A stretch of 64,000 nucleotides of DNA, from assembly GCA_963841435.1 (NCBI GenBank), contig CAWJCS010000006.1, positions 1,248,001 through 1,312,000 of the forward strand. The letters run 5' to 3'. The stretch comes from an uncultured delta proteobacterium (GTDB taxonomy: Bacteria; Myxococcota_A; Polyangia; Polyangiales; Polyangiaceae). Position numbers and translations under genes: made by a program. Shown here in pieces: positions 1 through 64,000 of the stretch (position 1 is its first letter; each line of letters opens with the position of its first letter). Under the pieces are notes generated by a model. The model ran no database searches and was not told where the DNA came from. It saw only the letters and a program-made list of their open reading frames with translations.

Positions 1-624
1 GCGGAGCGCACGGAGGAGACCGGCGTTGCGACAGGCCTCGCTTGGACCAGCGTCGGCGGCGAGATCCTCTTCATCGAGGTCACGCGCATGTTCGGCACGG
101 GCAAGATGCAGCTCACGGGGCAGCTCGGCGACGTCATGAAGGAGAGCGCCCACGCGGCCCTGAGCTACGTGCGCACGAACGCCGAGAAGTACGGCGTCTC
201 CAAGGACTTCCTGGAGAAGAGCGACATCCACATCCACATCCCCGCGGGCGCCATGCCGAAGGACGGGCCGAGCGCCGGCATCACGATGTTCACCGCGATC
301 GTCTCGCTACTCACGGGCATCCGCGTGCGGCACGACGTCGCGATGACGGGCGAAATCTCGCTTCGCGGTCGCGTGCTTCCCATTGGTGGCGTCAAGGAGA
401 AGACGCTCGCGGCGCACCGCGCGGGCATCAAGCGCGTGCTCCTACCCGAGCGCAACAAGGCCGACCTCGAGGAAGTGCCGAGGGAAGTGCGCGACGAGCT
501 CGAGTTCGTGTTCGTGCACAAGCTCGACGAGGTGCTGGCTTCGGCGCTCGAGCGGATGCCCGCGCCCTCGCAGGCGTACCTCGACGAGATCGCCAAGCAG
601 CAGGCCCAGCCCTCGACGAATTGA
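1..624 (+). CDS. lon: ATP-dependent Lon protease, C-terminal proteolytic domain (5' partial)
   Basis: Frame is open from base 1 ([19 protein letters not shown]). It carries [29 protein letters not shown] (catalytic Ser), [21 protein letters not shown] (catalytic Lys) and stops at TGA 622-624. Confidence 0.97.
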
Positions 625-1486
625 CGCTGCCGACGGAGCGGCGCTCTGCCCGCTGATCTTCTTCGGTTCGTCGAGCTCGGGCTCGCGCGCTCAGAACGTC
701 CGACCAGAGCTTGATGCCGCCGGTCATGCCGTCGACGTTGCCGAACGTTCGGACCACGCTCGGAACCTTGCCCTTGAGGAGCTGCGCGTTGCCGCCGCCC
801 AGGTGCAAGATGCGCGGATTGAAGATCGGCAGCAGGGTTTCGAGCGCGTCGAGCACGCGCTTGCTCCACTCCTTCTTGCCAAGGCGTTTGAGCTCGGCGT
901 CGGAGACGCGTTCCTCGTAGGTTTTCCCCTTCTTGAAGGGGTGATGGCCGAGCTCCAGGTTCGGCACGAGGCGGCCGTCGACGAAGAGCGCGGATCCGAG
1001 GCCCGTGCCGAGCGTGAGCACGAGCTCGACGCCGCGGCCTTCCACGACACCGTAGCCCTGTAGGTCCGCGTCGTTGATCACCCGCACGGGGCAACGGCAG
1101 AGCCGTTCGAGGTCGTGCTCCAGCGGGTGATCGCGCCAGATGTCGCCACCGAGGTTCACTGCCGTGCGGACGATGCCGTGATCGACGACGCCCGGAAAGC
1201 CGACCGAGACGCGGTCGAAGCGCGGCATGCCGCCGATCATGCGCCGGATGACATCCAGCACGGCCTGCGGCCTCGCGGGCTTGGGAGTGAGCATGCGCAC
1301 GCGCTCGGTCAGCGGGCGACCGTCCGCGTCGAGCAGGATCATCTTGATGCCCGTGCCGCCGATGTCGATCGAAAGGGTCGTTGCGCGCGACCGTTCGGTG
1401 GCGCCGCGTACGCGCCTGAGCGCGTGGTCGGCCGCCACGCGCTTGCCGCCGCTCCCGAGCCTGACGAGGCTATTCTTGACTTTCAT
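428..1486 (-). CDS. ROK-family sugar kinase (polyphosphate glucokinase-like); true stop probably near 691
   Basis: Motifs [42 protein letters not shown] and PNLELGH. ATG at 1486. The ORF as given runs ~200 nt antisense into lon; removing one T from GACGTTCTGA gives KLWSDV* at 691-693. Confidence 0.85.
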
Positions 1487-1628
1487 GGGCGCCGAACGGA
1501 CGCCCATCCTTATCGGAAGAAAGGCCCGATTCTCAAGACAAAAGCGCCGTCTTCCCACGCCCGATGATGGCCCCTCGCTGTCCGGCTCGCCTTGCCCGGC
1601 GGAAGCAGAGGAGAAAGAGTGTCATGAC

Positions 1629-3278
1629 GTGCGCCCGGTCGGCCTTTGCGTGCTCCTCCTGGCGATGCACTCCGATGGCAAGCGCGCGAGCGTGCCGTGG
1701 CCTCCGGGGCGCGTCGTGCAGACGACCGATCAGGCGGCTGCGCCGTCGCCGGAAGCGTCCGCGAACGCCGAGGCCGACGAGGAGCGGGCGTGCCGGAAGC
1801 GCATCGAGGCGTTTCGTCGCACTGCCGCGCCCGTCGAGCTCGAGCCCGCGCCCGTCGAGCGAGCGCGCCTGCTTGCCGAGGTGAAGGCGACGCCCGTCTG
1901 GTTTCCCGAGCCGCTCCGCTTTCGCTCGGACGATCCGGTGCGCCAGGGCCTGCGCCGGGAGCTCGAGCAAAGCGAGGTCCCCGGTCGGGTGGTTGCCCGC
2001 CTGCTCGCGCGCTACCGCCATTTCCCGCGCTTCTTGCGCGACGTGCTCCTCACCGACGGCTACGTCTACGCGACGACGCCCCAACTCGGGACGGCGCTTG
2101 CCGAGGGCTTGAGCCTCGACGACCTGTTTCGAGACGCCGAGATCGTCGTCCAGAGCGGCCGGACTCGCACGCGGGCACGGCTCGGCGAGGACGGACAGTA
2201 CCTGATCGCCGACGGGGCACACGCGGGCGAGCCGGCGCGCATGGTGCTCTTCGACCGCGTCTGGGCCTTGGGCACCGAGCCCGGACCCGCGCGGCACCTC
2301 GAGCTCGAATCGCTGCGCGACGAGCTCGGATTCGACGAGCTTCTGCTCGAGCGCGCGAGCGACGACCAGGTGCTGGCAAAGGCTCGCTACGGCTCGCGTC
2401 TGGTCCCGACGCTGATCGCCCGCCACGGTGCGTCGCTGTCGCTCGGTTGCGAGCTTCCGGGCTCCGGTCGTGGCGACGTGCTTGCGGCTCGGGCGAGGGC
2501 GCTGCGACAGCGTCGCGTGCACGACGCGCTCGTTGGCGTGATCGAAGGCGAGGTCGAAGAAGCGTTGCCCTTCGACGAGCCGCGTACCGAGCTCGGCCAG
2601 CAGGACGGCAAGCTCCGCCAGGAGTGGCGCCAGGCGTACGCCGAGGGGCGCGCTCGGTACGAGTTCAACGGCGATACCTACCGCGTCTTCGACCGCGAGG
2701 GGCGTCCGCGCGTGCCCCAGGTCTGCGTCGATTTCGTCTTCGACACGCTCGAGCGGCTGGGCGGGTCGTGGTATGCGCCGCACGGCTCCACGCGCGAGCG
2801 GCGGCCGGGTCGCGTCAACTTCGACTCGCTCGGCATGGAGAACCGCCGCAACGTCGAGCAGTTTCTCGCGCTCGCCGAGCGCCGCAGCGACCTCTTCGAG
2901 CTCCGCCGCGTTCCACCGGAGGAGCGTGTGCCCCTCGCGAGGCGGGACCGCTTCTTCGCCACGCTGTTCGAGCACCGGGACGAGTACCGGGAGGGTGACG
3001 TCGTCGTGATCCTCGGGCTCCGGGACGACGACAAGCTCCACTACCATTCCTTCTTCGTCGTCGAGAGCGACCCGCTCACGGGCATGCCCACCCTGGTCGC
3101 CGGCAACTCCGGACGCCCGCGCATCCGGGCCTGGGCCGTCGAAATGGCGCCGGCGCCCAAGCGGAGCCCGTTCGCGCGCGTTCGCCCGCGGCTCGAATGG
3201 CTCGAGGAGGTCGGTTTCGGTCGCGTCGGGCAGCCGGGCGGCCACGCGCCAGCCCCGCCCGGCCGCGCGGAGCCTTGA
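1629..3278 (+). CDS. Conserved hypothetical secreted protein, possible NlpC/P60-like Cys-His domain at the C-terminus
   Basis: Long ORF with strong GC3 codon bias and a hydrophobic N-terminus from GTG 1629 (start uncertain). C-terminal PQVCVDF...GDVVVILG...HYHSFFVV pattern. Confidence 0.7.
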   Translation: MRPVGLCVLLLAMHSDGKRASVPWPPGRVVQTTDQAAAPSPEASANAEADEERACRKRIEAFRRTAAPVELEPAPVERARLLAEVKATPVWFPEPLRFRSDDPVRQGLRRELEQSEVPGRVVARLLARYRHFPRFLRDVLLTDGYVYATTPQLGTALAEGLSLDDLFRDAEIVVQSGRTRTRARLGEDGQYLIADGAHAGEPARMVLFDRVWALGTEPGPARHLELESLRDELGFDELLLERASDDQVLAKARYGSRLVPTLIARHGASLSLGCELPGSGRGDVLAARARALRQRRVHDALVGVIEGEVEEALPFDEPRTELGQQDGKLRQEWRQAYAEGRARYEFNGDTYRVFDREGRPRVPQVCVDFVFDTLERLGGSWYAPHGSTRERRPGRVNFDSLGMENRRNVEQFLALAERRSDLFELRRVPPEERVPLARRDRFFATLFEHRDEYREGDVVVILGLRDDDKLHYHSFFVVESDPLTGMPTLVAGNSGRPRIRAWAVEMAPAPKRSPFARVRPRLEWLEEVGFGRVGQPGGHAPAPPGRAEP

Positions 3279-3319
3279 CCCCGGCACGCGAGCCACTACC
3301 TTCCGGGGTCCCCGCGCCC

Positions 3320-4633
3320 ATGAACGGAACCAAGAAATCCAGCGTCCGCGTTGCCCTGCTCGGTTGCGGCACGGTTGGCGGCGGCGTGCTGCGCCTGCTG
3401 CGTGAGAACTCGAGCTTCCTCGCATCACGCATCGGCGCGAGCATCGACGTGACGCACGTGCTCGTGCGCGACATCGACAAGCCGCGCGTGAGCGAGTGCA
3501 AGAGCGAGTGGCTCACGGTCAACCCCGAGATCATCTTCGCGGACCCGAACGTCAACGTCGTCGTCGAGGTGATGGGCGGCGAGGAGCCCGCCAAGCGCTA
3601 CCTTTCGCGCGCGCTCGCGGCAGGGCAGGCGGTCGTGAGCGCGAACAAGCTCCTGATCGCCCACCACGGCCCGGAGCTCGTGGCCGAGGCGATCTCGCGG
3701 CGCGTCAACTTCGCGTTCGAGGCGTCGGTGGGCGGCGGTATCCCCATCATCCGCACGCTGCGCGAGGCGCTCGCGAGCGACTCGGTGTCGAGCGTGCACG
3801 CTATCCTCAACGGCACGTCGAACTACATTCTCACGCGCATGCGCGAGGCGGGGCTCTCCTTCGCCGAGGCGCTCGCCGAGGCCCAGCGCCTCGGCTATGC
3901 CGAGGCCGAGCCCTCGCTCGACGTCGACGGCCACGACGCGGCCCAGAAGCTCATCGTGATGGCGATGCTCGCTTTCGGTGCGAAGGTGAACGCCAAGGAC
4001 ATGCTCGTCGAGGGCATCCGCGAGCTCGATGAGGTCGACTTCCGCTTCGCGGAGCGCTTCGGCTTCACGCTGAAGCACCTCGGCATCGGCCACGATCGCG
4101 GCGAGTTCGTGGAGCTTCGCGTGCACCCGGCGCTCGTGCGCAAGAACAGCGTGCTCGCGAACGTCGACGGAGTTCTCAACGGTATGTTCGTCATGGGGCG
4201 CGCGCTCGGGCCGTGCCTGCTCGTGGGGCGCGGCGCGGGCGACATGCCGACCGCCGTGAGCGTCGTCGCGGATCTCGTTGACGTCGCGAGGGCGCGCATG
4301 GGCGGCGAGCCCGGCCTGATGACGCGCGGCATTCAGCTCAAGGCCCGTCCGCTCCTGCCGCAGGGCAAGGTCGAGACGCGTTACTACCTGCGCTTCGACG
4401 TCGCGGATCACCCGGGCGTCGTCGGCAGCATCGCCTCGGCGCTCGGCGGCGAGAACGTGAGCATCGAGCAAATGGTGCAGGAAGGGCGCGCCGCGGGCGG
4501 TGAGCACGGCGTGCCGGTGTGCCTCATCACGCACGTCACGGAGGAGGGCGCGCTCCTGCGCGCGCTCGGTGAGCTTGCGGAAAAGCCGTTCTTGAGGCGC
4601 GCCCCGCGCCTGATCCGGATCGAGGAGGTGTGA
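3320..4633 (+). CDS. hom: Homoserine dehydrogenase with C-terminal ACT domain
   Basis: GCGTVGGG Rossmann motif, VVSANK, FEASVGGGIPII, ILNGTSNYIL, GYAEAEPSLDVDGHDAAQK, GAGDMPTA, and ACT domain DHPGVVGSIA. Confidence 0.96.
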   Translation: MNGTKKSSVRVALLGCGTVGGGVLRLLRENSSFLASRIGASIDVTHVLVRDIDKPRVSECKSEWLTVNPEIIFADPNVNVVVEVMGGEEPAKRYLSRALAAGQAVVSANKLLIAHHGPELVAEAISRRVNFAFEASVGGGIPIIRTLREALASDSVSSVHAILNGTSNYILTRMREAGLSFAEALAEAQRLGYAEAEPSLDVDGHDAAQKLIVMAMLAFGAKVNAKDMLVEGIRELDEVDFRFAERFGFTLKHLGIGHDRGEFVELRVHPALVRKNSVLANVDGVLNGMFVMGRALGPCLLVGRGAGDMPTAVSVVADLVDVARARMGGEPGLMTRGIQLKARPLLPQGKVETRYYLRFDVADHPGVVGSIASALGGENVSIEQMVQEGRAAGGEHGVPVCLITHVTEEGALLRALGELAEKPFLRRAPRLIRIEEV

Positions 4634-5487
4634 CCTCGTCCGCACCCTCGCCGCTCGGGGTATTCGACTCGGGGCTCGGGGGTCTCACGGTGGCGCGGGC
4701 GCTCACCCAGGCGCTGCCGAGCGAGAGCATTCTTTACCTCGGCGACACCGCGCGCGTGCCCTACGGGACGCGCTCGCCCGAGACCGTGTTGCGCTACGCG
4801 CGGAGCTGCGCGAAGGTGCTCACGGCGCGCGGTGTGAAGGCGATGGTCGTCGCGTGCAATACCGTGAGCGCCGTCGCGCTCGAGATGCTGCGCGCCGAGC
4901 TCGATCTGCCCGTGCTCGGCGTCGTCGAGCCGGGTGCGCGTGCCGCCGTGCGAGCGCTCGCGGCGCTGCCCAAGCGCGAGGGCCCGCCGCCGAAGATCGG
5001 CGTGCTCGGCACGGCGGGCACCGTTGCGTCGGGGGCGTACCCGCGTGCGATCGCCCGCGAAAGCACGCGAGTCGAGGTGCTGGCGCTCGCGGCGCCGCTG
5101 CTCGTGCCGCTCGTCGAGGAGGGCTGGCTCGAGGGCGATGTGCCGCGCCTCGCCGTGACGCGCTACGTCGAGCCGTTGATCCGAGGCGGCGCACGCGTGC
5201 TCGTGCTCGGTTGCACGCACTATCCTCTCCTGGCGCCGCTCATTGCCGAGGTGGCCTCCGAGCTCGCGGGCACGGAGATCGTGGTCGTCGACAGCGCGCG
5301 GGCCACGGCGGACGACCTCGTCCGTTATTTCGACGAGGGGCGCATCGACCGCGCGCCGCCTGGTGCCACGAGCCCCCGCCTCGAGATCCTCGTCACCGAC
5401 CGACCGGCGAGCTTTCGCGAGGTGTCGAGCCGGTTCCTCGGGGTGGACTCTCCCGATGTCACGCAGATCGATCTCGGGGAAGCATAA
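4630..5487 (+). CDS. murI: Glutamate racemase
   Basis: GVFDSGLGGLTV, GDTARVPYG, VVACNTVS and VLGCTHYPLL. GTGA overlap with the hom stop. Confidence 0.97.
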   Translation: MTSSAPSPLGVFDSGLGGLTVARALTQALPSESILYLGDTARVPYGTRSPETVLRYARSCAKVLTARGVKAMVVACNTVSAVALEMLRAELDLPVLGVVEPGARAAVRALAALPKREGPPPKIGVLGTAGTVASGAYPRAIARESTRVEVLALAAPLLVPLVEEGWLEGDVPRLAVTRYVEPLIRGGARVLVLGCTHYPLLAPLIAEVASELAGTEIVVVDSARATADDLVRYFDEGRIDRAPPGATSPRLEILVTDRPASFREVSSRFLGVDSPDVTQIDLGEA

Positions 5488-5529
5488 GCGAGTAGAGGGC
5501 GTAGCCTCGCTAGGGTAAAGGTAGCCGGC

Positions 5530-7386
5530 GTGGATTCGGACGCGGAGGTTGCGGCAGCCCGCATCGGTCGGGTGATTGGCGGCAGGTACCGCCTGCTCCG
5601 CGTGCTCGGGATCGGGGGCATGGCCGCCGTCTACGAGGCTCAGGATCCCTCGGGCCAGCGGGTTGCCATCAAGCTCTTGCACCCCGAAATGGCCGCCCGC
5701 CGCGAGGTGCGCGAGCGCTTCGTGCAAGAGGGCACCGTCGCTGCCACCATCGACCATCCGGGCGTCGTGCAGACCCTGCCCCCCGAAGCCGCGGGCGACG
5801 ACGGCTACCTCGTGATGGAGCTTCTCGAAGGAGAGACGCTCCGCGCCCGCGTTCAGCGCCACGGTTGCCTGCCGCTCGACGAGGTGCTCGACCATGCCGA
5901 GCAGATCCTCGGCGTGCTCGTCGCCGCCCACGACAAGGGCGTCGTGCACCGCGACCTCAAGCCCGACAATCTGTTCGTGACGCCCGACGGGCGTGTGAAG
6001 ATCCTCGACTTCGGTCTGGCGCGCGTGCTCGACGGCGTGCCCGGGGAGCGCCGGACGCGCACGGGCGTCGCCCTCGGCACGCTCGCGTACATGGCGCCCG
6101 AGCAAGCACTCGGCCGCCGCGCCGAGATCGACGGCCGAGTGGACGTGTTCGCGCTCGGAGCGACGATGTTCCGCGTGCTCTCGGGTCGGCGCGTGCACGA
6201 GGCGGAGAGCGAGGCCGAGCTGCTCATGGCGATGGCGTCTCGCCCGGCCCCGCCCCTCGCGTCCGTGGCGCCCGACACGCGGCCCGGCGCGTGCGCGGTG
6301 GTCAACCTCGCGCTCGCGTTTTCTCGTGAAGCGCGCTACCCGGACAGCCGCACCATGCTCGGCGACGTGCGGGCGCTCCGCGCGGGTGCGGAGCCGCCAT
6401 TCGCCACGAGCCGCCTCGCGTCGCGCGACGAGGCAACACGAGCCGATGGTCCGGCTCCCTCGGGGCGCACGCAGCCGCTCGGCGCGCGCGAGCCGGCGCC
6501 GTCCCAGCGCGGCGGTACCGTGCCGCTCGCCGCCTACGGGGGCGCGGGTGCGCAGGCGCCGCCACCGGGCGGTGCTGCGCCGCAAACGGTTCTCGCAGCC
6601 GGCATGGGCGCGGGCCCGGCGGGCGCCGCCGACACGGCGCCGATGTCCGCTCGGGCGGCTGGTAGGGGTCGCACCGAGCCGCTCGTGCAACATCCGCCCG
6701 CGGTGGCGCCCGGACCCGGCCTTTCGCCTTCGGGTGCGCCCCCCGCCGGGCCCGCCAGCGCGCCCCCCGTGGCCGGCCCCGGCGTACCGCTTGCAGCGAC
6801 CTCCGGTCCACCGCCCGCCGTGGTCGCGGGTGCGCCCCCCGCCGTGATGACACGTGCGCCCACGGCACGCCGGCGTGCACTCTTGCCGATCATCGCGGTG
6901 GGTGGGGTCTCGCTCGCGCTGGGTATCGGGATCACGGTGTGGGCTATGGTGGATGCGGGAAGCTCGGGCAACGCTTCGGACGCTGGCGCCGCAGACGGCG
7001 CGGGCAAGGCGCGTGCGGCAAGCGTCGCGCTGGCGCCCAGCGCGTCGAACGTGCCCGCGCCGCCGATCCTCGCCGACACGAGCGCGCAGTCGCGCGGCGC
7101 CACCGCGGAGCGCCCGGCGCCGACGCCCGCCGCGGCTGCGCCGGCGGTGCCGCCCGTGCCGGCCGGCAGCGTCGCGCCCCCCGCGCCCGCGAGCGCGCGC
7201 GAGGGGCTGGTCGCCGCTCCGGGTGCCGAGCCGTCCACGCCATCGTCGGCGCCCGCCCCGAGCCCCGCCGCGGTCGCGGCGCCGGGCACCGCTGCAACGG
7301 CGCCGGCCTCCGCCGCGACGACGCCGCCCGCGAAGCACTTCGGTCGCGGACGCGGTCGGCTCGGTCGCCCGGCGCCGACTCAGTGA
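5530..7386 (+). CDS. Hanks-type Ser/Thr protein kinase with Pro/Ala-rich linker and one TM helix
   Basis: LGIGGMAAVY, VAIKLL, HRDLKPDN, DFGLAR, GTLAYMAPEQ and DVFALG; TM segment LLPIIAVGGVSLALGIGITVWAMV. Confidence 0.95.
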   Translation: MDSDAEVAAARIGRVIGGRYRLLRVLGIGGMAAVYEAQDPSGQRVAIKLLHPEMAARREVRERFVQEGTVAATIDHPGVVQTLPPEAAGDDGYLVMELLEGETLRARVQRHGCLPLDEVLDHAEQILGVLVAAHDKGVVHRDLKPDNLFVTPDGRVKILDFGLARVLDGVPGERRTRTGVALGTLAYMAPEQALGRRAEIDGRVDVFALGATMFRVLSGRRVHEAESEAELLMAMASRPAPPLASVAPDTRPGACAVVNLALAFSREARYPDSRTMLGDVRALRAGAEPPFATSRLASRDEATRADGPAPSGRTQPLGAREPAPSQRGGTVPLAAYGGAGAQAPPPGGAAPQTVLAAGMGAGPAGAADTAPMSARAAGRGRTEPLVQHPPAVAPGPGLSPSGAPPAGPASAPPVAGPGVPLAATSGPPPAVVAGAPPAVMTRAPTARRRALLPIIAVGGVSLALGIGITVWAMVDAGSSGNASDAGAADGAGKARAASVALAPSASNVPAPPILADTSAQSRGATAERPAPTPAAAAPAVPPVPAGSVAPPAPASAREGLVAAPGAEPSTPSSAPAPSPAAVAAPGTAATAPASAATTPPAKHFGRGRGRLGRPAPTQ

Positions 7387-7405
7387 GCGGCGGCGCCGGG
7401 ACTCC

Positions 7406-8335
7406 TCATGCCGTCGCGACGCAGGCGAGCAGCACGGCCATGCGCACGGCGACACCCGCCTCGACCTGGTCGAGGATCGCGCTTTCCGCGCCGTCGGCGA
7501 CGTCGTCGGCGACCTCGACGCCGCGATTGAGCGGACCCGGGTGCATCACGATGGCCGACGGGTTCGCGAGGCCGAGGCGCTCGCGACTCAATCCGAACAC
7601 GCGCGAGTACTCGCGCAGCGACGGGATGAGGGCGGCGCCGAGCCGCTCGCGCTGGATGCGGAGCATCATCACGACGTCGGCACCCTCGAGCGCGGGCTCG
7701 AGGCGATCGAAGCACTTGGCGCCGAGCCCCGCCGGATCGTGCGGCAGGAGCGTGCGCGGCCCGGCGAGGCGCACCTCGGCGCCGAGCAGCCGCAAAAGGA
7801 GCGTGTTGGAGCGTGCCACGCGGCTGTGCAGCACGTCGCCGCAGATGGCGACGACGACGCCGTCGAGGTCTCGCCCGAGGCGGCGCCGGATCGTGAGCGC
7901 GTCCAGCAGGGCCTGCGTCGGGTGCTCGTGCATGCCGTCTCCGGCGTTGATCACGGGCGCGCGGGAGCGGCTCGCGACGTAGGCGGGCGCTCCGGAGGCC
8001 GGATGGCGGATGACGATGGCATCGGCATGCATCGCGTCGACCGTCGCGACGGTATCTCGCAACGTCTCGCCCTTGCTGGTGCTCGACGAGGACCCCCCGA
8101 TGTTCAAGACGTCCGCGCTCAGTCGCTTGCCCGCGAGCTCGAAGCTCGCGCGCGTCCTCGTCGATGCTTCGAAGAAGAGATTGACGACGGTCTTGCCGGC
8201 GAGCGCCTGCCCCTTGCGGGTCGGGAGGCGGCCGAGCGCGTGAAACTCGTCCGCCTTGTCGAGCAGCATTAGCGCCGTCTCACGAGTGAGGCCCTCGATG
8301 CCGAGTAGGTGGCGGAGTCGTGGCAGCGCGGTCAC
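7406..8335 (-). CDS. pyrB: Aspartate carbamoyltransferase catalytic subunit
   Basis: [56 protein letters not shown] and [14 protein letters not shown] start at 8335 chosen by protein length. Confidence 0.96.
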
Positions 8336-8467
8336 GAGCGGCCCGGTCCTAGCACTTTGCCGAGCGCGATTCTGCCCCCTCGCATTCCGTCGCGGCCGCA
8401 AGGCTCCCGACGGCCGCGCAGCGTCCCGTGGGCGGACGCCCCGGGCCTGCGGGGCCGGGACCCCTCG

Positions 8468-8503
8468 TGTCAATAAGATAGAATAGGAGTCATTATATTG
8501 TCA
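8468..8503 (-). promoter_or_regulatory. AT-rich promoter/operator patch upstream of pyrB
   Basis: AT-rich island in GC-rich DNA. Minus-strand TATAAT at 8497-8492 and TTGACA at 8473-8468, which is not canonical promoter order. Imperfect inverted repeat TGTCAATA-N20-TATTGTCA. Confidence 0.45.
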
Positions 8504-8545
8504 GCTTACGTCGCGGCGTGCGGCACGGCCGGCGGAGGCGCGCCA

Positions 8546-9385
8546 TCAGTTCAGCCAGCCACCGTTCGGACCGCGGCGCCCGCTGTCCGGATCGGAGTCC
8601 CGCTTCTTCTTGCCGCCGCCTTCGAGCACTTGAAGGCCCGAGCTCTCGATGCGCTTCTTACGCACGCCGGCCTCGCGGCGCGCCTCGGCGTCGAGCTGCG
8701 CGAGCCGAAGCTTGAGCCAGGCGCGTCGCAACGGCGTGGGACTGCCGCTGCCGAGCAGCCAGCCCGCGAGCATGCCGCCGAAGGGCGCGACGAGCCCATG
8801 CGGGCCGCTCGCGTCCGCGATGAGGTACATGACGTTGAGCAGGGCGACGAAAATGATCAGGCCGCGCGAGCTCACGGGCAGGACGAACATCAGATTGATG
8901 GTGCGGCCCTTGAAAGAGAGCGCCCAGGCGACGGAAACCGCAGAAACCACGGGCACGGCGCCGAACCACACGCCGGGCACGAGCCGCGCCGCGAGCGAGG
9001 CTGGTACCAGGAGCTCGACGAGCATCTGCACGCCGTACGCGATGAGGGCCGAGCCCATGAGGAAACGCAGGAAGCGTCCCTTGCCCCAATGGCTCTCGAG
9101 CGAAGGCCCGAGAAAATAGAGGCCCATGAGTGACGTGAGGATGTGGCCGACGTCGTGCGACGGCGCGTGCAGAAACGGCGCCGTGAACAGGCGCCAGATC
9201 TCTCCGTGCAGGATGCGCTCCGTGTCGCCGCACAGAAGGAGGAACAGCGTGTCCGGGGCACCTCCCCAGTTGATCCCCACCGCGAACACGAGCCACACGG
9301 CGAGCAGCGTGATGAGCACGAGCCGGAGCCCGGGCCCGGGGCGGGGCAGGCCCATGGAGGGTGCGTCGTCGTAACGCCGCGGCAT
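8546..9385 (-). CDS. Rhomboid-family intramembrane protein
   Basis: GEIWRLFTAPFLH, HI...LYFLGPSLESHWGKGRFLRFL and several TM helices. The catalytic GxSG and His are not evident. TGATG coupling with the upstream gene. Confidence 0.85.
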   Translation of the reverse strand: MPRRYDDAPSMGLPRPGPGLRLVLITLLAVWLVFAVGINWGGAPDTLFLLLCGDTERILHGEIWRLFTAPFLHAPSHDVGHILTSLMGLYFLGPSLESHWGKGRFLRFLMGSALIAYGVQMLVELLVPASLAARLVPGVWFGAVPVVSAVSVAWALSFKGRTINLMFVLPVSSRGLIIFVALLNVMYLIADASGPHGLVAPFGGMLAGWLLGSGSPTPLRRAWLKLRLAQLDAEARREAGVRKKRIESSGLQVLEGGGKKKRDSDPDSGRRGPNGGWLN

Positions 9386-10572
9386 CAGGGCTCCGCTCGA
9401 CAGCTCGCGAGCACCCGTTGTCCCGGGATGACGCTCCCGCTGCAGCGCGCCGTCGTGGCGCCGGATGTCGGAGCGGGGAAGGGCTTTGCCAGCACGTTCT
9501 GTTCGCCCCGCTCGAGGCCCCCGAATGCGACGAGCGCTCCACAGCTCCCGGGTCGGACGCTTTGGGTCGGGCCGCCCTCGAGCGAAAGGTCGAGCGCGCC
9601 GAGCTCGGTGCAGGAGACCCCGAGCGCCGCGCTCGCCGCGGCGGGGTCGACCTCGAGCGCGCCGCGGTCGGTGAGCGACTGGCAGCTTGCCATGATGGGC
9701 ACGCCCGGCGGGGGCTCCGCGAGGCAGGTCGTGCCCCAGGCCGGGGTGCTGTTGCCCGCCTCGAAGGCGGCCACGGCGAGCACGAGCGTGCGCCCGGGCG
9801 TGACGCCCATGAAGCGGACTTCGTCGTCGCACGCGGCGCTCACGGTGCCGCTCGGCCCCGTCACCTCGTAGTGCTCGATTTCACCCGGTCTCGAGCCGCA
9901 GGCGAGCGAGCCGCGCGCCGCGTCGAGCGATACGAAGACCTCGCCCAGCGCGTCGGGATCGCTGCCCGTGAGCGGGCTGCAGTTGCCAAGCTGTCGGATC
10001 ACCGCCTCGCGCGACGTGGCGGGTCCGCAGCTCGCACGCCAGCGTGCGGCGACGGGCTTGCGCGTGACGGCGTCGATCACCTCGGGTGTCGCGACCGGCG
10101 AGTCGGTGGTGGAAAGCTCGAGGCCGTCACGATCGAAGCCGAGGATCTCGGCACGGTAGCGGTGTCCGGGTGTCACCTTGCCGTAGCCTATCGCGGTCGT
10201 ACAGCTGGCGGGACCGGTGTTCGCGATCGGCGTGCCGCGCGCCGTCCCGAGCGCCCCGGCCGGGGCACCGCTCTCACCGCCGTCACCGCCCTGGCCGCCG
10301 GCGCCGGATGCGGCATCACCCGGCGCTCCGGCTCCGCCGTCGGTTGCGTCGTCCTCGACGCCGAGATCGAAGAACGTCGCCACGTACGAGCGCATGGCCC
10401 CGGTCGCATCGATGCACGCGACGCTGCCCAGAAAGTCCGTCGGAGACACCTCGACCAGTGTCGGGTGGACGATGTCCGGCACCGTGATGCTGTCCTGCGA
10501 GCAGCTGGCGGCGAGCGCCAACGGCCCGAGGACCGAGAAGGCGCGAGCGGCTCGAGAACGCGAGGCTTTCAT
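9385..10572 (-). CDS. Hypothetical Cys-rich lipoprotein
   Basis: MKASRSRAARAFSVLGPLALAASC signal/lipobox, many paired Cys, coupled to the rhomboid gene. Confidence 0.7.
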   Translation of the reverse strand: MKASRSRAARAFSVLGPLALAASCSQDSITVPDIVHPTLVEVSPTDFLGSVACIDATGAMRSYVATFFDLGVEDDATDGGAGAPGDAASGAGGQGGDGGESGAPAGALGTARGTPIANTGPASCTTAIGYGKVTPGHRYRAEILGFDRDGLELSTTDSPVATPEVIDAVTRKPVAARWRASCGPATSREAVIRQLGNCSPLTGSDPDALGEVFVSLDAARGSLACGSRPGEIEHYEVTGPSGTVSAACDDEVRFMGVTPGRTLVLAVAAFEAGNSTPAWGTTCLAEPPPGVPIMASCQSLTDRGALEVDPAAASAALGVSCTELGALDLSLEGGPTQSVRPGSCGALVAFGGLERGEQNVLAKPFPAPTSGATTARCSGSVIPGQRVLASCRAEP

Positions 10573-10756
10573 GTGCCCGGGGGCCATAGCACGAGCCACC
10601 GCGGGCGTTACAGCTCCTGAAGTGTCCCGCGAAACGGGCGCTGAGGCGGAGCGGAACGAGGAGCACGACCGGCGCTCGACGCGGGCTCGATGGCCCGGCA
10701 CGGCGGCCGAGAACGGGCTTGCGGCCATCGCGGGTTCGACCAAAGCTTCGCGGCCC

Positions 10757-12037
10757 ATGTCGCGCTCCGTCGTCGCCATCGTCCGTACCCGCCCCGAAAC
10801 GGTGCTCGAAGATTACCACCGCCTGATGAATCTCGCGGGGTACCAGAACGTCGTCGACAAGAGCGCGGACACGGCCCTCAAGGTCAACATTTCCTGGCAC
10901 TTCTTCTATCCGGGCTCCTCGACGACGCCCTGGCAGCTAGAAGGCGTGATCGGCGCCATGAAGCGCGACGGGTACTCGAGCGATCTCATTCATGCGTGCC
11001 ACAACCGCACCGTCGTGATCGACGCCCACCTCGGCGAGCGCGAAAACAAGCAGCTCAACGTCGTTCAGGCCCACGGGCTCCGCAACGTGCACCTCTACGA
11101 GGGCGAAGAGTGGATCGACGTGCGTGACGCCGTCGGGGACCTGACGAAGAAGTTCTTGTGTCTCAACGAGGTGTACCCCAAGGGCTTCAAGATCCCGAAG
11201 CGCTTCATCGGCGAAAACATCGTCCACTTGCCGACCATCAAGACGCACATCTTCACCACGACGACCGGCGCCATGAAAAACGCCTTCGGTGGGCTCCTGA
11301 ACGAGCACCGTCACTGGACCCACCCGGTCATTCACGAAACGCTCGTCAACCTCTTGATGATCCAGAAGAAGATCCACCGCGGGCTGTTCGCCGTGATGGA
11401 CGGCACCTTCGCGGGCGATGGCCCCGGGCCGCGTTGCATGGTGCCGCACGTCAAGAACGTCCTTTTGGCCTCCTCCGACCAGGTGGCGATCGACGCCGTG
11501 GCGGCAAAGCTCATGGGTTTCGATCCCATGCGCGATCTCAAGTTCGTGCGGCTCGCTCACGAGCAGGGCCTCGGTATCGGTGACCCGCGCGACATCGAGC
11601 TGGTCGGTGACATCGACGCGGGCAGCGAAAATTGGCACTTCGACGGCCCGTTCAAGGAAATGACGTTCGCCTCGCGCAACCAGCATCGCATCTACTGGGG
11701 GCCGCTGAAGAAGCCCGTCGAGTGGTCGCTGAAGACATGGCTCGCGCCGTGGGCCTACGTGGCCAGCGTCGCGTACCACGACCTTTTCTGGTACCCGTAC
11801 TACGGTAAGGCTCGCGTCGAGGCCGCGCTCAAGAGCGAGTGGGGGAGGCTCTTCGCGAACTGGGGCAAGGCGTTGCCCGGCGCCGACGGGCGCGGCTACC
11901 CCGACGTCGGGGTCGAGCACCCCGAGCTCGTGCGCACGGGGCTCAAGCATTTCGCCGAGGGCCTCCGGCTCGTCGGCATGGCCGTCGCCGAGAGCCCCGA
12001 GATGAAAAACAAGCGACGCAAGACCGTCGCCGTGTAG
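10757..12037 (+). CDS. DUF362-family protein (probable Fe-S associated)
   Basis: LKVNISWH, HLPTIKTH..TTTTGAMKNAFGGL, AVMDGTFAGDGPGP and DQVAIDAVAAKLMGFDP match the DUF362 pattern. Confidence 0.85.
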   Translation: MSRSVVAIVRTRPETVLEDYHRLMNLAGYQNVVDKSADTALKVNISWHFFYPGSSTTPWQLEGVIGAMKRDGYSSDLIHACHNRTVVIDAHLGERENKQLNVVQAHGLRNVHLYEGEEWIDVRDAVGDLTKKFLCLNEVYPKGFKIPKRFIGENIVHLPTIKTHIFTTTTGAMKNAFGGLLNEHRHWTHPVIHETLVNLLMIQKKIHRGLFAVMDGTFAGDGPGPRCMVPHVKNVLLASSDQVAIDAVAAKLMGFDPMRDLKFVRLAHEQGLGIGDPRDIELVGDIDAGSENWHFDGPFKEMTFASRNQHRIYWGPLKKPVEWSLKTWLAPWAYVASVAYHDLFWYPYYGKARVEAALKSEWGRLFANWGKALPGADGRGYPDVGVEHPELVRTGLKHFAEGLRLVGMAVAESPEMKNKRRKTVAV

Positions 12038-12083
12038 CGCCCGCGGGCTCCGCTTCGGCGCACGCCGAGTCGGAGCGTCGGCC

Positions 12084-12572
12084 CTATTTGCTCGCGACGC
12101 CGCCGGCGCCCGCTTCGCCGACGCTCGAAGGCGGGGTCGCCGTGAGGAACCCGCAGGCGACCGTCCGCTCCGGGTAGAGCACGACGTCGCAGGCCGTGAG
12201 CGCGCTGCCGCCTCCGAGTAGATCGCCGTCGGCGCAGTCCGCGATGCCGGCTTCCTTGCCCTCGGTGCTCGCGCAGCTCCCCGCCCACTCGATCGCCTGG
12301 ATGCAGCGGTTGACGGCATCCGGGGCCGGGGGAGCGACCGCGAGCCCGTGCAGGCAGTGGTCGCGATAGAAACGCTGGCAGCCCTCGACGTCCGTCACGA
12401 CGCCGCAGGATGCCGCCGCGCTGCAGCGAGCCCGCTCGATGTCGCGGCAATCCTCGACGCCCCGCGCGTCGGTGCCGCAGCCCGGGCTCGAAGCCACGCC
12501 GAAGCCGGCGAGCGCCCCGAGCAGGCCGAGGACGACCGTGCGCAGCGAGCGGAGAACGGGGTGCGGAGACAC
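12084..12572 (-). CDS. Hypothetical Cys-rich secreted/lipoprotein
   Basis: Hydrophobic VVLGLLGALAGFGVASSPGC followed by ~10 Cys. Start uncertain; GTG 12572 avoids overlap with the next gene. Confidence 0.6.
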   Translation of the reverse strand: MSPHPVLRSLRTVVLGLLGALAGFGVASSPGCGTDARGVEDCRDIERARCSAAASCGVVTDVEGCQRFYRDHCLHGLAVAPPAPDAVNRCIQAIEWAGSCASTEGKEAGIADCADGDLLGGGSALTACDVVLYPERTVACGFLTATPPSSVGEAGAGGVASK

Positions 12573-12664
12573 GCCGCTCGTCGGTAGCACCTCCGCGCCC
12601 GATAGGAGAACTTTTCGGCTGGGGCTTTCGAGTGGAGCTTTCGAGCTGCTAGCTTCGGGGGCGG

Positions 12665-13540
12665 ATGGCAAGCGTCATGGTGCTCGCCGCCGGCTTCGGC
12701 ACGCGCCTGCGGCCCCTCACCGACGAGCGTCCGAAGCCCGTGGTGCCGCTCGGTGACCGCATGCTCGTCGAGCACGTGCTCGACCGCCTCGCGGCCCAGG
12801 GGCTCCTGCCGGTGGTCGTGAACGCGCACCACCTCGTTGCCGTCCTCGAGCGGCTCCTCGCCGGCGTCGCGGGCGTCGAGCGCGTGGTCGAGGAACGCGA
12901 GATCCTCGGTACGGCCGGTGGCGTCGCCGGTGCGCGCGCCGTGCTCGGCCCGGGCGCTGTGCTCGTCACGAACGCCGACGTGCTCGCTCGGGTCGACGGG
13001 CGGCGGGTGCTCGACCAGACGCCCGAGGACGGGCTCTGCCTGGCGGTGGCGTGGCGCGAGAGGGGAGAGGGGACGGTCGGGGTCGGTGCAACGGGTCGGG
13101 TCGTGCGCCTGCGCGGCCAGCGCTTCGGCGAGGAGGTTGCGGGCGGCGATTACGTCTGCACCATGGGCATCGGTGGCGCCCTGCTCGCGGGGCTGCCCGA
13201 GCGGGGCTGCTTGATTGGCGACGTGGCGCTGCCGCTCGCCCGTGCGGGCGGGCCGGTGATGGCGCTCGAAGCCGGCGCGGAGCTCACGGCGCCCGGCGAT
13301 TCGCTACCGGGTTACCTCGCGGCGAACCTCGCGTGGCTCGACGCGCGCGGCGGGGCCGCGTACGTCGGCCCGCGAGCCCGGGTCGCGCCGGGCGTCGCGC
13401 TCGCGCGCGCCGTCGTGGGGGCGGACGCCCGCATCGTCGGGCAGGGTGCGCTCGAACGCGTCGTCGTCTGGCCCGGCGCCGAGGCGAGGGCGCCGCTCGC
13501 GGACGCCGTGGTGACGCTCGGCGGCGTCGTTCGCGTCTGA
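12665..13540 (+). CDS. Sugar-phosphate nucleotidyltransferase (NTP_transferase family)
   Basis: VMVLAAGFGTRLRPLTDERPKP, EILGTAGGV, VTNAD and a short C-terminal beta-helix-like region. Confidence 0.9.
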   Translation: MASVMVLAAGFGTRLRPLTDERPKPVVPLGDRMLVEHVLDRLAAQGLLPVVVNAHHLVAVLERLLAGVAGVERVVEEREILGTAGGVAGARAVLGPGAVLVTNADVLARVDGRRVLDQTPEDGLCLAVAWRERGEGTVGVGATGRVVRLRGQRFGEEVAGGDYVCTMGIGGALLAGLPERGCLIGDVALPLARAGGPVMALEAGAELTAPGDSLPGYLAANLAWLDARGGAAYVGPRARVAPGVALARAVVGADARIVGQGALERVVVWPGAEARAPLADAVVTLGGVVRV

Positions 13541-13585
13541 GGGCTCCGTTCGCCCGCAACGCACCGTGCTAGACGGCCGGCACCC

Positions 13586-14851
13586 ATGGCCGATTCGCTC
13601 GCGCTGCCTGCCGACGCGCTCCTGCTCGGGCGAGCGCTCGCTGGCCGGCCGGGGCTTTCGCTGGTTCGCTCCGCAGACGGCCTCGCCACGTACCTCGGCT
13701 GCGATCCGGTTGACCGGCGCGAAGAGCCCGACCCCGAGCCGTCGCTTCCCATCGCGCCGCGCGCGGGAGGCGAGATCCCCCGTTGGATCGGCTACTTGCC
13801 CTACGAAGCTCAGCGATGGGTCGAACGCAGCCCCGAGCCGGACCTGCGACCCCCCAGCACGGCGTCGCGCCCGTGCTGGAAGCGGTACGCAGCGCTCGTA
13901 AAAATAACCAATCAAGTCGAGGTAGTTGGTGACGATTCTCAGGCCATTTATGAGCTTCGAGAACGGCTCGAGAGTGGCCTCCGGCAGCCGGCGTCGCCGG
14001 GCGAAGCGGGGCTTTTGCTGACGCGTGCCGAGCCGGGGGCGCTCCATGCTGCGCGCATCCGCGAGGCGCTGGCGCTCATTGCTCGCGGCGAGATCTACCA
14101 AGTGAATCTCGCGCGCCGCTTCGAGCTCGGCGTGCGCGGCCGGATCCTCGAGCTGCTCTTCGCGCTCTGCCCGGGGGGGCTCACGCGCAACGCCGTGGCG
14201 CTCGACTGGGAGCCGGTCGGCGTCGCAGCGGCGAGCCCGGAGCTCTTCCTCGAGCTCACGGGCAACGGGGAGCTTCGCACGACGCCCATCAAGGGCACGC
14301 GCCCGCGCTCGAACGATGTGGCGCAAGACGAGCTCGTCGCCCGCGCGCTCGATGCCGATCCCAAAGAGCGGGCGGAGCTTGCCATGGTGATCGACATCGA
14401 GCGAAACGATCTCGGCCGCATCGCACGACCCGGCAGCGTGCGCCTCAGCGAGCCGCCGCACGTCGAGCGGCTCGCGACCGTGCATCACCGCATGGCGACC
14501 GTGGCGGCCTCGCTGCGGCCCGGGATCGGGCGGCGGGAGGTGCTCGAGGCCATGCTGCCGAGCGGGAGTGTCACCGGGGCGCCCAAGGTACGCGCCATGG
14601 AGGTCATTCGCGCGCTCGAGCCCGTCCGCCGGGGTCTTTACACGGGTGCCGTCGGCTTCGTCCGCTCGGACGGCGGTCTCGAGCTCGGCATGGCGATCCG
14701 CACGCTCACGGTCGAGGACGGCCGGGGAACGTACTTTTCGGGTGGCGGCATCGTCGCGGACAGCGATCCGGAGCGAGAGGTCGAGGAGACGCTCTGGAAG
14801 GCTCGCCGGCTCATCGAGCTTTCGGGTGTCGGCATCGAAAACTGGGCCTGA
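13586..14851 (+). CDS. Chorismate-binding enzyme (aminodeoxychorismate synthase / anthranilate synthase component I family)
   Basis: GEIYQVNLARR, ASPELFL, TTPIKGTRPR, KERAELAMVIDIERNDLGRI, PSGSVTGAPKVRAM, RGLYTGAVG, AIRT and GGGIVADS. Confidence 0.92.
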   Translation: MADSLALPADALLLGRALAGRPGLSLVRSADGLATYLGCDPVDRREEPDPEPSLPIAPRAGGEIPRWIGYLPYEAQRWVERSPEPDLRPPSTASRPCWKRYAALVKITNQVEVVGDDSQAIYELRERLESGLRQPASPGEAGLLLTRAEPGALHAARIREALALIARGEIYQVNLARRFELGVRGRILELLFALCPGGLTRNAVALDWEPVGVAAASPELFLELTGNGELRTTPIKGTRPRSNDVAQDELVARALDADPKERAELAMVIDIERNDLGRIARPGSVRLSEPPHVERLATVHHRMATVAASLRPGIGRREVLEAMLPSGSVTGAPKVRAMEVIRALEPVRRGLYTGAVGFVRSDGGLELGMAIRTLTVEDGRGTYFSGGGIVADSDPEREVEETLWKARRLIELSGVGIENWA

Positions 14852-14879
14852 ACGCACGCGGGGGCCTAGTGAGCAGGGG

Positions 14880-15701
14880 ATGCAGTCGGTGAACGTCCGT
14901 AATCTGGACGACATCCAGGAACAGGATCGGCCCCTCGGGTCCTCGCGTGCGGCGGCGCTGCTGCTTGCGTCGCTAGCGGGCGCCGCGATCGTGACGGCGG
15001 TCGTCGTCATGGCGCGACGCAGCGGTCCTCCCGCCACGGCGACTCGGGACCCGCTCGCCGAGCTCGTGCGTGAGGCGAAGAGCGAGCCGACCCCCGCGGA
15101 TAGGCTCGCAACGGGCGACGTGTCCTTCCCGCGCATCCTGAGTGACGACGAGTCGCCAACGACGGCGCTCGCCGCCGTGAGAGACGAGCGGGGGCGCCTC
15201 GTCGCGCAGGGGGACGCGCCGGCCGCGGCGACGCCGCCCGCGCCCGCCGACCGACTTCCGGTCGTGCCACTGCCCGTCGGCGATCTGCTGGGCGCGACCC
15301 CCGTCACGACCGAGCCCAAGGACGGCCTCACCACGCTGGCTGCCGATGTGGCGAAAGTCCCCGATCACGGGGAGGTCGCCCCGCCGGGGATGGACGGTGG
15401 CTTCCAGCTCCAGGTTGCAAGCTTCAAGGAGCCCGCCGACGCCGACAAGCTCGTCGAGAACCTGCGGCGCCGCGGTCATCGCGCCTACAGTCTGGCGGCG
15501 GAGGTGCCCAACCGCGGCAAGTGGTACCGGGTTCGCATCGGGCCGTTCAAGTCCAAGTTCGAGGCCGCAAAATACAAGGCCGAGTTCGAGCGCACGGAGC
15601 GGGCATCGCCGTTCGTCGTGGATCCCGACAAAGTCCGGCGTGCCGAGGAGGTCCGGGCCGCCCGGGTCGCGGCGCGAGAGCGCAAAGACAAAAAGCGCTA
15701 G
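14880..15701 (+). CDS. SPOR-domain membrane protein (FtsN/DedD-like)
   Basis: N-terminal TM helix, Pro-rich linker, and C-terminal FQLQVASFK...WYRVRIGPF SPOR motif. Confidence 0.85.
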   Translation: MQSVNVRNLDDIQEQDRPLGSSRAAALLLASLAGAAIVTAVVVMARRSGPPATATRDPLAELVREAKSEPTPADRLATGDVSFPRILSDDESPTTALAAVRDERGRLVAQGDAPAAATPPAPADRLPVVPLPVGDLLGATPVTTEPKDGLTTLAADVAKVPDHGEVAPPGMDGGFQLQVASFKEPADADKLVENLRRRGHRAYSLAAEVPNRGKWYRVRIGPFKSKFEAAKYKAEFERTERASPFVVDPDKVRRAEEVRAARVAARERKDKKR

Positions 15702-15845
15702 CCAGGCCGCGCCGGGCCGGCGAGGCTTTCCGGCGCGGAAGGGTCAGGATGAGCGCGGGGGTGCAAGTTCGTGATTCCCAAGACCACGCTGGAGCGACTT
15801 GAACCGAGATCAGGCGCCCGAGCGGGCGGCGAGGAGCGAACGTCG

Positions 15846-17078
15846 ATGACATCGTGGTCGAAAACGGCAGGGCTGTGCTTCATCACCGGGCTCGGCGTCG
15901 CCACGCCAGGCTGCACCGGGTCGGACGGCAGCGGGTCACCGACGGGCGCGGGCGTGGGGGGTACCCTCGGCGGAACCGCCGGGACCGCCGGAACGGCGGG
16001 GATGGCGGGCGGGTCGAGCGGTGGCGCCGGGGTGGGGGGCCAGGGCGGCGGCACGGCTGGCGCGGCCGGGCTTGGCGGCGGAGCTGGTGCGGCGGGGACA
16101 GGCGGCGCAGGAGGTGCCGGAGTCGGCGGCCTCGCAGGTGACGGCGGCACGAGCGGCGGCGCCGGCACGAGCGGTGACGCCGGCACGAGCGGTGACGCCG
16201 GCACGAGCGGTGACGCTGGCACGAGCGGCGCCGGCGGCGTGGCGGGCAACGGCGGCGCTGGCGCGGCCGGTGCGGGCGCGGGTGGTGCCGGGGCAGGCGG
16301 CGCGGGCGCAGGCGGTGCCGGAACGGGCGGAGGGGGCGGAGCCGCCGACTGCAAGGGCAATGCGCTCTCGCTAAGCTCGAACGTTGCGGGCGGCTCCGAC
16401 CCGGCCAAGTCGCGCGTCATGGTCGACTTCGGCCAGAGCGCGGATCTACCGCTCGGCAATTCGAACCGCACCGTGGAATTCTGGGCGTACGTTCTTACGA
16501 CGAGCTGGGTCGGCGAGAACAACACGATGTTCGAGTACGGCGATCAGAGCACGCAAAACGCGGGCTTCGGGCTCGACTTCGGCGGCAACAACGCAACGAT
16601 GGATCCGTACACGAACGGCTCGTTCGACAACGACAACCAGCCGAGCGGGCTCATGGAATCACCCGACCAGTGGGTGCATTTCGCCATGACGTACGACGGC
16701 AGCGCCGTGCGCCTTTACGTGAACGCGATGATCAGCTCGACGAGGATGTCGTCCGGCAACATGCTGCAGACGGCGCGCACGCAGCTCACGATCGGCGGAA
16801 ATCCCCGCGGTAGCTACTTCAACGGCACGATCGAGGAGTTTCGCCTCTGGAACGTCGCCCGGACGCAGCAACAGATCCAGAGCACCATGAACGTCACGCT
16901 GGCCGGCGACGAGCCGGGCCTCGTGGGCTACTGGAAGTTCAACGAGACGAGCGGCACGACGGCCGCCGATTCAGTGACGAGCGCCGGCCACACGCCGCAC
17001 GACGGCGTCCTCATGGCGACGAACCAGAACCAGCTGCCGACGTTCATCGCGTCGACGGCCATGCTCGACTGCCCGTAG
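15846..17078 (+). CDS. Secreted LamG/concanavalin-like jelly-roll protein with Gly-rich stalk
   Basis: GAGGAG RBS, signal ending in PGC, GTSGDA repeats, then TVEFW, WVHFAMTYDG..VRLYVN, FNGTIEEFRLWNVART and LVGYWKFNE. Confidence 0.85.
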   Translation: MTSWSKTAGLCFITGLGVATPGCTGSDGSGSPTGAGVGGTLGGTAGTAGTAGMAGGSSGGAGVGGQGGGTAGAAGLGGGAGAAGTGGAGGAGVGGLAGDGGTSGGAGTSGDAGTSGDAGTSGDAGTSGAGGVAGNGGAGAAGAGAGGAGAGGAGAGGAGTGGGGGAADCKGNALSLSSNVAGGSDPAKSRVMVDFGQSADLPLGNSNRTVEFWAYVLTTSWVGENNTMFEYGDQSTQNAGFGLDFGGNNATMDPYTNGSFDNDNQPSGLMESPDQWVHFAMTYDGSAVRLYVNAMISSTRMSSGNMLQTARTQLTIGGNPRGSYFNGTIEEFRLWNVARTQQQIQSTMNVTLAGDEPGLVGYWKFNETSGTTAADSVTSAGHTPHDGVLMATNQNQLPTFIASTAMLDCP

Positions 17079-17110
17079 CGCAACGCTTGCGGTCGCGGCG
17101 GGGCGGCGCG

Positions 17111-18239
17111 TTAGCCGGCGCGCTTGCGACTGAGCTGCTGCTGGACCATCTGCGCGACGGCCCCGCTCACGTTCTTGCTGCGGCTGAGCGAGCGCAGATC
17201 GCTCTCGCGAAGGTGCGACACGAGCCGGCTCGCGAAGGTGAGGGGTGTGCGCGGGTTCGTCACGAGGTTCAGCTTCACCTGATAGTTTCGGACGAGGTCG
17301 CGGTTCATGGCGACGATGCGCAGCACGTCGTCCGACATGGCGCGGCTCGCCGTGATTTGCACGGCCTCGGGCTCGCGCAACTGCGGGCTGCGCGCCGCGG
17401 CCGACGACACGAGCCGGTTGGGGTCGCGCACGAGCAGCAGGATCTCGGCGGGCTTGCCCATGGAGGCGAGCCGGATTTTCTCGCTGATGCTGCTGCCGGC
17501 GAGGCGTACGTGTAGCGGCAAGAACTTCTCTTTGACCCTCTCCTCGCCCTCGTCGTCAACCTCGTGCGTATCCTCCGTGGCCTCGTCGGGCAGCTCGTCG
17601 GCGATGGCGCGCACCTCCTTGAAGTGCACGTCGTCGAAGGTCGGTTCTTCCGCCGGCTCGGGGATGAGCTGCTCCATGATGGCGGCGGCAGCTTCCTTGA
17701 ACGCGGGGATGCCGAGCTCGATGTTGTTGCGCACGGCGAGCTCGACGAGCCGGTCCGCCGTTGAACATGCGGACGGCCCGGTTCATGTAGAGCTTCTCGA
17801 TCACGCTCGGGTGCTTGAGCATGAGCTCTTCGTTGGTGGCGATGATCTCGCCCGAGCGCTCGTCAGCCGAGCTGGCCAGCTTCTCGAGCGCCTCGCGCGT
17901 CGTGCGCGGCATGCGCAGAAGGGCGAGCACGAGATCGGGATCGCGGGGTTGGGCGTCCGCGAGCTCCTCGATCACCGTCGCCGCGAGGTCCTGCGTGAGC
18001 GCGCCCGCGAGCACCGGTCCGGGCAGCTTTGCGAGCGTGGCGCGGGCCGTGGACGCAACCTCGGGTGAGCCGGTTCGGGCGAGCACCGCCACCACGGTCA
18101 CGAGATCCCCGGGCTTGAGGCCCGGCAGCACGCCGCGCGCCGCCATGGTGCGTAGCGGTGCTGGCGCGTCTTGAGCGAGCGCCTTCTGCGCCGGAGGAGG
18201 CAACGCGCTCACGTCAACGTCGATCTCGGCCAAGGTCAT
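17111..18239 (-). pseudogene. Conserved hypothetical helical-repeat protein split by a +1 frameshift near 17765 (probably an intact gene with a sequence error)
   Basis: ORFs 17556..18239 and 17111..17734 join if ATGTTCAACGGCG is read as ATG TCG ACG GCG, giving YMNRAVRM-STADRLVELAVRNN. Both halves show coding bias. Confidence 0.75.
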
Positions 18240-18325
18240 GATTATTCCAGAGACCGAGGGACCCGTCGAGCGCGTGTTCTGCTACGCTCTTCTCGGGCGG
18301 TTCGACCCGAAACGCAGGAGAGCGC

Positions 18326-19633
18326 ATGGGTATCGTGGATTTCGTCAAGGGTGGCGTCCAGCGCATGATGATCGCGCGCCCGGACGCGGACAAAGACAAG
18401 GTCGTTTTCAAGCATCCGGACCAGACGTTTTCCTTCTGGAGTCAGCTCACCGTCGATGCCGACGAATGCGCGGTCTTCTTTCGCGATGGCAATCCCGTGG
18501 CGACGCTCGGCCCCGGGCGGCACACGCTGCAGACGCAGAATTACCCGTTCCTGAACACGCTCGTCAACAAGTTCACGGGCGGCAACGTGTTCATCAGCGA
18601 GATCTTCTTCGTGCTGACGCGCCCGCTCTACAACCAGGGTTTCGGCGACACGATCGGCTCGATGCGCGATCCCGAGCTCGAGATCCGCGTGACCCCGCGT
18701 GCGTTCGGCACGTTCTCGTACCGCGTCGTCAACCCCCTGCGCTTCATCGTGTGGTTCCGCGGTCAGGCGAGTGGCGATCCGAACGACTCGCCCCGCTGGA
18801 TTCAGGACATGCTTTTCATGGGTCTGCGCGCGACGCTCACGCGCATGCTGAAGGCCGGCGAGCTCAGCCTGCTCGATCTTGGCACGTGCGGTCCCGACGT
18901 GGCGCGCGCCATCGTGCAAAGCTGTCCGGATCTTGCCGCGATCGGCGTCCAGGTGCTCGAGGTCGCGAAGCTCAACGTGAACCTTTCGGAGGAGGACCAA
19001 GCACGCATCGACGGCATGCAGGATCAGATCGTGCAGGCCAACGTCGATGCCAAGGCGGCGCAGCGCCGCATCAAGCAAGCCGAGGCCGAGGCCGCGCAAC
19101 GGCAGTTCCAGCTCGATCAGGATTTCGCGAACCGGGCGCGCTACATGAATCAGCTCGACATGGCGCGCTACCAGCAGTTTGCGGGCGCCGAGGCGGCGCT
19201 GGGCCTCGGGCAGGGTCTCGCGCAGGGCGGCGACGGCGGCGGCGCGGCGGCTGCAGGCGCGGCGGGCGGTCTCGCGCTCGGCGTCGGCATGGCTGCGGGC
19301 GGCCGCTTCGGCATGCAGGGCTATCCGCCGCCCGGCTACCCACCGCCCGGCTACCCGCCGCCCGGTTATGGTCCGCCCCCTGGCTACGGCGCTCCTCCGG
19401 GCTACCCCCCGCCTGGCTACGGCGCTCCTCCGGGCTACCCCCCGCCCCAGCAGGGTGCGGCGCCCGCTTACGCGCCGCCGCCGGCCGCGCCCGCCCCGCC
19501 GCCCCAGGCGTCTCCGGGGCCGACCGCGGGCGCCCCGGGTGAGGAGGCGAGCGCGCGGTGTGGAGCGTGTGGATCGCAAAATCCCGCGCGGGCGCGCTTT
19601 TGCGCTGATTGCGGTGGCAAGCTCTCGACTTGA
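18326..19633 (+). CDS. SPFH/band-7 (YdjI-like) protein with PPGY-rich tail and C-terminal zinc ribbon
   Basis: SQLTVDADECAVFFRDG...GPGRHTLQTQNYPFL, RAFGTFSYRV, coiled coil, GYPPP repeats and CGACG...FCADCG. GGAG RBS. Confidence 0.85.
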   Translation: MGIVDFVKGGVQRMMIARPDADKDKVVFKHPDQTFSFWSQLTVDADECAVFFRDGNPVATLGPGRHTLQTQNYPFLNTLVNKFTGGNVFISEIFFVLTRPLYNQGFGDTIGSMRDPELEIRVTPRAFGTFSYRVVNPLRFIVWFRGQASGDPNDSPRWIQDMLFMGLRATLTRMLKAGELSLLDLGTCGPDVARAIVQSCPDLAAIGVQVLEVAKLNVNLSEEDQARIDGMQDQIVQANVDAKAAQRRIKQAEAEAAQRQFQLDQDFANRARYMNQLDMARYQQFAGAEAALGLGQGLAQGGDGGGAAAAGAAGGLALGVGMAAGGRFGMQGYPPPGYPPPGYPPPGYGPPPGYGAPPGYPPPGYGAPPGYPPPQQGAAPAYAPPPAAPAPPPQASPGPTAGAPGEEASARCGACGSQNPARARFCADCGGKLST

Positions 19634-19711
19634 CAGTCGTCGGCCGCGTCGCGACGCTTGACGTGGTAGGGCTAGGCGGCGCGAGAGATCTTCGGATCAG
19701 GGTTTCGGAAC

Positions 19712-22144
<2,433 letters not shown>

Positions 22145-22198
22145 GCCGCGCCGGACCTCCGGGCAGCTCGCTCGCCGGCCGCAACGCGAGGATGACCT

Positions 22199-22456
22199 CT
22201 AGCGGGACGCGAGCCCTTCGAGACCACTTTTCGTCACGCTCGCGGTGACGCTGCGCGCGGAGCGCCCCGCAGCGAACGGTGGCAGGAGACGGCCGACGAC
22301 ACCACGCCGCCGCTCGGCTCGGGCGACCGGCTGCGCCACGCGGGGCGCCGGGGAAGCGGCAGCGTCAGGGGCGGCAACGGTCGGGTGGGGGACGCCGGCT
22401 GCACAACCAGCGGCGGTCGAGACGGCGGCGAACGCGAAGAGCAAGGTCCTCGGCAT
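22199..22456 (-). CDS. Possible small lipoprotein
   Basis: MPRTLLFAFAAVSTAAGC signal/lipobox fills the gap downstream of the hydrolase gene; no recognisable domain. Confidence 0.3.
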   Translation of the reverse strand: MPRTLLFAFAAVSTAAGCAAGVPHPTVAAPDAAASPAPRVAQPVARAERRRGVVGRLLPPFAAGRSARSVTASVTKSGLEGLASR

Positions 22457-22510
22457 ACATCGACCCTACGGAACGCTGCGCCATTCGGCCCAACAATCGG
22501 CGTAGCGCGC

Positions 22511-23332
22511 TCAGTCCGAAAGGAAGCGCGAGAGGACGCTCGCGAGCTCGCCGGGGCGCTCCTCCTGCGGAGCGTGCCCAGCGGCGAGTAGCTCGAGCCG
22601 GGCCGCCGGGATTTCGCGAGCAAGGCGCCGGCCGGCGTTCACCGGCACCATGCGATCGTGCGTGCCCCAAACGACGAGCGTCGGGCAGCGCACGCCGGAA
22701 GTGCGCGCGACCAGCGGCCGGGGATCCTGCACGGTGCGCAGCGTTTCGAGCGCGCTCGCCCGTGCCGCGGGCTCGCTGAAGGCCGAATAGTAGTGGGAAA
22801 GCCGTTTCGACTCGGGTCCGAGCCCCGGCGCGATGCGCTCCCTCAGGAGTGCGCCGAACACTTGCTTGCCCCAGAGCTGCTTGAGCGCGAAGCCGCCCAC
22901 GAACGGCAAGAGTCCCACGCGCCCCGCGGCGCCCAGCCGCGGTGTCTCGGCGAGCGCGTCAACGAGAACGAGCTTCGACACGAGCTCGGGATGGCGTGCA
23001 GCGAGCGCGAGCGCCACGGCGCCGCCCAAGCAATGCCCGACCACGCTCGCCCGACCCAGATCGAGCGCGGCGTAGAGATCGGCGATGGCTTCGGCGAACG
23101 CCTCCACGTGGTACGAGAAGCGGCTCGGCGAAGGCTTCTCGCTTTCACCGAACCCCGGCAGGTCGGGCGCGATGATGCGTCGCGCCTCGCCCAGCGCGGG
23201 CGCCACGGTGTCCCAAGTGGTGTGATCCAGAAACAGTCCGTGGAGCAGGATGATGCTCGGACCGCTCCCGGCGTCGGCCACGCGTACCCGGACCCCGCTT
23301 GCGGTCACGTCGCGCTGCACGCCCGGCCACAC
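22511..23332 (-). CDS. Alpha/beta-fold hydrolase
   Basis: ILLHGL, IAPDLPGFGES, VVGHCLGG, PTLVVWGTHDRMV and AGHAPQEERP. GTG 23332 lies 7 nt after a TGcTAGGCT -10 element. Confidence 0.92.
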   Translation of the reverse strand: MWPGVQRDVTASGVRVRVADAGSGPSIILLHGLFLDHTTWDTVAPALGEARRIIAPDLPGFGESEKPSPSRFSYHVEAFAEAIADLYAALDLGRASVVGHCLGGAVALALAARHPELVSKLVLVDALAETPRLGAAGRVGLLPFVGGFALKQLWGKQVFGALLRERIAPGLGPESKRLSHYYSAFSEPAARASALETLRTVQDPRPLVARTSGVRCPTLVVWGTHDRMVPVNAGRRLAREIPAARLELLAAGHAPQEERPGELASVLSRFLSD

Positions 23333-23379
23333 GCGGGCGAGCCTAGCAGACTGGGCCGCGCGCGCGGTTTCGCCCCGCG

Positions 23380-23522
23380 GCCACCATGGACGGTCTTTCA
23401 GCTCCATGGACATTCCAGCAGACATGACGATCAATGTCATAGCTGTGGTGCTCGCCTGCATCCATGGAGCTAGCGAATAAATAGTGCAAACTTTGGGCTG
23501 CACCCGCTTTGGTGGCTCCACT
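23380..23522 (-). ncRNA. Candidate structured small RNA (unclassified; strand inferred from a TATAAT)
   Basis: Nested inverted repeats GCCACCA/TGGTGGC, AGCTCCATGGA/TCCATGGAGCT, CAGC/GCTG, ATGAC/GTCAT and GTGCA/TGCAC. Minus-strand TATAAT at 23534-23529. Confidence 0.35.
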
Positions 23523-23583
23523 CAGTAGATTATAGTCGCGCTCGGTTGACGGTCGGGTAGCAACCCCGGCCGCCTATTCAGCG

Positions 23584-24099
23584 ATGGAACGGCTCAATGA
23601 CGCGGCCCTCGAGGCCATCGAGAAGCAGAACCCGGCCGGGCTCACCTCGGCGGAGATCCTCGACGTCTTTGCCCGCCACGGCATCCCCTTGAGTGAAGCC
23701 ACGCTGAGAAAGTACGTGCAGCTCGGCCTTCTGCCTCGCAGCGTTCGCGTCGGCAAGAAGGGCAAGCACCAGGGCTCGCAGGGCGTGTACCCCGTGAACG
23801 TGGTGCGACAGATCGTCACCATCAAGCGCATGATGGCCGAGGATCTCACCATCGAGCGCATCCAACGCGAGTTTCTATTCATCCGCAACGACCTCGAAGA
23901 GCTCAGCCGAACGCTGGGCGTGATCTTCGAAAAGCTCGACGGCGTGATCGCCGCGCAGCGTCCCGAGCGCGGAACGCACACGGTGGAGCGCGACGTTGCG
24001 GGGGCACGCGCGCAGAGCAAGGATCTGGTGGCCCGTCTCGAGGCCATCGAAGCGAAACTAGGAGCAAGGACCAAGATGGACAAGCTCGCGGCGTCCTAG
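23584..24099 (+). CDS. MerR-like HTH transcriptional regulator
   Basis: GLTSAEIL...LSEATLRKYVQLGLLP...YP..VV..IVTIKRM...LTIERI winged-HTH pattern followed by a coiled coil. Confidence 0.8.
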   Translation: MERLNDAALEAIEKQNPAGLTSAEILDVFARHGIPLSEATLRKYVQLGLLPRSVRVGKKGKHQGSQGVYPVNVVRQIVTIKRMMAEDLTIERIQREFLFIRNDLEELSRTLGVIFEKLDGVIAAQRPERGTHTVERDVAGARAQSKDLVARLEAIEAKLGARTKMDKLAAS

Positions 24100-24329
24100 G
24101 GCATGACCCGGACGTTGGGGCCGCCGCCCGGAGCAGGCGGCCCGCCGAGCGCGCCGAATCTCGCAATACCGCACGAAAATAGCCGAAGAGTGACGACTGG
24201 CTCGTCGCTCCGAGGCGCGGTGAGAGACGGCGCAAACGGTCGAGTCGATACCCCGGTGGAGCGGTGGACTGTCCGCTTCTCACGGGGATCGTGCGGGCGG
24301 AATCCCAAACGGCAAGCGGAGGCAGTCCC

Positions 24330-25028
24330 ATGGATCACGACGATCGCGCAACGACGGAAGACGGGGAAAACGAGAACGAGGCACCGCGCAACGAGGGTGC
24401 GCTGGCGCTCGACGTAGAGCCCGCCATCACGCGCGAGCAGCGTCGCTCGCGACGCAAGCGCGACGTGCGCGCTCGCACGATCAGCGTGAAACGCATGACG
24501 AAGCGGGAGCTCGAGATCGGGCGACTGCTCTACCCGGAGACGGATTACGAGAAGCCGCTGACGCGCGCCGACTGCGCCGAGGGTCCGCGGCCCTGCCCGT
24601 ACGTCTCCTGCAAGTATCACCTGTACATCGACGTTTCGGCGCGCACCGGCGCCATCAAGCTGAATTTCCCCGATCTCGAGGCGTGGGACCTCGGTGAGTC
24701 GTGTGCGCTCGACGTCGCCGACCGCGGCGGCACGACGCTCGAGGACGTGGGTGCCATCATGAACCTCACGCGCGAGCGTATCCGCCAGGTCGAGGTCAAG
24801 GCGCTCGCCAAGCTCGAGGCGTTGCGCGACATGCTGGCGCTTCGCGACTACATCGACGAGGGACCGGTCGGCAAGCGCCGCCTGCCTCGGCTGTCGAAGC
24901 AGGACCTAGCGGGCCCCGCCTATCGCGAGGACGACGACGCCGACGAGGACGAGGACGCGCTCGATCACGCGACCCCGCTCGAAGACGACGGCGCCGCAGA
25001 ATCCTTCGCGCTCGGCCTCGATTCCTGA
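24330..25028 (+). CDS. Stand-alone sigma70 region-4 HTH protein with Cys/His motif
   Basis: [35 protein letters not shown] (region 4.2); C-x6-CPYVSCKYH; acidic tail; no sigma region 2. Confidence 0.85.
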
Positions 25029-25044
25029 GCTCGCGCCTCGCGCG

Positions 25045-26121
25045 TCAGCCGCGCAAATCGGCGAGGGCGCGCAGGAAATTCCGGCCGAGGATCCTCACGA
25101 TCGTGTCGACCGGCATGCGGCGCTCGAGCAGCGCCTCGACGAGGCGCGGCAGCTCGAGGCACGTCGGCATGTCGCGGGGGGTGACGATCGAGCCGTCCCA
25201 ATCGCTGCCGAGCGCAGCGATGTCGGAGCCGCCGACACGGACGAGGTGCTCGAGGTGGCGCGCCACGCTGGCGACGCGCCCGGCGAACAGCGGGTCACCG
25301 AGGAAGGGTGCGTGGAAGAGGATGCCGACGACGCCACCCGTGTGGGCGACGGCGCGTATCTGCTGGTCGTCGAGGTTGCGCCAGTGCCGATGCGCGCCGG
25401 TGACGCCCGTGTGACTCACCATGAGCGGCAGGCTCGCGTCGTGTGCGGCGACCGCGTCCCAGAAGGCCTTGGGGCTCGCATGGGCGAGGTCGACGAAGAT
25501 GCGGCGCGCGTCGAGCGCGTGGACGAGCTCGATACCGGTCGGGCCGAGGCCGCCTGGTGAGAGCAGGCCGAGCGGCGAGCTCGTGGTGCCGACGGGGGAG
25601 CTCGAGAGGTGCACGAGCGTGACGAGCAGGAGCGTGCCGGGCGCGAGCCGGTCGAGCACGCTCGGGTCGACATCGAGCGCGTTGCCGCCCTGCACGCCGA
25701 TGAAGGCGCCGTGCAGGCCGCGGGCGCGCGCGGCGCGATATTCGGCCGCCGTCGTCACGAGCGCCACCTCGTCCGGGTGGCCGGCGAAGAGGCGCGTGAT
25801 CTCGTCCACGTTCGCGAGGAACGTCGCGACCCGCTCGGCGCCGTCACGCAGCGGGTTCGTCGTGATGATCCAGGCGGCGCCGCCCACGGCCGCCTCGCGG
25901 AGCCGCGGCAGGTCGGCGTGACCGAGGAAGAAGCCGCGCAGCGGAAACCACGGGTCGTGGCGCGTCGTCGGATCGCGGCCGAGTAGGCGGTGCCAGATAA
26001 AGGAGTTGACGTGCAGGTCGATCACGTCGCTCGCGAGGTAGACATCGACCGCTTCGCGGGAAACGCCGAGCTCGTGCGCCCACGCGCCGGGATCGGCGCG
26101 GTGGTCGAGGCGGGCGCTCAT
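25045..26121 (-). CDS. Membrane dipeptidase family (peptidase M19, amidohydrolase fold)
   Basis: IDLHVN, HADLPRLRE, FVDLAHAS, MVSHTG..HWRNLDDQQIRAVA..GGVVGI and ALGSDWDG. Confidence 0.9.
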   Translation of the reverse strand: MSARLDHRADPGAWAHELGVSREAVDVYLASDVIDLHVNSFIWHRLLGRDPTTRHDPWFPLRGFFLGHADLPRLREAAVGGAAWIITTNPLRDGAERVATFLANVDEITRLFAGHPDEVALVTTAAEYRAARARGLHGAFIGVQGGNALDVDPSVLDRLAPGTLLLVTLVHLSSSPVGTTSSPLGLLSPGGLGPTGIELVHALDARRIFVDLAHASPKAFWDAVAAHDASLPLMVSHTGVTGAHRHWRNLDDQQIRAVAHTGGVVGILFHAPFLGDPLFAGRVASVARHLEHLVRVGGSDIAALGSDWDGSIVTPRDMPTCLELPRLVEALLERRMPVDTIVRILGRNFLRALADLRG

Positions 26122-26296
26122 CGCGCGAACGTAGCGCCGCCGTCTTCGCCCCGCTAGAGCTCAGCCGGGGAGCTCTGGCCGCCGCGCTACTTTCCAGTTT
26201 CGCGCGGCAGTTTTCGCCGCATCCGTCGTTCGAGGAGCCAGCCGGTCCTGCGCGAAGGCGCCGCGTTCGTCGCTTGGCGACGCAAACGGCTCGGTT

Positions 26297-26593
26297 CTAG
26301 AGGCCCTTCGGCACTTCGTCGAGGTTCACGGCGGCGAGCGCGTGGCGGATGAGCGCGCTGCGATTGGCCTTGGTGAGGCCGCGCGTCTTGAGAGTTTGCA
26401 CCATCTCGTCGAGGCGCTCGAGGTCATCGGTGTACATGGAGATGCAGATCACCTTGTAGTGCTGCGGCCGCTCCTTGTGCTGCGCCGCGGGCGGCGGGCG
26501 CGGGGCGTAGAAGGTCTGGCCGAGCACGCCGTTGACGTCGTCGGGGTTGAGCACGCGGGCGGTGGCTTGTCTGAGGTCATCGCGGCTGTTCAT
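26297..26593 (-). CDS. Small protein (98 aa) with C-terminal ribbon-helix-helix-like motif
   Basis: MNSRDDL...YKVICISMYTDDLERLDEMV...ANRSALIRHAL, a beta-helix-helix pattern. ATGA overlap with the upstream ParA-like gene. Confidence 0.7.
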   Translation of the reverse strand: MNSRDDLRQATARVLNPDDVNGVLGQTFYAPRPPPAAQHKERPQHYKVICISMYTDDLERLDEMVQTLKTRGLTKANRSALIRHALAAVNLDEVPKGL

Positions 26594-27804
26594 GCGGGTC
26601 CTCCAGCTGCGGTGGGCAGCGCTTCTTCTTGCATTCCGAGCACCCGATCGACCATCCGGGCATAGTCGGCGGCTGCCGGTGAGGTGGGGGCGTACTCGAA
26701 CAGGGTTTTGCCCTGCGCGGGGGCTTCCTTCGCGCGGATCGCGAAGTGGATCGGGTCGAGGCAGCTGTCGCCGAAGGTCTCCGTCAGGGTCCCGAGGGCC
26801 TCGCGGCAGATGCGCGCTCGGGCGTCGTAGAGCGTCGGCAGGACGCCGAGCAGCGAAAGCTGATGGCCGAGCAGCCGATTGACCTGCTTGATGGTGCGCA
26901 TGACCTGGCGCACGCCCAACAGCGACAAGAAATCGCACGCCACGGGGCAGAGCACGGCATCGGCGAACACGAGGGCGTTCTGGTTCATGAGCGAGAGGCT
27001 CGGCGAGCAGTCGACGACGACGAACTCGTACGCGGCGCGCGTGCCGCCGAGGCGCGTCGCGAGCACGCGATCGCGCTGGCGCTGTCCCGACAAGTAGAGC
27101 TCGGCGGCGGCGAGCGTCTCGTTCGCCGCGAGCAACGACAGGTTGTCGCGCACCTCGACCACGGCGTCCGAATACGGCAGGCCCATGACGAGCACGTGGT
27201 AAAGGGTGCGGTTGACCCGCGCCCCGAGTGACGCGCCGGCGTTGCCTTGCCCGTCGGTGTCGACGAGGAGCACGCGCCGGCCGCGGCGCGCGAGGCCCGC
27301 CGCGAGATGCACGGCCGTGGTCGTCTTGGCGGTACCGCCCTTCTGATTGAAGACGGCGATCACCTGTGGCGCCGGTCCCCGCGTCGGCGGGGCCAGGCCC
27401 TGGACGGTGCTCGTCGGCGGCGGCGTCGGCGTCGCCGTCGTGGTCGTCGTGCCCGGCGCAGGGGGCGTGACGAGGGTGTCGTCGGGCAGGTAGCGCGGAT
27501 CCGAGAGCTCGCCGAGCCGCACGGCGCGCACGCCGGTGAGCACGCGCGCGCGGCATTCGGGTGAGCAAGCGTAGTGACGCCGCCCACCCGTGTAGAGCAC
27601 CTGCGCCGCGAGCTCGACCTCGAACCGCTTCGCGCAAGCGTCGCAGCTCACGCGCCCGTCGACGCGCGCGCTGTGGCTCGCCTCGAGGCAGCGCTGGGAG
27701 CAGAAGCAGCGACGCTCGCCGGATGCGCTCTTTTCGATCTGGTAGCGGAAGCAGACCTCGAATTCGGTGGAGCAGACGCTGCAGTGCTCGCTCTGGGCCG
27801 CCAT
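26590..27804 (-). CDS. ParA/Soj-family ATPase with two N-terminal TRASH/YHS-like Cys domains
   Basis: NQKGGTAKTTT deviant Walker A, LLVDTDGQGN, VVVDCSPSL and EAPAQGK. N-terminus has CSVC..FCSQRC and CDAC..ACSPEC. Confidence 0.9.
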   Translation of the reverse strand: MAAQSEHCSVCSTEFEVCFRYQIEKSASGERRCFCSQRCLEASHSARVDGRVSCDACAKRFEVELAAQVLYTGGRRHYACSPECRARVLTGVRAVRLGELSDPRYLPDDTLVTPPAPGTTTTTATPTPPPTSTVQGLAPPTRGPAPQVIAVFNQKGGTAKTTTAVHLAAGLARRGRRVLLVDTDGQGNAGASLGARVNRTLYHVLVMGLPYSDAVVEVRDNLSLLAANETLAAAELYLSGQRQRDRVLATRLGGTRAAYEFVVVDCSPSLSLMNQNALVFADAVLCPVACDFLSLLGVRQVMRTIKQVNRLLGHQLSLLGVLPTLYDARARICREALGTLTETFGDSCLDPIHFAIRAKEAPAQGKTLFEYAPTSPAAADYARMVDRVLGMQEEALPTAAGGPA

Positions 27805-27933
27805 GCACAACGGGTTATCGAAGCGCTTGCGCCCGGGCCAAGTTTCGACCGCGCCGCGGGGTGCCCGACGCCGGGGCGGCCGCCGAGATTCGACTCGAGG
27901 GATGCGGCGTAGGATGCCGAAAGGACGGGTGAA

Positions 27934-29499
27934 TCAGTGGCGGAAGTGCCGGACGCCCGTGAAGATCATCGAGACGCCTGCCTCGTCGGCGGCCGCGATC
28001 ACGTCCTCGTCCTTCTTGCTGCCGCCGGGTTGCGCGATCGCGGCGACACCCGCGCGGGCCGCAGCCTGCACGCCGTCCGGAAAGGGGAAGAAGGCGTCCG
28101 ACGCGAGGACGCTGCCCTTGGCGCGATCCCCCGCCTTCTCGCAGGCCACCTGAACGGCAGTGACGCGCGCCGTCTGGCCGCCGCCAATGCCGATCGTCTC
28201 GTAGACGCCCGGGCTGCGCCCCGGAGCGGCGAGCACGATGGCGTTCGATTTGACGTGCTTGCACACGACCCAGGCAAAGGCGAGCGCGGAGAGCTCGGCC
28301 TGCGACGGCACGCGCTTGGTCACGACGCGGCCGTCGTTGACCTCGCCGGGGCCGCTGCGGTCGCGATCCTGAACGACGAAGCCACCGCCGACGCGCTTGA
28401 ACTGGCGTGCGTTGTGCGTGGCGCCAAGCCATTCGCCGGTGGCGATGAGGCGCAACGCGGCCTTCGACCGCAGGCGGTCGAGCGCGCCGGGTGAGAAGCC
28501 CGGCGCGATGATGCACTCGAGGAAGGTTTCCGCAAGGATTTCAGCCGTGGTGTCGTCCACTTCTCGATTGAGCGCCACGATAGCCCCGAAAGCGCTCATG
28601 GCGTCTGCCTCGCGCGCCGAACGGTACGCGTCCGCGAGCATCGGCGCCGTGGCGACACCACAGGGGTTCGTGTGCTTGACGACGACGGCGGCAGGGTTCT
28701 CGAACTCGCGCACGGCGTCGAGCGCGGCGTCCACGTCGACGAGGTTGTTGAAGCTCAGCTCCTTCGCACCGCTGCCGAGGCTCTCGGCGCAGCCGAGGGA
28801 ACCGGGCGGCGCATTGCGTTCACGATAGAACGCCCCGCCCTGGTGCGGATTCTCGCCGTAGCGGAGCGGATACGCTTTCTCGAGCGTCAGCGTGAGAAAG
28901 CGGGGGTAGCCGTCGGCTTCCGTGCGCGCGCTGAGCCAACCGCTGATCGCCGCGTCGTAGGCGGCGGTATGAGCGAACGCCTTCGCGGCGAGTCGCTCGC
29001 GCGTCGCGCGGCTGAGCTCGCCGCCCCGGCCGAGCTCGTCGAGGATCAGGCCGTAGTCGCTCGGGTCGCACACCACGCTGACACGCTCGTGGTTCTTGGC
29101 CGCCGACCTCAGCATGCTCGGACCGCCGATGTCGATGTTCTCGATGAGGGTCTCGAAGCTCGTGCCCGGCTTGTCGAGCATTTGCTCGAAGGGATAGAGG
29201 TTGACGACGACGAGGTCGATGGCTCTGCCGCCGAGGCGCTCGAGATCCGCATCGTCGAGACCGGCGCGCGCGAGGATGCCGCCGTGCACGCGGGGGTGCA
29301 GGGTCTTGACCCGGCCGCTCATGACCTCCGGCGAGCCCGTGTAGCTTTCGACGCTCTCGACGGGCACGCCTCCTGCTTTCAGCGTGCTGTACGTGCCGCC
29401 GGTCGAGACGAGCGTGACCCCACGCTGGGCGAGAGCCGACGCGAACACCATGAGGCCGGTCTTGTCGGAGACTGAGAGGATCGCGCTGCGAAGCGGCAT
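27934..29499 (-). CDS. purH: Bifunctional AICAR transformylase / IMP cyclohydrolase
   Basis: LSVSDKTG, GRVKTLHP, IENIDIGGPSM, LRYGENPHQ, KHTNPCG, KHVKSNAI, ASDAFFPF and TGVRHFRH. Confidence 0.98.
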   Translation of the reverse strand: MPLRSAILSVSDKTGLMVFASALAQRGVTLVSTGGTYSTLKAGGVPVESVESYTGSPEVMSGRVKTLHPRVHGGILARAGLDDADLERLGGRAIDLVVVNLYPFEQMLDKPGTSFETLIENIDIGGPSMLRSAAKNHERVSVVCDPSDYGLILDELGRGGELSRATRERLAAKAFAHTAAYDAAISGWLSARTEADGYPRFLTLTLEKAYPLRYGENPHQGGAFYRERNAPPGSLGCAESLGSGAKELSFNNLVDVDAALDAVREFENPAAVVVKHTNPCGVATAPMLADAYRSAREADAMSAFGAIVALNREVDDTTAEILAETFLECIIAPGFSPGALDRLRSKAALRLIATGEWLGATHNARQFKRVGGGFVVQDRDRSGPGEVNDGRVVTKRVPSQAELSALAFAWVVCKHVKSNAIVLAAPGRSPGVYETIGIGGGQTARVTAVQVACEKAGDRAKGSVLASDAFFPFPDGVQAAARAGVAAIAQPGGSKKDEDVIAAADEAGVSMIFTGVRHFRH

Positions 29500-29708
29500 G
29501 AGGCGGCGAGCCTATCAAAAGCGGCCCGGCGCGATCAAAGCCCAGGACCGCGCGGCCCGGAAAGGCCGTAACCCTGCGGTCAGGTGACGGAGATCGGGCG
29601 GGCGTTGCCCGAGCGGGCGCGCTCGGCGGGCCTCGGGAGGGGCCCGGCGCGGTCTCGGTGCGGCCGCGGCGCGCCCATCGCCTACAGGCGGCGCTGGATG
29701 CCCGGGCG

Positions 29709-30149
29709 TCAATCGTCGCCACGGTCGCGGGGGTCGGCGTGGGGCTTCGGTCGCACGGTGGCGTTGCCGCCTCGCTCGGGAGGGAGGGGGACGCCCGCGG
29801 CGTCGCGCTCACCCGTGGATGTTCCCGGGTGCGCGCGACGTGCGGGCCTCGCAGGACGTGTGGGTCGCGCAGGACGTGTGGGTCGTGCGGTTCCGTGCCC
29901 GTCGTGCGGGAGGTTGGGAGCTTGTCGCACGCCGCCGAAGTCGAGCGGGTGACCGTGGCGCGGGTGCGGCTGGGGCAGCCCCGGCGCCAGGACCCAGCAG
30001 GTCGTCTGCCGGCGGACGCGCGCACGAAGGTGCACGGGTGGAGGGGCAGGCGCGACGTACACGACGTGCTCGACGACGCGCGGCCCGGGCGGCGGTGCCC
30101 CTGCGCAGCCCGCAAGCGTCAGCCCCAAGAGCATCCGAGACCACGACAT
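29709..30149 (-). CDS. Possible Pro/Arg-rich lipoprotein (C-terminal frame uncertain)
   Basis: MSWSRMLLGLTLAGC lipobox; the rest is low complexity with weak codon bias. Confidence 0.35.
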   Translation of the reverse strand: MSWSRMLLGLTLAGCAGAPPPGPRVVEHVVYVAPAPPPVHLRARVRRQTTCWVLAPGLPQPHPRHGHPLDFGGVRQAPNLPHDGHGTARPTRPARPTRPARPARRAHPGTSTGERDAAGVPLPPERGGNATVRPKPHADPRDRGDD

Positions 30150-30306
30150 ACTCTTTAGTTACGCCGCCGCGCGCCGAGACCTTCCTTCACGGCTCCGCGG
30201 TCGGTGGCAACGTCCGCCCGGGACGCAATCCCGGGGCCGGCGATGCGTTTCGCGACGGGCGTCGTGATCGGTTTGACGTTTTCCGGCATCGCTCAGCCGG
30301 GAACCA

Positions 30307-31122
30307 ATGAAAAAGAGCTCCACTGCCACCAGGAACGCCGCGCTGCTCGGCGCGGCCTGCTTGCTCGCCGGTCTTCAAGGTTGCATGGCGACCGCCGCGA
30401 ACGGCGACGACGACACGCAGCTGCCCGCCGTCGGCGGTAGCGCCGGGACGGTCGCGGGGACCGGCGGTAGCGACGCGAGCGGAACCTCGGGGACAGGGCC
30501 GGGCGCTGGAACGGGCGCGGAGCCTGGCTCTGGAGCTGGAGGTGGAGGAGCCGGTACGCCCACCGGAGGCACCGGGGGCGTAGGGGCCTCCGGTGGCACA
30601 GCCGATCCCGGTGCGGGCACGGCAGGCGCGCCGCCGCCGGCCGGTGCCGGTGGCACGGATCCCGGAGCCGGCGGAGTCGCGGGCGCCGGCGGCACGGACG
30701 TGGGTGCCGGCGCCGGCGGCACGGCAGGTGACGGCGGCACGGGCGTCGGCGCCGGCGGCACGGCAGGCTCCGCCGCCGGGGCCGGAGGCGTGAACTCGGA
30801 CCCGCTCTGCAAGGGCATCAAGTCGAACATGGCGTGCACGAGCGAGGGCTTGAGCTGTCCGGTCCTCGCTTGCGGCCTCGCCGACTCAGGGCGCCGCGAT
30901 TGCGCGTGCGCGACGAACTGGACGTGCACCTCGTGCGACTTCACGGGCTCGCCGTACGCGACGGCGCCAGCGAGCCCGGCGACGTGCACGACGGAGAAGG
31001 ACAAGGATCCGTGCACGACCGAAGGCGCGGTTTGCATCGGTGCGCCCAACAGCGAGGTGTGCGCTTGCTACATGGACGGGAGCACGCTCATCTGGGATTG
31101 CGACAAGCAGCCCTGGCCGTGA
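30307..31122 (+). CDS. Lipoprotein with Gly-rich stalk and disulfide-rich C-terminal domain
   Basis: MKK..AALLGAACLLAGLQGC, GGT/GAG-rich linker and a Cys-rich last ~100 aa. Confidence 0.8.
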   Translation: MKKSSTATRNAALLGAACLLAGLQGCMATAANGDDDTQLPAVGGSAGTVAGTGGSDASGTSGTGPGAGTGAEPGSGAGGGGAGTPTGGTGGVGASGGTADPGAGTAGAPPPAGAGGTDPGAGGVAGAGGTDVGAGAGGTAGDGGTGVGAGGTAGSAAGAGGVNSDPLCKGIKSNMACTSEGLSCPVLACGLADSGRRDCACATNWTCTSCDFTGSPYATAPASPATCTTEKDKDPCTTEGAVCIGAPNSEVCACYMDGSTLIWDCDKQPWP

Positions 31123-31154
31123 AGAAGCTCGCAGCAGCCGGCTCGCTCTGAGTC

Positions 31155-33437
31155 TCAACGAGCTGGGAACAACGCTTCGGGCGGCGTGAGCGCCCGAAGC
31201 TCGTCGCGAAGTTTCGGCCGGAGCTCGTCGAGCCCCACGAGGAACGACGCGTTCATCCAGCCGAATCCTTCTTCGGCAATGTACGAAAAGTCGGTGTTCA
31301 CGTTGCCGTACTCCTGAAACACGGCGTGGCTCCTGCGCTCCACGTCGTACTTCTCCGGCACCGTGCCGTGGTAGTCGGCGGCGTTCTTCACGATCGTGTA
31401 GAGCCACCGATACGCGAGCCGCTCGGCGTCGTCGGCGAAGCCCGCTCTACGCAGGCCTTCCCACGCGAGCATCTGATGGGGGGCCCAGCCGTTCGGCGCC
31501 TCCCATTGCCGGCCGGGCGCGATGCGCTCGACGCCGCCTGCCGACGTGCGCCGCCACACCGCGGGCAGCTCGACGCGCGCGAGCGAGCTCGGAGCCGTTG
31601 CCTCGAGGCCGCCCGGTGCCTCGAGCTCGGCGAGCGCGCGGTCGCGAAGCGTGCGGGCCATGTCGCCGCTCACGAGGGAAGCGTCGCAGGCGCTCTTCGT
31701 CGAGGCAAAGAGCGGGTAGAGCGTCGTGGCCGCGACGTAGCCCGAGCGGCGCTTCGCCCTCGCGTCGTAGTCGAAAAAGAGCCCTCGCTCCGGATCCCAG
31801 AGGTACTTTTTTACGAGGCGCGCGCGCGCCTGGGCGCGGCGGCAGAGCGCCGCCGTCGTTTCCTGCTCGAAGCGGCCGCCGAATTCTTGGGCAACGAGCG
31901 TCGCGAGATCCGTCTCGATCTTGAAGAGCAGGGCGTTGAGGTCCACCGTCGCGTAGTCGGCGCAGTGCTCGCTGCCGCCTGAAAACCAGCGAAACGTCGT
32001 GTCGTGGCCGGACTCGCGCACGCAGCGATCGTTGGAGAAGAAGGCGTCGATGGCCGCGTCCCGCAACTGTCCGCTCCGGTACGCCTCGGCGACGCCCGCC
32101 GCGCAGGCGACGAAGGCGCCCCGTTCGTCGGGCCCGGGTCCCGGCGCTTTGCAGTGCGCGTGAGCGACGGCGTGTGCCTGATAAAACCAATCGAACGCGC
32201 CCGGCTCGACCTCGGGGGGCTCGCCGCGGCCCTCGCCGAAGTAGCGCGCGAGGCAAACGTCGCCCTCGCAGGGTGAAAATCGCCGCGGCGGCTTCGACCA
32301 CACCTCGCGATACTCGCGCAGCGCGGCGTCAAGGTTCTGGGTGAGCCACGCTCGCCCCGCCTCGTCGTGGGGCATGCGCTGCCACACGCGTCGCAGCATC
32401 GAAGTGAAGAACGGCGGCTGCGAGCGCGTGAGGTAGTAGGTGCGGTTGGCGTTCAGGATCTTGCCGTAGCGTTCGATCTCGTAGGCGTGGTTTTCGACCA
32501 TCGAGCGCGCGAGCTCGAGGCGTGCGGGATCCTCGAGCAGCCCCCACGTGATGAAGAAGCTGTCCCAGCCGTACATCTCGTTGAAGCGTCCGCCCGGCAC
32601 GACGAACGGGCGGCCCACGCCGTCGGGTCCAAGGGCGAGCGTCAAGAGGCCGTGCTCGTGGCGCTGGGTCCGCGCCGCCACCCAGGCGGGCGTGACGTGC
32701 TCGGGCAGCGGGAGGACCGCGATTTGGCCGGGCACGGCCGCGTGCTCGAAGACCTCGCGCGCGGCGTCGTCGCTCTTTGGGTAGTAGACGTAGAGCGTGC
32801 GCGCCTTCGCGTTGGCCTGCGCAGGCTCGGTCGGTGCGTCGCCGCAGTGGGCCGCGAGCTCGGGGCAGAGCTCCTCGTCGTCGTGCGAGGAGTCGTCGAG
32901 CTTCTCGTCGCTGGCCGCGCGAGCAAGTCCCTTCGGATCGGCGTCGATGCGCCGCGTGAGCGCGTCCCAGAAGGCGGAGCGCACGCGCCCCTCGAGATAG
33001 CTCACGGGATCGGCGTGCACGCGCGAAAGATCGAGAGCGACGCGCGGCTCCTGGGCCTTCAGCCTCCGAACGAGCTCCGTGACGAGCTGCGCGGCCTCGT
33101 TGCGCGCGCCGAGCGTGATGGTTTGGCCCTCGACCTCGACGGCGAAGGGGAAAGCCGGTGCAGAGCGGGCGGGAAGGCGCTTTTCGTCGTCGATGGTGAT
33201 GCGGCGGTCGCAATCGCGATCCCGCTCGGCGAGCACCTGACAGAGCAGCACGCGCGCCGGCTCGCGCGAGAGCTCGAGCGTCCCGGTCGCTTCGCGTGCC
33301 CGAGCGACCACGGGCGCCGCCGGCGCGCTCGCGATCGAAAGGGGCGTGGCGGGCCGGCTCGGCTTTTCGCAGGCCGCGCCCGCGAGCGCCAGGAGCGCGA
33401 GCGGACCGAGCGCCCGGGCGCCCGTCGCGGGCCTCAT
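31155..33437 (-). CDS. Alpha,alpha-trehalase (GH37), lipoprotein, with Ca-binding-like loop
   Basis: VVPGGRFNEMYGWDSFF, ILNANRTYYLTRSQPPFF, RESGHDT, VDLNALL, WEAPNGWAPHQ, EKYDV and EGFGWMNASF. Lipobox LAGAAC; ATGA coupling with the upstream gene. Confidence 0.93.
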   Translation of the reverse strand: MRPATGARALGPLALLALAGAACEKPSRPATPLSIASAPAAPVVARAREATGTLELSREPARVLLCQVLAERDRDCDRRITIDDEKRLPARSAPAFPFAVEVEGQTITLGARNEAAQLVTELVRRLKAQEPRVALDLSRVHADPVSYLEGRVRSAFWDALTRRIDADPKGLARAASDEKLDDSSHDDEELCPELAAHCGDAPTEPAQANAKARTLYVYYPKSDDAAREVFEHAAVPGQIAVLPLPEHVTPAWVAARTQRHEHGLLTLALGPDGVGRPFVVPGGRFNEMYGWDSFFITWGLLEDPARLELARSMVENHAYEIERYGKILNANRTYYLTRSQPPFFTSMLRRVWQRMPHDEAGRAWLTQNLDAALREYREVWSKPPRRFSPCEGDVCLARYFGEGRGEPPEVEPGAFDWFYQAHAVAHAHCKAPGPGPDERGAFVACAAGVAEAYRSGQLRDAAIDAFFSNDRCVRESGHDTTFRWFSGGSEHCADYATVDLNALLFKIETDLATLVAQEFGGRFEQETTAALCRRAQARARLVKKYLWDPERGLFFDYDARAKRRSGYVAATTLYPLFASTKSACDASLVSGDMARTLRDRALAELEAPGGLEATAPSSLARVELPAVWRRTSAGGVERIAPGRQWEAPNGWAPHQMLAWEGLRRAGFADDAERLAYRWLYTIVKNAADYHGTVPEKYDVERRSHAVFQEYGNVNTDFSYIAEEGFGWMNASFLVGLDELRPKLRDELRALTPPEALFPAR

Positions 33438-35677
33438 CGCAAGAACTCCACTCGGGGCGCCTCGGCGCCGCGCTCGAGCGCGACCGCGCCCGACACCGGT
33501 GCGCCGCCGACGAGCGCGTGCGACCAGCCGCGCTCGACGCGCACGCGGAGCCGCGTCCCCGCCAGGTCGACGCCGTCGAGTGTGAAGCAAAGGGCGCGAA
33601 ATGGCCTGAGATGAATGAAACGCTCGTCGAGCGTCAGCCCCAGCATGCGGATCAGGTACTCCCACGACGAGGTGTAGCGAGGGTAGGGGGGGAACCTCGG
33701 TGTGTCCTTGCCCCACGTCTCGAGCAAGACGACGCGGCCGTCAGCGTCAACCGCCCGATTCCATTCACCGACGGCGAGGTGGTTCGAGCCGAGGCTTTTT
33801 TCCACCGACTCGAACACGGCGAGGCTTCGGAGCTCGTCGCCGGTGGTACCGAGCAGGGACGCGAGATCGAGCTGGGCGCCGAGCCAGAACGTGCGCGCGT
33901 GGTAACCGGAGACGCGATCGACTTTTTGCCCCGGGAGCATACCGTTGACCCAGCCTCGAAAACCGCTCGGCGCATCGGTGCGTTCGTTGTTCTCGTAGAT
34001 GGTGGTCAGCGTGCGCGCGATCGACGCTTCCGGGAGCACCCCGATGCTCGACGGATCGATCGCCAGCACCCAACGCCCGAACAGCTGATCGGTGAAGATG
34101 GTGTCGGAAAGGCTGGCGTCCGAGGCGCCGGGGGTGCGGAAAAAGCAGCGAAAGTGGCTGCCGCCCTGCTCGGTGAACAGCCGTTCGACCAGGCTCGCCG
34201 AGACCTTCGCGCCGAGCTCGGCGACCGACATCTCACCCACCGAGGCAGGCCGCCCGAGCGTCGTCGCCATGCGTTCGAGCGCGTGCAGCGCGTAGCGCCA
34301 GGCGACGTTCACGTAGGCGCTCGCCCCGGGCATCATCCATTCGTCGTAGCTCTGATTGCCACGCTCGGATACGAGCAACCCCTCGAAGGCGTTGCGGCGA
34401 TAGGCGGTGTTCGCGGCGGCGACCGCGTGGTCGAAGCTCGACGCCAGCCAGTCGCGGTCGTTGAACCAAAGGTGCGCGCGGAACAGCCGCTCGACGTAGG
34501 TGGGCTCTTCGGCGTAGTGCGCGGCATCGGTCCACAGCGAGTGCCAGACGAAGCCGACCTGCTCGCCGTCGGTCGCGATGGCATCGCGGTACATGTCGAG
34601 GTCCAGCCGCTCGAGCTCCGGCCAATTCACGAGGTACACCCAGTTCGCGTACACCGCGACGTCCATGGTGTTGACCCACTCGTGTGGCGATTCGACGGCG
34701 AAAAAATAGGGGTCGTCGCTCAGCAGCGTGCAGGAAACCACCGACGAAAGGCTCGAAAACCAGAGCCGCTTCATGGCCGAGGGCACCCCGTACGAGGCGT
34801 GCCACGCATCGATGCCCGCGGACCACGCGTCGGCGTGGTGCCTCGCGTGCGCGAGCACGGCGTGGACGCCGGCGAAGCGGCGCGCGTAGTCCCGCCGATA
34901 CGTCGCCGTGGCGCACGGTGACGGCGTGCGAAACTCCGGACAGTACCAGGCCACGAGGAAGCGCACGCTCTTGGTCTCCCCCGGCGCGAGCGTCACGCGG
35001 TGGCACACGGCATTTTTGCTGGCAGCACCGCCGGGCGCCGCGAGCCCGACCTCGCCCCCGCGCCACGCCAGCGCGAGCGCGTCCTCGCGCACGGCTCCAG
35101 CGACGACCGACGCCAGGCGCGCTTCGCAGGTGCGCCGGCTCTTGCCGCGGTTCTCGAGGGTCAGCTCGAACACCTGCGCCGGCACCGAGGCGCTCGCGAG
35201 GTCGTGCGGCAAGAGGCCGGAAAAGGCCGTCATGACGACGCCGAGCTCGAGCCCGCTCGCCTCGAAGCGAAAGTACGCCTTCGGCAGCAGGGCGTAGGCA
35301 AACACGCGCTCGCAGTGGCGGCGCCCCTCGGCGTGGGCCGGATCGTCGGCGAAATGCTCGGCGAGCGCGACGCGGTCCTCGCCTTCGACGATTTCGAAAC
35401 CGAACGGCGCGGGATCGGCGGGCTCGGTGAAACCCGGCCCAGGCGCGGGCGGTCCGTCGAATGTTGCGCGCTGGAAACCATGGCGGCCGAAGAGCGAGAA
35501 GCCGCTGCCGAGCGTTCCGATCGGCACGCCCTCGGTGTGGCTCACGTCGATGATGGCGGCATCGAGCGCCGCGCGGCGCATCGCTTCGTCGGCAACGAGC
35601 AACGAAAGCGTTGTCGACGACGGCGTCACCGTGCTGCTTTCGGGATCGGGAAGAGCGTCGGGAGCCACGGGTCCCAC
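33434..35677 (-). CDS. GH116-like glycoside hydrolase
   Basis: GVPIGTLGSG N-terminal motif, LPHDLASASVP, FAVES..NTMDV..Y, WPELE, NQSYDEWMM.GASAY and FTDQLFGRW. Start uncertain. Confidence 0.75.
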   Translation of the reverse strand: MGPVAPDALPDPESSTVTPSSTTLSLLVADEAMRRAALDAAIIDVSHTEGVPIGTLGSGFSLFGRHGFQRATFDGPPAPGPGFTEPADPAPFGFEIVEGEDRVALAEHFADDPAHAEGRRHCERVFAYALLPKAYFRFEASGLELGVVMTAFSGLLPHDLASASVPAQVFELTLENRGKSRRTCEARLASVVAGAVREDALALAWRGGEVGLAAPGGAASKNAVCHRVTLAPGETKSVRFLVAWYCPEFRTPSPCATATYRRDYARRFAGVHAVLAHARHHADAWSAGIDAWHASYGVPSAMKRLWFSSLSSVVSCTLLSDDPYFFAVESPHEWVNTMDVAVYANWVYLVNWPELERLDLDMYRDAIATDGEQVGFVWHSLWTDAAHYAEEPTYVERLFRAHLWFNDRDWLASSFDHAVAAANTAYRRNAFEGLLVSERGNQSYDEWMMPGASAYVNVAWRYALHALERMATTLGRPASVGEMSVAELGAKVSASLVERLFTEQGGSHFRCFFRTPGASDASLSDTIFTDQLFGRWVLAIDPSSIGVLPEASIARTLTTIYENNERTDAPSGFRGWVNGMLPGQKVDRVSGYHARTFWLGAQLDLASLLGTTGDELRSLAVFESVEKSLGSNHLAVGEWNRAVDADGRVVLLETWGKDTPRFPPYPRYTSSWEYLIRMLGLTLDERFIHLRPFRALCFTLDGVDLAGTRLRVRVERGWSHALVGGAPVSGAVALERGAEAPRVEFLR

Positions 35678-35877
35678 GATAGTAGGAGCTACAACGATCC
35701 GTCAACCGACTCGCGTGCTGACGGTCCGCGCGGGCGCGTCGGCATCATGTCACGACGCGGCCCGCGAGCCGGCCCCGGGATTTCCGTTGTCGCTGAAACG
35801 ATGGGCAATTGTCCGCGTTCGATGACGCGCTGGAGGTATCGTGCGAGCGTCGCGCGGCAGGGGAGCGCGACGGAACC

Positions 35878-38646
35878 ATGACCCAGAAGCCGCTCAAACC
35901 CAAGGCCGCACCGCGGACGAAGCCGCGCGCCGCCGAGCCCATCCGCCGCAACCGTAGCGCGACCCCCGTGCCCGCCGAGGCGCGCCTCCGCCGTCCGCCG
36001 TCCGAGGCTCCCAACTACGAAGCCAAGGAGCTTCGCGGCGCGATCCTCGACCACAAGAACCTCAAGGGCGCGCTGTTGCGGGCAGCCGATCTCGGTCGGG
36101 CGGAGCTTCGCGGTGCCGAGCTCGCCGAGGCGGATCTGTCGGGCGCTTGCATCGATTTCGCCGATCTCACGGGCGCCGTGCTCGACGGAGCGAACCTCTC
36201 GCAGGCCTCTCTCATTCAGGCGCGCGTCGACGAGACCCGCCTGCGTGGCGCCGACCTCAGCTCCGCCAACGCCGCCGAGGCGAGCTTCGCGCGTGCCGAT
36301 CTCACGCGAGCGGATCTCAGCGCGGCGAGCCTGCGCGGCGCATCGTTCGAGGACGCCGTCGTGTGCAGTGCGGATCTGCGCGGTGCCGATTTTTCGCGCG
36401 CAAACCTGCTCCGCGCCGATCTCAGGGGCGCCTTCTACGACCGGGAGACCCGCTGGCCCGAGGGGTTCGATCTGGGCCCCGCGGGGCTGGTCTTCAGTCC
36501 GGAGGAGAAGCTCAACGTCACGCTCACGTCGTTCCGTCCGGGGCAGCCCTACCCGCTGGGCGCGACGTGGGACGGCGCGGGCGTCAACTTCGCCCTGCAC
36601 GCGCCCGGCGCAACGCACGTCAACCTCTGTCTGTTCGATCGAGCGGACGCCCCGCAGGCCACGGCCCGTATCCGCCTGCCAGAGCAAACCGACGGCATCT
36701 GGCACATCTACGTGCCGCATCTCGCGCCGGGCCAGCTCTACGCTTACCGGGTCTACGGCCCGTACAAGCCGGAACGTGGCCTGCGCTTCAATCCGAACAA
36801 GCTGCTGCTCGACCCGTACGCCAAGGCGCTCACGGGCTCCGTCACGTGGGACGACGCGCTCTTCGGCTACCGAATCGGCGCGCCCGAAGGGGACCTCGCG
36901 TTCGACTCGCGCAACAGCGCAGTGTTCATGCCCAAGTGCGTCGTCATCGACGGCGCGTTTCCGTGGGGCGCGGACCGCCCCCCGCGCACGCCGCTCAGCC
37001 AGTCGATCCTCTACGAGCTGCACGTCAAAGGCTTCACCAAGCTCTGCCCCGGCATTCCCGAGGAGATGCGCGGCACCTACCGCGCGCTCGGTTCGAGCTT
37101 CGTCATCGACTACCTGAAGCGGCTGGGCATCACCGCCGTGGAGCTCTTGCCCGTGCACCAGCACGTCGACGATCGCTTCCTCGTCGAGCGGGGGCTCGCG
37201 AACTACTGGGGCTACAACACGCTCTCGTATTTCGCGCCGAACACGCGCTACCGCCACGGCGGCACGCCGGGCAGTGAGGTGCACGAGTTCAAGGCGATGG
37301 TGAAAGCGCTTCACGCCGCGGGCATCGAGGTCATCCTCAACGTCGTGTACAACCACACGGCCGAGGGCAGCCACCTTGGCCCGACGCTCGCCTACCGTGG
37401 CGCCGACAATCTGGGCTACTACCGCACCGTGCCCGGCGACCCGCGCCACTACATGGATTACACGGGCTGTGGCAACACGCTGAACGTTCTGAGCTCGCGC
37501 GCGCTGCAGCTCATCATGGATTCCCTTCGCTACTGGATCCTCGACATGCACGTCAACGGCTTCCGCTTCGACCTCGCGGCGGCGCTCGTGCGCGGCCAGA
37601 ACGAATCCGATCGCCCTTCCGCCTTCTTCGACATCATCACGCAAGATCCCGTGATTTCCGACGTGAAGCTCATCGCCGAGCCGTGGGATCTCGGCCCCGG
37701 GGGCTACCAGGTCGGCAAGTTCCCGCACCTCTGGTCGGAATGGAACGGCCGCTATCGCAACGTCGTGCGCCGTTTCTGGAAGGGCGACGAGGCGCAGGTC
37801 GGCGAGCTCGCCTACCGGCTCTCGGGCTCGAGCGACCTCTACGGCCACAGCGGCCGGCGACCCTACGCCAGCGTGAACTTCGTGACGTCGCACGACGGCT
37901 TCACGCTCGCGGATCTGGTCTCCCACGATCACAAGCACAACGAGCGGAACCAGGACGGCAACCGCGACGGCGACGACAACAATCACTCCTGGAACTGCGG
38001 CGCCGAGGGTCCGACCGACGATCCCGAGGTGAGGTCGTTGCGAAAGCGTCAGGTGAAAAACCTGCTGGCCACGCTGTTGCTCTCCCAGGGCGTGCCCATG
38101 ATCCTCGCGGGTGACGAGTGTGGCCGCACCCAGCAGGGCAACAACAACGCGTACTGCCAGGACAACGAGCTCTCCTGGCTCGACTGGTCGCTCGACGACG
38201 AGCGGCGCTCGCTGCTCGAGTTCGCGCAAAAGCTCGTCGCCATCCGCAAGGCGCACCCGAGCCTCCGACGGCGCCGTTTCTTCTTCGGCCGGCGCGTGCA
38301 CGGGGCCGACATCCGCGACATCGTTTGGCTGCAGCCGAACGGCGAGGAGATGAGCGCGCTCGAGTGGAGCGCCGGCTACGTGCGCTGTCTGGGCGTGCTC
38401 CTGAACGGCGAGGCGATGCACGAGTGGGGGGACGACGGCAGCCTCGTTCGTGACACGCCGCTCCTCGTGCTTTTCAATGCCCACCACGAGTCGATCCCAT
38501 TTTCGGTGCCGGTCTGCGGCGAGCACACGCGCTGGCGCCTCCTCGCCGACACCACGCTCGAGAAGGCAGACCAAAACGCCACGGTCAACAGTGCCGAGCG
38601 CTACCCGCTCGGCGGGCGCTCGCTCGTGATCCTGGAGGCCTGCTGA
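35878..38646 (+). CDS. glgX: Glycogen debranching enzyme (GlgX/TreX isoamylase) with N-terminal pentapeptide-repeat domain
   Basis: A(D/N/E)LxxA repeats at ~36030-36440, then PGQPYPLGATWDG, KLLLDPYAK, YELHVKGFT, NYWGYNT, YNHTAEG, GFRFDLA, IAEPWD, HDGFTL and QGNNNAYCQDNE. Confidence 0.95.
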   Translation: MTQKPLKPKAAPRTKPRAAEPIRRNRSATPVPAEARLRRPPSEAPNYEAKELRGAILDHKNLKGALLRAADLGRAELRGAELAEADLSGACIDFADLTGAVLDGANLSQASLIQARVDETRLRGADLSSANAAEASFARADLTRADLSAASLRGASFEDAVVCSADLRGADFSRANLLRADLRGAFYDRETRWPEGFDLGPAGLVFSPEEKLNVTLTSFRPGQPYPLGATWDGAGVNFALHAPGATHVNLCLFDRADAPQATARIRLPEQTDGIWHIYVPHLAPGQLYAYRVYGPYKPERGLRFNPNKLLLDPYAKALTGSVTWDDALFGYRIGAPEGDLAFDSRNSAVFMPKCVVIDGAFPWGADRPPRTPLSQSILYELHVKGFTKLCPGIPEEMRGTYRALGSSFVIDYLKRLGITAVELLPVHQHVDDRFLVERGLANYWGYNTLSYFAPNTRYRHGGTPGSEVHEFKAMVKALHAAGIEVILNVVYNHTAEGSHLGPTLAYRGADNLGYYRTVPGDPRHYMDYTGCGNTLNVLSSRALQLIMDSLRYWILDMHVNGFRFDLAAALVRGQNESDRPSAFFDIITQDPVISDVKLIAEPWDLGPGGYQVGKFPHLWSEWNGRYRNVVRRFWKGDEAQVGELAYRLSGSSDLYGHSGRRPYASVNFVTSHDGFTLADLVSHDHKHNERNQDGNRDGDDNNHSWNCGAEGPTDDPEVRSLRKRQVKNLLATLLLSQGVPMILAGDECGRTQQGNNNAYCQDNELSWLDWSLDDERRSLLEFAQKLVAIRKAHPSLRRRRFFFGRRVHGADIRDIVWLQPNGEEMSALEWSAGYVRCLGVLLNGEAMHEWGDDGSLVRDTPLLVLFNAHHESIPFSVPVCGEHTRWRLLADTTLEKADQNATVNSAERYPLGGRSLVILEAC

Positions 38647-38648
38647 GG

Positions 38649-41306
38649 ATGTCGAAGCCGAGCCGCCGCGCAACCTACCGGGTGCAGCTCGAGCCGACCT
38701 TCGGCTTCCACTCGCTCGCGGGTATCGCCGACTACCTCGAGGGTCTCGGCGTGAGCCATGCGTTTCTTTCGCCCGTGCTGCAGGCGGTGCCGGGCAGCCG
38801 GCATGGCTACGACGTAGTAGACCACCGCGAGGTGAGCCGTGACCTCGGGGGGGCGGACGGTCACGCTCGCATGTGCCAGGCGCTCGCAGCGCAGGGCCTC
38901 GCCCAGCTGCTCGACATCGTCCCGAACCACATGGCGATCGACGAGCACAACCACGCCTGGTGGGACGTGCTCGAGAATGGACAATCGAGCCGTTTTTCTG
39001 CCTATTTCGACGTTGACTGGTCGTCCGCCGAGGAACGACTACGCGACAAGGTGCTCTTGCCGATCCTGGGCAACCACTTCGGGCGCGTGCTCGAGGCCGG
39101 CGAGATCCGCGTGCTCCGCGACGGGGCGGCGTTCGTCGTGGCCTACTTCAATCATCGCGTGCCGGTGGCGCCGCGCTCGCTCGGCGAGCTGCTTGGCGCC
39201 GCGGCGCACCGCTCGGGCTCCGACGAGCTCGCGTACATCGCGGAGGCGTTCGAGCGCCTACCGCTGCCGAGCATCATGGACACGGAGAGCCGCGAGCGTC
39301 GCCACCGTGATCGCGGCGTGCTCGTCGAGCTGTTGCGTCGCTTGCTCGCGAGGGATTCAGCGGTCGCCGAGGCCGTGGACGCCGCCGTCGCGGAGCTCAA
39401 CAACGACGACGACGCGCTCGACGACTTCCTCGGCCGGCAGAATTTCCGGCTCGCGTACTGGCGCGCCGGCTCGCAGGACCTCGGCTACCGGCGCTTCTTC
39501 GACGTCGACGGGCTCGTGGCGCTCAAAATGGAGGATCCGGCCGTGTTCCGCGAGAGCCATCGGCTCGTGCTCGGCTGGCTCACGGAGGGGCTCATCGACG
39601 GGCTGCGCATCGATCATCCCGACGGCCTGCGCGATCCAGAAGCCTATTTCGAGCGCCTGCGCGAGGTGCGGCCCGACGCCTGGGTCGTCGCCGAGAAGAT
39701 CCTCGAGCCGGGTGAGCGCCTGCGTCGCTCGTGGCGCGTCGAGGGCACGACGGGCTACGATTTTCTGAACGTCGCGCTGCGCGTCCTCGTCAATCCCGAG
39801 AGCGAGCCCGCGTTTACGGAGCTCTACCAGGGCTTCACGGGCGACAAGACGGCCTACGAGGAGCATGTGCTCGCGGCCAAGGAGCTCGTCACGCGCGACT
39901 TGCTCGGCAGCGACCTCAACCGCTTGACGACGCTCTTTCTCGGCGCCTGCGAGGGCAGGCGGCGCTTCCGCGACTTCACGCGCCACGACGTGCAGGAGGT
40001 GCTCCGCGAAACGCTGCTGCATTTCCCGGTGTATCGCTCGTACTGTCGCCCCCAGCCCACGACGCTCGACAACGTCGATCTCTTGTGGATCGCCGAGGCA
40101 ATCGGCAGGGGACGCGACCGGCGCCCCGATCTCGATCCGGAGCTGTTCGGGTTTCTCGAGAGCATCCTCACGCTGAGGGTGCGCGGCGAGCTCGAAGGGG
40201 AGATCGTGGGGCGCTTCCAGCAGCTCTCCGCGCCGGTCATGGCCAAGGGCGTCGAGGACACCGTCTTTTACCGGTATTTGCGCTTCGCGGTTCTCAACGA
40301 GGTCGGTGGGACGCCGGACCGCTTCGGCGCGCCGCTCGACGACTTTCACGCGTTCGCGGCGCGCATCGGTCGTGACTGGCCCGAGACCCTGCTCGCGACC
40401 TCGACGCACGACACCAAGCGCAGCGAGGACGTGCGCGCTCGCCTGGCGGTCCTCGCCGACGCGCCCGACACCTGGGTGAGGGCCGTGGAGACGTGGTCGG
40501 CCCGGCTCCGCGCCATCGGGGCGCCGAGCGAGGTGCGCTCGATGGAGTATCTCTTCTACCAAACGCTCGTCGGCGCGTACCCCATCGAGCGGGCGCGGGT
40601 CGAAGCGTACCTCCGCAAGGCGATGCGTGAGGCGAAGGTCGAGACGAGCTGGACCCGCGTCAACGACGCGTACGAGGAGCTCGTGCTCGACCTCGTGGCG
40701 CGCGCGCTCCGTGACGCGGAATTCCTGGCCTCCGTCGAGAGCTTTCTCCCCCCCATCGTCGCGGCGGGGCGCATCAACAGCCTCGCGCAGACGCTGCTCA
40801 AGCTCACGGCCCCTGGCGTGCCCGACATCTACCAGGGCAGCGAGGTCTGGGATCTTTCGCTCGTCGATCCCGACAACCGGCGGCCCGTCAACTATGCGGA
40901 GCGCCGGCGGCTGCTCGCCGAGGTGCTCGTGGCGAGCCCCGAAGCAGCGCTCGCCGGCATGGACCGCGGCCTGCCGAAGCTCTTCGTGCTCCGGCGTGCG
41001 CTGCTACTGCGCAAGCAATGTCCCGAGCTCCTCTCTGGCGACGCGAGCTACGAGCCGCTCCTCGCCGACGGTGAGCACGCGGGGCACGTGCTCGCCTTCG
41101 TGCGCGCCGAGCAGGTGATCACCGTCGTGCCGCGCTTCGGCCTTGCGCGCCGCGGCGCCGAGCTCGACGCGAGCCTCACTTTGCCCTCCGGCACGTGGAT
41201 CGACGCCTTCACCGGCGCCGAGCACGCCGCCGGGCGACGTCCGGTGTCGCGCCTGCTCGAACGCTTTCCCGTCGCGCTCCTCGTCCGTGACGGAGGTGGC
41301 GCGTGA
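38649..41306 (+). CDS. treY: Malto-oligosyltrehalose synthase
   Basis: ATYRVQ, GSRHGYDVVD, DIVPNHMA, YRRFFDV, GLRIDHPDGL, VAEKIL, MAKGVEDTVFYRY, STHDTKRSED and PGVPDIYQG. Confidence 0.97.
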   Translation: MSKPSRRATYRVQLEPTFGFHSLAGIADYLEGLGVSHAFLSPVLQAVPGSRHGYDVVDHREVSRDLGGADGHARMCQALAAQGLAQLLDIVPNHMAIDEHNHAWWDVLENGQSSRFSAYFDVDWSSAEERLRDKVLLPILGNHFGRVLEAGEIRVLRDGAAFVVAYFNHRVPVAPRSLGELLGAAAHRSGSDELAYIAEAFERLPLPSIMDTESRERRHRDRGVLVELLRRLLARDSAVAEAVDAAVAELNNDDDALDDFLGRQNFRLAYWRAGSQDLGYRRFFDVDGLVALKMEDPAVFRESHRLVLGWLTEGLIDGLRIDHPDGLRDPEAYFERLREVRPDAWVVAEKILEPGERLRRSWRVEGTTGYDFLNVALRVLVNPESEPAFTELYQGFTGDKTAYEEHVLAAKELVTRDLLGSDLNRLTTLFLGACEGRRRFRDFTRHDVQEVLRETLLHFPVYRSYCRPQPTTLDNVDLLWIAEAIGRGRDRRPDLDPELFGFLESILTLRVRGELEGEIVGRFQQLSAPVMAKGVEDTVFYRYLRFAVLNEVGGTPDRFGAPLDDFHAFAARIGRDWPETLLATSTHDTKRSEDVRARLAVLADAPDTWVRAVETWSARLRAIGAPSEVRSMEYLFYQTLVGAYPIERARVEAYLRKAMREAKVETSWTRVNDAYEELVLDLVARALRDAEFLASVESFLPPIVAAGRINSLAQTLLKLTAPGVPDIYQGSEVWDLSLVDPDNRRPVNYAERRRLLAEVLVASPEAALAGMDRGLPKLFVLRRALLLRKQCPELLSGDASYEPLLADGEHAGHVLAFVRAEQVITVVPRFGLARRGAELDASLTLPSGTWIDAFTGAEHAAGRRPVSRLLERFPVALLVRDGGGA

Positions 41307-43027
41307 CGCTGCTCGCCGTGTGGGCGCCAACGGCACAGCGCGTCGACGCGGTGCTCGGGGAACGTCGCGTGCCGATGGCCCGTGCACGACGCGACGGCTG
41401 GTTCGAGGTCGAGCTAGCGCTTGCGGCGGGACAAACCTACGCGTTTAGCGTCGACAATGGCCCGGCGCGACCCGATCCGCGCTCGCGGTTCCAGCCCGGC
41501 GGCGTGCACGCGCCGTCGGCCGTCGTCGAGCTGCCCGAGCCTCCGGCGGGCGCTTTCCGCCCCGCGCCGCTCGATCGCGCCGTGATCTACGAGCTGCACG
41601 TCGGCACTTTCAGCGCCGAGGGCACGTTCGACGGAGCCGTCTCGCACCTTTCTTCCCTGGTCGAGCTCGGCGTCACCCACGTCGAGCTCATGCCCGTTGC
41701 GGCCTTTCCCGGCGTGCGCGGCTGGGGCTACGACGGCGTCGCGCCCTTCGCAACGCACGCCGCGTACGGCGGTCCCGAGGGGCTCGTGCGTTTCGTGCGC
41801 GGCTGTCACGAGCGGGGCCTGGGTGTCATTCTCGACGTCGTCTACAATCACCTCGGCCCGTCGGGGAACTACCTGGCGACCTACGCGCCGTACTTCACGA
41901 GCCGCTACGGAACCCCCTGGGGCGACGCCGTCAACTTCGACGGGCCCAAGAGCGACGAGGTGCGCGCCTATTTCGTCAACAACGCGCTCGCGTGGCTTCG
42001 CGACTACGGCATCGATGGGCTCCGGCTCGACGCCGTGCACGCCATTTTCGACGGCTCCGCCGTCCATGTCCTCGAGGAGCTCGCGACGGCCGCCCGCGCC
42101 TTCGAGGCGGAGACCGGGCGCAGCGTCGTGCTCATCGCCGAGAGCGATCTGAACGATCCCAAGTTCGTCCGGCCCACCAACGAGGGCGGATACGGCCTCG
42201 ATGCGACCTGGAGCGACGATCTTCACCACGCGCTCCACGTCCTCACGACGGGCGAGCGTACCGGCTACTACGAAGATTTCGGCCGCGTCGCCGATGTCGC
42301 GAAGGCGCTGCGCACGGGCTACGTCTACGATGGCGTGCGCTCGCATTTCCGCGGCCGCCGGCACGGCCGCCCAAGCACCGGACTTTCGGGTACGGCGTTC
42401 GTCGTCAGTCTGCAAAATCACGATCAAGTGGGCAATCGGGCACAGGGCGACCGGCTGTCGCACACGGTGGGTCACGAGCTCGCTCGCGTCGCGGCGGCGC
42501 TCGTCTTGCTCTCGCCGTTCGTGCCGCTGATCTTCCAGGGTGAAGAATGGGGCGCCTCGACGCCGTTTCCGTACTTCACCGATCACGGCGAGCCGGAGCT
42601 GGCGCGCGCCGTGAGCGAGGGGCGGCGCGAGGAGTTCGTGCGCTTCGGCTGGGATCCGGCGGCGATTCCCGATCCGCAAGCGCCGGAGACGTTCGAGCGC
42701 GCGCGCCTCTGCTGGGACGAGCGTTCGGGCGGTGAGCACGCCGCGACGCTCGCCTGGTACCGCGCGCTCCTGCGCTTGCGCCGCGAGCAGCCGGAGCTCG
42801 CGGATCCCAGGCTCGAATTGGTGGACGTCGCCTTCGACGAGCGGTCCCGCTGGCTCTTGCTCCGGCGCGGCTCGGTCGGAGTCGTGACGAATTTCGGCGA
42901 CTCCGAGGTCACGCTGCCGCTCGGCACCGTGGGTGAGCCGCTCGCCGTTTCCAAGCCCGGCGTCGTCGCTTCCGAGCGCTCGCTGTCGCTGCCGGGGCGA
43001 GCCGCCGCCGTCGTGCGGCTCGCCTGA
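41303..43027 (+). CDS. treZ: Malto-oligosyltrehalose trehalohydrolase
   Basis: VWAP, PDPRSRFQP.GVH, IYELHVGTF, WGYDGV, DVVYNHLGP, GLRLDAVHAI, QNHDQVGNRA and FQGEEWGA. GTGA coupling to treY. Confidence 0.97.
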   Translation: MTLLAVWAPTAQRVDAVLGERRVPMARARRDGWFEVELALAAGQTYAFSVDNGPARPDPRSRFQPGGVHAPSAVVELPEPPAGAFRPAPLDRAVIYELHVGTFSAEGTFDGAVSHLSSLVELGVTHVELMPVAAFPGVRGWGYDGVAPFATHAAYGGPEGLVRFVRGCHERGLGVILDVVYNHLGPSGNYLATYAPYFTSRYGTPWGDAVNFDGPKSDEVRAYFVNNALAWLRDYGIDGLRLDAVHAIFDGSAVHVLEELATAARAFEAETGRSVVLIAESDLNDPKFVRPTNEGGYGLDATWSDDLHHALHVLTTGERTGYYEDFGRVADVAKALRTGYVYDGVRSHFRGRRHGRPSTGLSGTAFVVSLQNHDQVGNRAQGDRLSHTVGHELARVAAALVLLSPFVPLIFQGEEWGASTPFPYFTDHGEPELARAVSEGRREEFVRFGWDPAAIPDPQAPETFERARLCWDERSGGEHAATLAWYRALLRLRREQPELADPRLELVDVAFDERSRWLLLRRGSVGVVTNFGDSEVTLPLGTVGEPLAVSKPGVVASERSLSLPGRAAAVVRLA

Positions 43028-43034
43028 CGCGCCC

Positions 43035-44198
43035 TCAGGGCATCACGGTGTAGAGCGCCGACATGCCGGCGAGCAGGTGGTCGTTCACGTGGCAGTGAAA
43101 TAGCCAGATGCCCGGGTTGTCCGGCACCATGTCGGCCATCACCATGGTCGCTGGCAACAGGTCGACAACGTTGACGCGCATGCCGCCGACGAGCACGGTG
43201 TTGCCGTGCCAGTGCGGCGTGTGAAGATCGACCTCGGTGCCCATGCCCATCACGTACCAGCGCACGCGGTCGCCGAGATGCATGTGCAGATCGGGGAGGT
43301 TCCCGTACACGTACCCGTTGATCGAGTGCATGAGGTTGCTCTCGCCGAACTCCTCGTCGTCGGGATCGACGGACTCGGGGTCGCCCGCGTAGGTTTCGAT
43401 GTTCTCGTCGAGGTACGGGCTCTGGTTCTCGTCGGCGACCTCGAACAGCGTGAAAAATTCGCGGTTGACGTCGATCGGCGTCGCGTCTTCGCGCGCCATG
43501 TTGCGCCGGGTGATCACCATGCTGCCCATGAGTCCCGCGTAGACGTCGGCGACCTCGTCGGTATGGCCGTGGTACATCCACATCACCGAGCTCATGTCGT
43601 TCGGCCCCGGTCCGGCGCGCTCGGGCACCTCCCAGTGGTACTCGTAGCGCCCGCCGGGCGGGACGGCGTCGTCGTCCTTGGCGCTGCCGCTCGTGCCGTC
43701 GTCGTAAGGGGCGCCCTCGGAGTCCTTCTCGTAGAAGACGCCGTGTGGATGAATGCCCGTCGAGCGCGTGGTCTTGTTGAAGAAATGCACGTGGATCGTG
43801 TCGCCGACCACGGCGCGGATCACGGGGCCCGTGAAGCCGAGGTGCTCCGTTTCCTCGCTCGGCGTGGTCTCCTCGGTGAAGCTGTCGTCGGTGTATTGCC
43901 GGAACAGCGCCTTCACGTAGGTGCTCCCCACGCGATCGGGCCCGCTTCCGACGAACACGTTCTCGTCGTCGGTGAAATCCTCTCCCGTGATGAGATTCTT
44001 GCCGCTCGGCGCGTAGTTCCAAGCAAGCTCCTCGGCCGCGATGAAGTATTCCCGCATCATCGGCTCGGGCCCCATGCCGGGAGTCGGCTCTGCAAGCGCG
44101 TCGCCGTCCGCGCATCCCGCGACGCCGGTCAGGCACGCGAGCGCCAAGCACGCGCAGAAAGTCCTACCCACTTCTTGTCCCATGGTCATCCTTGTCAT
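43035..44198 (-). CDS. Two-domain multicopper oxidase, ceruloplasmin/hephaestin-like, lipoprotein
   Basis: Copper motifs IHPHG, WMYHGH, HTPHWHG and WLFHCHVNDHLLAGM; REYFIAAEE..WNYAPSG and GPVIRA.VGD. Lipobox VAGC; GGAG RBS before ATG 44198. Confidence 0.9.
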   Translation of the reverse strand: MTRMTMGQEVGRTFCACLALACLTGVAGCADGDALAEPTPGMGPEPMMREYFIAAEELAWNYAPSGKNLITGEDFTDDENVFVGSGPDRVGSTYVKALFRQYTDDSFTEETTPSEETEHLGFTGPVIRAVVGDTIHVHFFNKTTRSTGIHPHGVFYEKDSEGAPYDDGTSGSAKDDDAVPPGGRYEYHWEVPERAGPGPNDMSSVMWMYHGHTDEVADVYAGLMGSMVITRRNMAREDATPIDVNREFFTLFEVADENQSPYLDENIETYAGDPESVDPDDEEFGESNLMHSINGYVYGNLPDLHMHLGDRVRWYVMGMGTEVDLHTPHWHGNTVLVGGMRVNVVDLLPATMVMADMVPDNPGIWLFHCHVNDHLLAGMSALYTVMP

Positions 44199-44363
44199 CG
44201 TCGTTCTCCAGCTCCGTCCCGTGATGCCGTACGCAAGACGCGTAGAGCCCACCATCCTCTATGCTCGTTGCCATGGCGTTTCTACGCCGTAGAGCGTCCG
44301 CGCCCGTTCGATGGCGCTCGCGTTACGAGCGCTCACGTCCGGCCGGCCGAATCCGCCTTCGGA

Positions 44364-47695
<3,332 letters not shown>

Positions 47696-47812
47696 GATCC
47701 GAACCCCCGAGGCTTATGGAGCATGCCGCAAATGTAAAGGGGGGCGCGCCGAGTCGGGCCGTGCGACGAGGCCCTCGGGCCGAAGCCCCATGCGTCGCTC
47801 GGCCGAGCCGAT

Positions 47813-48193
47813 TCAGCCGCTGCGCGCGACGAGCGTGATGGCCTTCTCGGGGCAAGCGGCCACGCACAGCCCGCACGCGCGGCAGCGATCCACGCCCGGA
47901 ACGTGCGCCGTTTGCTTCTTGTGAGCCCAGACCTTTAGCCGTGCGAGCGGCGGCAGGCGCCGGAACTCGCCGTCGTCGATGGGCCCGACCACGAAGACAC
48001 CGTAGGGACACACGGTCACGCAGTCGGCCTTGGCCTCACAGCGCCGCCGGTTGACGAACGGCACGAGCGTACCCGGTGCCGCGCGGCACTTCTCCCCGGT
48101 CCGGCGCGGGCTCTTGGCGGCGCGGCGCGCCTTTCCTACGTCGAAAGCGGCGTTTTCGCGGTCAGCCGGGAGCTCGTCGTGGTCGTCACCCAT
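47813..48193 (-). CDS. 4Fe-4S dicluster ferredoxin-like protein
   Basis: CEAKADCVTVCP and CRACGLCVAACP; GAGGA RBS before ATG 48193. Confidence 0.85.
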   Translation of the reverse strand: MGDDHDELPADRENAAFDVGKARRAAKSPRRTGEKCRAAPGTLVPFVNRRRCEAKADCVTVCPYGVFVVGPIDDGEFRRLPPLARLKVWAHKKQTAHVPGVDRCRACGLCVAACPEKAITLVARSG

Positions 48194-48282
48194 GCTGGTC
48201 CTCGTCGTCCGGTCGGGCTGGAATACGAGTCGGAGGCGATTGCCCCGCACGCGCTCACTCGGAAAGCGCGGCGTCGCGCGGG

Positions 48283-48330
48283 GCCTTCACGCCTTCACGC
48301 CTTCACGCCTTCACGCCTTCACGCCTTCAC
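48283..48330. repeat. 8-bp tandem repeat (GCCTTCAC)x6
   Basis: Six exact copies; the last contains the stop codon (TGA on minus) of the ferritin-like gene. Confidence 0.95.
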
Positions 48331-48869
48331 GGCTTGGCGCCAAGCGTCGCGAGCAGGTTCGCGAGGTCGTCGGCGTGCTCTTCTTCCATCTTGAGAATGT
48401 CCTCGATGATCCGGCGCGTCGTCGGATCATCCGTACCGAGCCAGCGGATGATCTCCGAGTAGGTCTCGATCGCGATGCGCTCGGCCACGAGGTCTTCCGT
48501 GATCATGGCGTCGAGCGTGTCGCCCTCTGCGTAGGAGGCGTGGGCGCGCGTCGTGAGGCCTTCGGGATTGAAGTTCGGCACGCCGCCGAGCTGGGTGATG
48601 CGCTGCGCAGCCCAGTCGGCGTGCAGGGTCTCCTCGTTGGCGTGCTGCAGAAACTCCGCCGCCACGGGGCCGGCGTTGATGCCGCTCGCCATGAAGTAGT
48701 GGTTCTTGTACCTCAAGATGCACACGATCTCGGTCGCGAGCACCTCTTGCAGCACGTCGAGCACCTTGTCGCGGTCGGCGAGGTACGCGCCGGTGACGGC
48801 GCCCTCGCTCATCTTCTCGCGAGCGCGTTTACGGATGGCTTCGAGGTCGGTCTTGAAGGGCTGTTTCAC
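48327..48869 (-). CDS. Bacterioferritin-like (ferritin/Dps domain) protein
   Basis: LATEIVC..RY, EFLQHANEE..HAD, RI.QLGG.P, EDLVAERIAIETY and EDIL..EEEHADDL di-iron ligand pattern. Confidence 0.9.
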   Translation of the reverse strand: MKQPFKTDLEAIRKRAREKMSEGAVTGAYLADRDKVLDVLQEVLATEIVCILRYKNHYFMASGINAGPVAAEFLQHANEETLHADWAAQRITQLGGVPNFNPEGLTTRAHASYAEGDTLDAMITEDLVAERIAIETYSEIIRWLGTDDPTTRRIIEDILKMEEEHADDLANLLATLGAKP

Positions 48870-49007
48870 GCCGTCAGGCTACCACCGCCCCCGGTTGCCC
48901 GACAGATCCGCGCGTCGCCGTAACGGAGGGGCTGGCGAGCGGCCGCGGTCGAGCTCGCTCGCCGTCTGCGGCTGGGGCAGGTTTGCTCGTCGCTCGCCCA
49001 GGCCGTT

Positions 49008-49694
49008 TCACCCGCGTTGCCAAACCAGAAAGAGGTTGTTGGCGGGCATCGCATGCGTTCGAACGAGCTCGAGGCCCTCGGCGCGCGCCACGTCCGTCAT
49101 CGCATCGACATCTCTCACGCCCCACTCGGGATTGCGCTCGCGCAGCGACTCATCGAAGCGCAGGTTGCTCTCCGCGGTGTGCTTGCCGTGCACCAAGTAG
49201 GGCCCGTACGTCAGGAGCGGCCCGCCAGCAGGGAGCCAGCGTCGCGCGAGCCGAAAAAGCCCGATACACGCCGCCCATGGGGCGATATGCACCATGTTGG
49301 CGCAGTAGATCGCGCTCGGCTCGAGCGGGCGCGGCTTCGCGGTGACGTTGCCGGGCGCCGCCGTGACCTCGCCGGACGGCGCCGTCACATCGAGCTCGGC
49401 GGGCGGCGCCGTCACGTCGAGCTCGATGGGCGCCAAGAGGCGCGGATTTCCGAGCAGCGCGACCCGCCGCCGCAGCGTCTCGAGATTCTCCGCATCGCAA
49501 TCGGACGGCTGGATCGTCCAGCCCGAAAGCGCGCCCGCGAAGTGCGCCGCATGCTGCCCCGTCCCCGACGCGATCTCGAGCAGGACGCCCCGCGCGGGGA
49601 GCTCCCTTTGGAGCACCTCGGTGATCGGCTGCTTGTTGCGCTCCGCCGCCGGCCAGATCAAAAGCCCGTGCTCATCGGTCCCGTGGGCGGCCAT
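49008..49694 (-). CDS. DUF938-family SAM-dependent methyltransferase
   Basis: PAAERNKQPI, LEIASGTGQHA, QPSD, CANMVHIAPW, YGPY, SNLRFDESLR.RNPEWGVRD and MPANN. Confidence 0.92.
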   Translation of the reverse strand: MAAHGTDEHGLLIWPAAERNKQPITEVLQRELPARGVLLEIASGTGQHAAHFAGALSGWTIQPSDCDAENLETLRRRVALLGNPRLLAPIELDVTAPPAELDVTAPSGEVTAAPGNVTAKPRPLEPSAIYCANMVHIAPWAACIGLFRLARRWLPAGGPLLTYGPYLVHGKHTAESNLRFDESLRERNPEWGVRDVDAMTDVARAEGLELVRTHAMPANNLFLVWQRG

Positions 49695-49829
49695 CGGCGC
49701 GAGCGTAGCGTACCTCTCGCCGCTCGCGTTCCACCGAGGCCGATCCGCCGGCGGTTCGCTCCCGGGGGCTCGGGGTCTGGGCCTGGCTCATCGCCCGTCT
49801 CGTGCCATCTTCTGGTGGTGACGGGTGAG

Positions 49830-50564
49830 GTGTGCCGCTTGAGCCTCGGCTTGCTCGCGACCGGGCTCATCGGCTGTTCCGGTCAGAGCAGCGTTCAGGG
49901 TTCGGACTCTTCGGGCGCAGGCAACAGCGGCATGGCCGGCACCGGTGGAGCTCCAGCTGCCGAAGCCGAGACTTGCTACGTCATCACGAGCGACACCGAG
50001 GAGGATCGGTTCGTCCGCGCGGAGGGCGGAGAGTACTCGCTCACGTCGAGCAGCTGGTCACGTGCGATGATGTCGTTCTCGTCGGTGTCACAGGAGATTA
50101 GCGTCGTCCAATCACTTGGCGGCAACGGCTACCAGGGTCTCTCGGTTCATCTGGCGGCGGACGGCACCATCGCCGACGCCGAATTCTCGGACTGTCCAAC
50201 CAACCCCAACCAGAACGTCTGCTACCAGACCAACTCCGTCCCCGCGTCCATCACGACCTGCGAGGGCACACCGGTGAGCGTGCCGAGCGTGGCCGGCTGC
50301 TACGACGAGGGTCCCGACGGCTATCGGATCGTCATCGGTGGCGAGCCCTTCCACTACTACGCCACGGCCTCGAAGGCGGGCGGCCCTACCGAGTCATGGG
50401 GAGCCACCGAGGATCCCGAGAACTTTTCACAGCGTCGGCTCGTGCTGTCGGGCGGCTTCGACTTTCGCATTGGGAGCACGGGCAGGCTCTGGGCCTACGC
50501 TAGCGACCGCAACGCCTCTTCCTACACCGTGTTTCACGCCTGCATGAACACTTCGCTACCCTGA
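49830..50564 (+). CDS. Hypothetical lipoprotein
   Basis: LSLGLLATGLIGC lipobox and a Ser/Thr/Tyr-rich beta-type sequence, somewhat less GC-rich than its neighbours. Start uncertain (GTG 49815, 49818 or 49830). Confidence 0.6.
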   Translation: MCRLSLGLLATGLIGCSGQSSVQGSDSSGAGNSGMAGTGGAPAAEAETCYVITSDTEEDRFVRAEGGEYSLTSSSWSRAMMSFSSVSQEISVVQSLGGNGYQGLSVHLAADGTIADAEFSDCPTNPNQNVCYQTNSVPASITTCEGTPVSVPSVAGCYDEGPDGYRIVIGGEPFHYYATASKAGGPTESWGATEDPENFSQRRLVLSGGFDFRIGSTGRLWAYASDRNASSYTVFHACMNTSLP

Positions 50565-50873
50565 GCCGTCGAGGCCGTGCGACATGCCGGCGTGCCCGGG
50601 CCGGATAAGGTTGCACCTCCCACGAATCGCCCGTCTGGCCGGCGGGTCAGTCGTGCGCGGGGCGTCGTCGCTGGCCCGGCGCGGAAAGTTGTCGCCCAGG
50701 CAAATCGTGAGACGCCGCTCGCGCTCGTGCCCTTCGAGCGGATGGGCACGCGCGCATGCCGGCTGGCTCGCGGTCCGTGGCCGCGGTGCGTTCCTCCCTT
50801 GATTGGCCTGGCGGGCTCGGGCTAGCGTCGCTCGCCTTTCGCTGCGATTTTCCGCAAGCGATCGAGGAGGCCC

Positions 50874-51533
50874 ATGAAGCTCGCCAGAAAGTCATCGACG
50901 CTCCCCCTCGCTCTCGTGCTCGCGACGCTCCACTTCGGCTGCGAAGACAAGGAAGCGGCCAAAGAGAGTCCTGCGGCCAAGGAGACCGCGTCGGCAGCCC
51001 CCGTCGCGCCGCCGCCCGCGCCGGCTCCCGAACCGCCCAAGCCCCGCGAGGACTGCCCCGAAGGTTCGAGCGGCATCGGCACCACGGACAAGCCGTGCCT
51101 CGCGAGCGGGGACTCGCGCATGATGGACGTGCAGTACTCGGGCAAGACCACCGAGCAGGGGCCGAAGTTCAGCGTCACCAACAAGACGAAGAAGTCGATC
51201 CTGTACGGGTCCGTAGCGGTCTACTTCTACGACAAGAAGGGCAAGCAGCTCGAGGTGACCCACGGCGGGAAGCCGCGCCCCATGCAGCTCTGTTCCGGAA
51301 ACATCTTCGCCGGCGCCGTGAAGCCCGAAGAGAAGATCTGGGTGTTCTTCTCGTGCGTCGGCAAAGACGTCGTCCCCGAGGGGACGAAGACAATCGAAGC
51401 CGAGGCTAGAATGGTCGGCTTCGCCGACGAGGCGGGCGAAAAGAACGACTTTTACTGGTCGAACCCCGACCTGATCCCCGACGAGCGCCCCAAGGGCGGC
51501 ATCAAGCCGAAGTCCAAGTCGAAGAAGAAGTGA
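50874..51533 (+). CDS. Hypothetical lipoprotein
   Basis: GAGGAGG RBS; MKLARK..LALVLATLHFGC; Lys-rich with four further Cys. Confidence 0.8.
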   Translation: MKLARKSSTLPLALVLATLHFGCEDKEAAKESPAAKETASAAPVAPPPAPAPEPPKPREDCPEGSSGIGTTDKPCLASGDSRMMDVQYSGKTTEQGPKFSVTNKTKKSILYGSVAVYFYDKKGKQLEVTHGGKPRPMQLCSGNIFAGAVKPEEKIWVFFSCVGKDVVPEGTKTIEAEARMVGFADEAGEKNDFYWSNPDLIPDERPKGGIKPKSKSKKK

Positions 51534-51583
51534 GCCGAGGGCGAGGTCGCCACCGGCCGCCAGCCTCCCTCACGAAAACGCTG

Positions 51584-51656
51584 TGCCCAGAGCCGGAATC
51601 GAACCAGCGACACGAGGATTTTCAATCCTCTGCTCTACCAACTGAGCTATCTGGGC
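51584..51656 (-). tRNA. tRNA-Phe (GAA), CCA not encoded
   Basis: Minus strand reads GCCCAGATAGCTCAGTTGGTAGAGCAGAGGATTGAAAATCCTCGTGTCGCTGGTTCGATTCCGGCTCTGGGCA (73 nt): cloverleaf, GGTTCGA T-loop, anticodon GAA. Confidence 0.98.
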
Positions 51657-51855
51657 GGACCTTGGCGGCGTCTTTCGTCGCCTGACCCCCGGCCGGTCGA
51701 GACCGTCCGGGGCCACGCCTCTTAGCGCAGGGCGCTCGCCTGGTAAAGCCGGTCGAAGCTGCCCCGGGCACCGCCCGGGCCGGGGTTTTTCGCGCGGGGG
51801 GCCGAGGGGGTGGGGCGGTGTCCTCTCTTTCGGGGGTTCGAGTACTCTCCTCGAA

Positions 51856-52935
51856 ATGGCCGATGATGCGGTGCCGAGCGGACAGAGCGCGCTGGTGGCG
51901 GAAGGCTACTTCCACCAGCTGTTGCAAAAGGCCGTCGCGGCGGGCGCGAGCGATGTGCACCTCAAGGTCGGCCAGCCGCCGGGGGCGCGCGTCGCGGGGA
52001 GCCTCGTGTTCTTCCGCGTCGACAAGCTGAGGGCCGCCGACACCGAGGCGGCGGCGCGCCACGTGCTCAGGCGCCGCCCGGGTGCCGTGGAGCTCGACGA
52101 GCTCAAGGAAGTGGACACGAGCTACACCGTTGCGGGCATCGGGCGCTTCCGCGTCAACATTTACAAGCAGCGAGGGTCGCTCGCGATCGTGATGCGCGTC
52201 ATCCCGGCGCGCGTTCCCCAGCTCGACGAGCTCGGAACGCCCGAGGCGTGCAAGGTGCTCGCGGCGAAGGATCGCGGGCTCGTCTTGTGCGTCGGGGCGG
52301 CGGGCAACGGCAAGTCGACGACGCTCGCGGCGATGATCGACCACATGAACCACACCACACACCGTCACGTCGTGACCATCGAGGACCCGATCGAGTACCT
52401 GCACGAGGACGATCTCTGCTCGATCAGCCAGCGCGAGATCGGCACCGACACGCCGAGCTTCTCGAGCGCCCTGCGCGCGGCGCTCCGTCAGGACCCCGAC
52501 GTCATCCAGCTCGGCGAGATCCGCGATTCGGAGACGATGGACATCGCGCTCAAGGCCGCCGAGACGGGGCACCTCGTGCTCACGACCCTGCACACGCCGG
52601 ACGTCGGGCGCACGGTGAACCGCATTTTGGCGCTCTCCGAGGGCGATCCCCAGGAGACGCGCGAGCGCTTCGGTGGGGCCCTGCAGGGCATCATCGCCCA
52701 GCGCCTCCTGCCGCGCGCGGACGGGCAGGGGCGGGTGCTCGTCGCGGAGGTGCTCATCGGCACGGGTTCGGTGCGCGAGACGATCAAGCGCCCAGAAGGC
52801 AACCCGCCGCTCAAGGAGCTGATGGAATCGGGGACCTCCCTTTACGGCATGCAGACCTTCGAGATGCACGTGAAGGAGCTCGTCCGGAGTGGGATTTTGG
52901 AGCGCGATGTCGGGCGCGCCGCCATCGGATTTTGA
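51856..52935 (+). CDS. PilT/PilU-family type IV pilus ATPase paralog
   Basis: [52 protein letters not shown] and [12 protein letters not shown]. Confidence 0.93.
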
Positions 52936-52970
52936 CCGCGAGCGCCCGCGGCGATACGACGCTTCCTCAG

Positions 52971-53963
52971 ATGTCCGCTTCCCATCCGCCGAGCGCCGCC
53001 TCCACCCTGCGACACGACTACACGGTGGCCGAGGTGCGTGCACTCCACGATTTGCCGCTATTCGAGCTGCTCGACCGCGCACGCGCCGTGCACCGCGCGT
53101 ACCATCCGGACAACGAGGTGCAGCTCTGCACGCTGCTCAGCGTCAAGACGGGCGGCTGCCCCGAGGATTGCAAGTACTGCCCGCAGTCGTCGCACTACGA
53201 GACGAGCGTCAAAGGCGAGGCCATGGTGCCGCTCGCCGACGTGCTCGCTGCAGCGCGCAGCGCCAAGGAGCGCGGCGCAACGCGCTTCTGCATGGGAGCC
53301 GCCTGGCGTGAGCCGAAAGAAGGGCCGGCCTTCGAGCGCGTGCTCGACATGGTACGCGGCGTGAAGGAGCTCGGGCTCGAAGCGTGCGTCACGCTCGGCA
53401 TGCTCACCGACGCGCAGGCGACGCGCCTGAAGGACGCGGGCCTCGACGCCTACAACCACAACCTCGATACCTCGCGCGCCCACTACCGCTCGATCATCTC
53501 GACGCGCACCTTCGACGACCGCCTCGCGACGCTCCGGCGCGTGCGCGCGGCCGGCATCACCGTGTGCTCGGGCGGCATCATCGGCATGGGCGAAAGCCTC
53601 GACGATCGCGCGGGCATGCTCGTCGAGCTCGCGTCGCTCGATCCGCACCCCGAAAGCGTGCCCATCAATGCGCTCGTACGCATCCCCGGCACCCCCCTCG
53701 AACAAATGCCACCCGTGGAGCCGCTCGAGCTCGTGCGGCTCATCGCCACGGCGCGCGTCATGATGCCGAAGACGCGTGTGCGTCTGAGCGCCGGTCGCAC
53801 CGAGCTCGGCCGCGAAGCGCAGCTCATGTGCCTGTACGCCGGCGCGAACAGCATCTTCTACGGCGAAGAGCTCCTCACGACGCCGAACCCCGAAGAAGGC
53901 GCCGACCGCGAGCTGCTCAGAGTCGCGGGCCTCACGGCACAAGCGCCGGCCGTGTCCGGCTAG
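52971..53963 (+). CDS. bioB: Biotin synthase
   Basis: [64 protein letters not shown] and [10 protein letters not shown]. Confidence 0.98.
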
Positions 53964-54308
53964 GTGCGGCCGCGTGCGGCGCGGCGTGCGATGGGGCGGC
54001 ACGGCCGTCGGCGCGGTGGCGCCGCGTGCGGCGCGGTGGCGCGGTGGCGCGCGGGGCGGCGCGGTGGCGCGGTGCCGCGGGGACGGCCGCGTGCGGCGCG
54101 GTGGCGGCCGCGTGCGGCGCGGTGGCGGCCGTGTGCGGCGCGGTGGCGGCCGCGTGCGGCGCGGTGGCGGCCGTGTGCGGCGCGGTGGCGCCGCGTGCGG
54201 CGCGGCGTGGCGTGGCGTGGCGGGCGAACGCCAGCGACGGCGGCGTGCGGGGCGTCCGCCGCATGTGGCTCGGTCCGGGCTCGCGCTGGGCGCGTGCGGC
54301 TAGGTGCG
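53957..54308. repeat. G-rich degenerate tandem array; core 21-bp unit CGGCCGYGTGCGGCGCGGTGG x5 (54084-54188)
   Basis: Seen directly; bounded by a 12-bp direct repeat CGGCTAGGTGCG at 53957-53968 and 54297-54308. Confidence 0.9.
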
Positions 54309-55103
54309 AGCTCTAGCTGGGGTGGAGGTCGATGGTGGGGCCAGCTCTGGATCAACGGGGCCTGCGCGGCGGTAGCCGACTCTGAGGAGCCAGGTGCGGG
54401 CCGCGACGACCGGGATCGGCGGTGGTGGTAGCTGAGTGCGGCCTGCTCCATGGGACGCGGCTGCCTCGCTACCGAACACGAGCGAGCGTGGCCGATTCCA
54501 GCCCGCAAACCAGGCAGCGGACGAGCACGGGTTGACGAAGCCGGCCGGCAGGGCACGCGCGCCGGCGTGCTTTCCGGCGTTCAAAAGGACGTAGCTCAGC
54601 GCAGCGCGCGCGGCGCGGGGCGTGGTGAGCGCGCGCGCATGGTACCGGTCCGCGAACGCCGGTCCCCGTCGACCGAGTCGGCCGTTGAGCGCGCGCGCGA
54701 TGCGGATCGAAAGCCCCTGGACCCCGCGCGCGAGCGAGCGGCGGTCGCTCGCTTCGACGATGAGATGCAGATGATTGCTCTGCACCGAATAGTGGACGAG
54801 CCGGAAGCCGAACCGTTCGCGGCCCTGCGCGAACGCGCCGCGCACGACGGAGTACAGGGCGGCGCGGCGCAACGACGGGATGCCCGGACGCACCCGCAGC
54901 GTGACGTGAACCGGATGGTGCCGCGATAGCGTTGGCCGGGCGAGATGGGGCACACCTGGCCGCGGGCCGTTCGGCCGCCGCCCCGCGCCCCGTCGCGCGC
55001 CGCCCCACGCTCGGAAGGACAAAGACAGCTGCTTTGGCCGCAGGCGTCCGGCTCCGGAGCCCCGCGGGCGCTTTGCCGGTGGAGTGCTTTCCGCTTGTGT
55101 CAC
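54300..55103 (-). mobile_element. REP-associated tyrosine transposase (RAYT / TnpA-REP-like Y1 HUH endonuclease)
   Basis: HVTLR, VHYSVQSNHLHLIVEA (HUH), FADRYHARAL, ALSYVLLN.GKH (catalytic Tyr) and PCSS. GGGAGG RBS before GTG 55103. No TnpB partner. Confidence 0.88.
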
Positions 55104-55218
55104 TTGCGGCGCCTCCCGGCGGCGGGTGTTGCCGACGCCGCCGACCAAGACGCTGCGCGGCCGTCGCCCGCGCGGCTGGCGAATGACTGCCGGCTCACGA
55201 TCGTAAAGCCCCCTTCGT

Positions 55219-55258
55219 CATGAATCTTGAATTAGCATATATATAAGAAGCGTACAAG
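55219..55258. promoter_or_regulatory. AT-rich patch upstream of the RAYT gene (probable promoter)
   Basis: CATGAATCTTGAATTAGCATATATATAAGAAGCGTACAAG stands out in very GC-rich context, ~115-155 nt upstream of the RAYT start. Confidence 0.45.
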
Positions 55259-55484
55259 CGCCGAACGTCGTGCGGCGTTGCCAAGGGTGGCTCGGCGTGC
55301 GGCGCGGGCTACAAAGGGGGTGGCTCTTCGTGTGGCGCCGGACGGTGGAGTGGCTCGGCGTGCGCGTCACCGTGCGCAGCCGGTTACGCCGCCGCCCGGC
55401 CTCCCGGCGTCGGCTACGCCGTTTACGCCGCCGTTTACGCGGCCGGCCGACCACCGCCCGCCGCCGCCGGTCGCCGTCAACGCG

Positions 55485-55563
55485 GGTCGCGTCAACGCCC
55501 GGTCGCGTCAACGCCCGGTCGCGTCAACGCCCGGTCGCGTCAACGCCCGGTCGCGTCAACGCC
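55485..55563. repeat. 16-bp tandem repeat GGTCGCGTCAACGCCC, ~5 copies
   Basis: Copies start at 55485, 55501, 55517, 55533 and 55549 (last one partial). Confidence 0.95.
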
Positions 55564-55960
55564 GACGCCCGTCGCCGTTGCGTCGCCGCCCGTCGCCGTT
55601 ACGCCGCCGCCCGTCGCCGTTACGCCGCCGCCCGTCGCCGCCCGTCGCCGCCCGTCGCCGCCCGTCGCCGCCCGTCGCCGCCCGTCGCCGCTACGCCGCC
55701 CGTCGCCGCCCGTCGCCGCTACGCCGCCCGTCGCCGCTACGCCGCCCGTCGCCGCTTACGCCGCCCGTCGCCGCTACGCCGCCCGTCGCCGTTACGCCGC
55801 CGCCCGTCGCCGTTACGCCGCCGCCCGTCGCCGTTACGCCGCCGCCCGTCGCCGTTACGCCGCCGCCCGTCGCCGTTACGCCGCCGCCTGTCGCCGCTAC
55901 GCCGCCGCCTGTCGCCGCTACGCGCCGCCCGTCGCCGTTACGCGGCCGCCCGTCGCCGCC
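55564..55960. repeat. C-rich tandem array of 10/18/21-bp units (CCCGTCGCCG; CGCCGTTACGCCGCCGCCCGT)
   Basis: Seen directly; it extends into the last codons and TAA of the metalloprotease gene. Confidence 0.92.
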
Positions 55961-56870
55961 CGCGGCGTCTCCGCCGCAGCAGGAGGGCGGCGCCGAGGGG
56001 GGCGAGCGCGAAGAGCATCGTGGGGCTGTCGCGGCGATCGCTGGAGACGCTGCAGCCGCCGTCGTCGGTGACCGCGCACTGGCTCGAGAAGCCGTGGCGC
56101 GGGGTGCATTGGTTCGCATTCACGCTGCGATCCGGGGGGTAGGCGAGGCAGATGGCTTCGATGTCGTCGGCGTCGAGGGTGCGCTGGTGGGTGTCCTTTG
56201 GCCGGTAGTCCGGGTACATGGTCGCCCCGCGCAGCTGCGAGTGCGAAAGCCCCAGGAAATGCCCGACCTCATGCGTCACGACCGCGAGAAGGTCCGTGTC
56301 GATGAGTGCCACATCGTCGGTCGTCGTGAACGTGGCCTCGAACGAGTTGATCTCGACGTCGGCGTCGTAGATCTCGGCGTTTTCGGTGTTGTAGGTGACC
56401 GTCGTCAGCGCGAGCGTGTCTTCGGCGTTCTTGTAGGGCCAGGAGTTGTCGCGGAACATGAAGATGTTCGCGTTCGCTTGCGACTGGTTGTACTCGACGC
56501 GATTGCAGCTCACGGCGCCGAGGTCCTGCACCTCGATGCTCGCGAGCCCGCCGCCGCAGTCCGCCCCCTGCCACGTCGAGAACGCCTGATCGATGATGGC
56601 GCTCACCGTCTCGAAGTCGATGCCGTCCGCCGGCGAGCCGTCGCGCTGCACGGCGTACGAGACGCACGTCGCCGGCCAGTGCAAAGGCTGCCCCTCGAGC
56701 AAACACCCCACGCTGTCACGCGTGCAAGGCGGGTCCGGCTCCGACTGCCACACGTCGTCGTACGCGGGGCGGTTGTCGCAGGCTTTGGTGAGGCAGTAGG
56801 CGCGCGCTTCTCCGGCGACGCCCACCACGGCGAACGCGGCCAGCACGGCGAGGTGAGGGAGGGCGCGCAT
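55938..56870 (-). CDS. Matrixin-like (metzincin) metalloprotease with MYXO-CTERM-like sorting tail
   Basis: Signal peptide; HEVGHFLGLSHS zinc motif; Met-turn ATMYP; C-terminal GGCSV...LFALAPLGAALLLRRRRR. Confidence 0.92.
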   Translation of the reverse strand: MRALPHLAVLAAFAVVGVAGEARAYCLTKACDNRPAYDDVWQSEPDPPCTRDSVGCLLEGQPLHWPATCVSYAVQRDGSPADGIDFETVSAIIDQAFSTWQGADCGGGLASIEVQDLGAVSCNRVEYNQSQANANIFMFRDNSWPYKNAEDTLALTTVTYNTENAEIYDADVEINSFEATFTTTDDVALIDTDLLAVVTHEVGHFLGLSHSQLRGATMYPDYRPKDTHQRTLDADDIEAICLAYPPDRSVNANQCTPRHGFSSQCAVTDDGGCSVSSDRRDSPTMLFALAPLGAALLLRRRRRGRRRAAA

Positions 56871-57418
56871 CAGCGTGTGGCGCGCACGAGGCGCAGTGCG
56901 TCGGCGAGCAGCGAGCCGTCGAGGCGCCGGATCGCCGCGTTCGGCGCGTCGATGAGCGCGGGTAGGGCGGCGCTCTTGTGAAGGACGCGGCCGCGCGTCT
57001 CGCGCGCAATCGGGAAGTGCCCCTGCGCCATGGCAGTCACGGCGAAGAGCTCGGCGCCGACGCCACGGGCAAAAAGTAGAGACGCACGCCCCGGCACGAG
57101 CTCCGCCTCGCCCTCGACCAGCTGGCCGATTTTGCCGACCTTGCCGCCGAGTGTTTGCACCATGAGCTCCCCCGCGTCGGGCTTCTGCCCGGTGACGAGC
57201 TCGTCGATGCGGACCCGCGTCGTGGTCACGATGCGGCGGGAGTCGCCAACCTCCTGCCAGCTCGAGGCTTGCTCGAGGGCCGTGGCCAGCACCACCGTGT
57301 TGCTCTTGTGGACCAGGTCCTCGACCGACAGGGCCCGAGCGATGGTCGCCGAGGCCCGCGACGGCCAAAAACCGACGCCCAAGGCGCCGAAGAGCGCCAG
57401 GGCTCCCCGCCGGTTCAT
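56870..57418 (-). CDS. Hypothetical secreted protein (Tat-like signal), coupled to the metalloprotease
   Basis: MNRRGALAL..ASA signal; LSVEDLV..S..VV and QTLGG.VG; TGATG overlap with the protease gene. Confidence 0.8.
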   Translation of the reverse strand: MNRRGALALFGALGVGFWPSRASATIARALSVEDLVHKSNTVVLATALEQASSWQEVGDSRRIVTTTRVRIDELVTGQKPDAGELMVQTLGGKVGKIGQLVEGEAELVPGRASLLFARGVGAELFAVTAMAQGHFPIARETRGRVLHKSAALPALIDAPNAAIRRLDGSLLADALRLVRATR

Positions 57419-57478
57419 ACTCGAGATCCTAGCATGGGCCCCTGAGCGCGGCTTGCGCTATAACCCCGGCCCGGCCGC

Positions 57479-60172
57479 ATGCCGCCCATCGCTTCCGCGC
57501 CGTCGTCGGTGCCGCCCCTCGACCGCCGGTCGCCGAACCTGGCTGGCGAGCTCAAGGCCTATGTCACGCGTCATCGCGGCGCCGTGGAGGGAATGGTGCG
57601 TCGTGCCGACGCCGACGCAGGCCTGCCGGCCGCCATCCGCTTCGGCAAGATCATCGACGGCCTGCTCGCCTCGCTGTTCCAGATGCTCGAGTCGGGCCTC
57701 GCGGCCGACGGCGCGGCGCTGCCCCTGGGCCTCGTGGCGGTCGGTAGCTACGGTCGCGGCGAGCCTGCACTGCACAGCGACCTCGACGTGCGCCTCGTCT
57801 CCACGGCGCGGCCCGAGAACGTGCGCCCGATCGCCGAGGCGATGCTCTACCCATTGTGGGACGCGGGCTTGAGCCTCGGTCACCAGGTCGTCGCGCCCAA
57901 CGACGTGCTCGACCTTGCGCAGACCGATCTGCCGACGGCGACGACGCTGCTCGACTGGCGCGTCGTCGTGGGCGACCGCCTGCTCAGCGAGAAGCTTTTG
58001 ACGCGCGCTTTCGAGGGACTCTTCGGCGTTGGCAATATTTCCAAGTTCTTGGAGCGGCTGTCGTCGCGCGTGGGCGATCGTGGGGAGCGCTACGGCGGGT
58101 CGGTGTACCTGCTCGAGCCCGAGGTGAAGAACGGCATCGGCGGCTTGCGTGATCTGGATGTCGCGCGCTGGGCAGCGCGCGCGCGCTTTCGCGTCGGCGA
58201 GCTCAAGGAGCTCGTGCGGCTCGGCGTCCTGCTCGCGCGCGAGTGGCAGCAGCTCGAGCAGGCGACGCTCCTGCTCTGGCGCGTGAGAAACTTGCTGCAT
58301 TTGTACGCCGGCCGCCGCTCGGATCGCCTGAGCTTCGATCGCCAGGAAGCGCTCGCCAAGGATCTCGGCTACGGCTCGGGTGGCGCGGGGGTCGAGGCGT
58401 TCATGAGCGACTACTACCGGCAGGCGCGTGTCATCGCGCAATGCCGCGAGCTCATCTTGCAGCGCGCCGAGCCGCCGCCCAAGCGGCGCCCGCGCGAGCG
58501 CAGCATCGGCCACGGGCTCAAGATCACCAACGACCAGATCTCGATCGAGAATCAGGCCGCGCTCGAGCAGGATCCGGCGCTCGCTCTGCGCGCCTACGAC
58601 GAGGCGGTGCGCCGGTCGTTGCCGGTCTACGGCTTCGCCCGCGACGCCATCGCGCGCGCGCTGTCGTCGCCGACGTTCTGCGAGCGGCTCCGCGCGAGCG
58701 ACGAAGCGTCGCGGCTCTTCGTACGGCTCTGCACGGTGGCGCAGCGCACGCGGCTACGTGGCGGCTCGGTGCTTGCGGAGCTGCACGACGTCGGCCTGCT
58801 CGTGGCGATGATCCCCGAATTTTCGCCGGTCGTCGGTCGCGTCCACCACGACCTTTACCACACGTTCACGGTCGACGTTCACTCCGTGGCCGTCGTCGAT
58901 CAGCTTCGCGCGTTCGTGCGTGGCGAGCTCGCGGTGGAGCACCCGCTGGCCTCGCGCCTCGCTGCGGAGATTTCACGCCCCATCGTGCTCTTCTTTGCGT
59001 CGCTCTTGCACGACATCGGCAAGGACGAGGGCGGCAAGAATCACTCCGAGCGCGGCACGGTGATGGCCCGCTCGATCCTCACGCGCCTCGGCGTGCCGGA
59101 GGCCGACGTGCGCGAGGTCGAGCACCTCGTGCTCAAGCACCTTCGCATGTACCACGTGGCAACGCGGCGCGACATCGACGATCCCGACACGCTCGCGGCA
59201 TTTTGCGATGAAGTGCACGGTCGCGAGGGACTTCGCGAGCTCTACCTGCTCACGTTGTGCGACGTCTCGATGACGAGCCTCGGGGCGCTCAGCAGCTGGA
59301 AGGCACGCGTGCTCGAACAGCTCTATCTCTCGGCCGATCAGCGGCTGTCGTCGGACGGCGCGCCCCAGGGCGAGGAGCGCCTCGACAACGTGCGCGCCGC
59401 CGTGCGAGCGCTCTGCCCCGAGCGCGGCGAGCGCGTGTTCTTGGATCACTTCCTCGGCGCGATGCCGGAGCGCTACCTCTACGCGAACGAGCCGGGCGAG
59501 ATCGTGCGCCATTCGCGCTTCGCGCGCGCCGCCCAGCAGAAGCAGGTCAACGTTACGGTGATGACGACCGACGCGCACTACGTCGAGCTCGGCTTCATCG
59601 CCGAGGATCGCCCCGGCTTGCTCGCCATGGTCACGGCGACGCTCGCCTCGGTGCGCTGCAAGATCCTGAGCGCGCAGGTCTACAGCTGGGTCGATACGTT
59701 CGGCCGCACGCGAGCGCTCGACTTGTTCTGGGTGCGTTCGGGAACCTCGCCCGTGACGGTGCAGAACGCCGTGCCGCGCATCGAGCGCGAGTTCCAGCGG
59801 CTCCTCTCGCAGGAGCTGACGCCGGCCGAGCTCGTGACCGGCGGCGCGCGGCGCTCGACGTTCTCGGATCGCCCGGCGCCCGCCATCACCACCGAGGTGC
59901 ACGTCGACAACCGCGTCTCGCACAACCAGACCGTGATCGAGGTGACGACGCGCGATCAGGCGGGGCTTCTGTTCTGGCTCAGCCACACCCTGCAGGTGCT
60001 TGGCCTGCACATCAACCTCGCCAAGATCAACACCGAGGGTAACCAGGTGGCCGACGTTTTCTACGTCACCGACGACGACGGAGCCAAGGTGACGAACCCC
60101 GAGCGCATCGAAAGCATCAAAGGGCGTCTGGCTCATACGATCCATCGCCTCGAGGAGACGCAAAAGACATGA
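57479..60172 (+). CDS. glnD: [Protein-PII] uridylyltransferase / uridylyl-removing enzyme
   Basis: AVGSYGRGE...SDLDV, LEPEVKNGIGGLRD, YHTFTVDVHS, LLHDIGK (HD domain) and two ACT domains (DRPGLL, DQAGLL, DVFYV). Confidence 0.96.
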   Translation: MPPIASAPSSVPPLDRRSPNLAGELKAYVTRHRGAVEGMVRRADADAGLPAAIRFGKIIDGLLASLFQMLESGLAADGAALPLGLVAVGSYGRGEPALHSDLDVRLVSTARPENVRPIAEAMLYPLWDAGLSLGHQVVAPNDVLDLAQTDLPTATTLLDWRVVVGDRLLSEKLLTRAFEGLFGVGNISKFLERLSSRVGDRGERYGGSVYLLEPEVKNGIGGLRDLDVARWAARARFRVGELKELVRLGVLLAREWQQLEQATLLLWRVRNLLHLYAGRRSDRLSFDRQEALAKDLGYGSGGAGVEAFMSDYYRQARVIAQCRELILQRAEPPPKRRPRERSIGHGLKITNDQISIENQAALEQDPALALRAYDEAVRRSLPVYGFARDAIARALSSPTFCERLRASDEASRLFVRLCTVAQRTRLRGGSVLAELHDVGLLVAMIPEFSPVVGRVHHDLYHTFTVDVHSVAVVDQLRAFVRGELAVEHPLASRLAAEISRPIVLFFASLLHDIGKDEGGKNHSERGTVMARSILTRLGVPEADVREVEHLVLKHLRMYHVATRRDIDDPDTLAAFCDEVHGREGLRELYLLTLCDVSMTSLGALSSWKARVLEQLYLSADQRLSSDGAPQGEERLDNVRAAVRALCPERGERVFLDHFLGAMPERYLYANEPGEIVRHSRFARAAQQKQVNVTVMTTDAHYVELGFIAEDRPGLLAMVTATLASVRCKILSAQVYSWVDTFGRTRALDLFWVRSGTSPVTVQNAVPRIEREFQRLLSQELTPAELVTGGARRSTFSDRPAPAITTEVHVDNRVSHNQTVIEVTTRDQAGLLFWLSHTLQVLGLHINLAKINTEGNQVADVFYVTDDDGAKVTNPERIESIKGRLAHTIHRLEETQKT

Positions 60173-61158
60173 AATCAGCGCTTTCCCCGTGCCTCGGGCT
60201 CGTGGTGCTCGCCTGCGCGAGCTCGAGCCCACCGCCCGCGAGTGATCCGAGCCTCGATGAGCCAGCGCCGTCCGGGGAGGCCCGGCCCGCGGCCGTCCCG
60301 GCGTCCAATGCCGACGTCGAGCAGGGCATGGCTTTCCTCGAGAAACAGGATTTCGAGCAGGCGAAGACGGTGCTCGAAGCGGCGCGCAAGAAGGACCCGA
60401 AGGACGCGCAGGCCGCCTTCTATCTCGGTATCGCGCTCGAGGGTCTCGGCGACAAGGCGGGGGCCGTCAAGGAGTACCGCGCGGCGCTCGATCTCGATCC
60501 GAAGCTGCCGGACCCGGCGGTGAACGCTTCGCAGCTGCTCCTGGAAGACAGCGACGCCCAGGGTGCGCTCGCCGTCGTCGACCCTGCGCTAAAGCAGACT
60601 CCAAAGCACCCCGATCTCCTGCTCAATCGCGCCGTTGCGCTCGAAGCGCTCGGCAAGAAGGACGAGGCGCTCGCCGCCTACGGTAGCGCCGCTGCCGTCC
60701 GCCCGAAGGATTTCGCGCTCCACGCGGCCTACGGCGGATTGCTCAGCGAGGCCGGCAAAAGCAAGGAGGCCGTGAAGGAGCTCGATGCCGCGGCTGGCTC
60801 CGACGACCCGGCGCTGCTCGCGAGCGTCGCCTCCGTGCTCACGAAGGAAGGCGCGTTCCCCGAGTGCGTGCGCGCCGTCGAGAAGGCGATGGCGCAGCGG
60901 AAGGTCCCGGCCTTGCTAGTGCGCCGCGGCATCTGCAAGGCGGGCGAGAAGGACGAAAAGGGCGCCGCCGCCGACTACGAAGCCGCCCTCGCGATGGACG
61001 CGAAGTTTGCGCCCGCGCACCACTACTACGGCATCCTGCTCTCGCAGAAAGACAAGAAGAAGGCGCTCGAGCACTTCGACAAAGCCGCCGCCGAAGCCGG
61101 CGACAAGGGCATCGGCCCCGAAGCAAAGAAAATGGCCGCGAAGCTCCGCGGCAAGTAG
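60169..61158 (+). CDS. Tetratricopeptide-repeat lipoprotein
   Basis: LGLVVLAC lipobox; repeated TPR-like units (AAFYLGIAL...A..EY.AAL.LDP); ATGA coupling to glnD. Confidence 0.9.
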   Translation: MKSALSPCLGLVVLACASSSPPPASDPSLDEPAPSGEARPAAVPASNADVEQGMAFLEKQDFEQAKTVLEAARKKDPKDAQAAFYLGIALEGLGDKAGAVKEYRAALDLDPKLPDPAVNASQLLLEDSDAQGALAVVDPALKQTPKHPDLLLNRAVALEALGKKDEALAAYGSAAAVRPKDFALHAAYGGLLSEAGKSKEAVKELDAAAGSDDPALLASVASVLTKEGAFPECVRAVEKAMAQRKVPALLVRRGICKAGEKDEKGAAADYEAALAMDAKFAPAHHYYGILLSQKDKKKALEHFDKAAAEAGDKGIGPEAKKMAAKLRGK

Positions 61159-61159
61159 A

Positions 61160-61399
61160 CCCCCGAAGTCTTGCAAGACCAGATCACGATCGTCCCGAAC
61201 GGGAACGCCCCCGAAGTCTCGCAAGACCAGATCACGATCGTCCCGAACGGGAACGCCCCCGAAGTCTCGCAAGACCAGATCACGATCGTCCCGAACGGGA
61301 ACGCCCCCGAAGTCTCGCAAGACCAGATCACGATCGTCCCGAACGGGAACGCCCCCGAAGTCTTGGAAGACCAGATCACGATCGTCCCGAGCGGGAACG
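61160..61399. repeat. 48-bp tandem repeat x5
   Basis: Unit CCCCCGAAGTCTYGSAAGACCAGATCACGATCGTCCCGARCGGGAACG at 61160, 61208, 61256, 61304 and 61352. Confidence 0.97.
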
Positions 61400-61764
61400 C
61401 CCCAAACTGAAGAACCGGCGGAACGGGCGCCGGCTGCTTCGAGCTCGCGCGAGCCGCCGAGCGTCCCAATCCGGCATCCTGCCCACTCCACGACGAACGC
61501 CCCAAACTGAAGAACCGGCGGAACGGGCGCCGGCTGCTTCGAGCTCGCGCGAGCCGCCGAGCGTCCCGGTCCGGCATCCTGCCCACTCCACGACGAACGC
61601 CCCAAACTGAAGAACCGGCGGAACGGGCGCCGGCTGCTTCGAGCTCGCGCGAGCCGCCGAGCGTCCCAATCCGGCATCCTGCCCACTCCACGACGAACGC
61701 CCCAAACTGAAGAACCGGCGGAACGGGCGCCGGCTGCTTCGAGCTCGCGCGAGCCGCCGAGCGT
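61400..61764. repeat. 100-bp tandem repeat, ~3.65 copies
   Basis: Unit CCCCAAACTGAAGAACCGGCG...CCACGACGAACG at 61400, 61500, 61600 and 61700 (partial). Only an AA/GG variant differs among the full copies. Confidence 0.97.
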
Positions 61765-61771
61765 TTCGATG

Positions 61772-62668
61772 TCAGCTCCCGCCGAGTAGCGCTTCCAAGA
61801 TCCGATCGAGCTCGTCCCACGACGAGTACTTGACCACGATCTCGCCCTTGCCGTCGCGATCCTTGAGCTCGACGCGCGTGCCGAGCTTGCGCTCGAGCCG
61901 GCCCTCGATGTCGCGCACGTTCGCCGATTTCGCTTTCGGGGTCTTGCTCGCGCCGCCCGCGGGCTGCTTGAGGTTCCTGACGAGCGCTTCGGTCTGCCGC
62001 ACGCTGAGGTGGCCCTTGACCACCTTGTCGGCGAGCTCGGAGAGAGCATCGTCGTTCGGGGCGCCGAGCAGCGCGCGCGCGTGGCCCTCGCTGAGCTCGC
62101 CCATGACGACACGCTCGCGCACGCTCTTCGGCAGGCGGAGCAGCCGGAGCGCGTTGGCGATCGACGAGCGATCCTTGCCGACGCGCTCGGCGAGCTTCTC
62201 CTGGGTGTAGCCGTGCTCGCGCACGAGCCGGTCGAGCGCTTCGGCGAACTCGATCGGGTCGAGGTCCTCGCGCTGGACGTTCTCGATGAGCGCGAGCTCG
62301 TAGGCGTCGCGCGCCGAGACCTCGTGCACCACCACCATGACCTCGCGCAGGCCCGCACGCTGTGCGGCGCGCCAGCGGCGTTCACCCGCGATGATCTCGA
62401 AGTCCGTCTCGCCCCGTCGCCTGACGACGAGCGGCTCGAGCAGGCCGTGGATCCTGATCGAGTCGGCGAGCTCGTCGAGGCGCGCGCTGTCGAAGTGCTG
62501 CCGCGGCTGGTCGCGCTGCGGAAAGATGCGCTCGAGCGCACACGAAAAGACGTTGCCTTCGCCGTACGCGTTCGCGGGGCGCTCGGGTGTCACCGGGGCA
62601 CGCATCGGCAAGAGCGCGTCGAGGCCCCGCCCGAGCCCGCGCACGGGGCGCTTGGTGGGCTCCGTCAC
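61772..62668 (-). CDS. parB: Chromosome partition protein ParB/Spo0J
   Basis: RGLGRGLDALL, QPRQHFD, IIAGERRWRAA, ALIENVQREDL, TQEKLAERVGKDRSSIANALRLL and LSEGHARALL. GTGA overlap with parA. Confidence 0.97.
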   Translation of the reverse strand: MTEPTKRPVRGLGRGLDALLPMRAPVTPERPANAYGEGNVFSCALERIFPQRDQPRQHFDSARLDELADSIRIHGLLEPLVVRRRGETDFEIIAGERRWRAAQRAGLREVMVVVHEVSARDAYELALIENVQREDLDPIEFAEALDRLVREHGYTQEKLAERVGKDRSSIANALRLLRLPKSVRERVVMGELSEGHARALLGAPNDDALSELADKVVKGHLSVRQTEALVRNLKQPAGGASKTPKAKSANVRDIEGRLERKLGTRVELKDRDGKGEIVVKYSSWDELDRILEALLGGS

Positions 62669-63429
62669 GCGGTGACCTCGATGACCTCGCGTGCGAGGCT
62701 CAGGTAGCCCTGTGCGCCTTTCGACCCGGCGTCGTAAAGCAACGCCGGCAGGCCATGCGAGGGCGCTTCGCTCAGGCGCACGTTGCGCGGAATGATGGTC
62801 TCGAAGACGCGGAAATGGCGTTTCACCTCGTCGGCGACCTGGTGGGCGAGCCGATTTCTCGGGTCCCACATCGTGAGCACGATGCCGTCGAGCGTGAGGG
62901 TCGGGTTGAGCGAGGACTTCACGCGGTCGATCGTGGCCATCAGGTAGGTGATGCCTTCGAGTGCGTAGTACTCGGGTTGCAGCGGCACGATCACGCGCTT
63001 GGCGGCGACCAGCACGTTCAGCGTGAGCACGCCGAGCGAGGGCGGCGAATCGAGGATGACGTACTCGTAGCGACCCATGTCCGGATCGTCGAGTAGCGCG
63101 GCGAGGTGCGTGCCGCGGTTCTCCTCGAACAGCTCGTACTCGACGCCGACGAGGTCCTGCGTCGAGGGCGCGACATCGAGCATCTCGATCTTCGTGCGGC
63201 AGAGCACGTCGGCAAGGCGGCGCCCTCCGACGAGCGCGTCGTAAATCGTCCGCTCCGATGTGCCCGGTCGCACGCCCACGCCGCTCGAGGCGTTGCCCTG
63301 CGGGTCCATATCGATGAGCAGGGTGCGCCGCTCGGCTGCCGCCAAGCTTGCGGCGAGGTTGACCGCCGTCGTGGTCTTTCCCACGCCGCCCTTCTGGTTG
63401 GCGATGGCGATGATGTGAGGGCCGGGCAT
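62665..63429 (-). CDS. parA: Chromosome partition ATPase ParA/Soj
   Basis: ANQKGGVGKTTT, IDMDPQGNASSG, ILDSPPSLG, PLQPEYYALEG and IPRNVRLSEAPSHG. Confidence 0.97.
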   Translation of the reverse strand: MPGPHIIAIANQKGGVGKTTTAVNLAASLAAAERRTLLIDMDPQGNASSGVGVRPGTSERTIYDALVGGRRLADVLCRTKIEMLDVAPSTQDLVGVEYELFEENRGTHLAALLDDPDMGRYEYVILDSPPSLGVLTLNVLVAAKRVIVPLQPEYYALEGITYLMATIDRVKSSLNPTLTLDGIVLTMWDPRNRLAHQVADEVKRHFRVFETIIPRNVRLSEAPSHGLPALLYDAGSKGAQGYLSLAREVIEVTA

Positions 63430-63546
63430 CAGAGGCTCAGGGTGCGCAGACTATCCTGTCGGTCCGGCGGGTGCGCGGCTCGGGTTCCGGCGCAACAAAG
63501 GTTTTGGGGAAAGGCCGAATCGATCGGCGCCGCAAGCCCCGCGTGG

Positions 63547-63615
63547 AGCGGCTTTCCGTGATGCCCGAGGCGCTCGAGGGGAGCACCGCCCTCGGTCGAT
63601 CGGAGCCGCTTTTTT
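63547..63615 (+). terminator. Long imperfect hairpin followed by a T-run
   Basis: AGCGGCT/AGCCGCT, CCGAGG/CCTCGG and GCTC/GAGC stems, then TTTTTT at 63610-63615. Confidence 0.4.
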
Positions 63616-63701
63616 GGAGCGGGAGTGGAGACCGCCTACATTGTAGTCAGATGTAGGTCTAAGTAGGTGAGTGTAATCTTAGACCGGAGAGGATTCCCCA
63701 G

Positions 63702-63881
63702 ATGGCAGACCCACGAGGCTATTCGACTTTCCAGGACTTTCAGCGCGAGGAGCTCCGCCCCGATATGCGCATCGGCTGGTCCACCGACGAGATCGAGCAC
63801 AACGGCCAGGCCCTGGACTTCGACATGGACCCGTTCGAGGCCGCGCTGTTTCAGGCCGAGCAGGAAGAAAACGAAGACTAG
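63702..63881 (+). CDS. Small acidic protein (59 aa), absent from the ORF track
   Basis: GGAGAGG RBS then ATG; translates as MADPRGYSTFQDFQREELRPDMRIGWSTDEIEHNGQALDFDMDPFEAALFQAEQEENED*. Strong GC3 bias and a downstream hairpin. Confidence 0.7.
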   Translation: MADPRGYSTFQDFQREELRPDMRIGWSTDEIEHNGQALDFDMDPFEAALFQAEQEENED

Positions 63882-63891
63882 GGAGGGCGGC

Positions 63892-63918
63892 GGCGGGGGC
63901 GCCGAAGGCGTCCCCGCC
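63892..63918 (+). terminator. GC-rich hairpin after the small acidic ORF
   Basis: GGCGGGGGCGCC-GAA-GGCGTCCCCGCC, 10 nt after TAG; no U-tract. Confidence 0.5.
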
Positions 63919-64000
63919 CGACAACGCTTGGGGTCGTGGGGGAAACTACTGGTTTGACCCGAAGAAGCCGGCGGGTAAGTTCCGGGGCCTTCCATGCAGG

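Follow-up and report, generated by a model that had tools for sequence, protein, structure and literature searches.

Asparagine codons at conserved aspartate positions in an uncultured Polyangiaceae genome: almost certainly consensus errors at GTCGAC

Several proteins predicted from a 64,000-nucleotide stretch of an uncultured Polyangiaceae genome (the window, by which we mean the whole stretch analysed) carry asparagine where their families normally have aspartate, which raises the question of whether the organism truly encodes these residues. A first-pass annotation had cited 12 such AAC codons and three possible silent GTT-GAC counterparts, had described the change as CGAC to CAAC, and had preferred a long-read base-calling artefact, linked to a base modification in GTCG/CGAC (often GTCGAC), to mutation or editing. 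All 12 AAC codons and all three silent codons (changed bases 4279, 13711 and 39014) are present in the sequence. The expected Asp was borne out at 10 of the 12: homologues have it at nine, and a public contig reads as Asp at the tenth, in a copper oxidase (Table 1). TreZ does retain CTCGACGTCGTC intact at 41825, encoding VILDVVYNH. Every supported site is a change of GAC to AAC or of GTC to GTT, a transition that replaces a true G or C. Two sites are less secure, hom 3521 because both PDB homologues have N and treZ 41978 because Asp is found in just 4 of 8 relatives. As argued below, the Asn-for-Asp changes are almost certainly long-read consensus errors at GTCGAC, with no real biology behind them.

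Table 1. Suspect sites in the window. The base given for each site is the one thought to be changed; for sites on the − strand it is named as on the + strand.
Gene or protein	Sequence (peptide)	Positions	Strand	Base	Relatives and PDB homologues
	GTCAAC (PGRVNFDSL)	2814..2819	+	A 2817 possibly G	D 11/20, others mixed
hom	GTCAAC (WLTVNPEII)	3518..3523	+	A 3521 probably G	29 relatives: D 26, N 2, S 1
hom	GTCAAC (DPNVNVVVE)	3551..3556	+	A 3554 probably G	D 29/29; 3mtj EIDIVVE, 6dzs DVDIVVE
hom	GTCAAC (SRRVNFAFE)	3704..3709	+	A 3707 probably G	D 30/30; 6dzs HVDLYFEA
	GTTGAC = GTT-GAC, silent (ADLVDVARA)	4277..4282	+	T 4279 probably C	
	GTCAAC (CAVVNLALA)	6301..6306	+	A 6304 probably G	D 5/5
DUF362 protein	GTCAAC (ETLVNLLMI)	11345..11350	+	A 11348	no relatives aligned
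	GTCAAC (NTLVNKFTG)	18563..18568	+	A 18566 probably G	D 3/3
	GTCAAC (YRVVNPLRF)	18728..18733	+	A 18731 probably G	D 3/3
DUF4388 protein	GTCAAC (MGVVNLLQT)	20162..20167	+	A 20165 probably G	D 4/4
DUF4388 protein	GTCAAC, second (GKVVNAELA)	20264..20269	+	A 20267 probably G	D 4/4
dipeptidase	GTTGAC on + = GTC-AAC (DLHVNSFIW)	26005..26010	−	T 26007 probably C	D 6/6; aligned with the Asp of H-x-D (H-N-D) in 9h0b
glgX	CAACGTC, second context CGACGTC (EVILNVVYNH; ctc AAC gtc gtg)	37338..37344	+	A 37339 probably G	D 16/16; 7u39 ILDVVYNH, 2vnc IIDVVYNH
glgX	GTCAAC (DMHVNGFRFD; gtc AAC ggc)	37552..37557	+	A 37555 probably G	D 16/16; MHVDGFRFD in both PDB homologues
glgX	CAACGTC (GRYRNVVRR; cgc AAC gtc gtg)	37758..37764	+	A 37759 probably G	D 16/16; PDB homologues YRDCV, YRDSI
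treY	GTCAAC (RRPVNYAER)	40887..40892	+	A 40890 probably G	no relatives aligned; 6lcu DNRRPVDFA
treZ	GTCAAC (AYFVNNALA)	41975..41980	+	A 41978 possibly G	8 relatives: D 4, E 2, G 1, S 1
copper oxidase	GTTGAC on + = GTC-AAC (PIDVNREFF)	43464..43469	−	T 43466; C in public contig	no homologue aligned; GAC in public contig
treS	GTTGAC on + = GTC-AAC (SLGVNGVRLDA)	47075..47080	−	T 47077 probably C	D 3/3; 5x7u GVDGLRLDA, 5h2t GIDGFRLDA
RAYT	GTTGAC on + = GTC-AAC (AGFVNPCSS)	54531..54536	−	54533	no relatives aligned, no PDB match

Sequence context of the changed codons

If the changes depend on context, Asp in relatives should be concentrated at AAC codons that follow GTC. Of the 27 GTC-AAC codons in the window, 15 are Asp in relatives, as compared with 11 of the 224 AAC codons in other contexts (odds ratio 24, p = 1.6e-10). 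A genome-wide sample of 85 ORFs that matched the fetched DNA of relatives, which was itself partly derived from the window, gave 17 of 53 and 21 of 654, respectively (odds ratio 14, p = 5e-11). The excess depends on context in both sets. A GTC-AAC codon is not always a change, because relatives have Asn at 7 of the 27 window codons (for example, GVNF at 36586, 15/15). A common context was also looked for among the remaining AAC codons that have Asp in relatives, and none was found.

The hexamer counts point to the same palindrome. Genome-wide, 6709 copies of GTCGAC are expected and 4316 are present (0.64x), and GTCAAC and GTTGAC stand at 1.39x and 1.28x of expectation; for CTCGAC, ATCGAC, TTCGAC and GCCGAC, no depletion was seen across the genome. 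The two derived hexamers made up 0.52 of the sum of themselves and GTCGAC in this genome and 0.32 in 181 kb of the closest relative (G041), which is similar in GC (p = 1.7e-8), whereas the analogous fractions for CTC, GCC and ATC were the same in both. Because the GTCAAC share of the relative is already fairly high, the pattern is partly natural. The silent product leaves a corresponding trace genome-wide, in that GTT makes up 18.6% of GT[CT] codons before GAC and 1.4–3.8% before GAG, GAT, GAA, GTC and GTG.

When all 5- to 8-mers were considered, the only standouts were GTCAAC/GTTGAC, followed by CAACGTC/GACGTTG. The change of CGAC to CAAC named in the first-pass annotation therefore extends to a second context, CGACGTC to CAACGTC, for which relatives give weak support: of 21 such codons across the genome, they have Asp at 2. 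False TGA stops within GTTGAC, of which few are expected, were not enriched among the isolated in-frame stops (1 of 75).

Contig strand, selection and assembly quality

A biological process cannot know in which orientation a contig is written. Genome-wide, GTCAAC occurs 2824 times and its reverse complement GTTGAC 1873 times (binomial p = 6e-44), which makes GTCAAC the most asymmetric 6-mer after poly-A. The excess has the same sign in all six contigs and in 27 of 32 bins of 250 kb (2 ties, 3 reversed), regardless of the sign of the GC skew; in the closest relative, the counts are 35 and 29. Genes on the + strand have 1049 GTC-AAC and 200 GTT-GAC, and genes on the − strand have 729 and 367, which shows that the counts track the contig strand. 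A simple two-rate strand model fits inexactly, the strand difference being 320 for Asp-to-Asn and 167 for silent changes.

Purifying selection, moreover, has been absent, since Asp-to-Asn changes, estimated at ~680 genome-wide (~0.38 x 1778), are at least as common as the equivalent silent changes, estimated at ~465.

The assembly, 7.8 Mb in just six contigs, shows other defects. Alignment of 84 relatives' ORFs to this genome yielded 7 frame-switch junctions, whereas the reciprocal alignment of 85 yielded none, and there are homopolymer runs of 1573 A followed by 445 T and of 191 T with 354 A. Mapping of accurate reads had been proposed as a check, and one suspect site, 43466, was seen to be covered by a near-identical contig. 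There, a public contig (run X1, record 4) of 250 bases over 43320–43569, with a depth of 3.9, a library type not on record and a possible origin in the same sample, differs from the window solely by C in place of T at 43466. It reads GTCGAC and restores the Asp, so that this is the sole suspect site directly contradicted by reads. Taken together, the strand bias, the lack of a silent excess, the contig at 43466, the poor assembly and the type of error uphold the earlier preference for a base-calling artefact over mutation or editing.

Modified base or sequence context alone

The window appears to be part of a metagenome-assembled genome built from long reads, presumably with no polishing by accurate ones. 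The base caller or polisher would often write A for the G that precedes A in the palindrome GTCGAC; an error on the contig + strand would produce GTCAAC, and one on the opposite strand GTTGAC. Where the hexamer lies in the Val-Asp frame, the protein would either gain a spurious Val-Asn or stay the same, with the codons reading GTT-GAC, and CGACGTC would suffer the same error at a lower frequency. Judging from the hexamer ratio of the closest relative, ~30% of true GTCGAC sites may be affected, or ~1,800 genome-wide. The likeliest cause would be methylation within the palindrome, which would distort the nanopore signal; the modified base could be the A that follows G (as m6A) or the C of the CpG. 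We infer nanopore as the platform from the type of error, and methylation as the cause; we think it probable that the consensus errors at GTCGAC, and less often at CGACGTC, arise from a methylated base.

That the artefact belongs to an already known kind is supported by two reports. In the first, methylation motifs lead to systematic nanopore consensus errors (PMC6591954); at the Dcm motif (CCWGG), a modification missing from base-caller training caused consensus errors at any depth (Wick et al. 2019, PMC6591954). As in our case, the Dcm errors are systematic and persist into the consensus, but the motif is different, the modified base is probably different, and the errors were scored against a reference genome, whereas ours are deduced from homologues, k-mer statistics and one contig. 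In the second, nanopore bacterial assemblies contain methylation-linked A/G and C/T ambiguities that mostly conceal a true G or C; these are wrong in the assembly at some sites only, and the R/Y error class is ascribed to methylation and is gone with PCR-amplified DNA (PMC11610573). The motifs are minimally RA/TY, with RACG/CGTY in one strain (Lohde et al. 2024, PMC11610573), and both accommodate C[G>A]AC in GTCGAC as well as C[G>A]ACGTC. The two cases also share transitions only, reverse-complementary motifs and a limited fraction of wrong sites (~30% here); GTCGAC is not among the motifs named in the available part of that report, and nanopore is our presumed platform.

The cognate methyltransferase was expected to lie outside the window. 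For the four families searched this holds, every match being elsewhere in the genome: PF01555 (three full and two partial), PF00145 (one, in two frames), PF02086 (one) and PF02384 (three places, one weak). Methyltransferase genes are present, but none of the matches to these families could be tied to GTCGAC. The hexamer concerned is also the recognition site of SalI. Restriction-modification of the SalI type involves adenine methylation, and the G miscalled here lies immediately before the expected target adenine of such an enzyme. In contrast to a SalI-type system, none of the methyltransferases matched in this genome is assignable to GTCGAC, and restriction-enzyme families, looked for beside the three N6/N4 methyltransferases, were not found there.

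One could, alternatively, envision a long-read consensus error that depends on context only, in which GTCGAC and CGACGTC k-mers are misread in high-GC DNA with no modified base. This reading fits all of the artefact evidence equally well, no match to the four methyltransferase families was identified as cognate, and both contexts are made up of the triplets GTC and GAC. We nevertheless consider it unlikely, because palindromes like those affected are what restriction-modification enzymes recognize, the look-alikes CTCGAC and GTCGAG are unaffected, and PMC11610573 ascribes this class of error to methylation, with loss upon PCR amplification. The closest relative, whose platform is not on record, also lacks the strand bias.

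Genuine asparagine as an unlikely alternative, and consequences for the predicted proteins

The methylated-base reading also has to be weighed against those in which the organism truly has Asn. In the first, 5-methylcytosine in the CpG of GTCGAC is deaminated to give GTTGAC or GTCAAC. The products match the C-to-T change expected at GT[C]GAC, and a C5-cytosine methyltransferase gene in this genome adjoins an HhH-GPD glycosylase gene. We think that real mutation is very unlikely, because it could not favour the arbitrary + strand of six contigs, Asp-to-Asn at invariant positions is no rarer than silent change, Hom and GlgX would each have to bear three changes of strongly deleterious effect, and the otherwise identical public contig has C at 43466. 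A hotspot of real 5-methylcytosine deamination was rejected on two expectations: in place of a synonymous bias, there were an estimated ~680 Asp-to-Asn against ~465 silent changes, with invariant Asp hit, and in place of strand equality, GTCAAC outnumbered GTTGAC by 2824 to 1873 and did so in every one of the six contigs. A very recent burst of deamination at methylated GTCGAC, real in the DNA of the dominant population and too young for selection, with the public contig coming from an unmutated sister population, is extremely improbable.

To an equally slight degree, one might credit a natural sequence, in which the lineage avoids the GTCGAC palindrome and truly uses Asn. The GTCAAC share of 0.32 in the closest relative exceeds that of the CTC, GCC and ATC contexts, and the Asn found in relatives at 7 of the 27 window codons is also in keeping with it. 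Avoidance would, however, proceed through synonymous codons and spare invariant Asp; same-genus relatives have Asp in 16/16, 29/29 and 30/30 cases at several sites, and both the strand asymmetry and the read evidence at 43466 oppose this reading. A-to-I recoding, in which the DNA truly has A and AAC in the mRNA is edited to a GAC-like codon that restores Asp function, has nothing in its favour beyond the need for Asp at these positions and is scarcely conceivable, because it accounts for neither the silent GTT-GAC nor the contig-strand bias, and it is unnecessary, given that the difference is already in the DNA (G, or C on the + strand, in the contig at 43466).

If the changes are consensus errors, the predicted proteins of this genome probably contain several hundred false Asp-to-Asn substitutions, with many falling in catalytic or metal-binding motifs; within the window, they would number three in GlgX, up to three in Hom, and one each in TreS, TreY and the dipeptidase, in which the Asp at 26007 is presumably a metal ligand. 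The frameshifts compound the problem. It would then be wrong to infer inactive enzymes, pseudo-enzymes or unusual active sites from this assembly. A count of k-mer asymmetry between reverse complements proved to be a quick, reference-free screen for artefacts of this sort. As a by-product, the errors suggest that GTCGAC, possibly along with CGACGTCG, is modified in this uncultured Polyangiaceae bacterium.

Asparagine codons at conserved aspartate positions

The first-pass annotation had named twelve AAC codons in the window where the protein families normally have Asp. All twelve were found, each with a C directly 5′. Ten of them fall within GTCAAC, which appears as GTTGAC on the plus strand when the gene is on the minus strand, and the other two within CAACGTCGTG. 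The silent GTT-GAC sites that it had listed, three in number, were also located, and TreZ retains CTCGACGTCGTC (VILDVVYNH), as it had stated. In the window, which is C6:1248001-1312000 of the genome studied, GTCAAC occurs 33 times, GTTGAC 20 times and GTCGAC 38 times.

Residues in homologues were taken from solved structures and from tblastn searches of the window ORFs against the DNA of same-genus genomes; the closest genomes compared have a DNA identity of about 70–78%. Homologues have Asp, not Asn, at most of the cited sites, which agrees with the earlier claim (see the table). No relatives aligned at the DUF362 (11348) and RAYT (54533) sites in the tblastn search of same-genus DNA, and a PDB search with RAYT gave no match. 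Where relatives have Glu opposite a GTC-AAC codon, the Asn may be a miswritten Asp or may be genuine.

Sites and features in the window (bare coordinates) and on contigs C2, C5 and C6 of the genome studied
Location	Feature	Observation
	GlgX, three sites	Asp in solved structures (ILDVVYNH, MHVDGFRFD; YRD in two structures); Asp in 16/16 relatives at each
	Hom, three sites	Asp in solved structures at 3554 (EIDIVVE, DVDIVVE); Asp in 29/29, 30/30 and 26/29 relatives
	TreS	Asp in solved structures (GVDGLRLDA, GIDGFRLDA); Asp in 3/3 relatives
	TreY	Asp in solved structure (RRPVDF)
	Dipeptidase	H-N-D in solved structure opposite the window's H-V-N; Asp in 6/6 relatives
	DUF4388 protein, two sites	Asp in 4/4 relatives at each
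6304	Site	Asp in 5/5 relatives
18566, 18731	Sites	Asp in 3/3 relatives at each
41978	TreZ	Mixed: Asp in 4/8 relatives
27213, 28338, 36622	GTC-AAC codons	Glu in 7/7, 5/5 and 12/15 relatives
17111-18239, minus strand	Gene split over two ORFs that overlap	17111-17734 and 17556-18239, junction near 17766
55467-55958	Two adjoining tandem arrays within a long GC-rich open frame	First: 16-bp units x 6.1, CCGGTCGCGTCAACGC, one GTCAAC per unit; second: 21-bp units x 19.9
C2:851351-853368	Homopolymer runs	1573 A then 445 T
C6:1694909-1695473	Homopolymer runs	191 T then 354 A
C2:6749-7674	PF02384 N6 methyltransferase match	Two frames, profile positions 2-257 and 238-307
C2:544769-545802	C5-cytosine methyltransferase (locus L075)	Two frames, 71 aa and 368 aa; flanked by HhH-GPD DNA glycosylase and methylase-associated MTaX1 protein
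C5:1636625-1637380	N6/N4 methyltransferase (locus L070)	Adjoins PPIase gene

The excess of Asp-to-Asn changes was tied to the codon pair GTC-AAC, in line with the proposal of a sequence context. Asp was the majority residue of relatives at 15 of the 27 GTC-AAC codons in the window (Asn at 7, Glu at 3, mixed at 2), as compared with 11 of the 224 other AAC codons (odds ratio 24, p = 1.6e-10). In a wider sample of 85 crude ORFs matching relatives' DNA at ≥55% identity, Asp stood opposite 17/53 GTC-AAC codons and 21/654 other AAC codons (odds ratio 14, p = 5e-11), and Asn stood opposite none of 61 GTC-GAC codons. No common context was seen among the other AAC codons that face Asp in relatives.

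The genome (7.78 Mb in 6 contigs, 69% GC, 95% complete, 2.7% contaminated; public records label homologues of one of its proteins Polyangiaceae) contains 4316 GTCGAC sequences against a Markov expectation of 6709, and GTCAAC (2824) and GTTGAC (1873) are present at 1.39 and 1.28 times expectation. Genome-wide, CTCGAC, ATCGAC, TTCGAC and GCCGAC showed no depletion. Two same-genus genomes, G003 and G019, were rejected as a k-mer baseline because their GC content (63–65%) and their ratios in all contexts differ, and the closest relative, G041, was therefore used instead. The converted fraction was 0.52 in the genome studied and 0.32 in 181 kb of G041 (67% GC; p = 1.7e-8), whereas the fractions for the CTC, GCC and ATC analogues agreed between the two. 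With 0.32 as the natural baseline, some 6,100 true GTCGAC sites would be expected, of which about 1,800 (about 30%) would be miswritten. A search for false TGA codons, created by GTCGAC written as GTTGAC in another frame, placed 1 of 75 isolated in-frame stops in GTTGAC, a result that is uninformative because only 96 GTCGAC sites lie in that frame.

Contig-strand bias, a second context and read evidence

The 2824 and 1873 occurrences of GTCAAC and GTTGAC, which are reverse complements, constitute the largest 6-mer asymmetry except poly-A. The GTCAAC excess has the same sign in 6/6 contigs. When the contigs are divided into 250-kb bins, 27 of the 32 show it (2 ties, 3 reversed), independently of the sign of GC skew. 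Because contig orientation is arbitrary, such a bias can come only from the consensus process. The ORF set used for codon counts was crude (stop-to-stop frames, GC3-filtered, covering 58–64% of each contig), with coding bases even across strands (2.44 vs 2.41 Mb). Plus-strand genes had 1049 GTC-AAC and 200 GTT-GAC pairs, as compared with 729 and 367 in minus-strand genes, so that the two numbers follow the contig strand. GTT made up 18.6% of GTC and GTT codons before GAC, as compared with 1.4–3.8% before GAG, GAT, GAA, GTC and GTG. Rough estimates from this set are about 680 Asp-to-Asn and about 465 silent conversions, which indicates that non-synonymous changes at invariant residues are not selected against.

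With GTCAAC and GTTGAC masked, the most asymmetric 7-mer was CAACGTC (1290 vs 1001 for GACGTTG, z = 6.0), whereas AACGTC without the leading C was, by subtraction, symmetric (1696 vs 1651). Both GlgX sites in CAACGTCGTG, which are invariant, fall in this second context, CGACGTC apparently written as CAACGTC. The second context rests on the strand asymmetry and these two sites, with weak genome-wide support from homologues: relatives have Asp at 2/21 nnC-AAC-GTC codons genome-wide (p = 0.16) and at 2/8 in the window.

A 250-base contig (depth 3.9) from a public sequencing run, X1, matches 43320–43569 with one difference: at 43466 it carries C for the window's T. With that base the site reads GTCGAC, and the copper oxidase regains its Asp codon. 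This read-level contradiction concerns one site; the other identical pieces listed span no suspect site. X1 was the one public run that matched the genome, with only 0.05 of sampled words; most of its 182 pieces are less than 95% alike and come from other organisms, and joints and depth are uninformative here.

A probable base-calling error and its alternatives

Frame-switch junctions numbered 7 among 84 relatives' ORFs aligned to the genome, as compared with 0/85 in the reciprocal test, and had no obvious homopolymer context. One G041 ORF aligns across both frames of the split minus-strand gene in the window, so that an assembly indel is the probable cause of the split. Two methyltransferase genes are each split across frames, one of them the PF02384 match at C2:6749-7674, a further probable frameshift. 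The giant homopolymer runs on C2 and C6, which yield the largest k-mer strand asymmetry of the genome, are almost certainly assembly artefacts.

In both contexts, C-G-A-C would have been written as C-A-A-C, equivalent to G-T-C-G written as G-T-T-G on the other strand. PMC6591954 describes systematic nanopore errors at methylation motifs that persist in the consensus. In PMC11610573, errors in native R10.4.1 data are described as A/G or C/T ambiguities, with G or C as the correct base in most cases; RACG/CGTY was the error motif in one strain, RA/TY was the minimal shared motif, and PCR removed the errors. The changes in both contexts here are of the same class as those described there (PMC11610573). 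In light of these published errors, we read the pattern at GTCGAC and CGACGTC as a probable methylation-induced base-calling error, and we infer that nanopore was the platform of the assembly. One possible alternative is an error that depends purely on sequence and involves no modified base. The strand bias, the lack of selection, the X1 contig and the poor assembly make real mutation very unlikely.

Candidate methyltransferases and consequences

Under methylation-induced error, the pattern hints at GTCGAC, the SalI site, and perhaps also CGACGTCG, as modified motifs. The first-pass annotation had placed the responsible enzyme outside the window, and indeed all matches to PF01555, PF00145, PF02086 and PF02384 lie elsewhere in the genome. 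Profile searches gave three full and two partial PF01555 matches, one PF00145 gene in two frames, one PF02086 match, and PF02384 matches at three loci, of which one is divided over two frames and another is weak. The candidate enzymes lie at C5:1323682, C5:1636625, C6:1000658 and C3:1365235, together with the C5-cytosine enzyme at C2:544769. Annotation with Pfam and NCBIfam yielded no more than general names for adenine or cytosine methyltransferases, none specific for GTCGAC, and identified no restriction enzyme adjoining the candidates. The glycosylase beside the C5-cytosine methyltransferase may repair T:G mismatches arising from 5mC deamination. The C5:1636625 enzyme looks like a conserved orphan methyltransferase. 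Its best 119 database matches (64–80% identical, about 340 residues, some labelled Polyangiaceae) have source names that give no specificity, and its 526-aa frame is over-extended.

Context, strand bias, lack of selection, the contig at 43466 and assembly quality together support the modification-linked base-calling error that had been preferred over real mutation or editing. The Asp-to-Asn pattern is almost certainly a technical artefact, of a class already described, and not mutation, and protein sequences from this assembly are probably unreliable at such sites.
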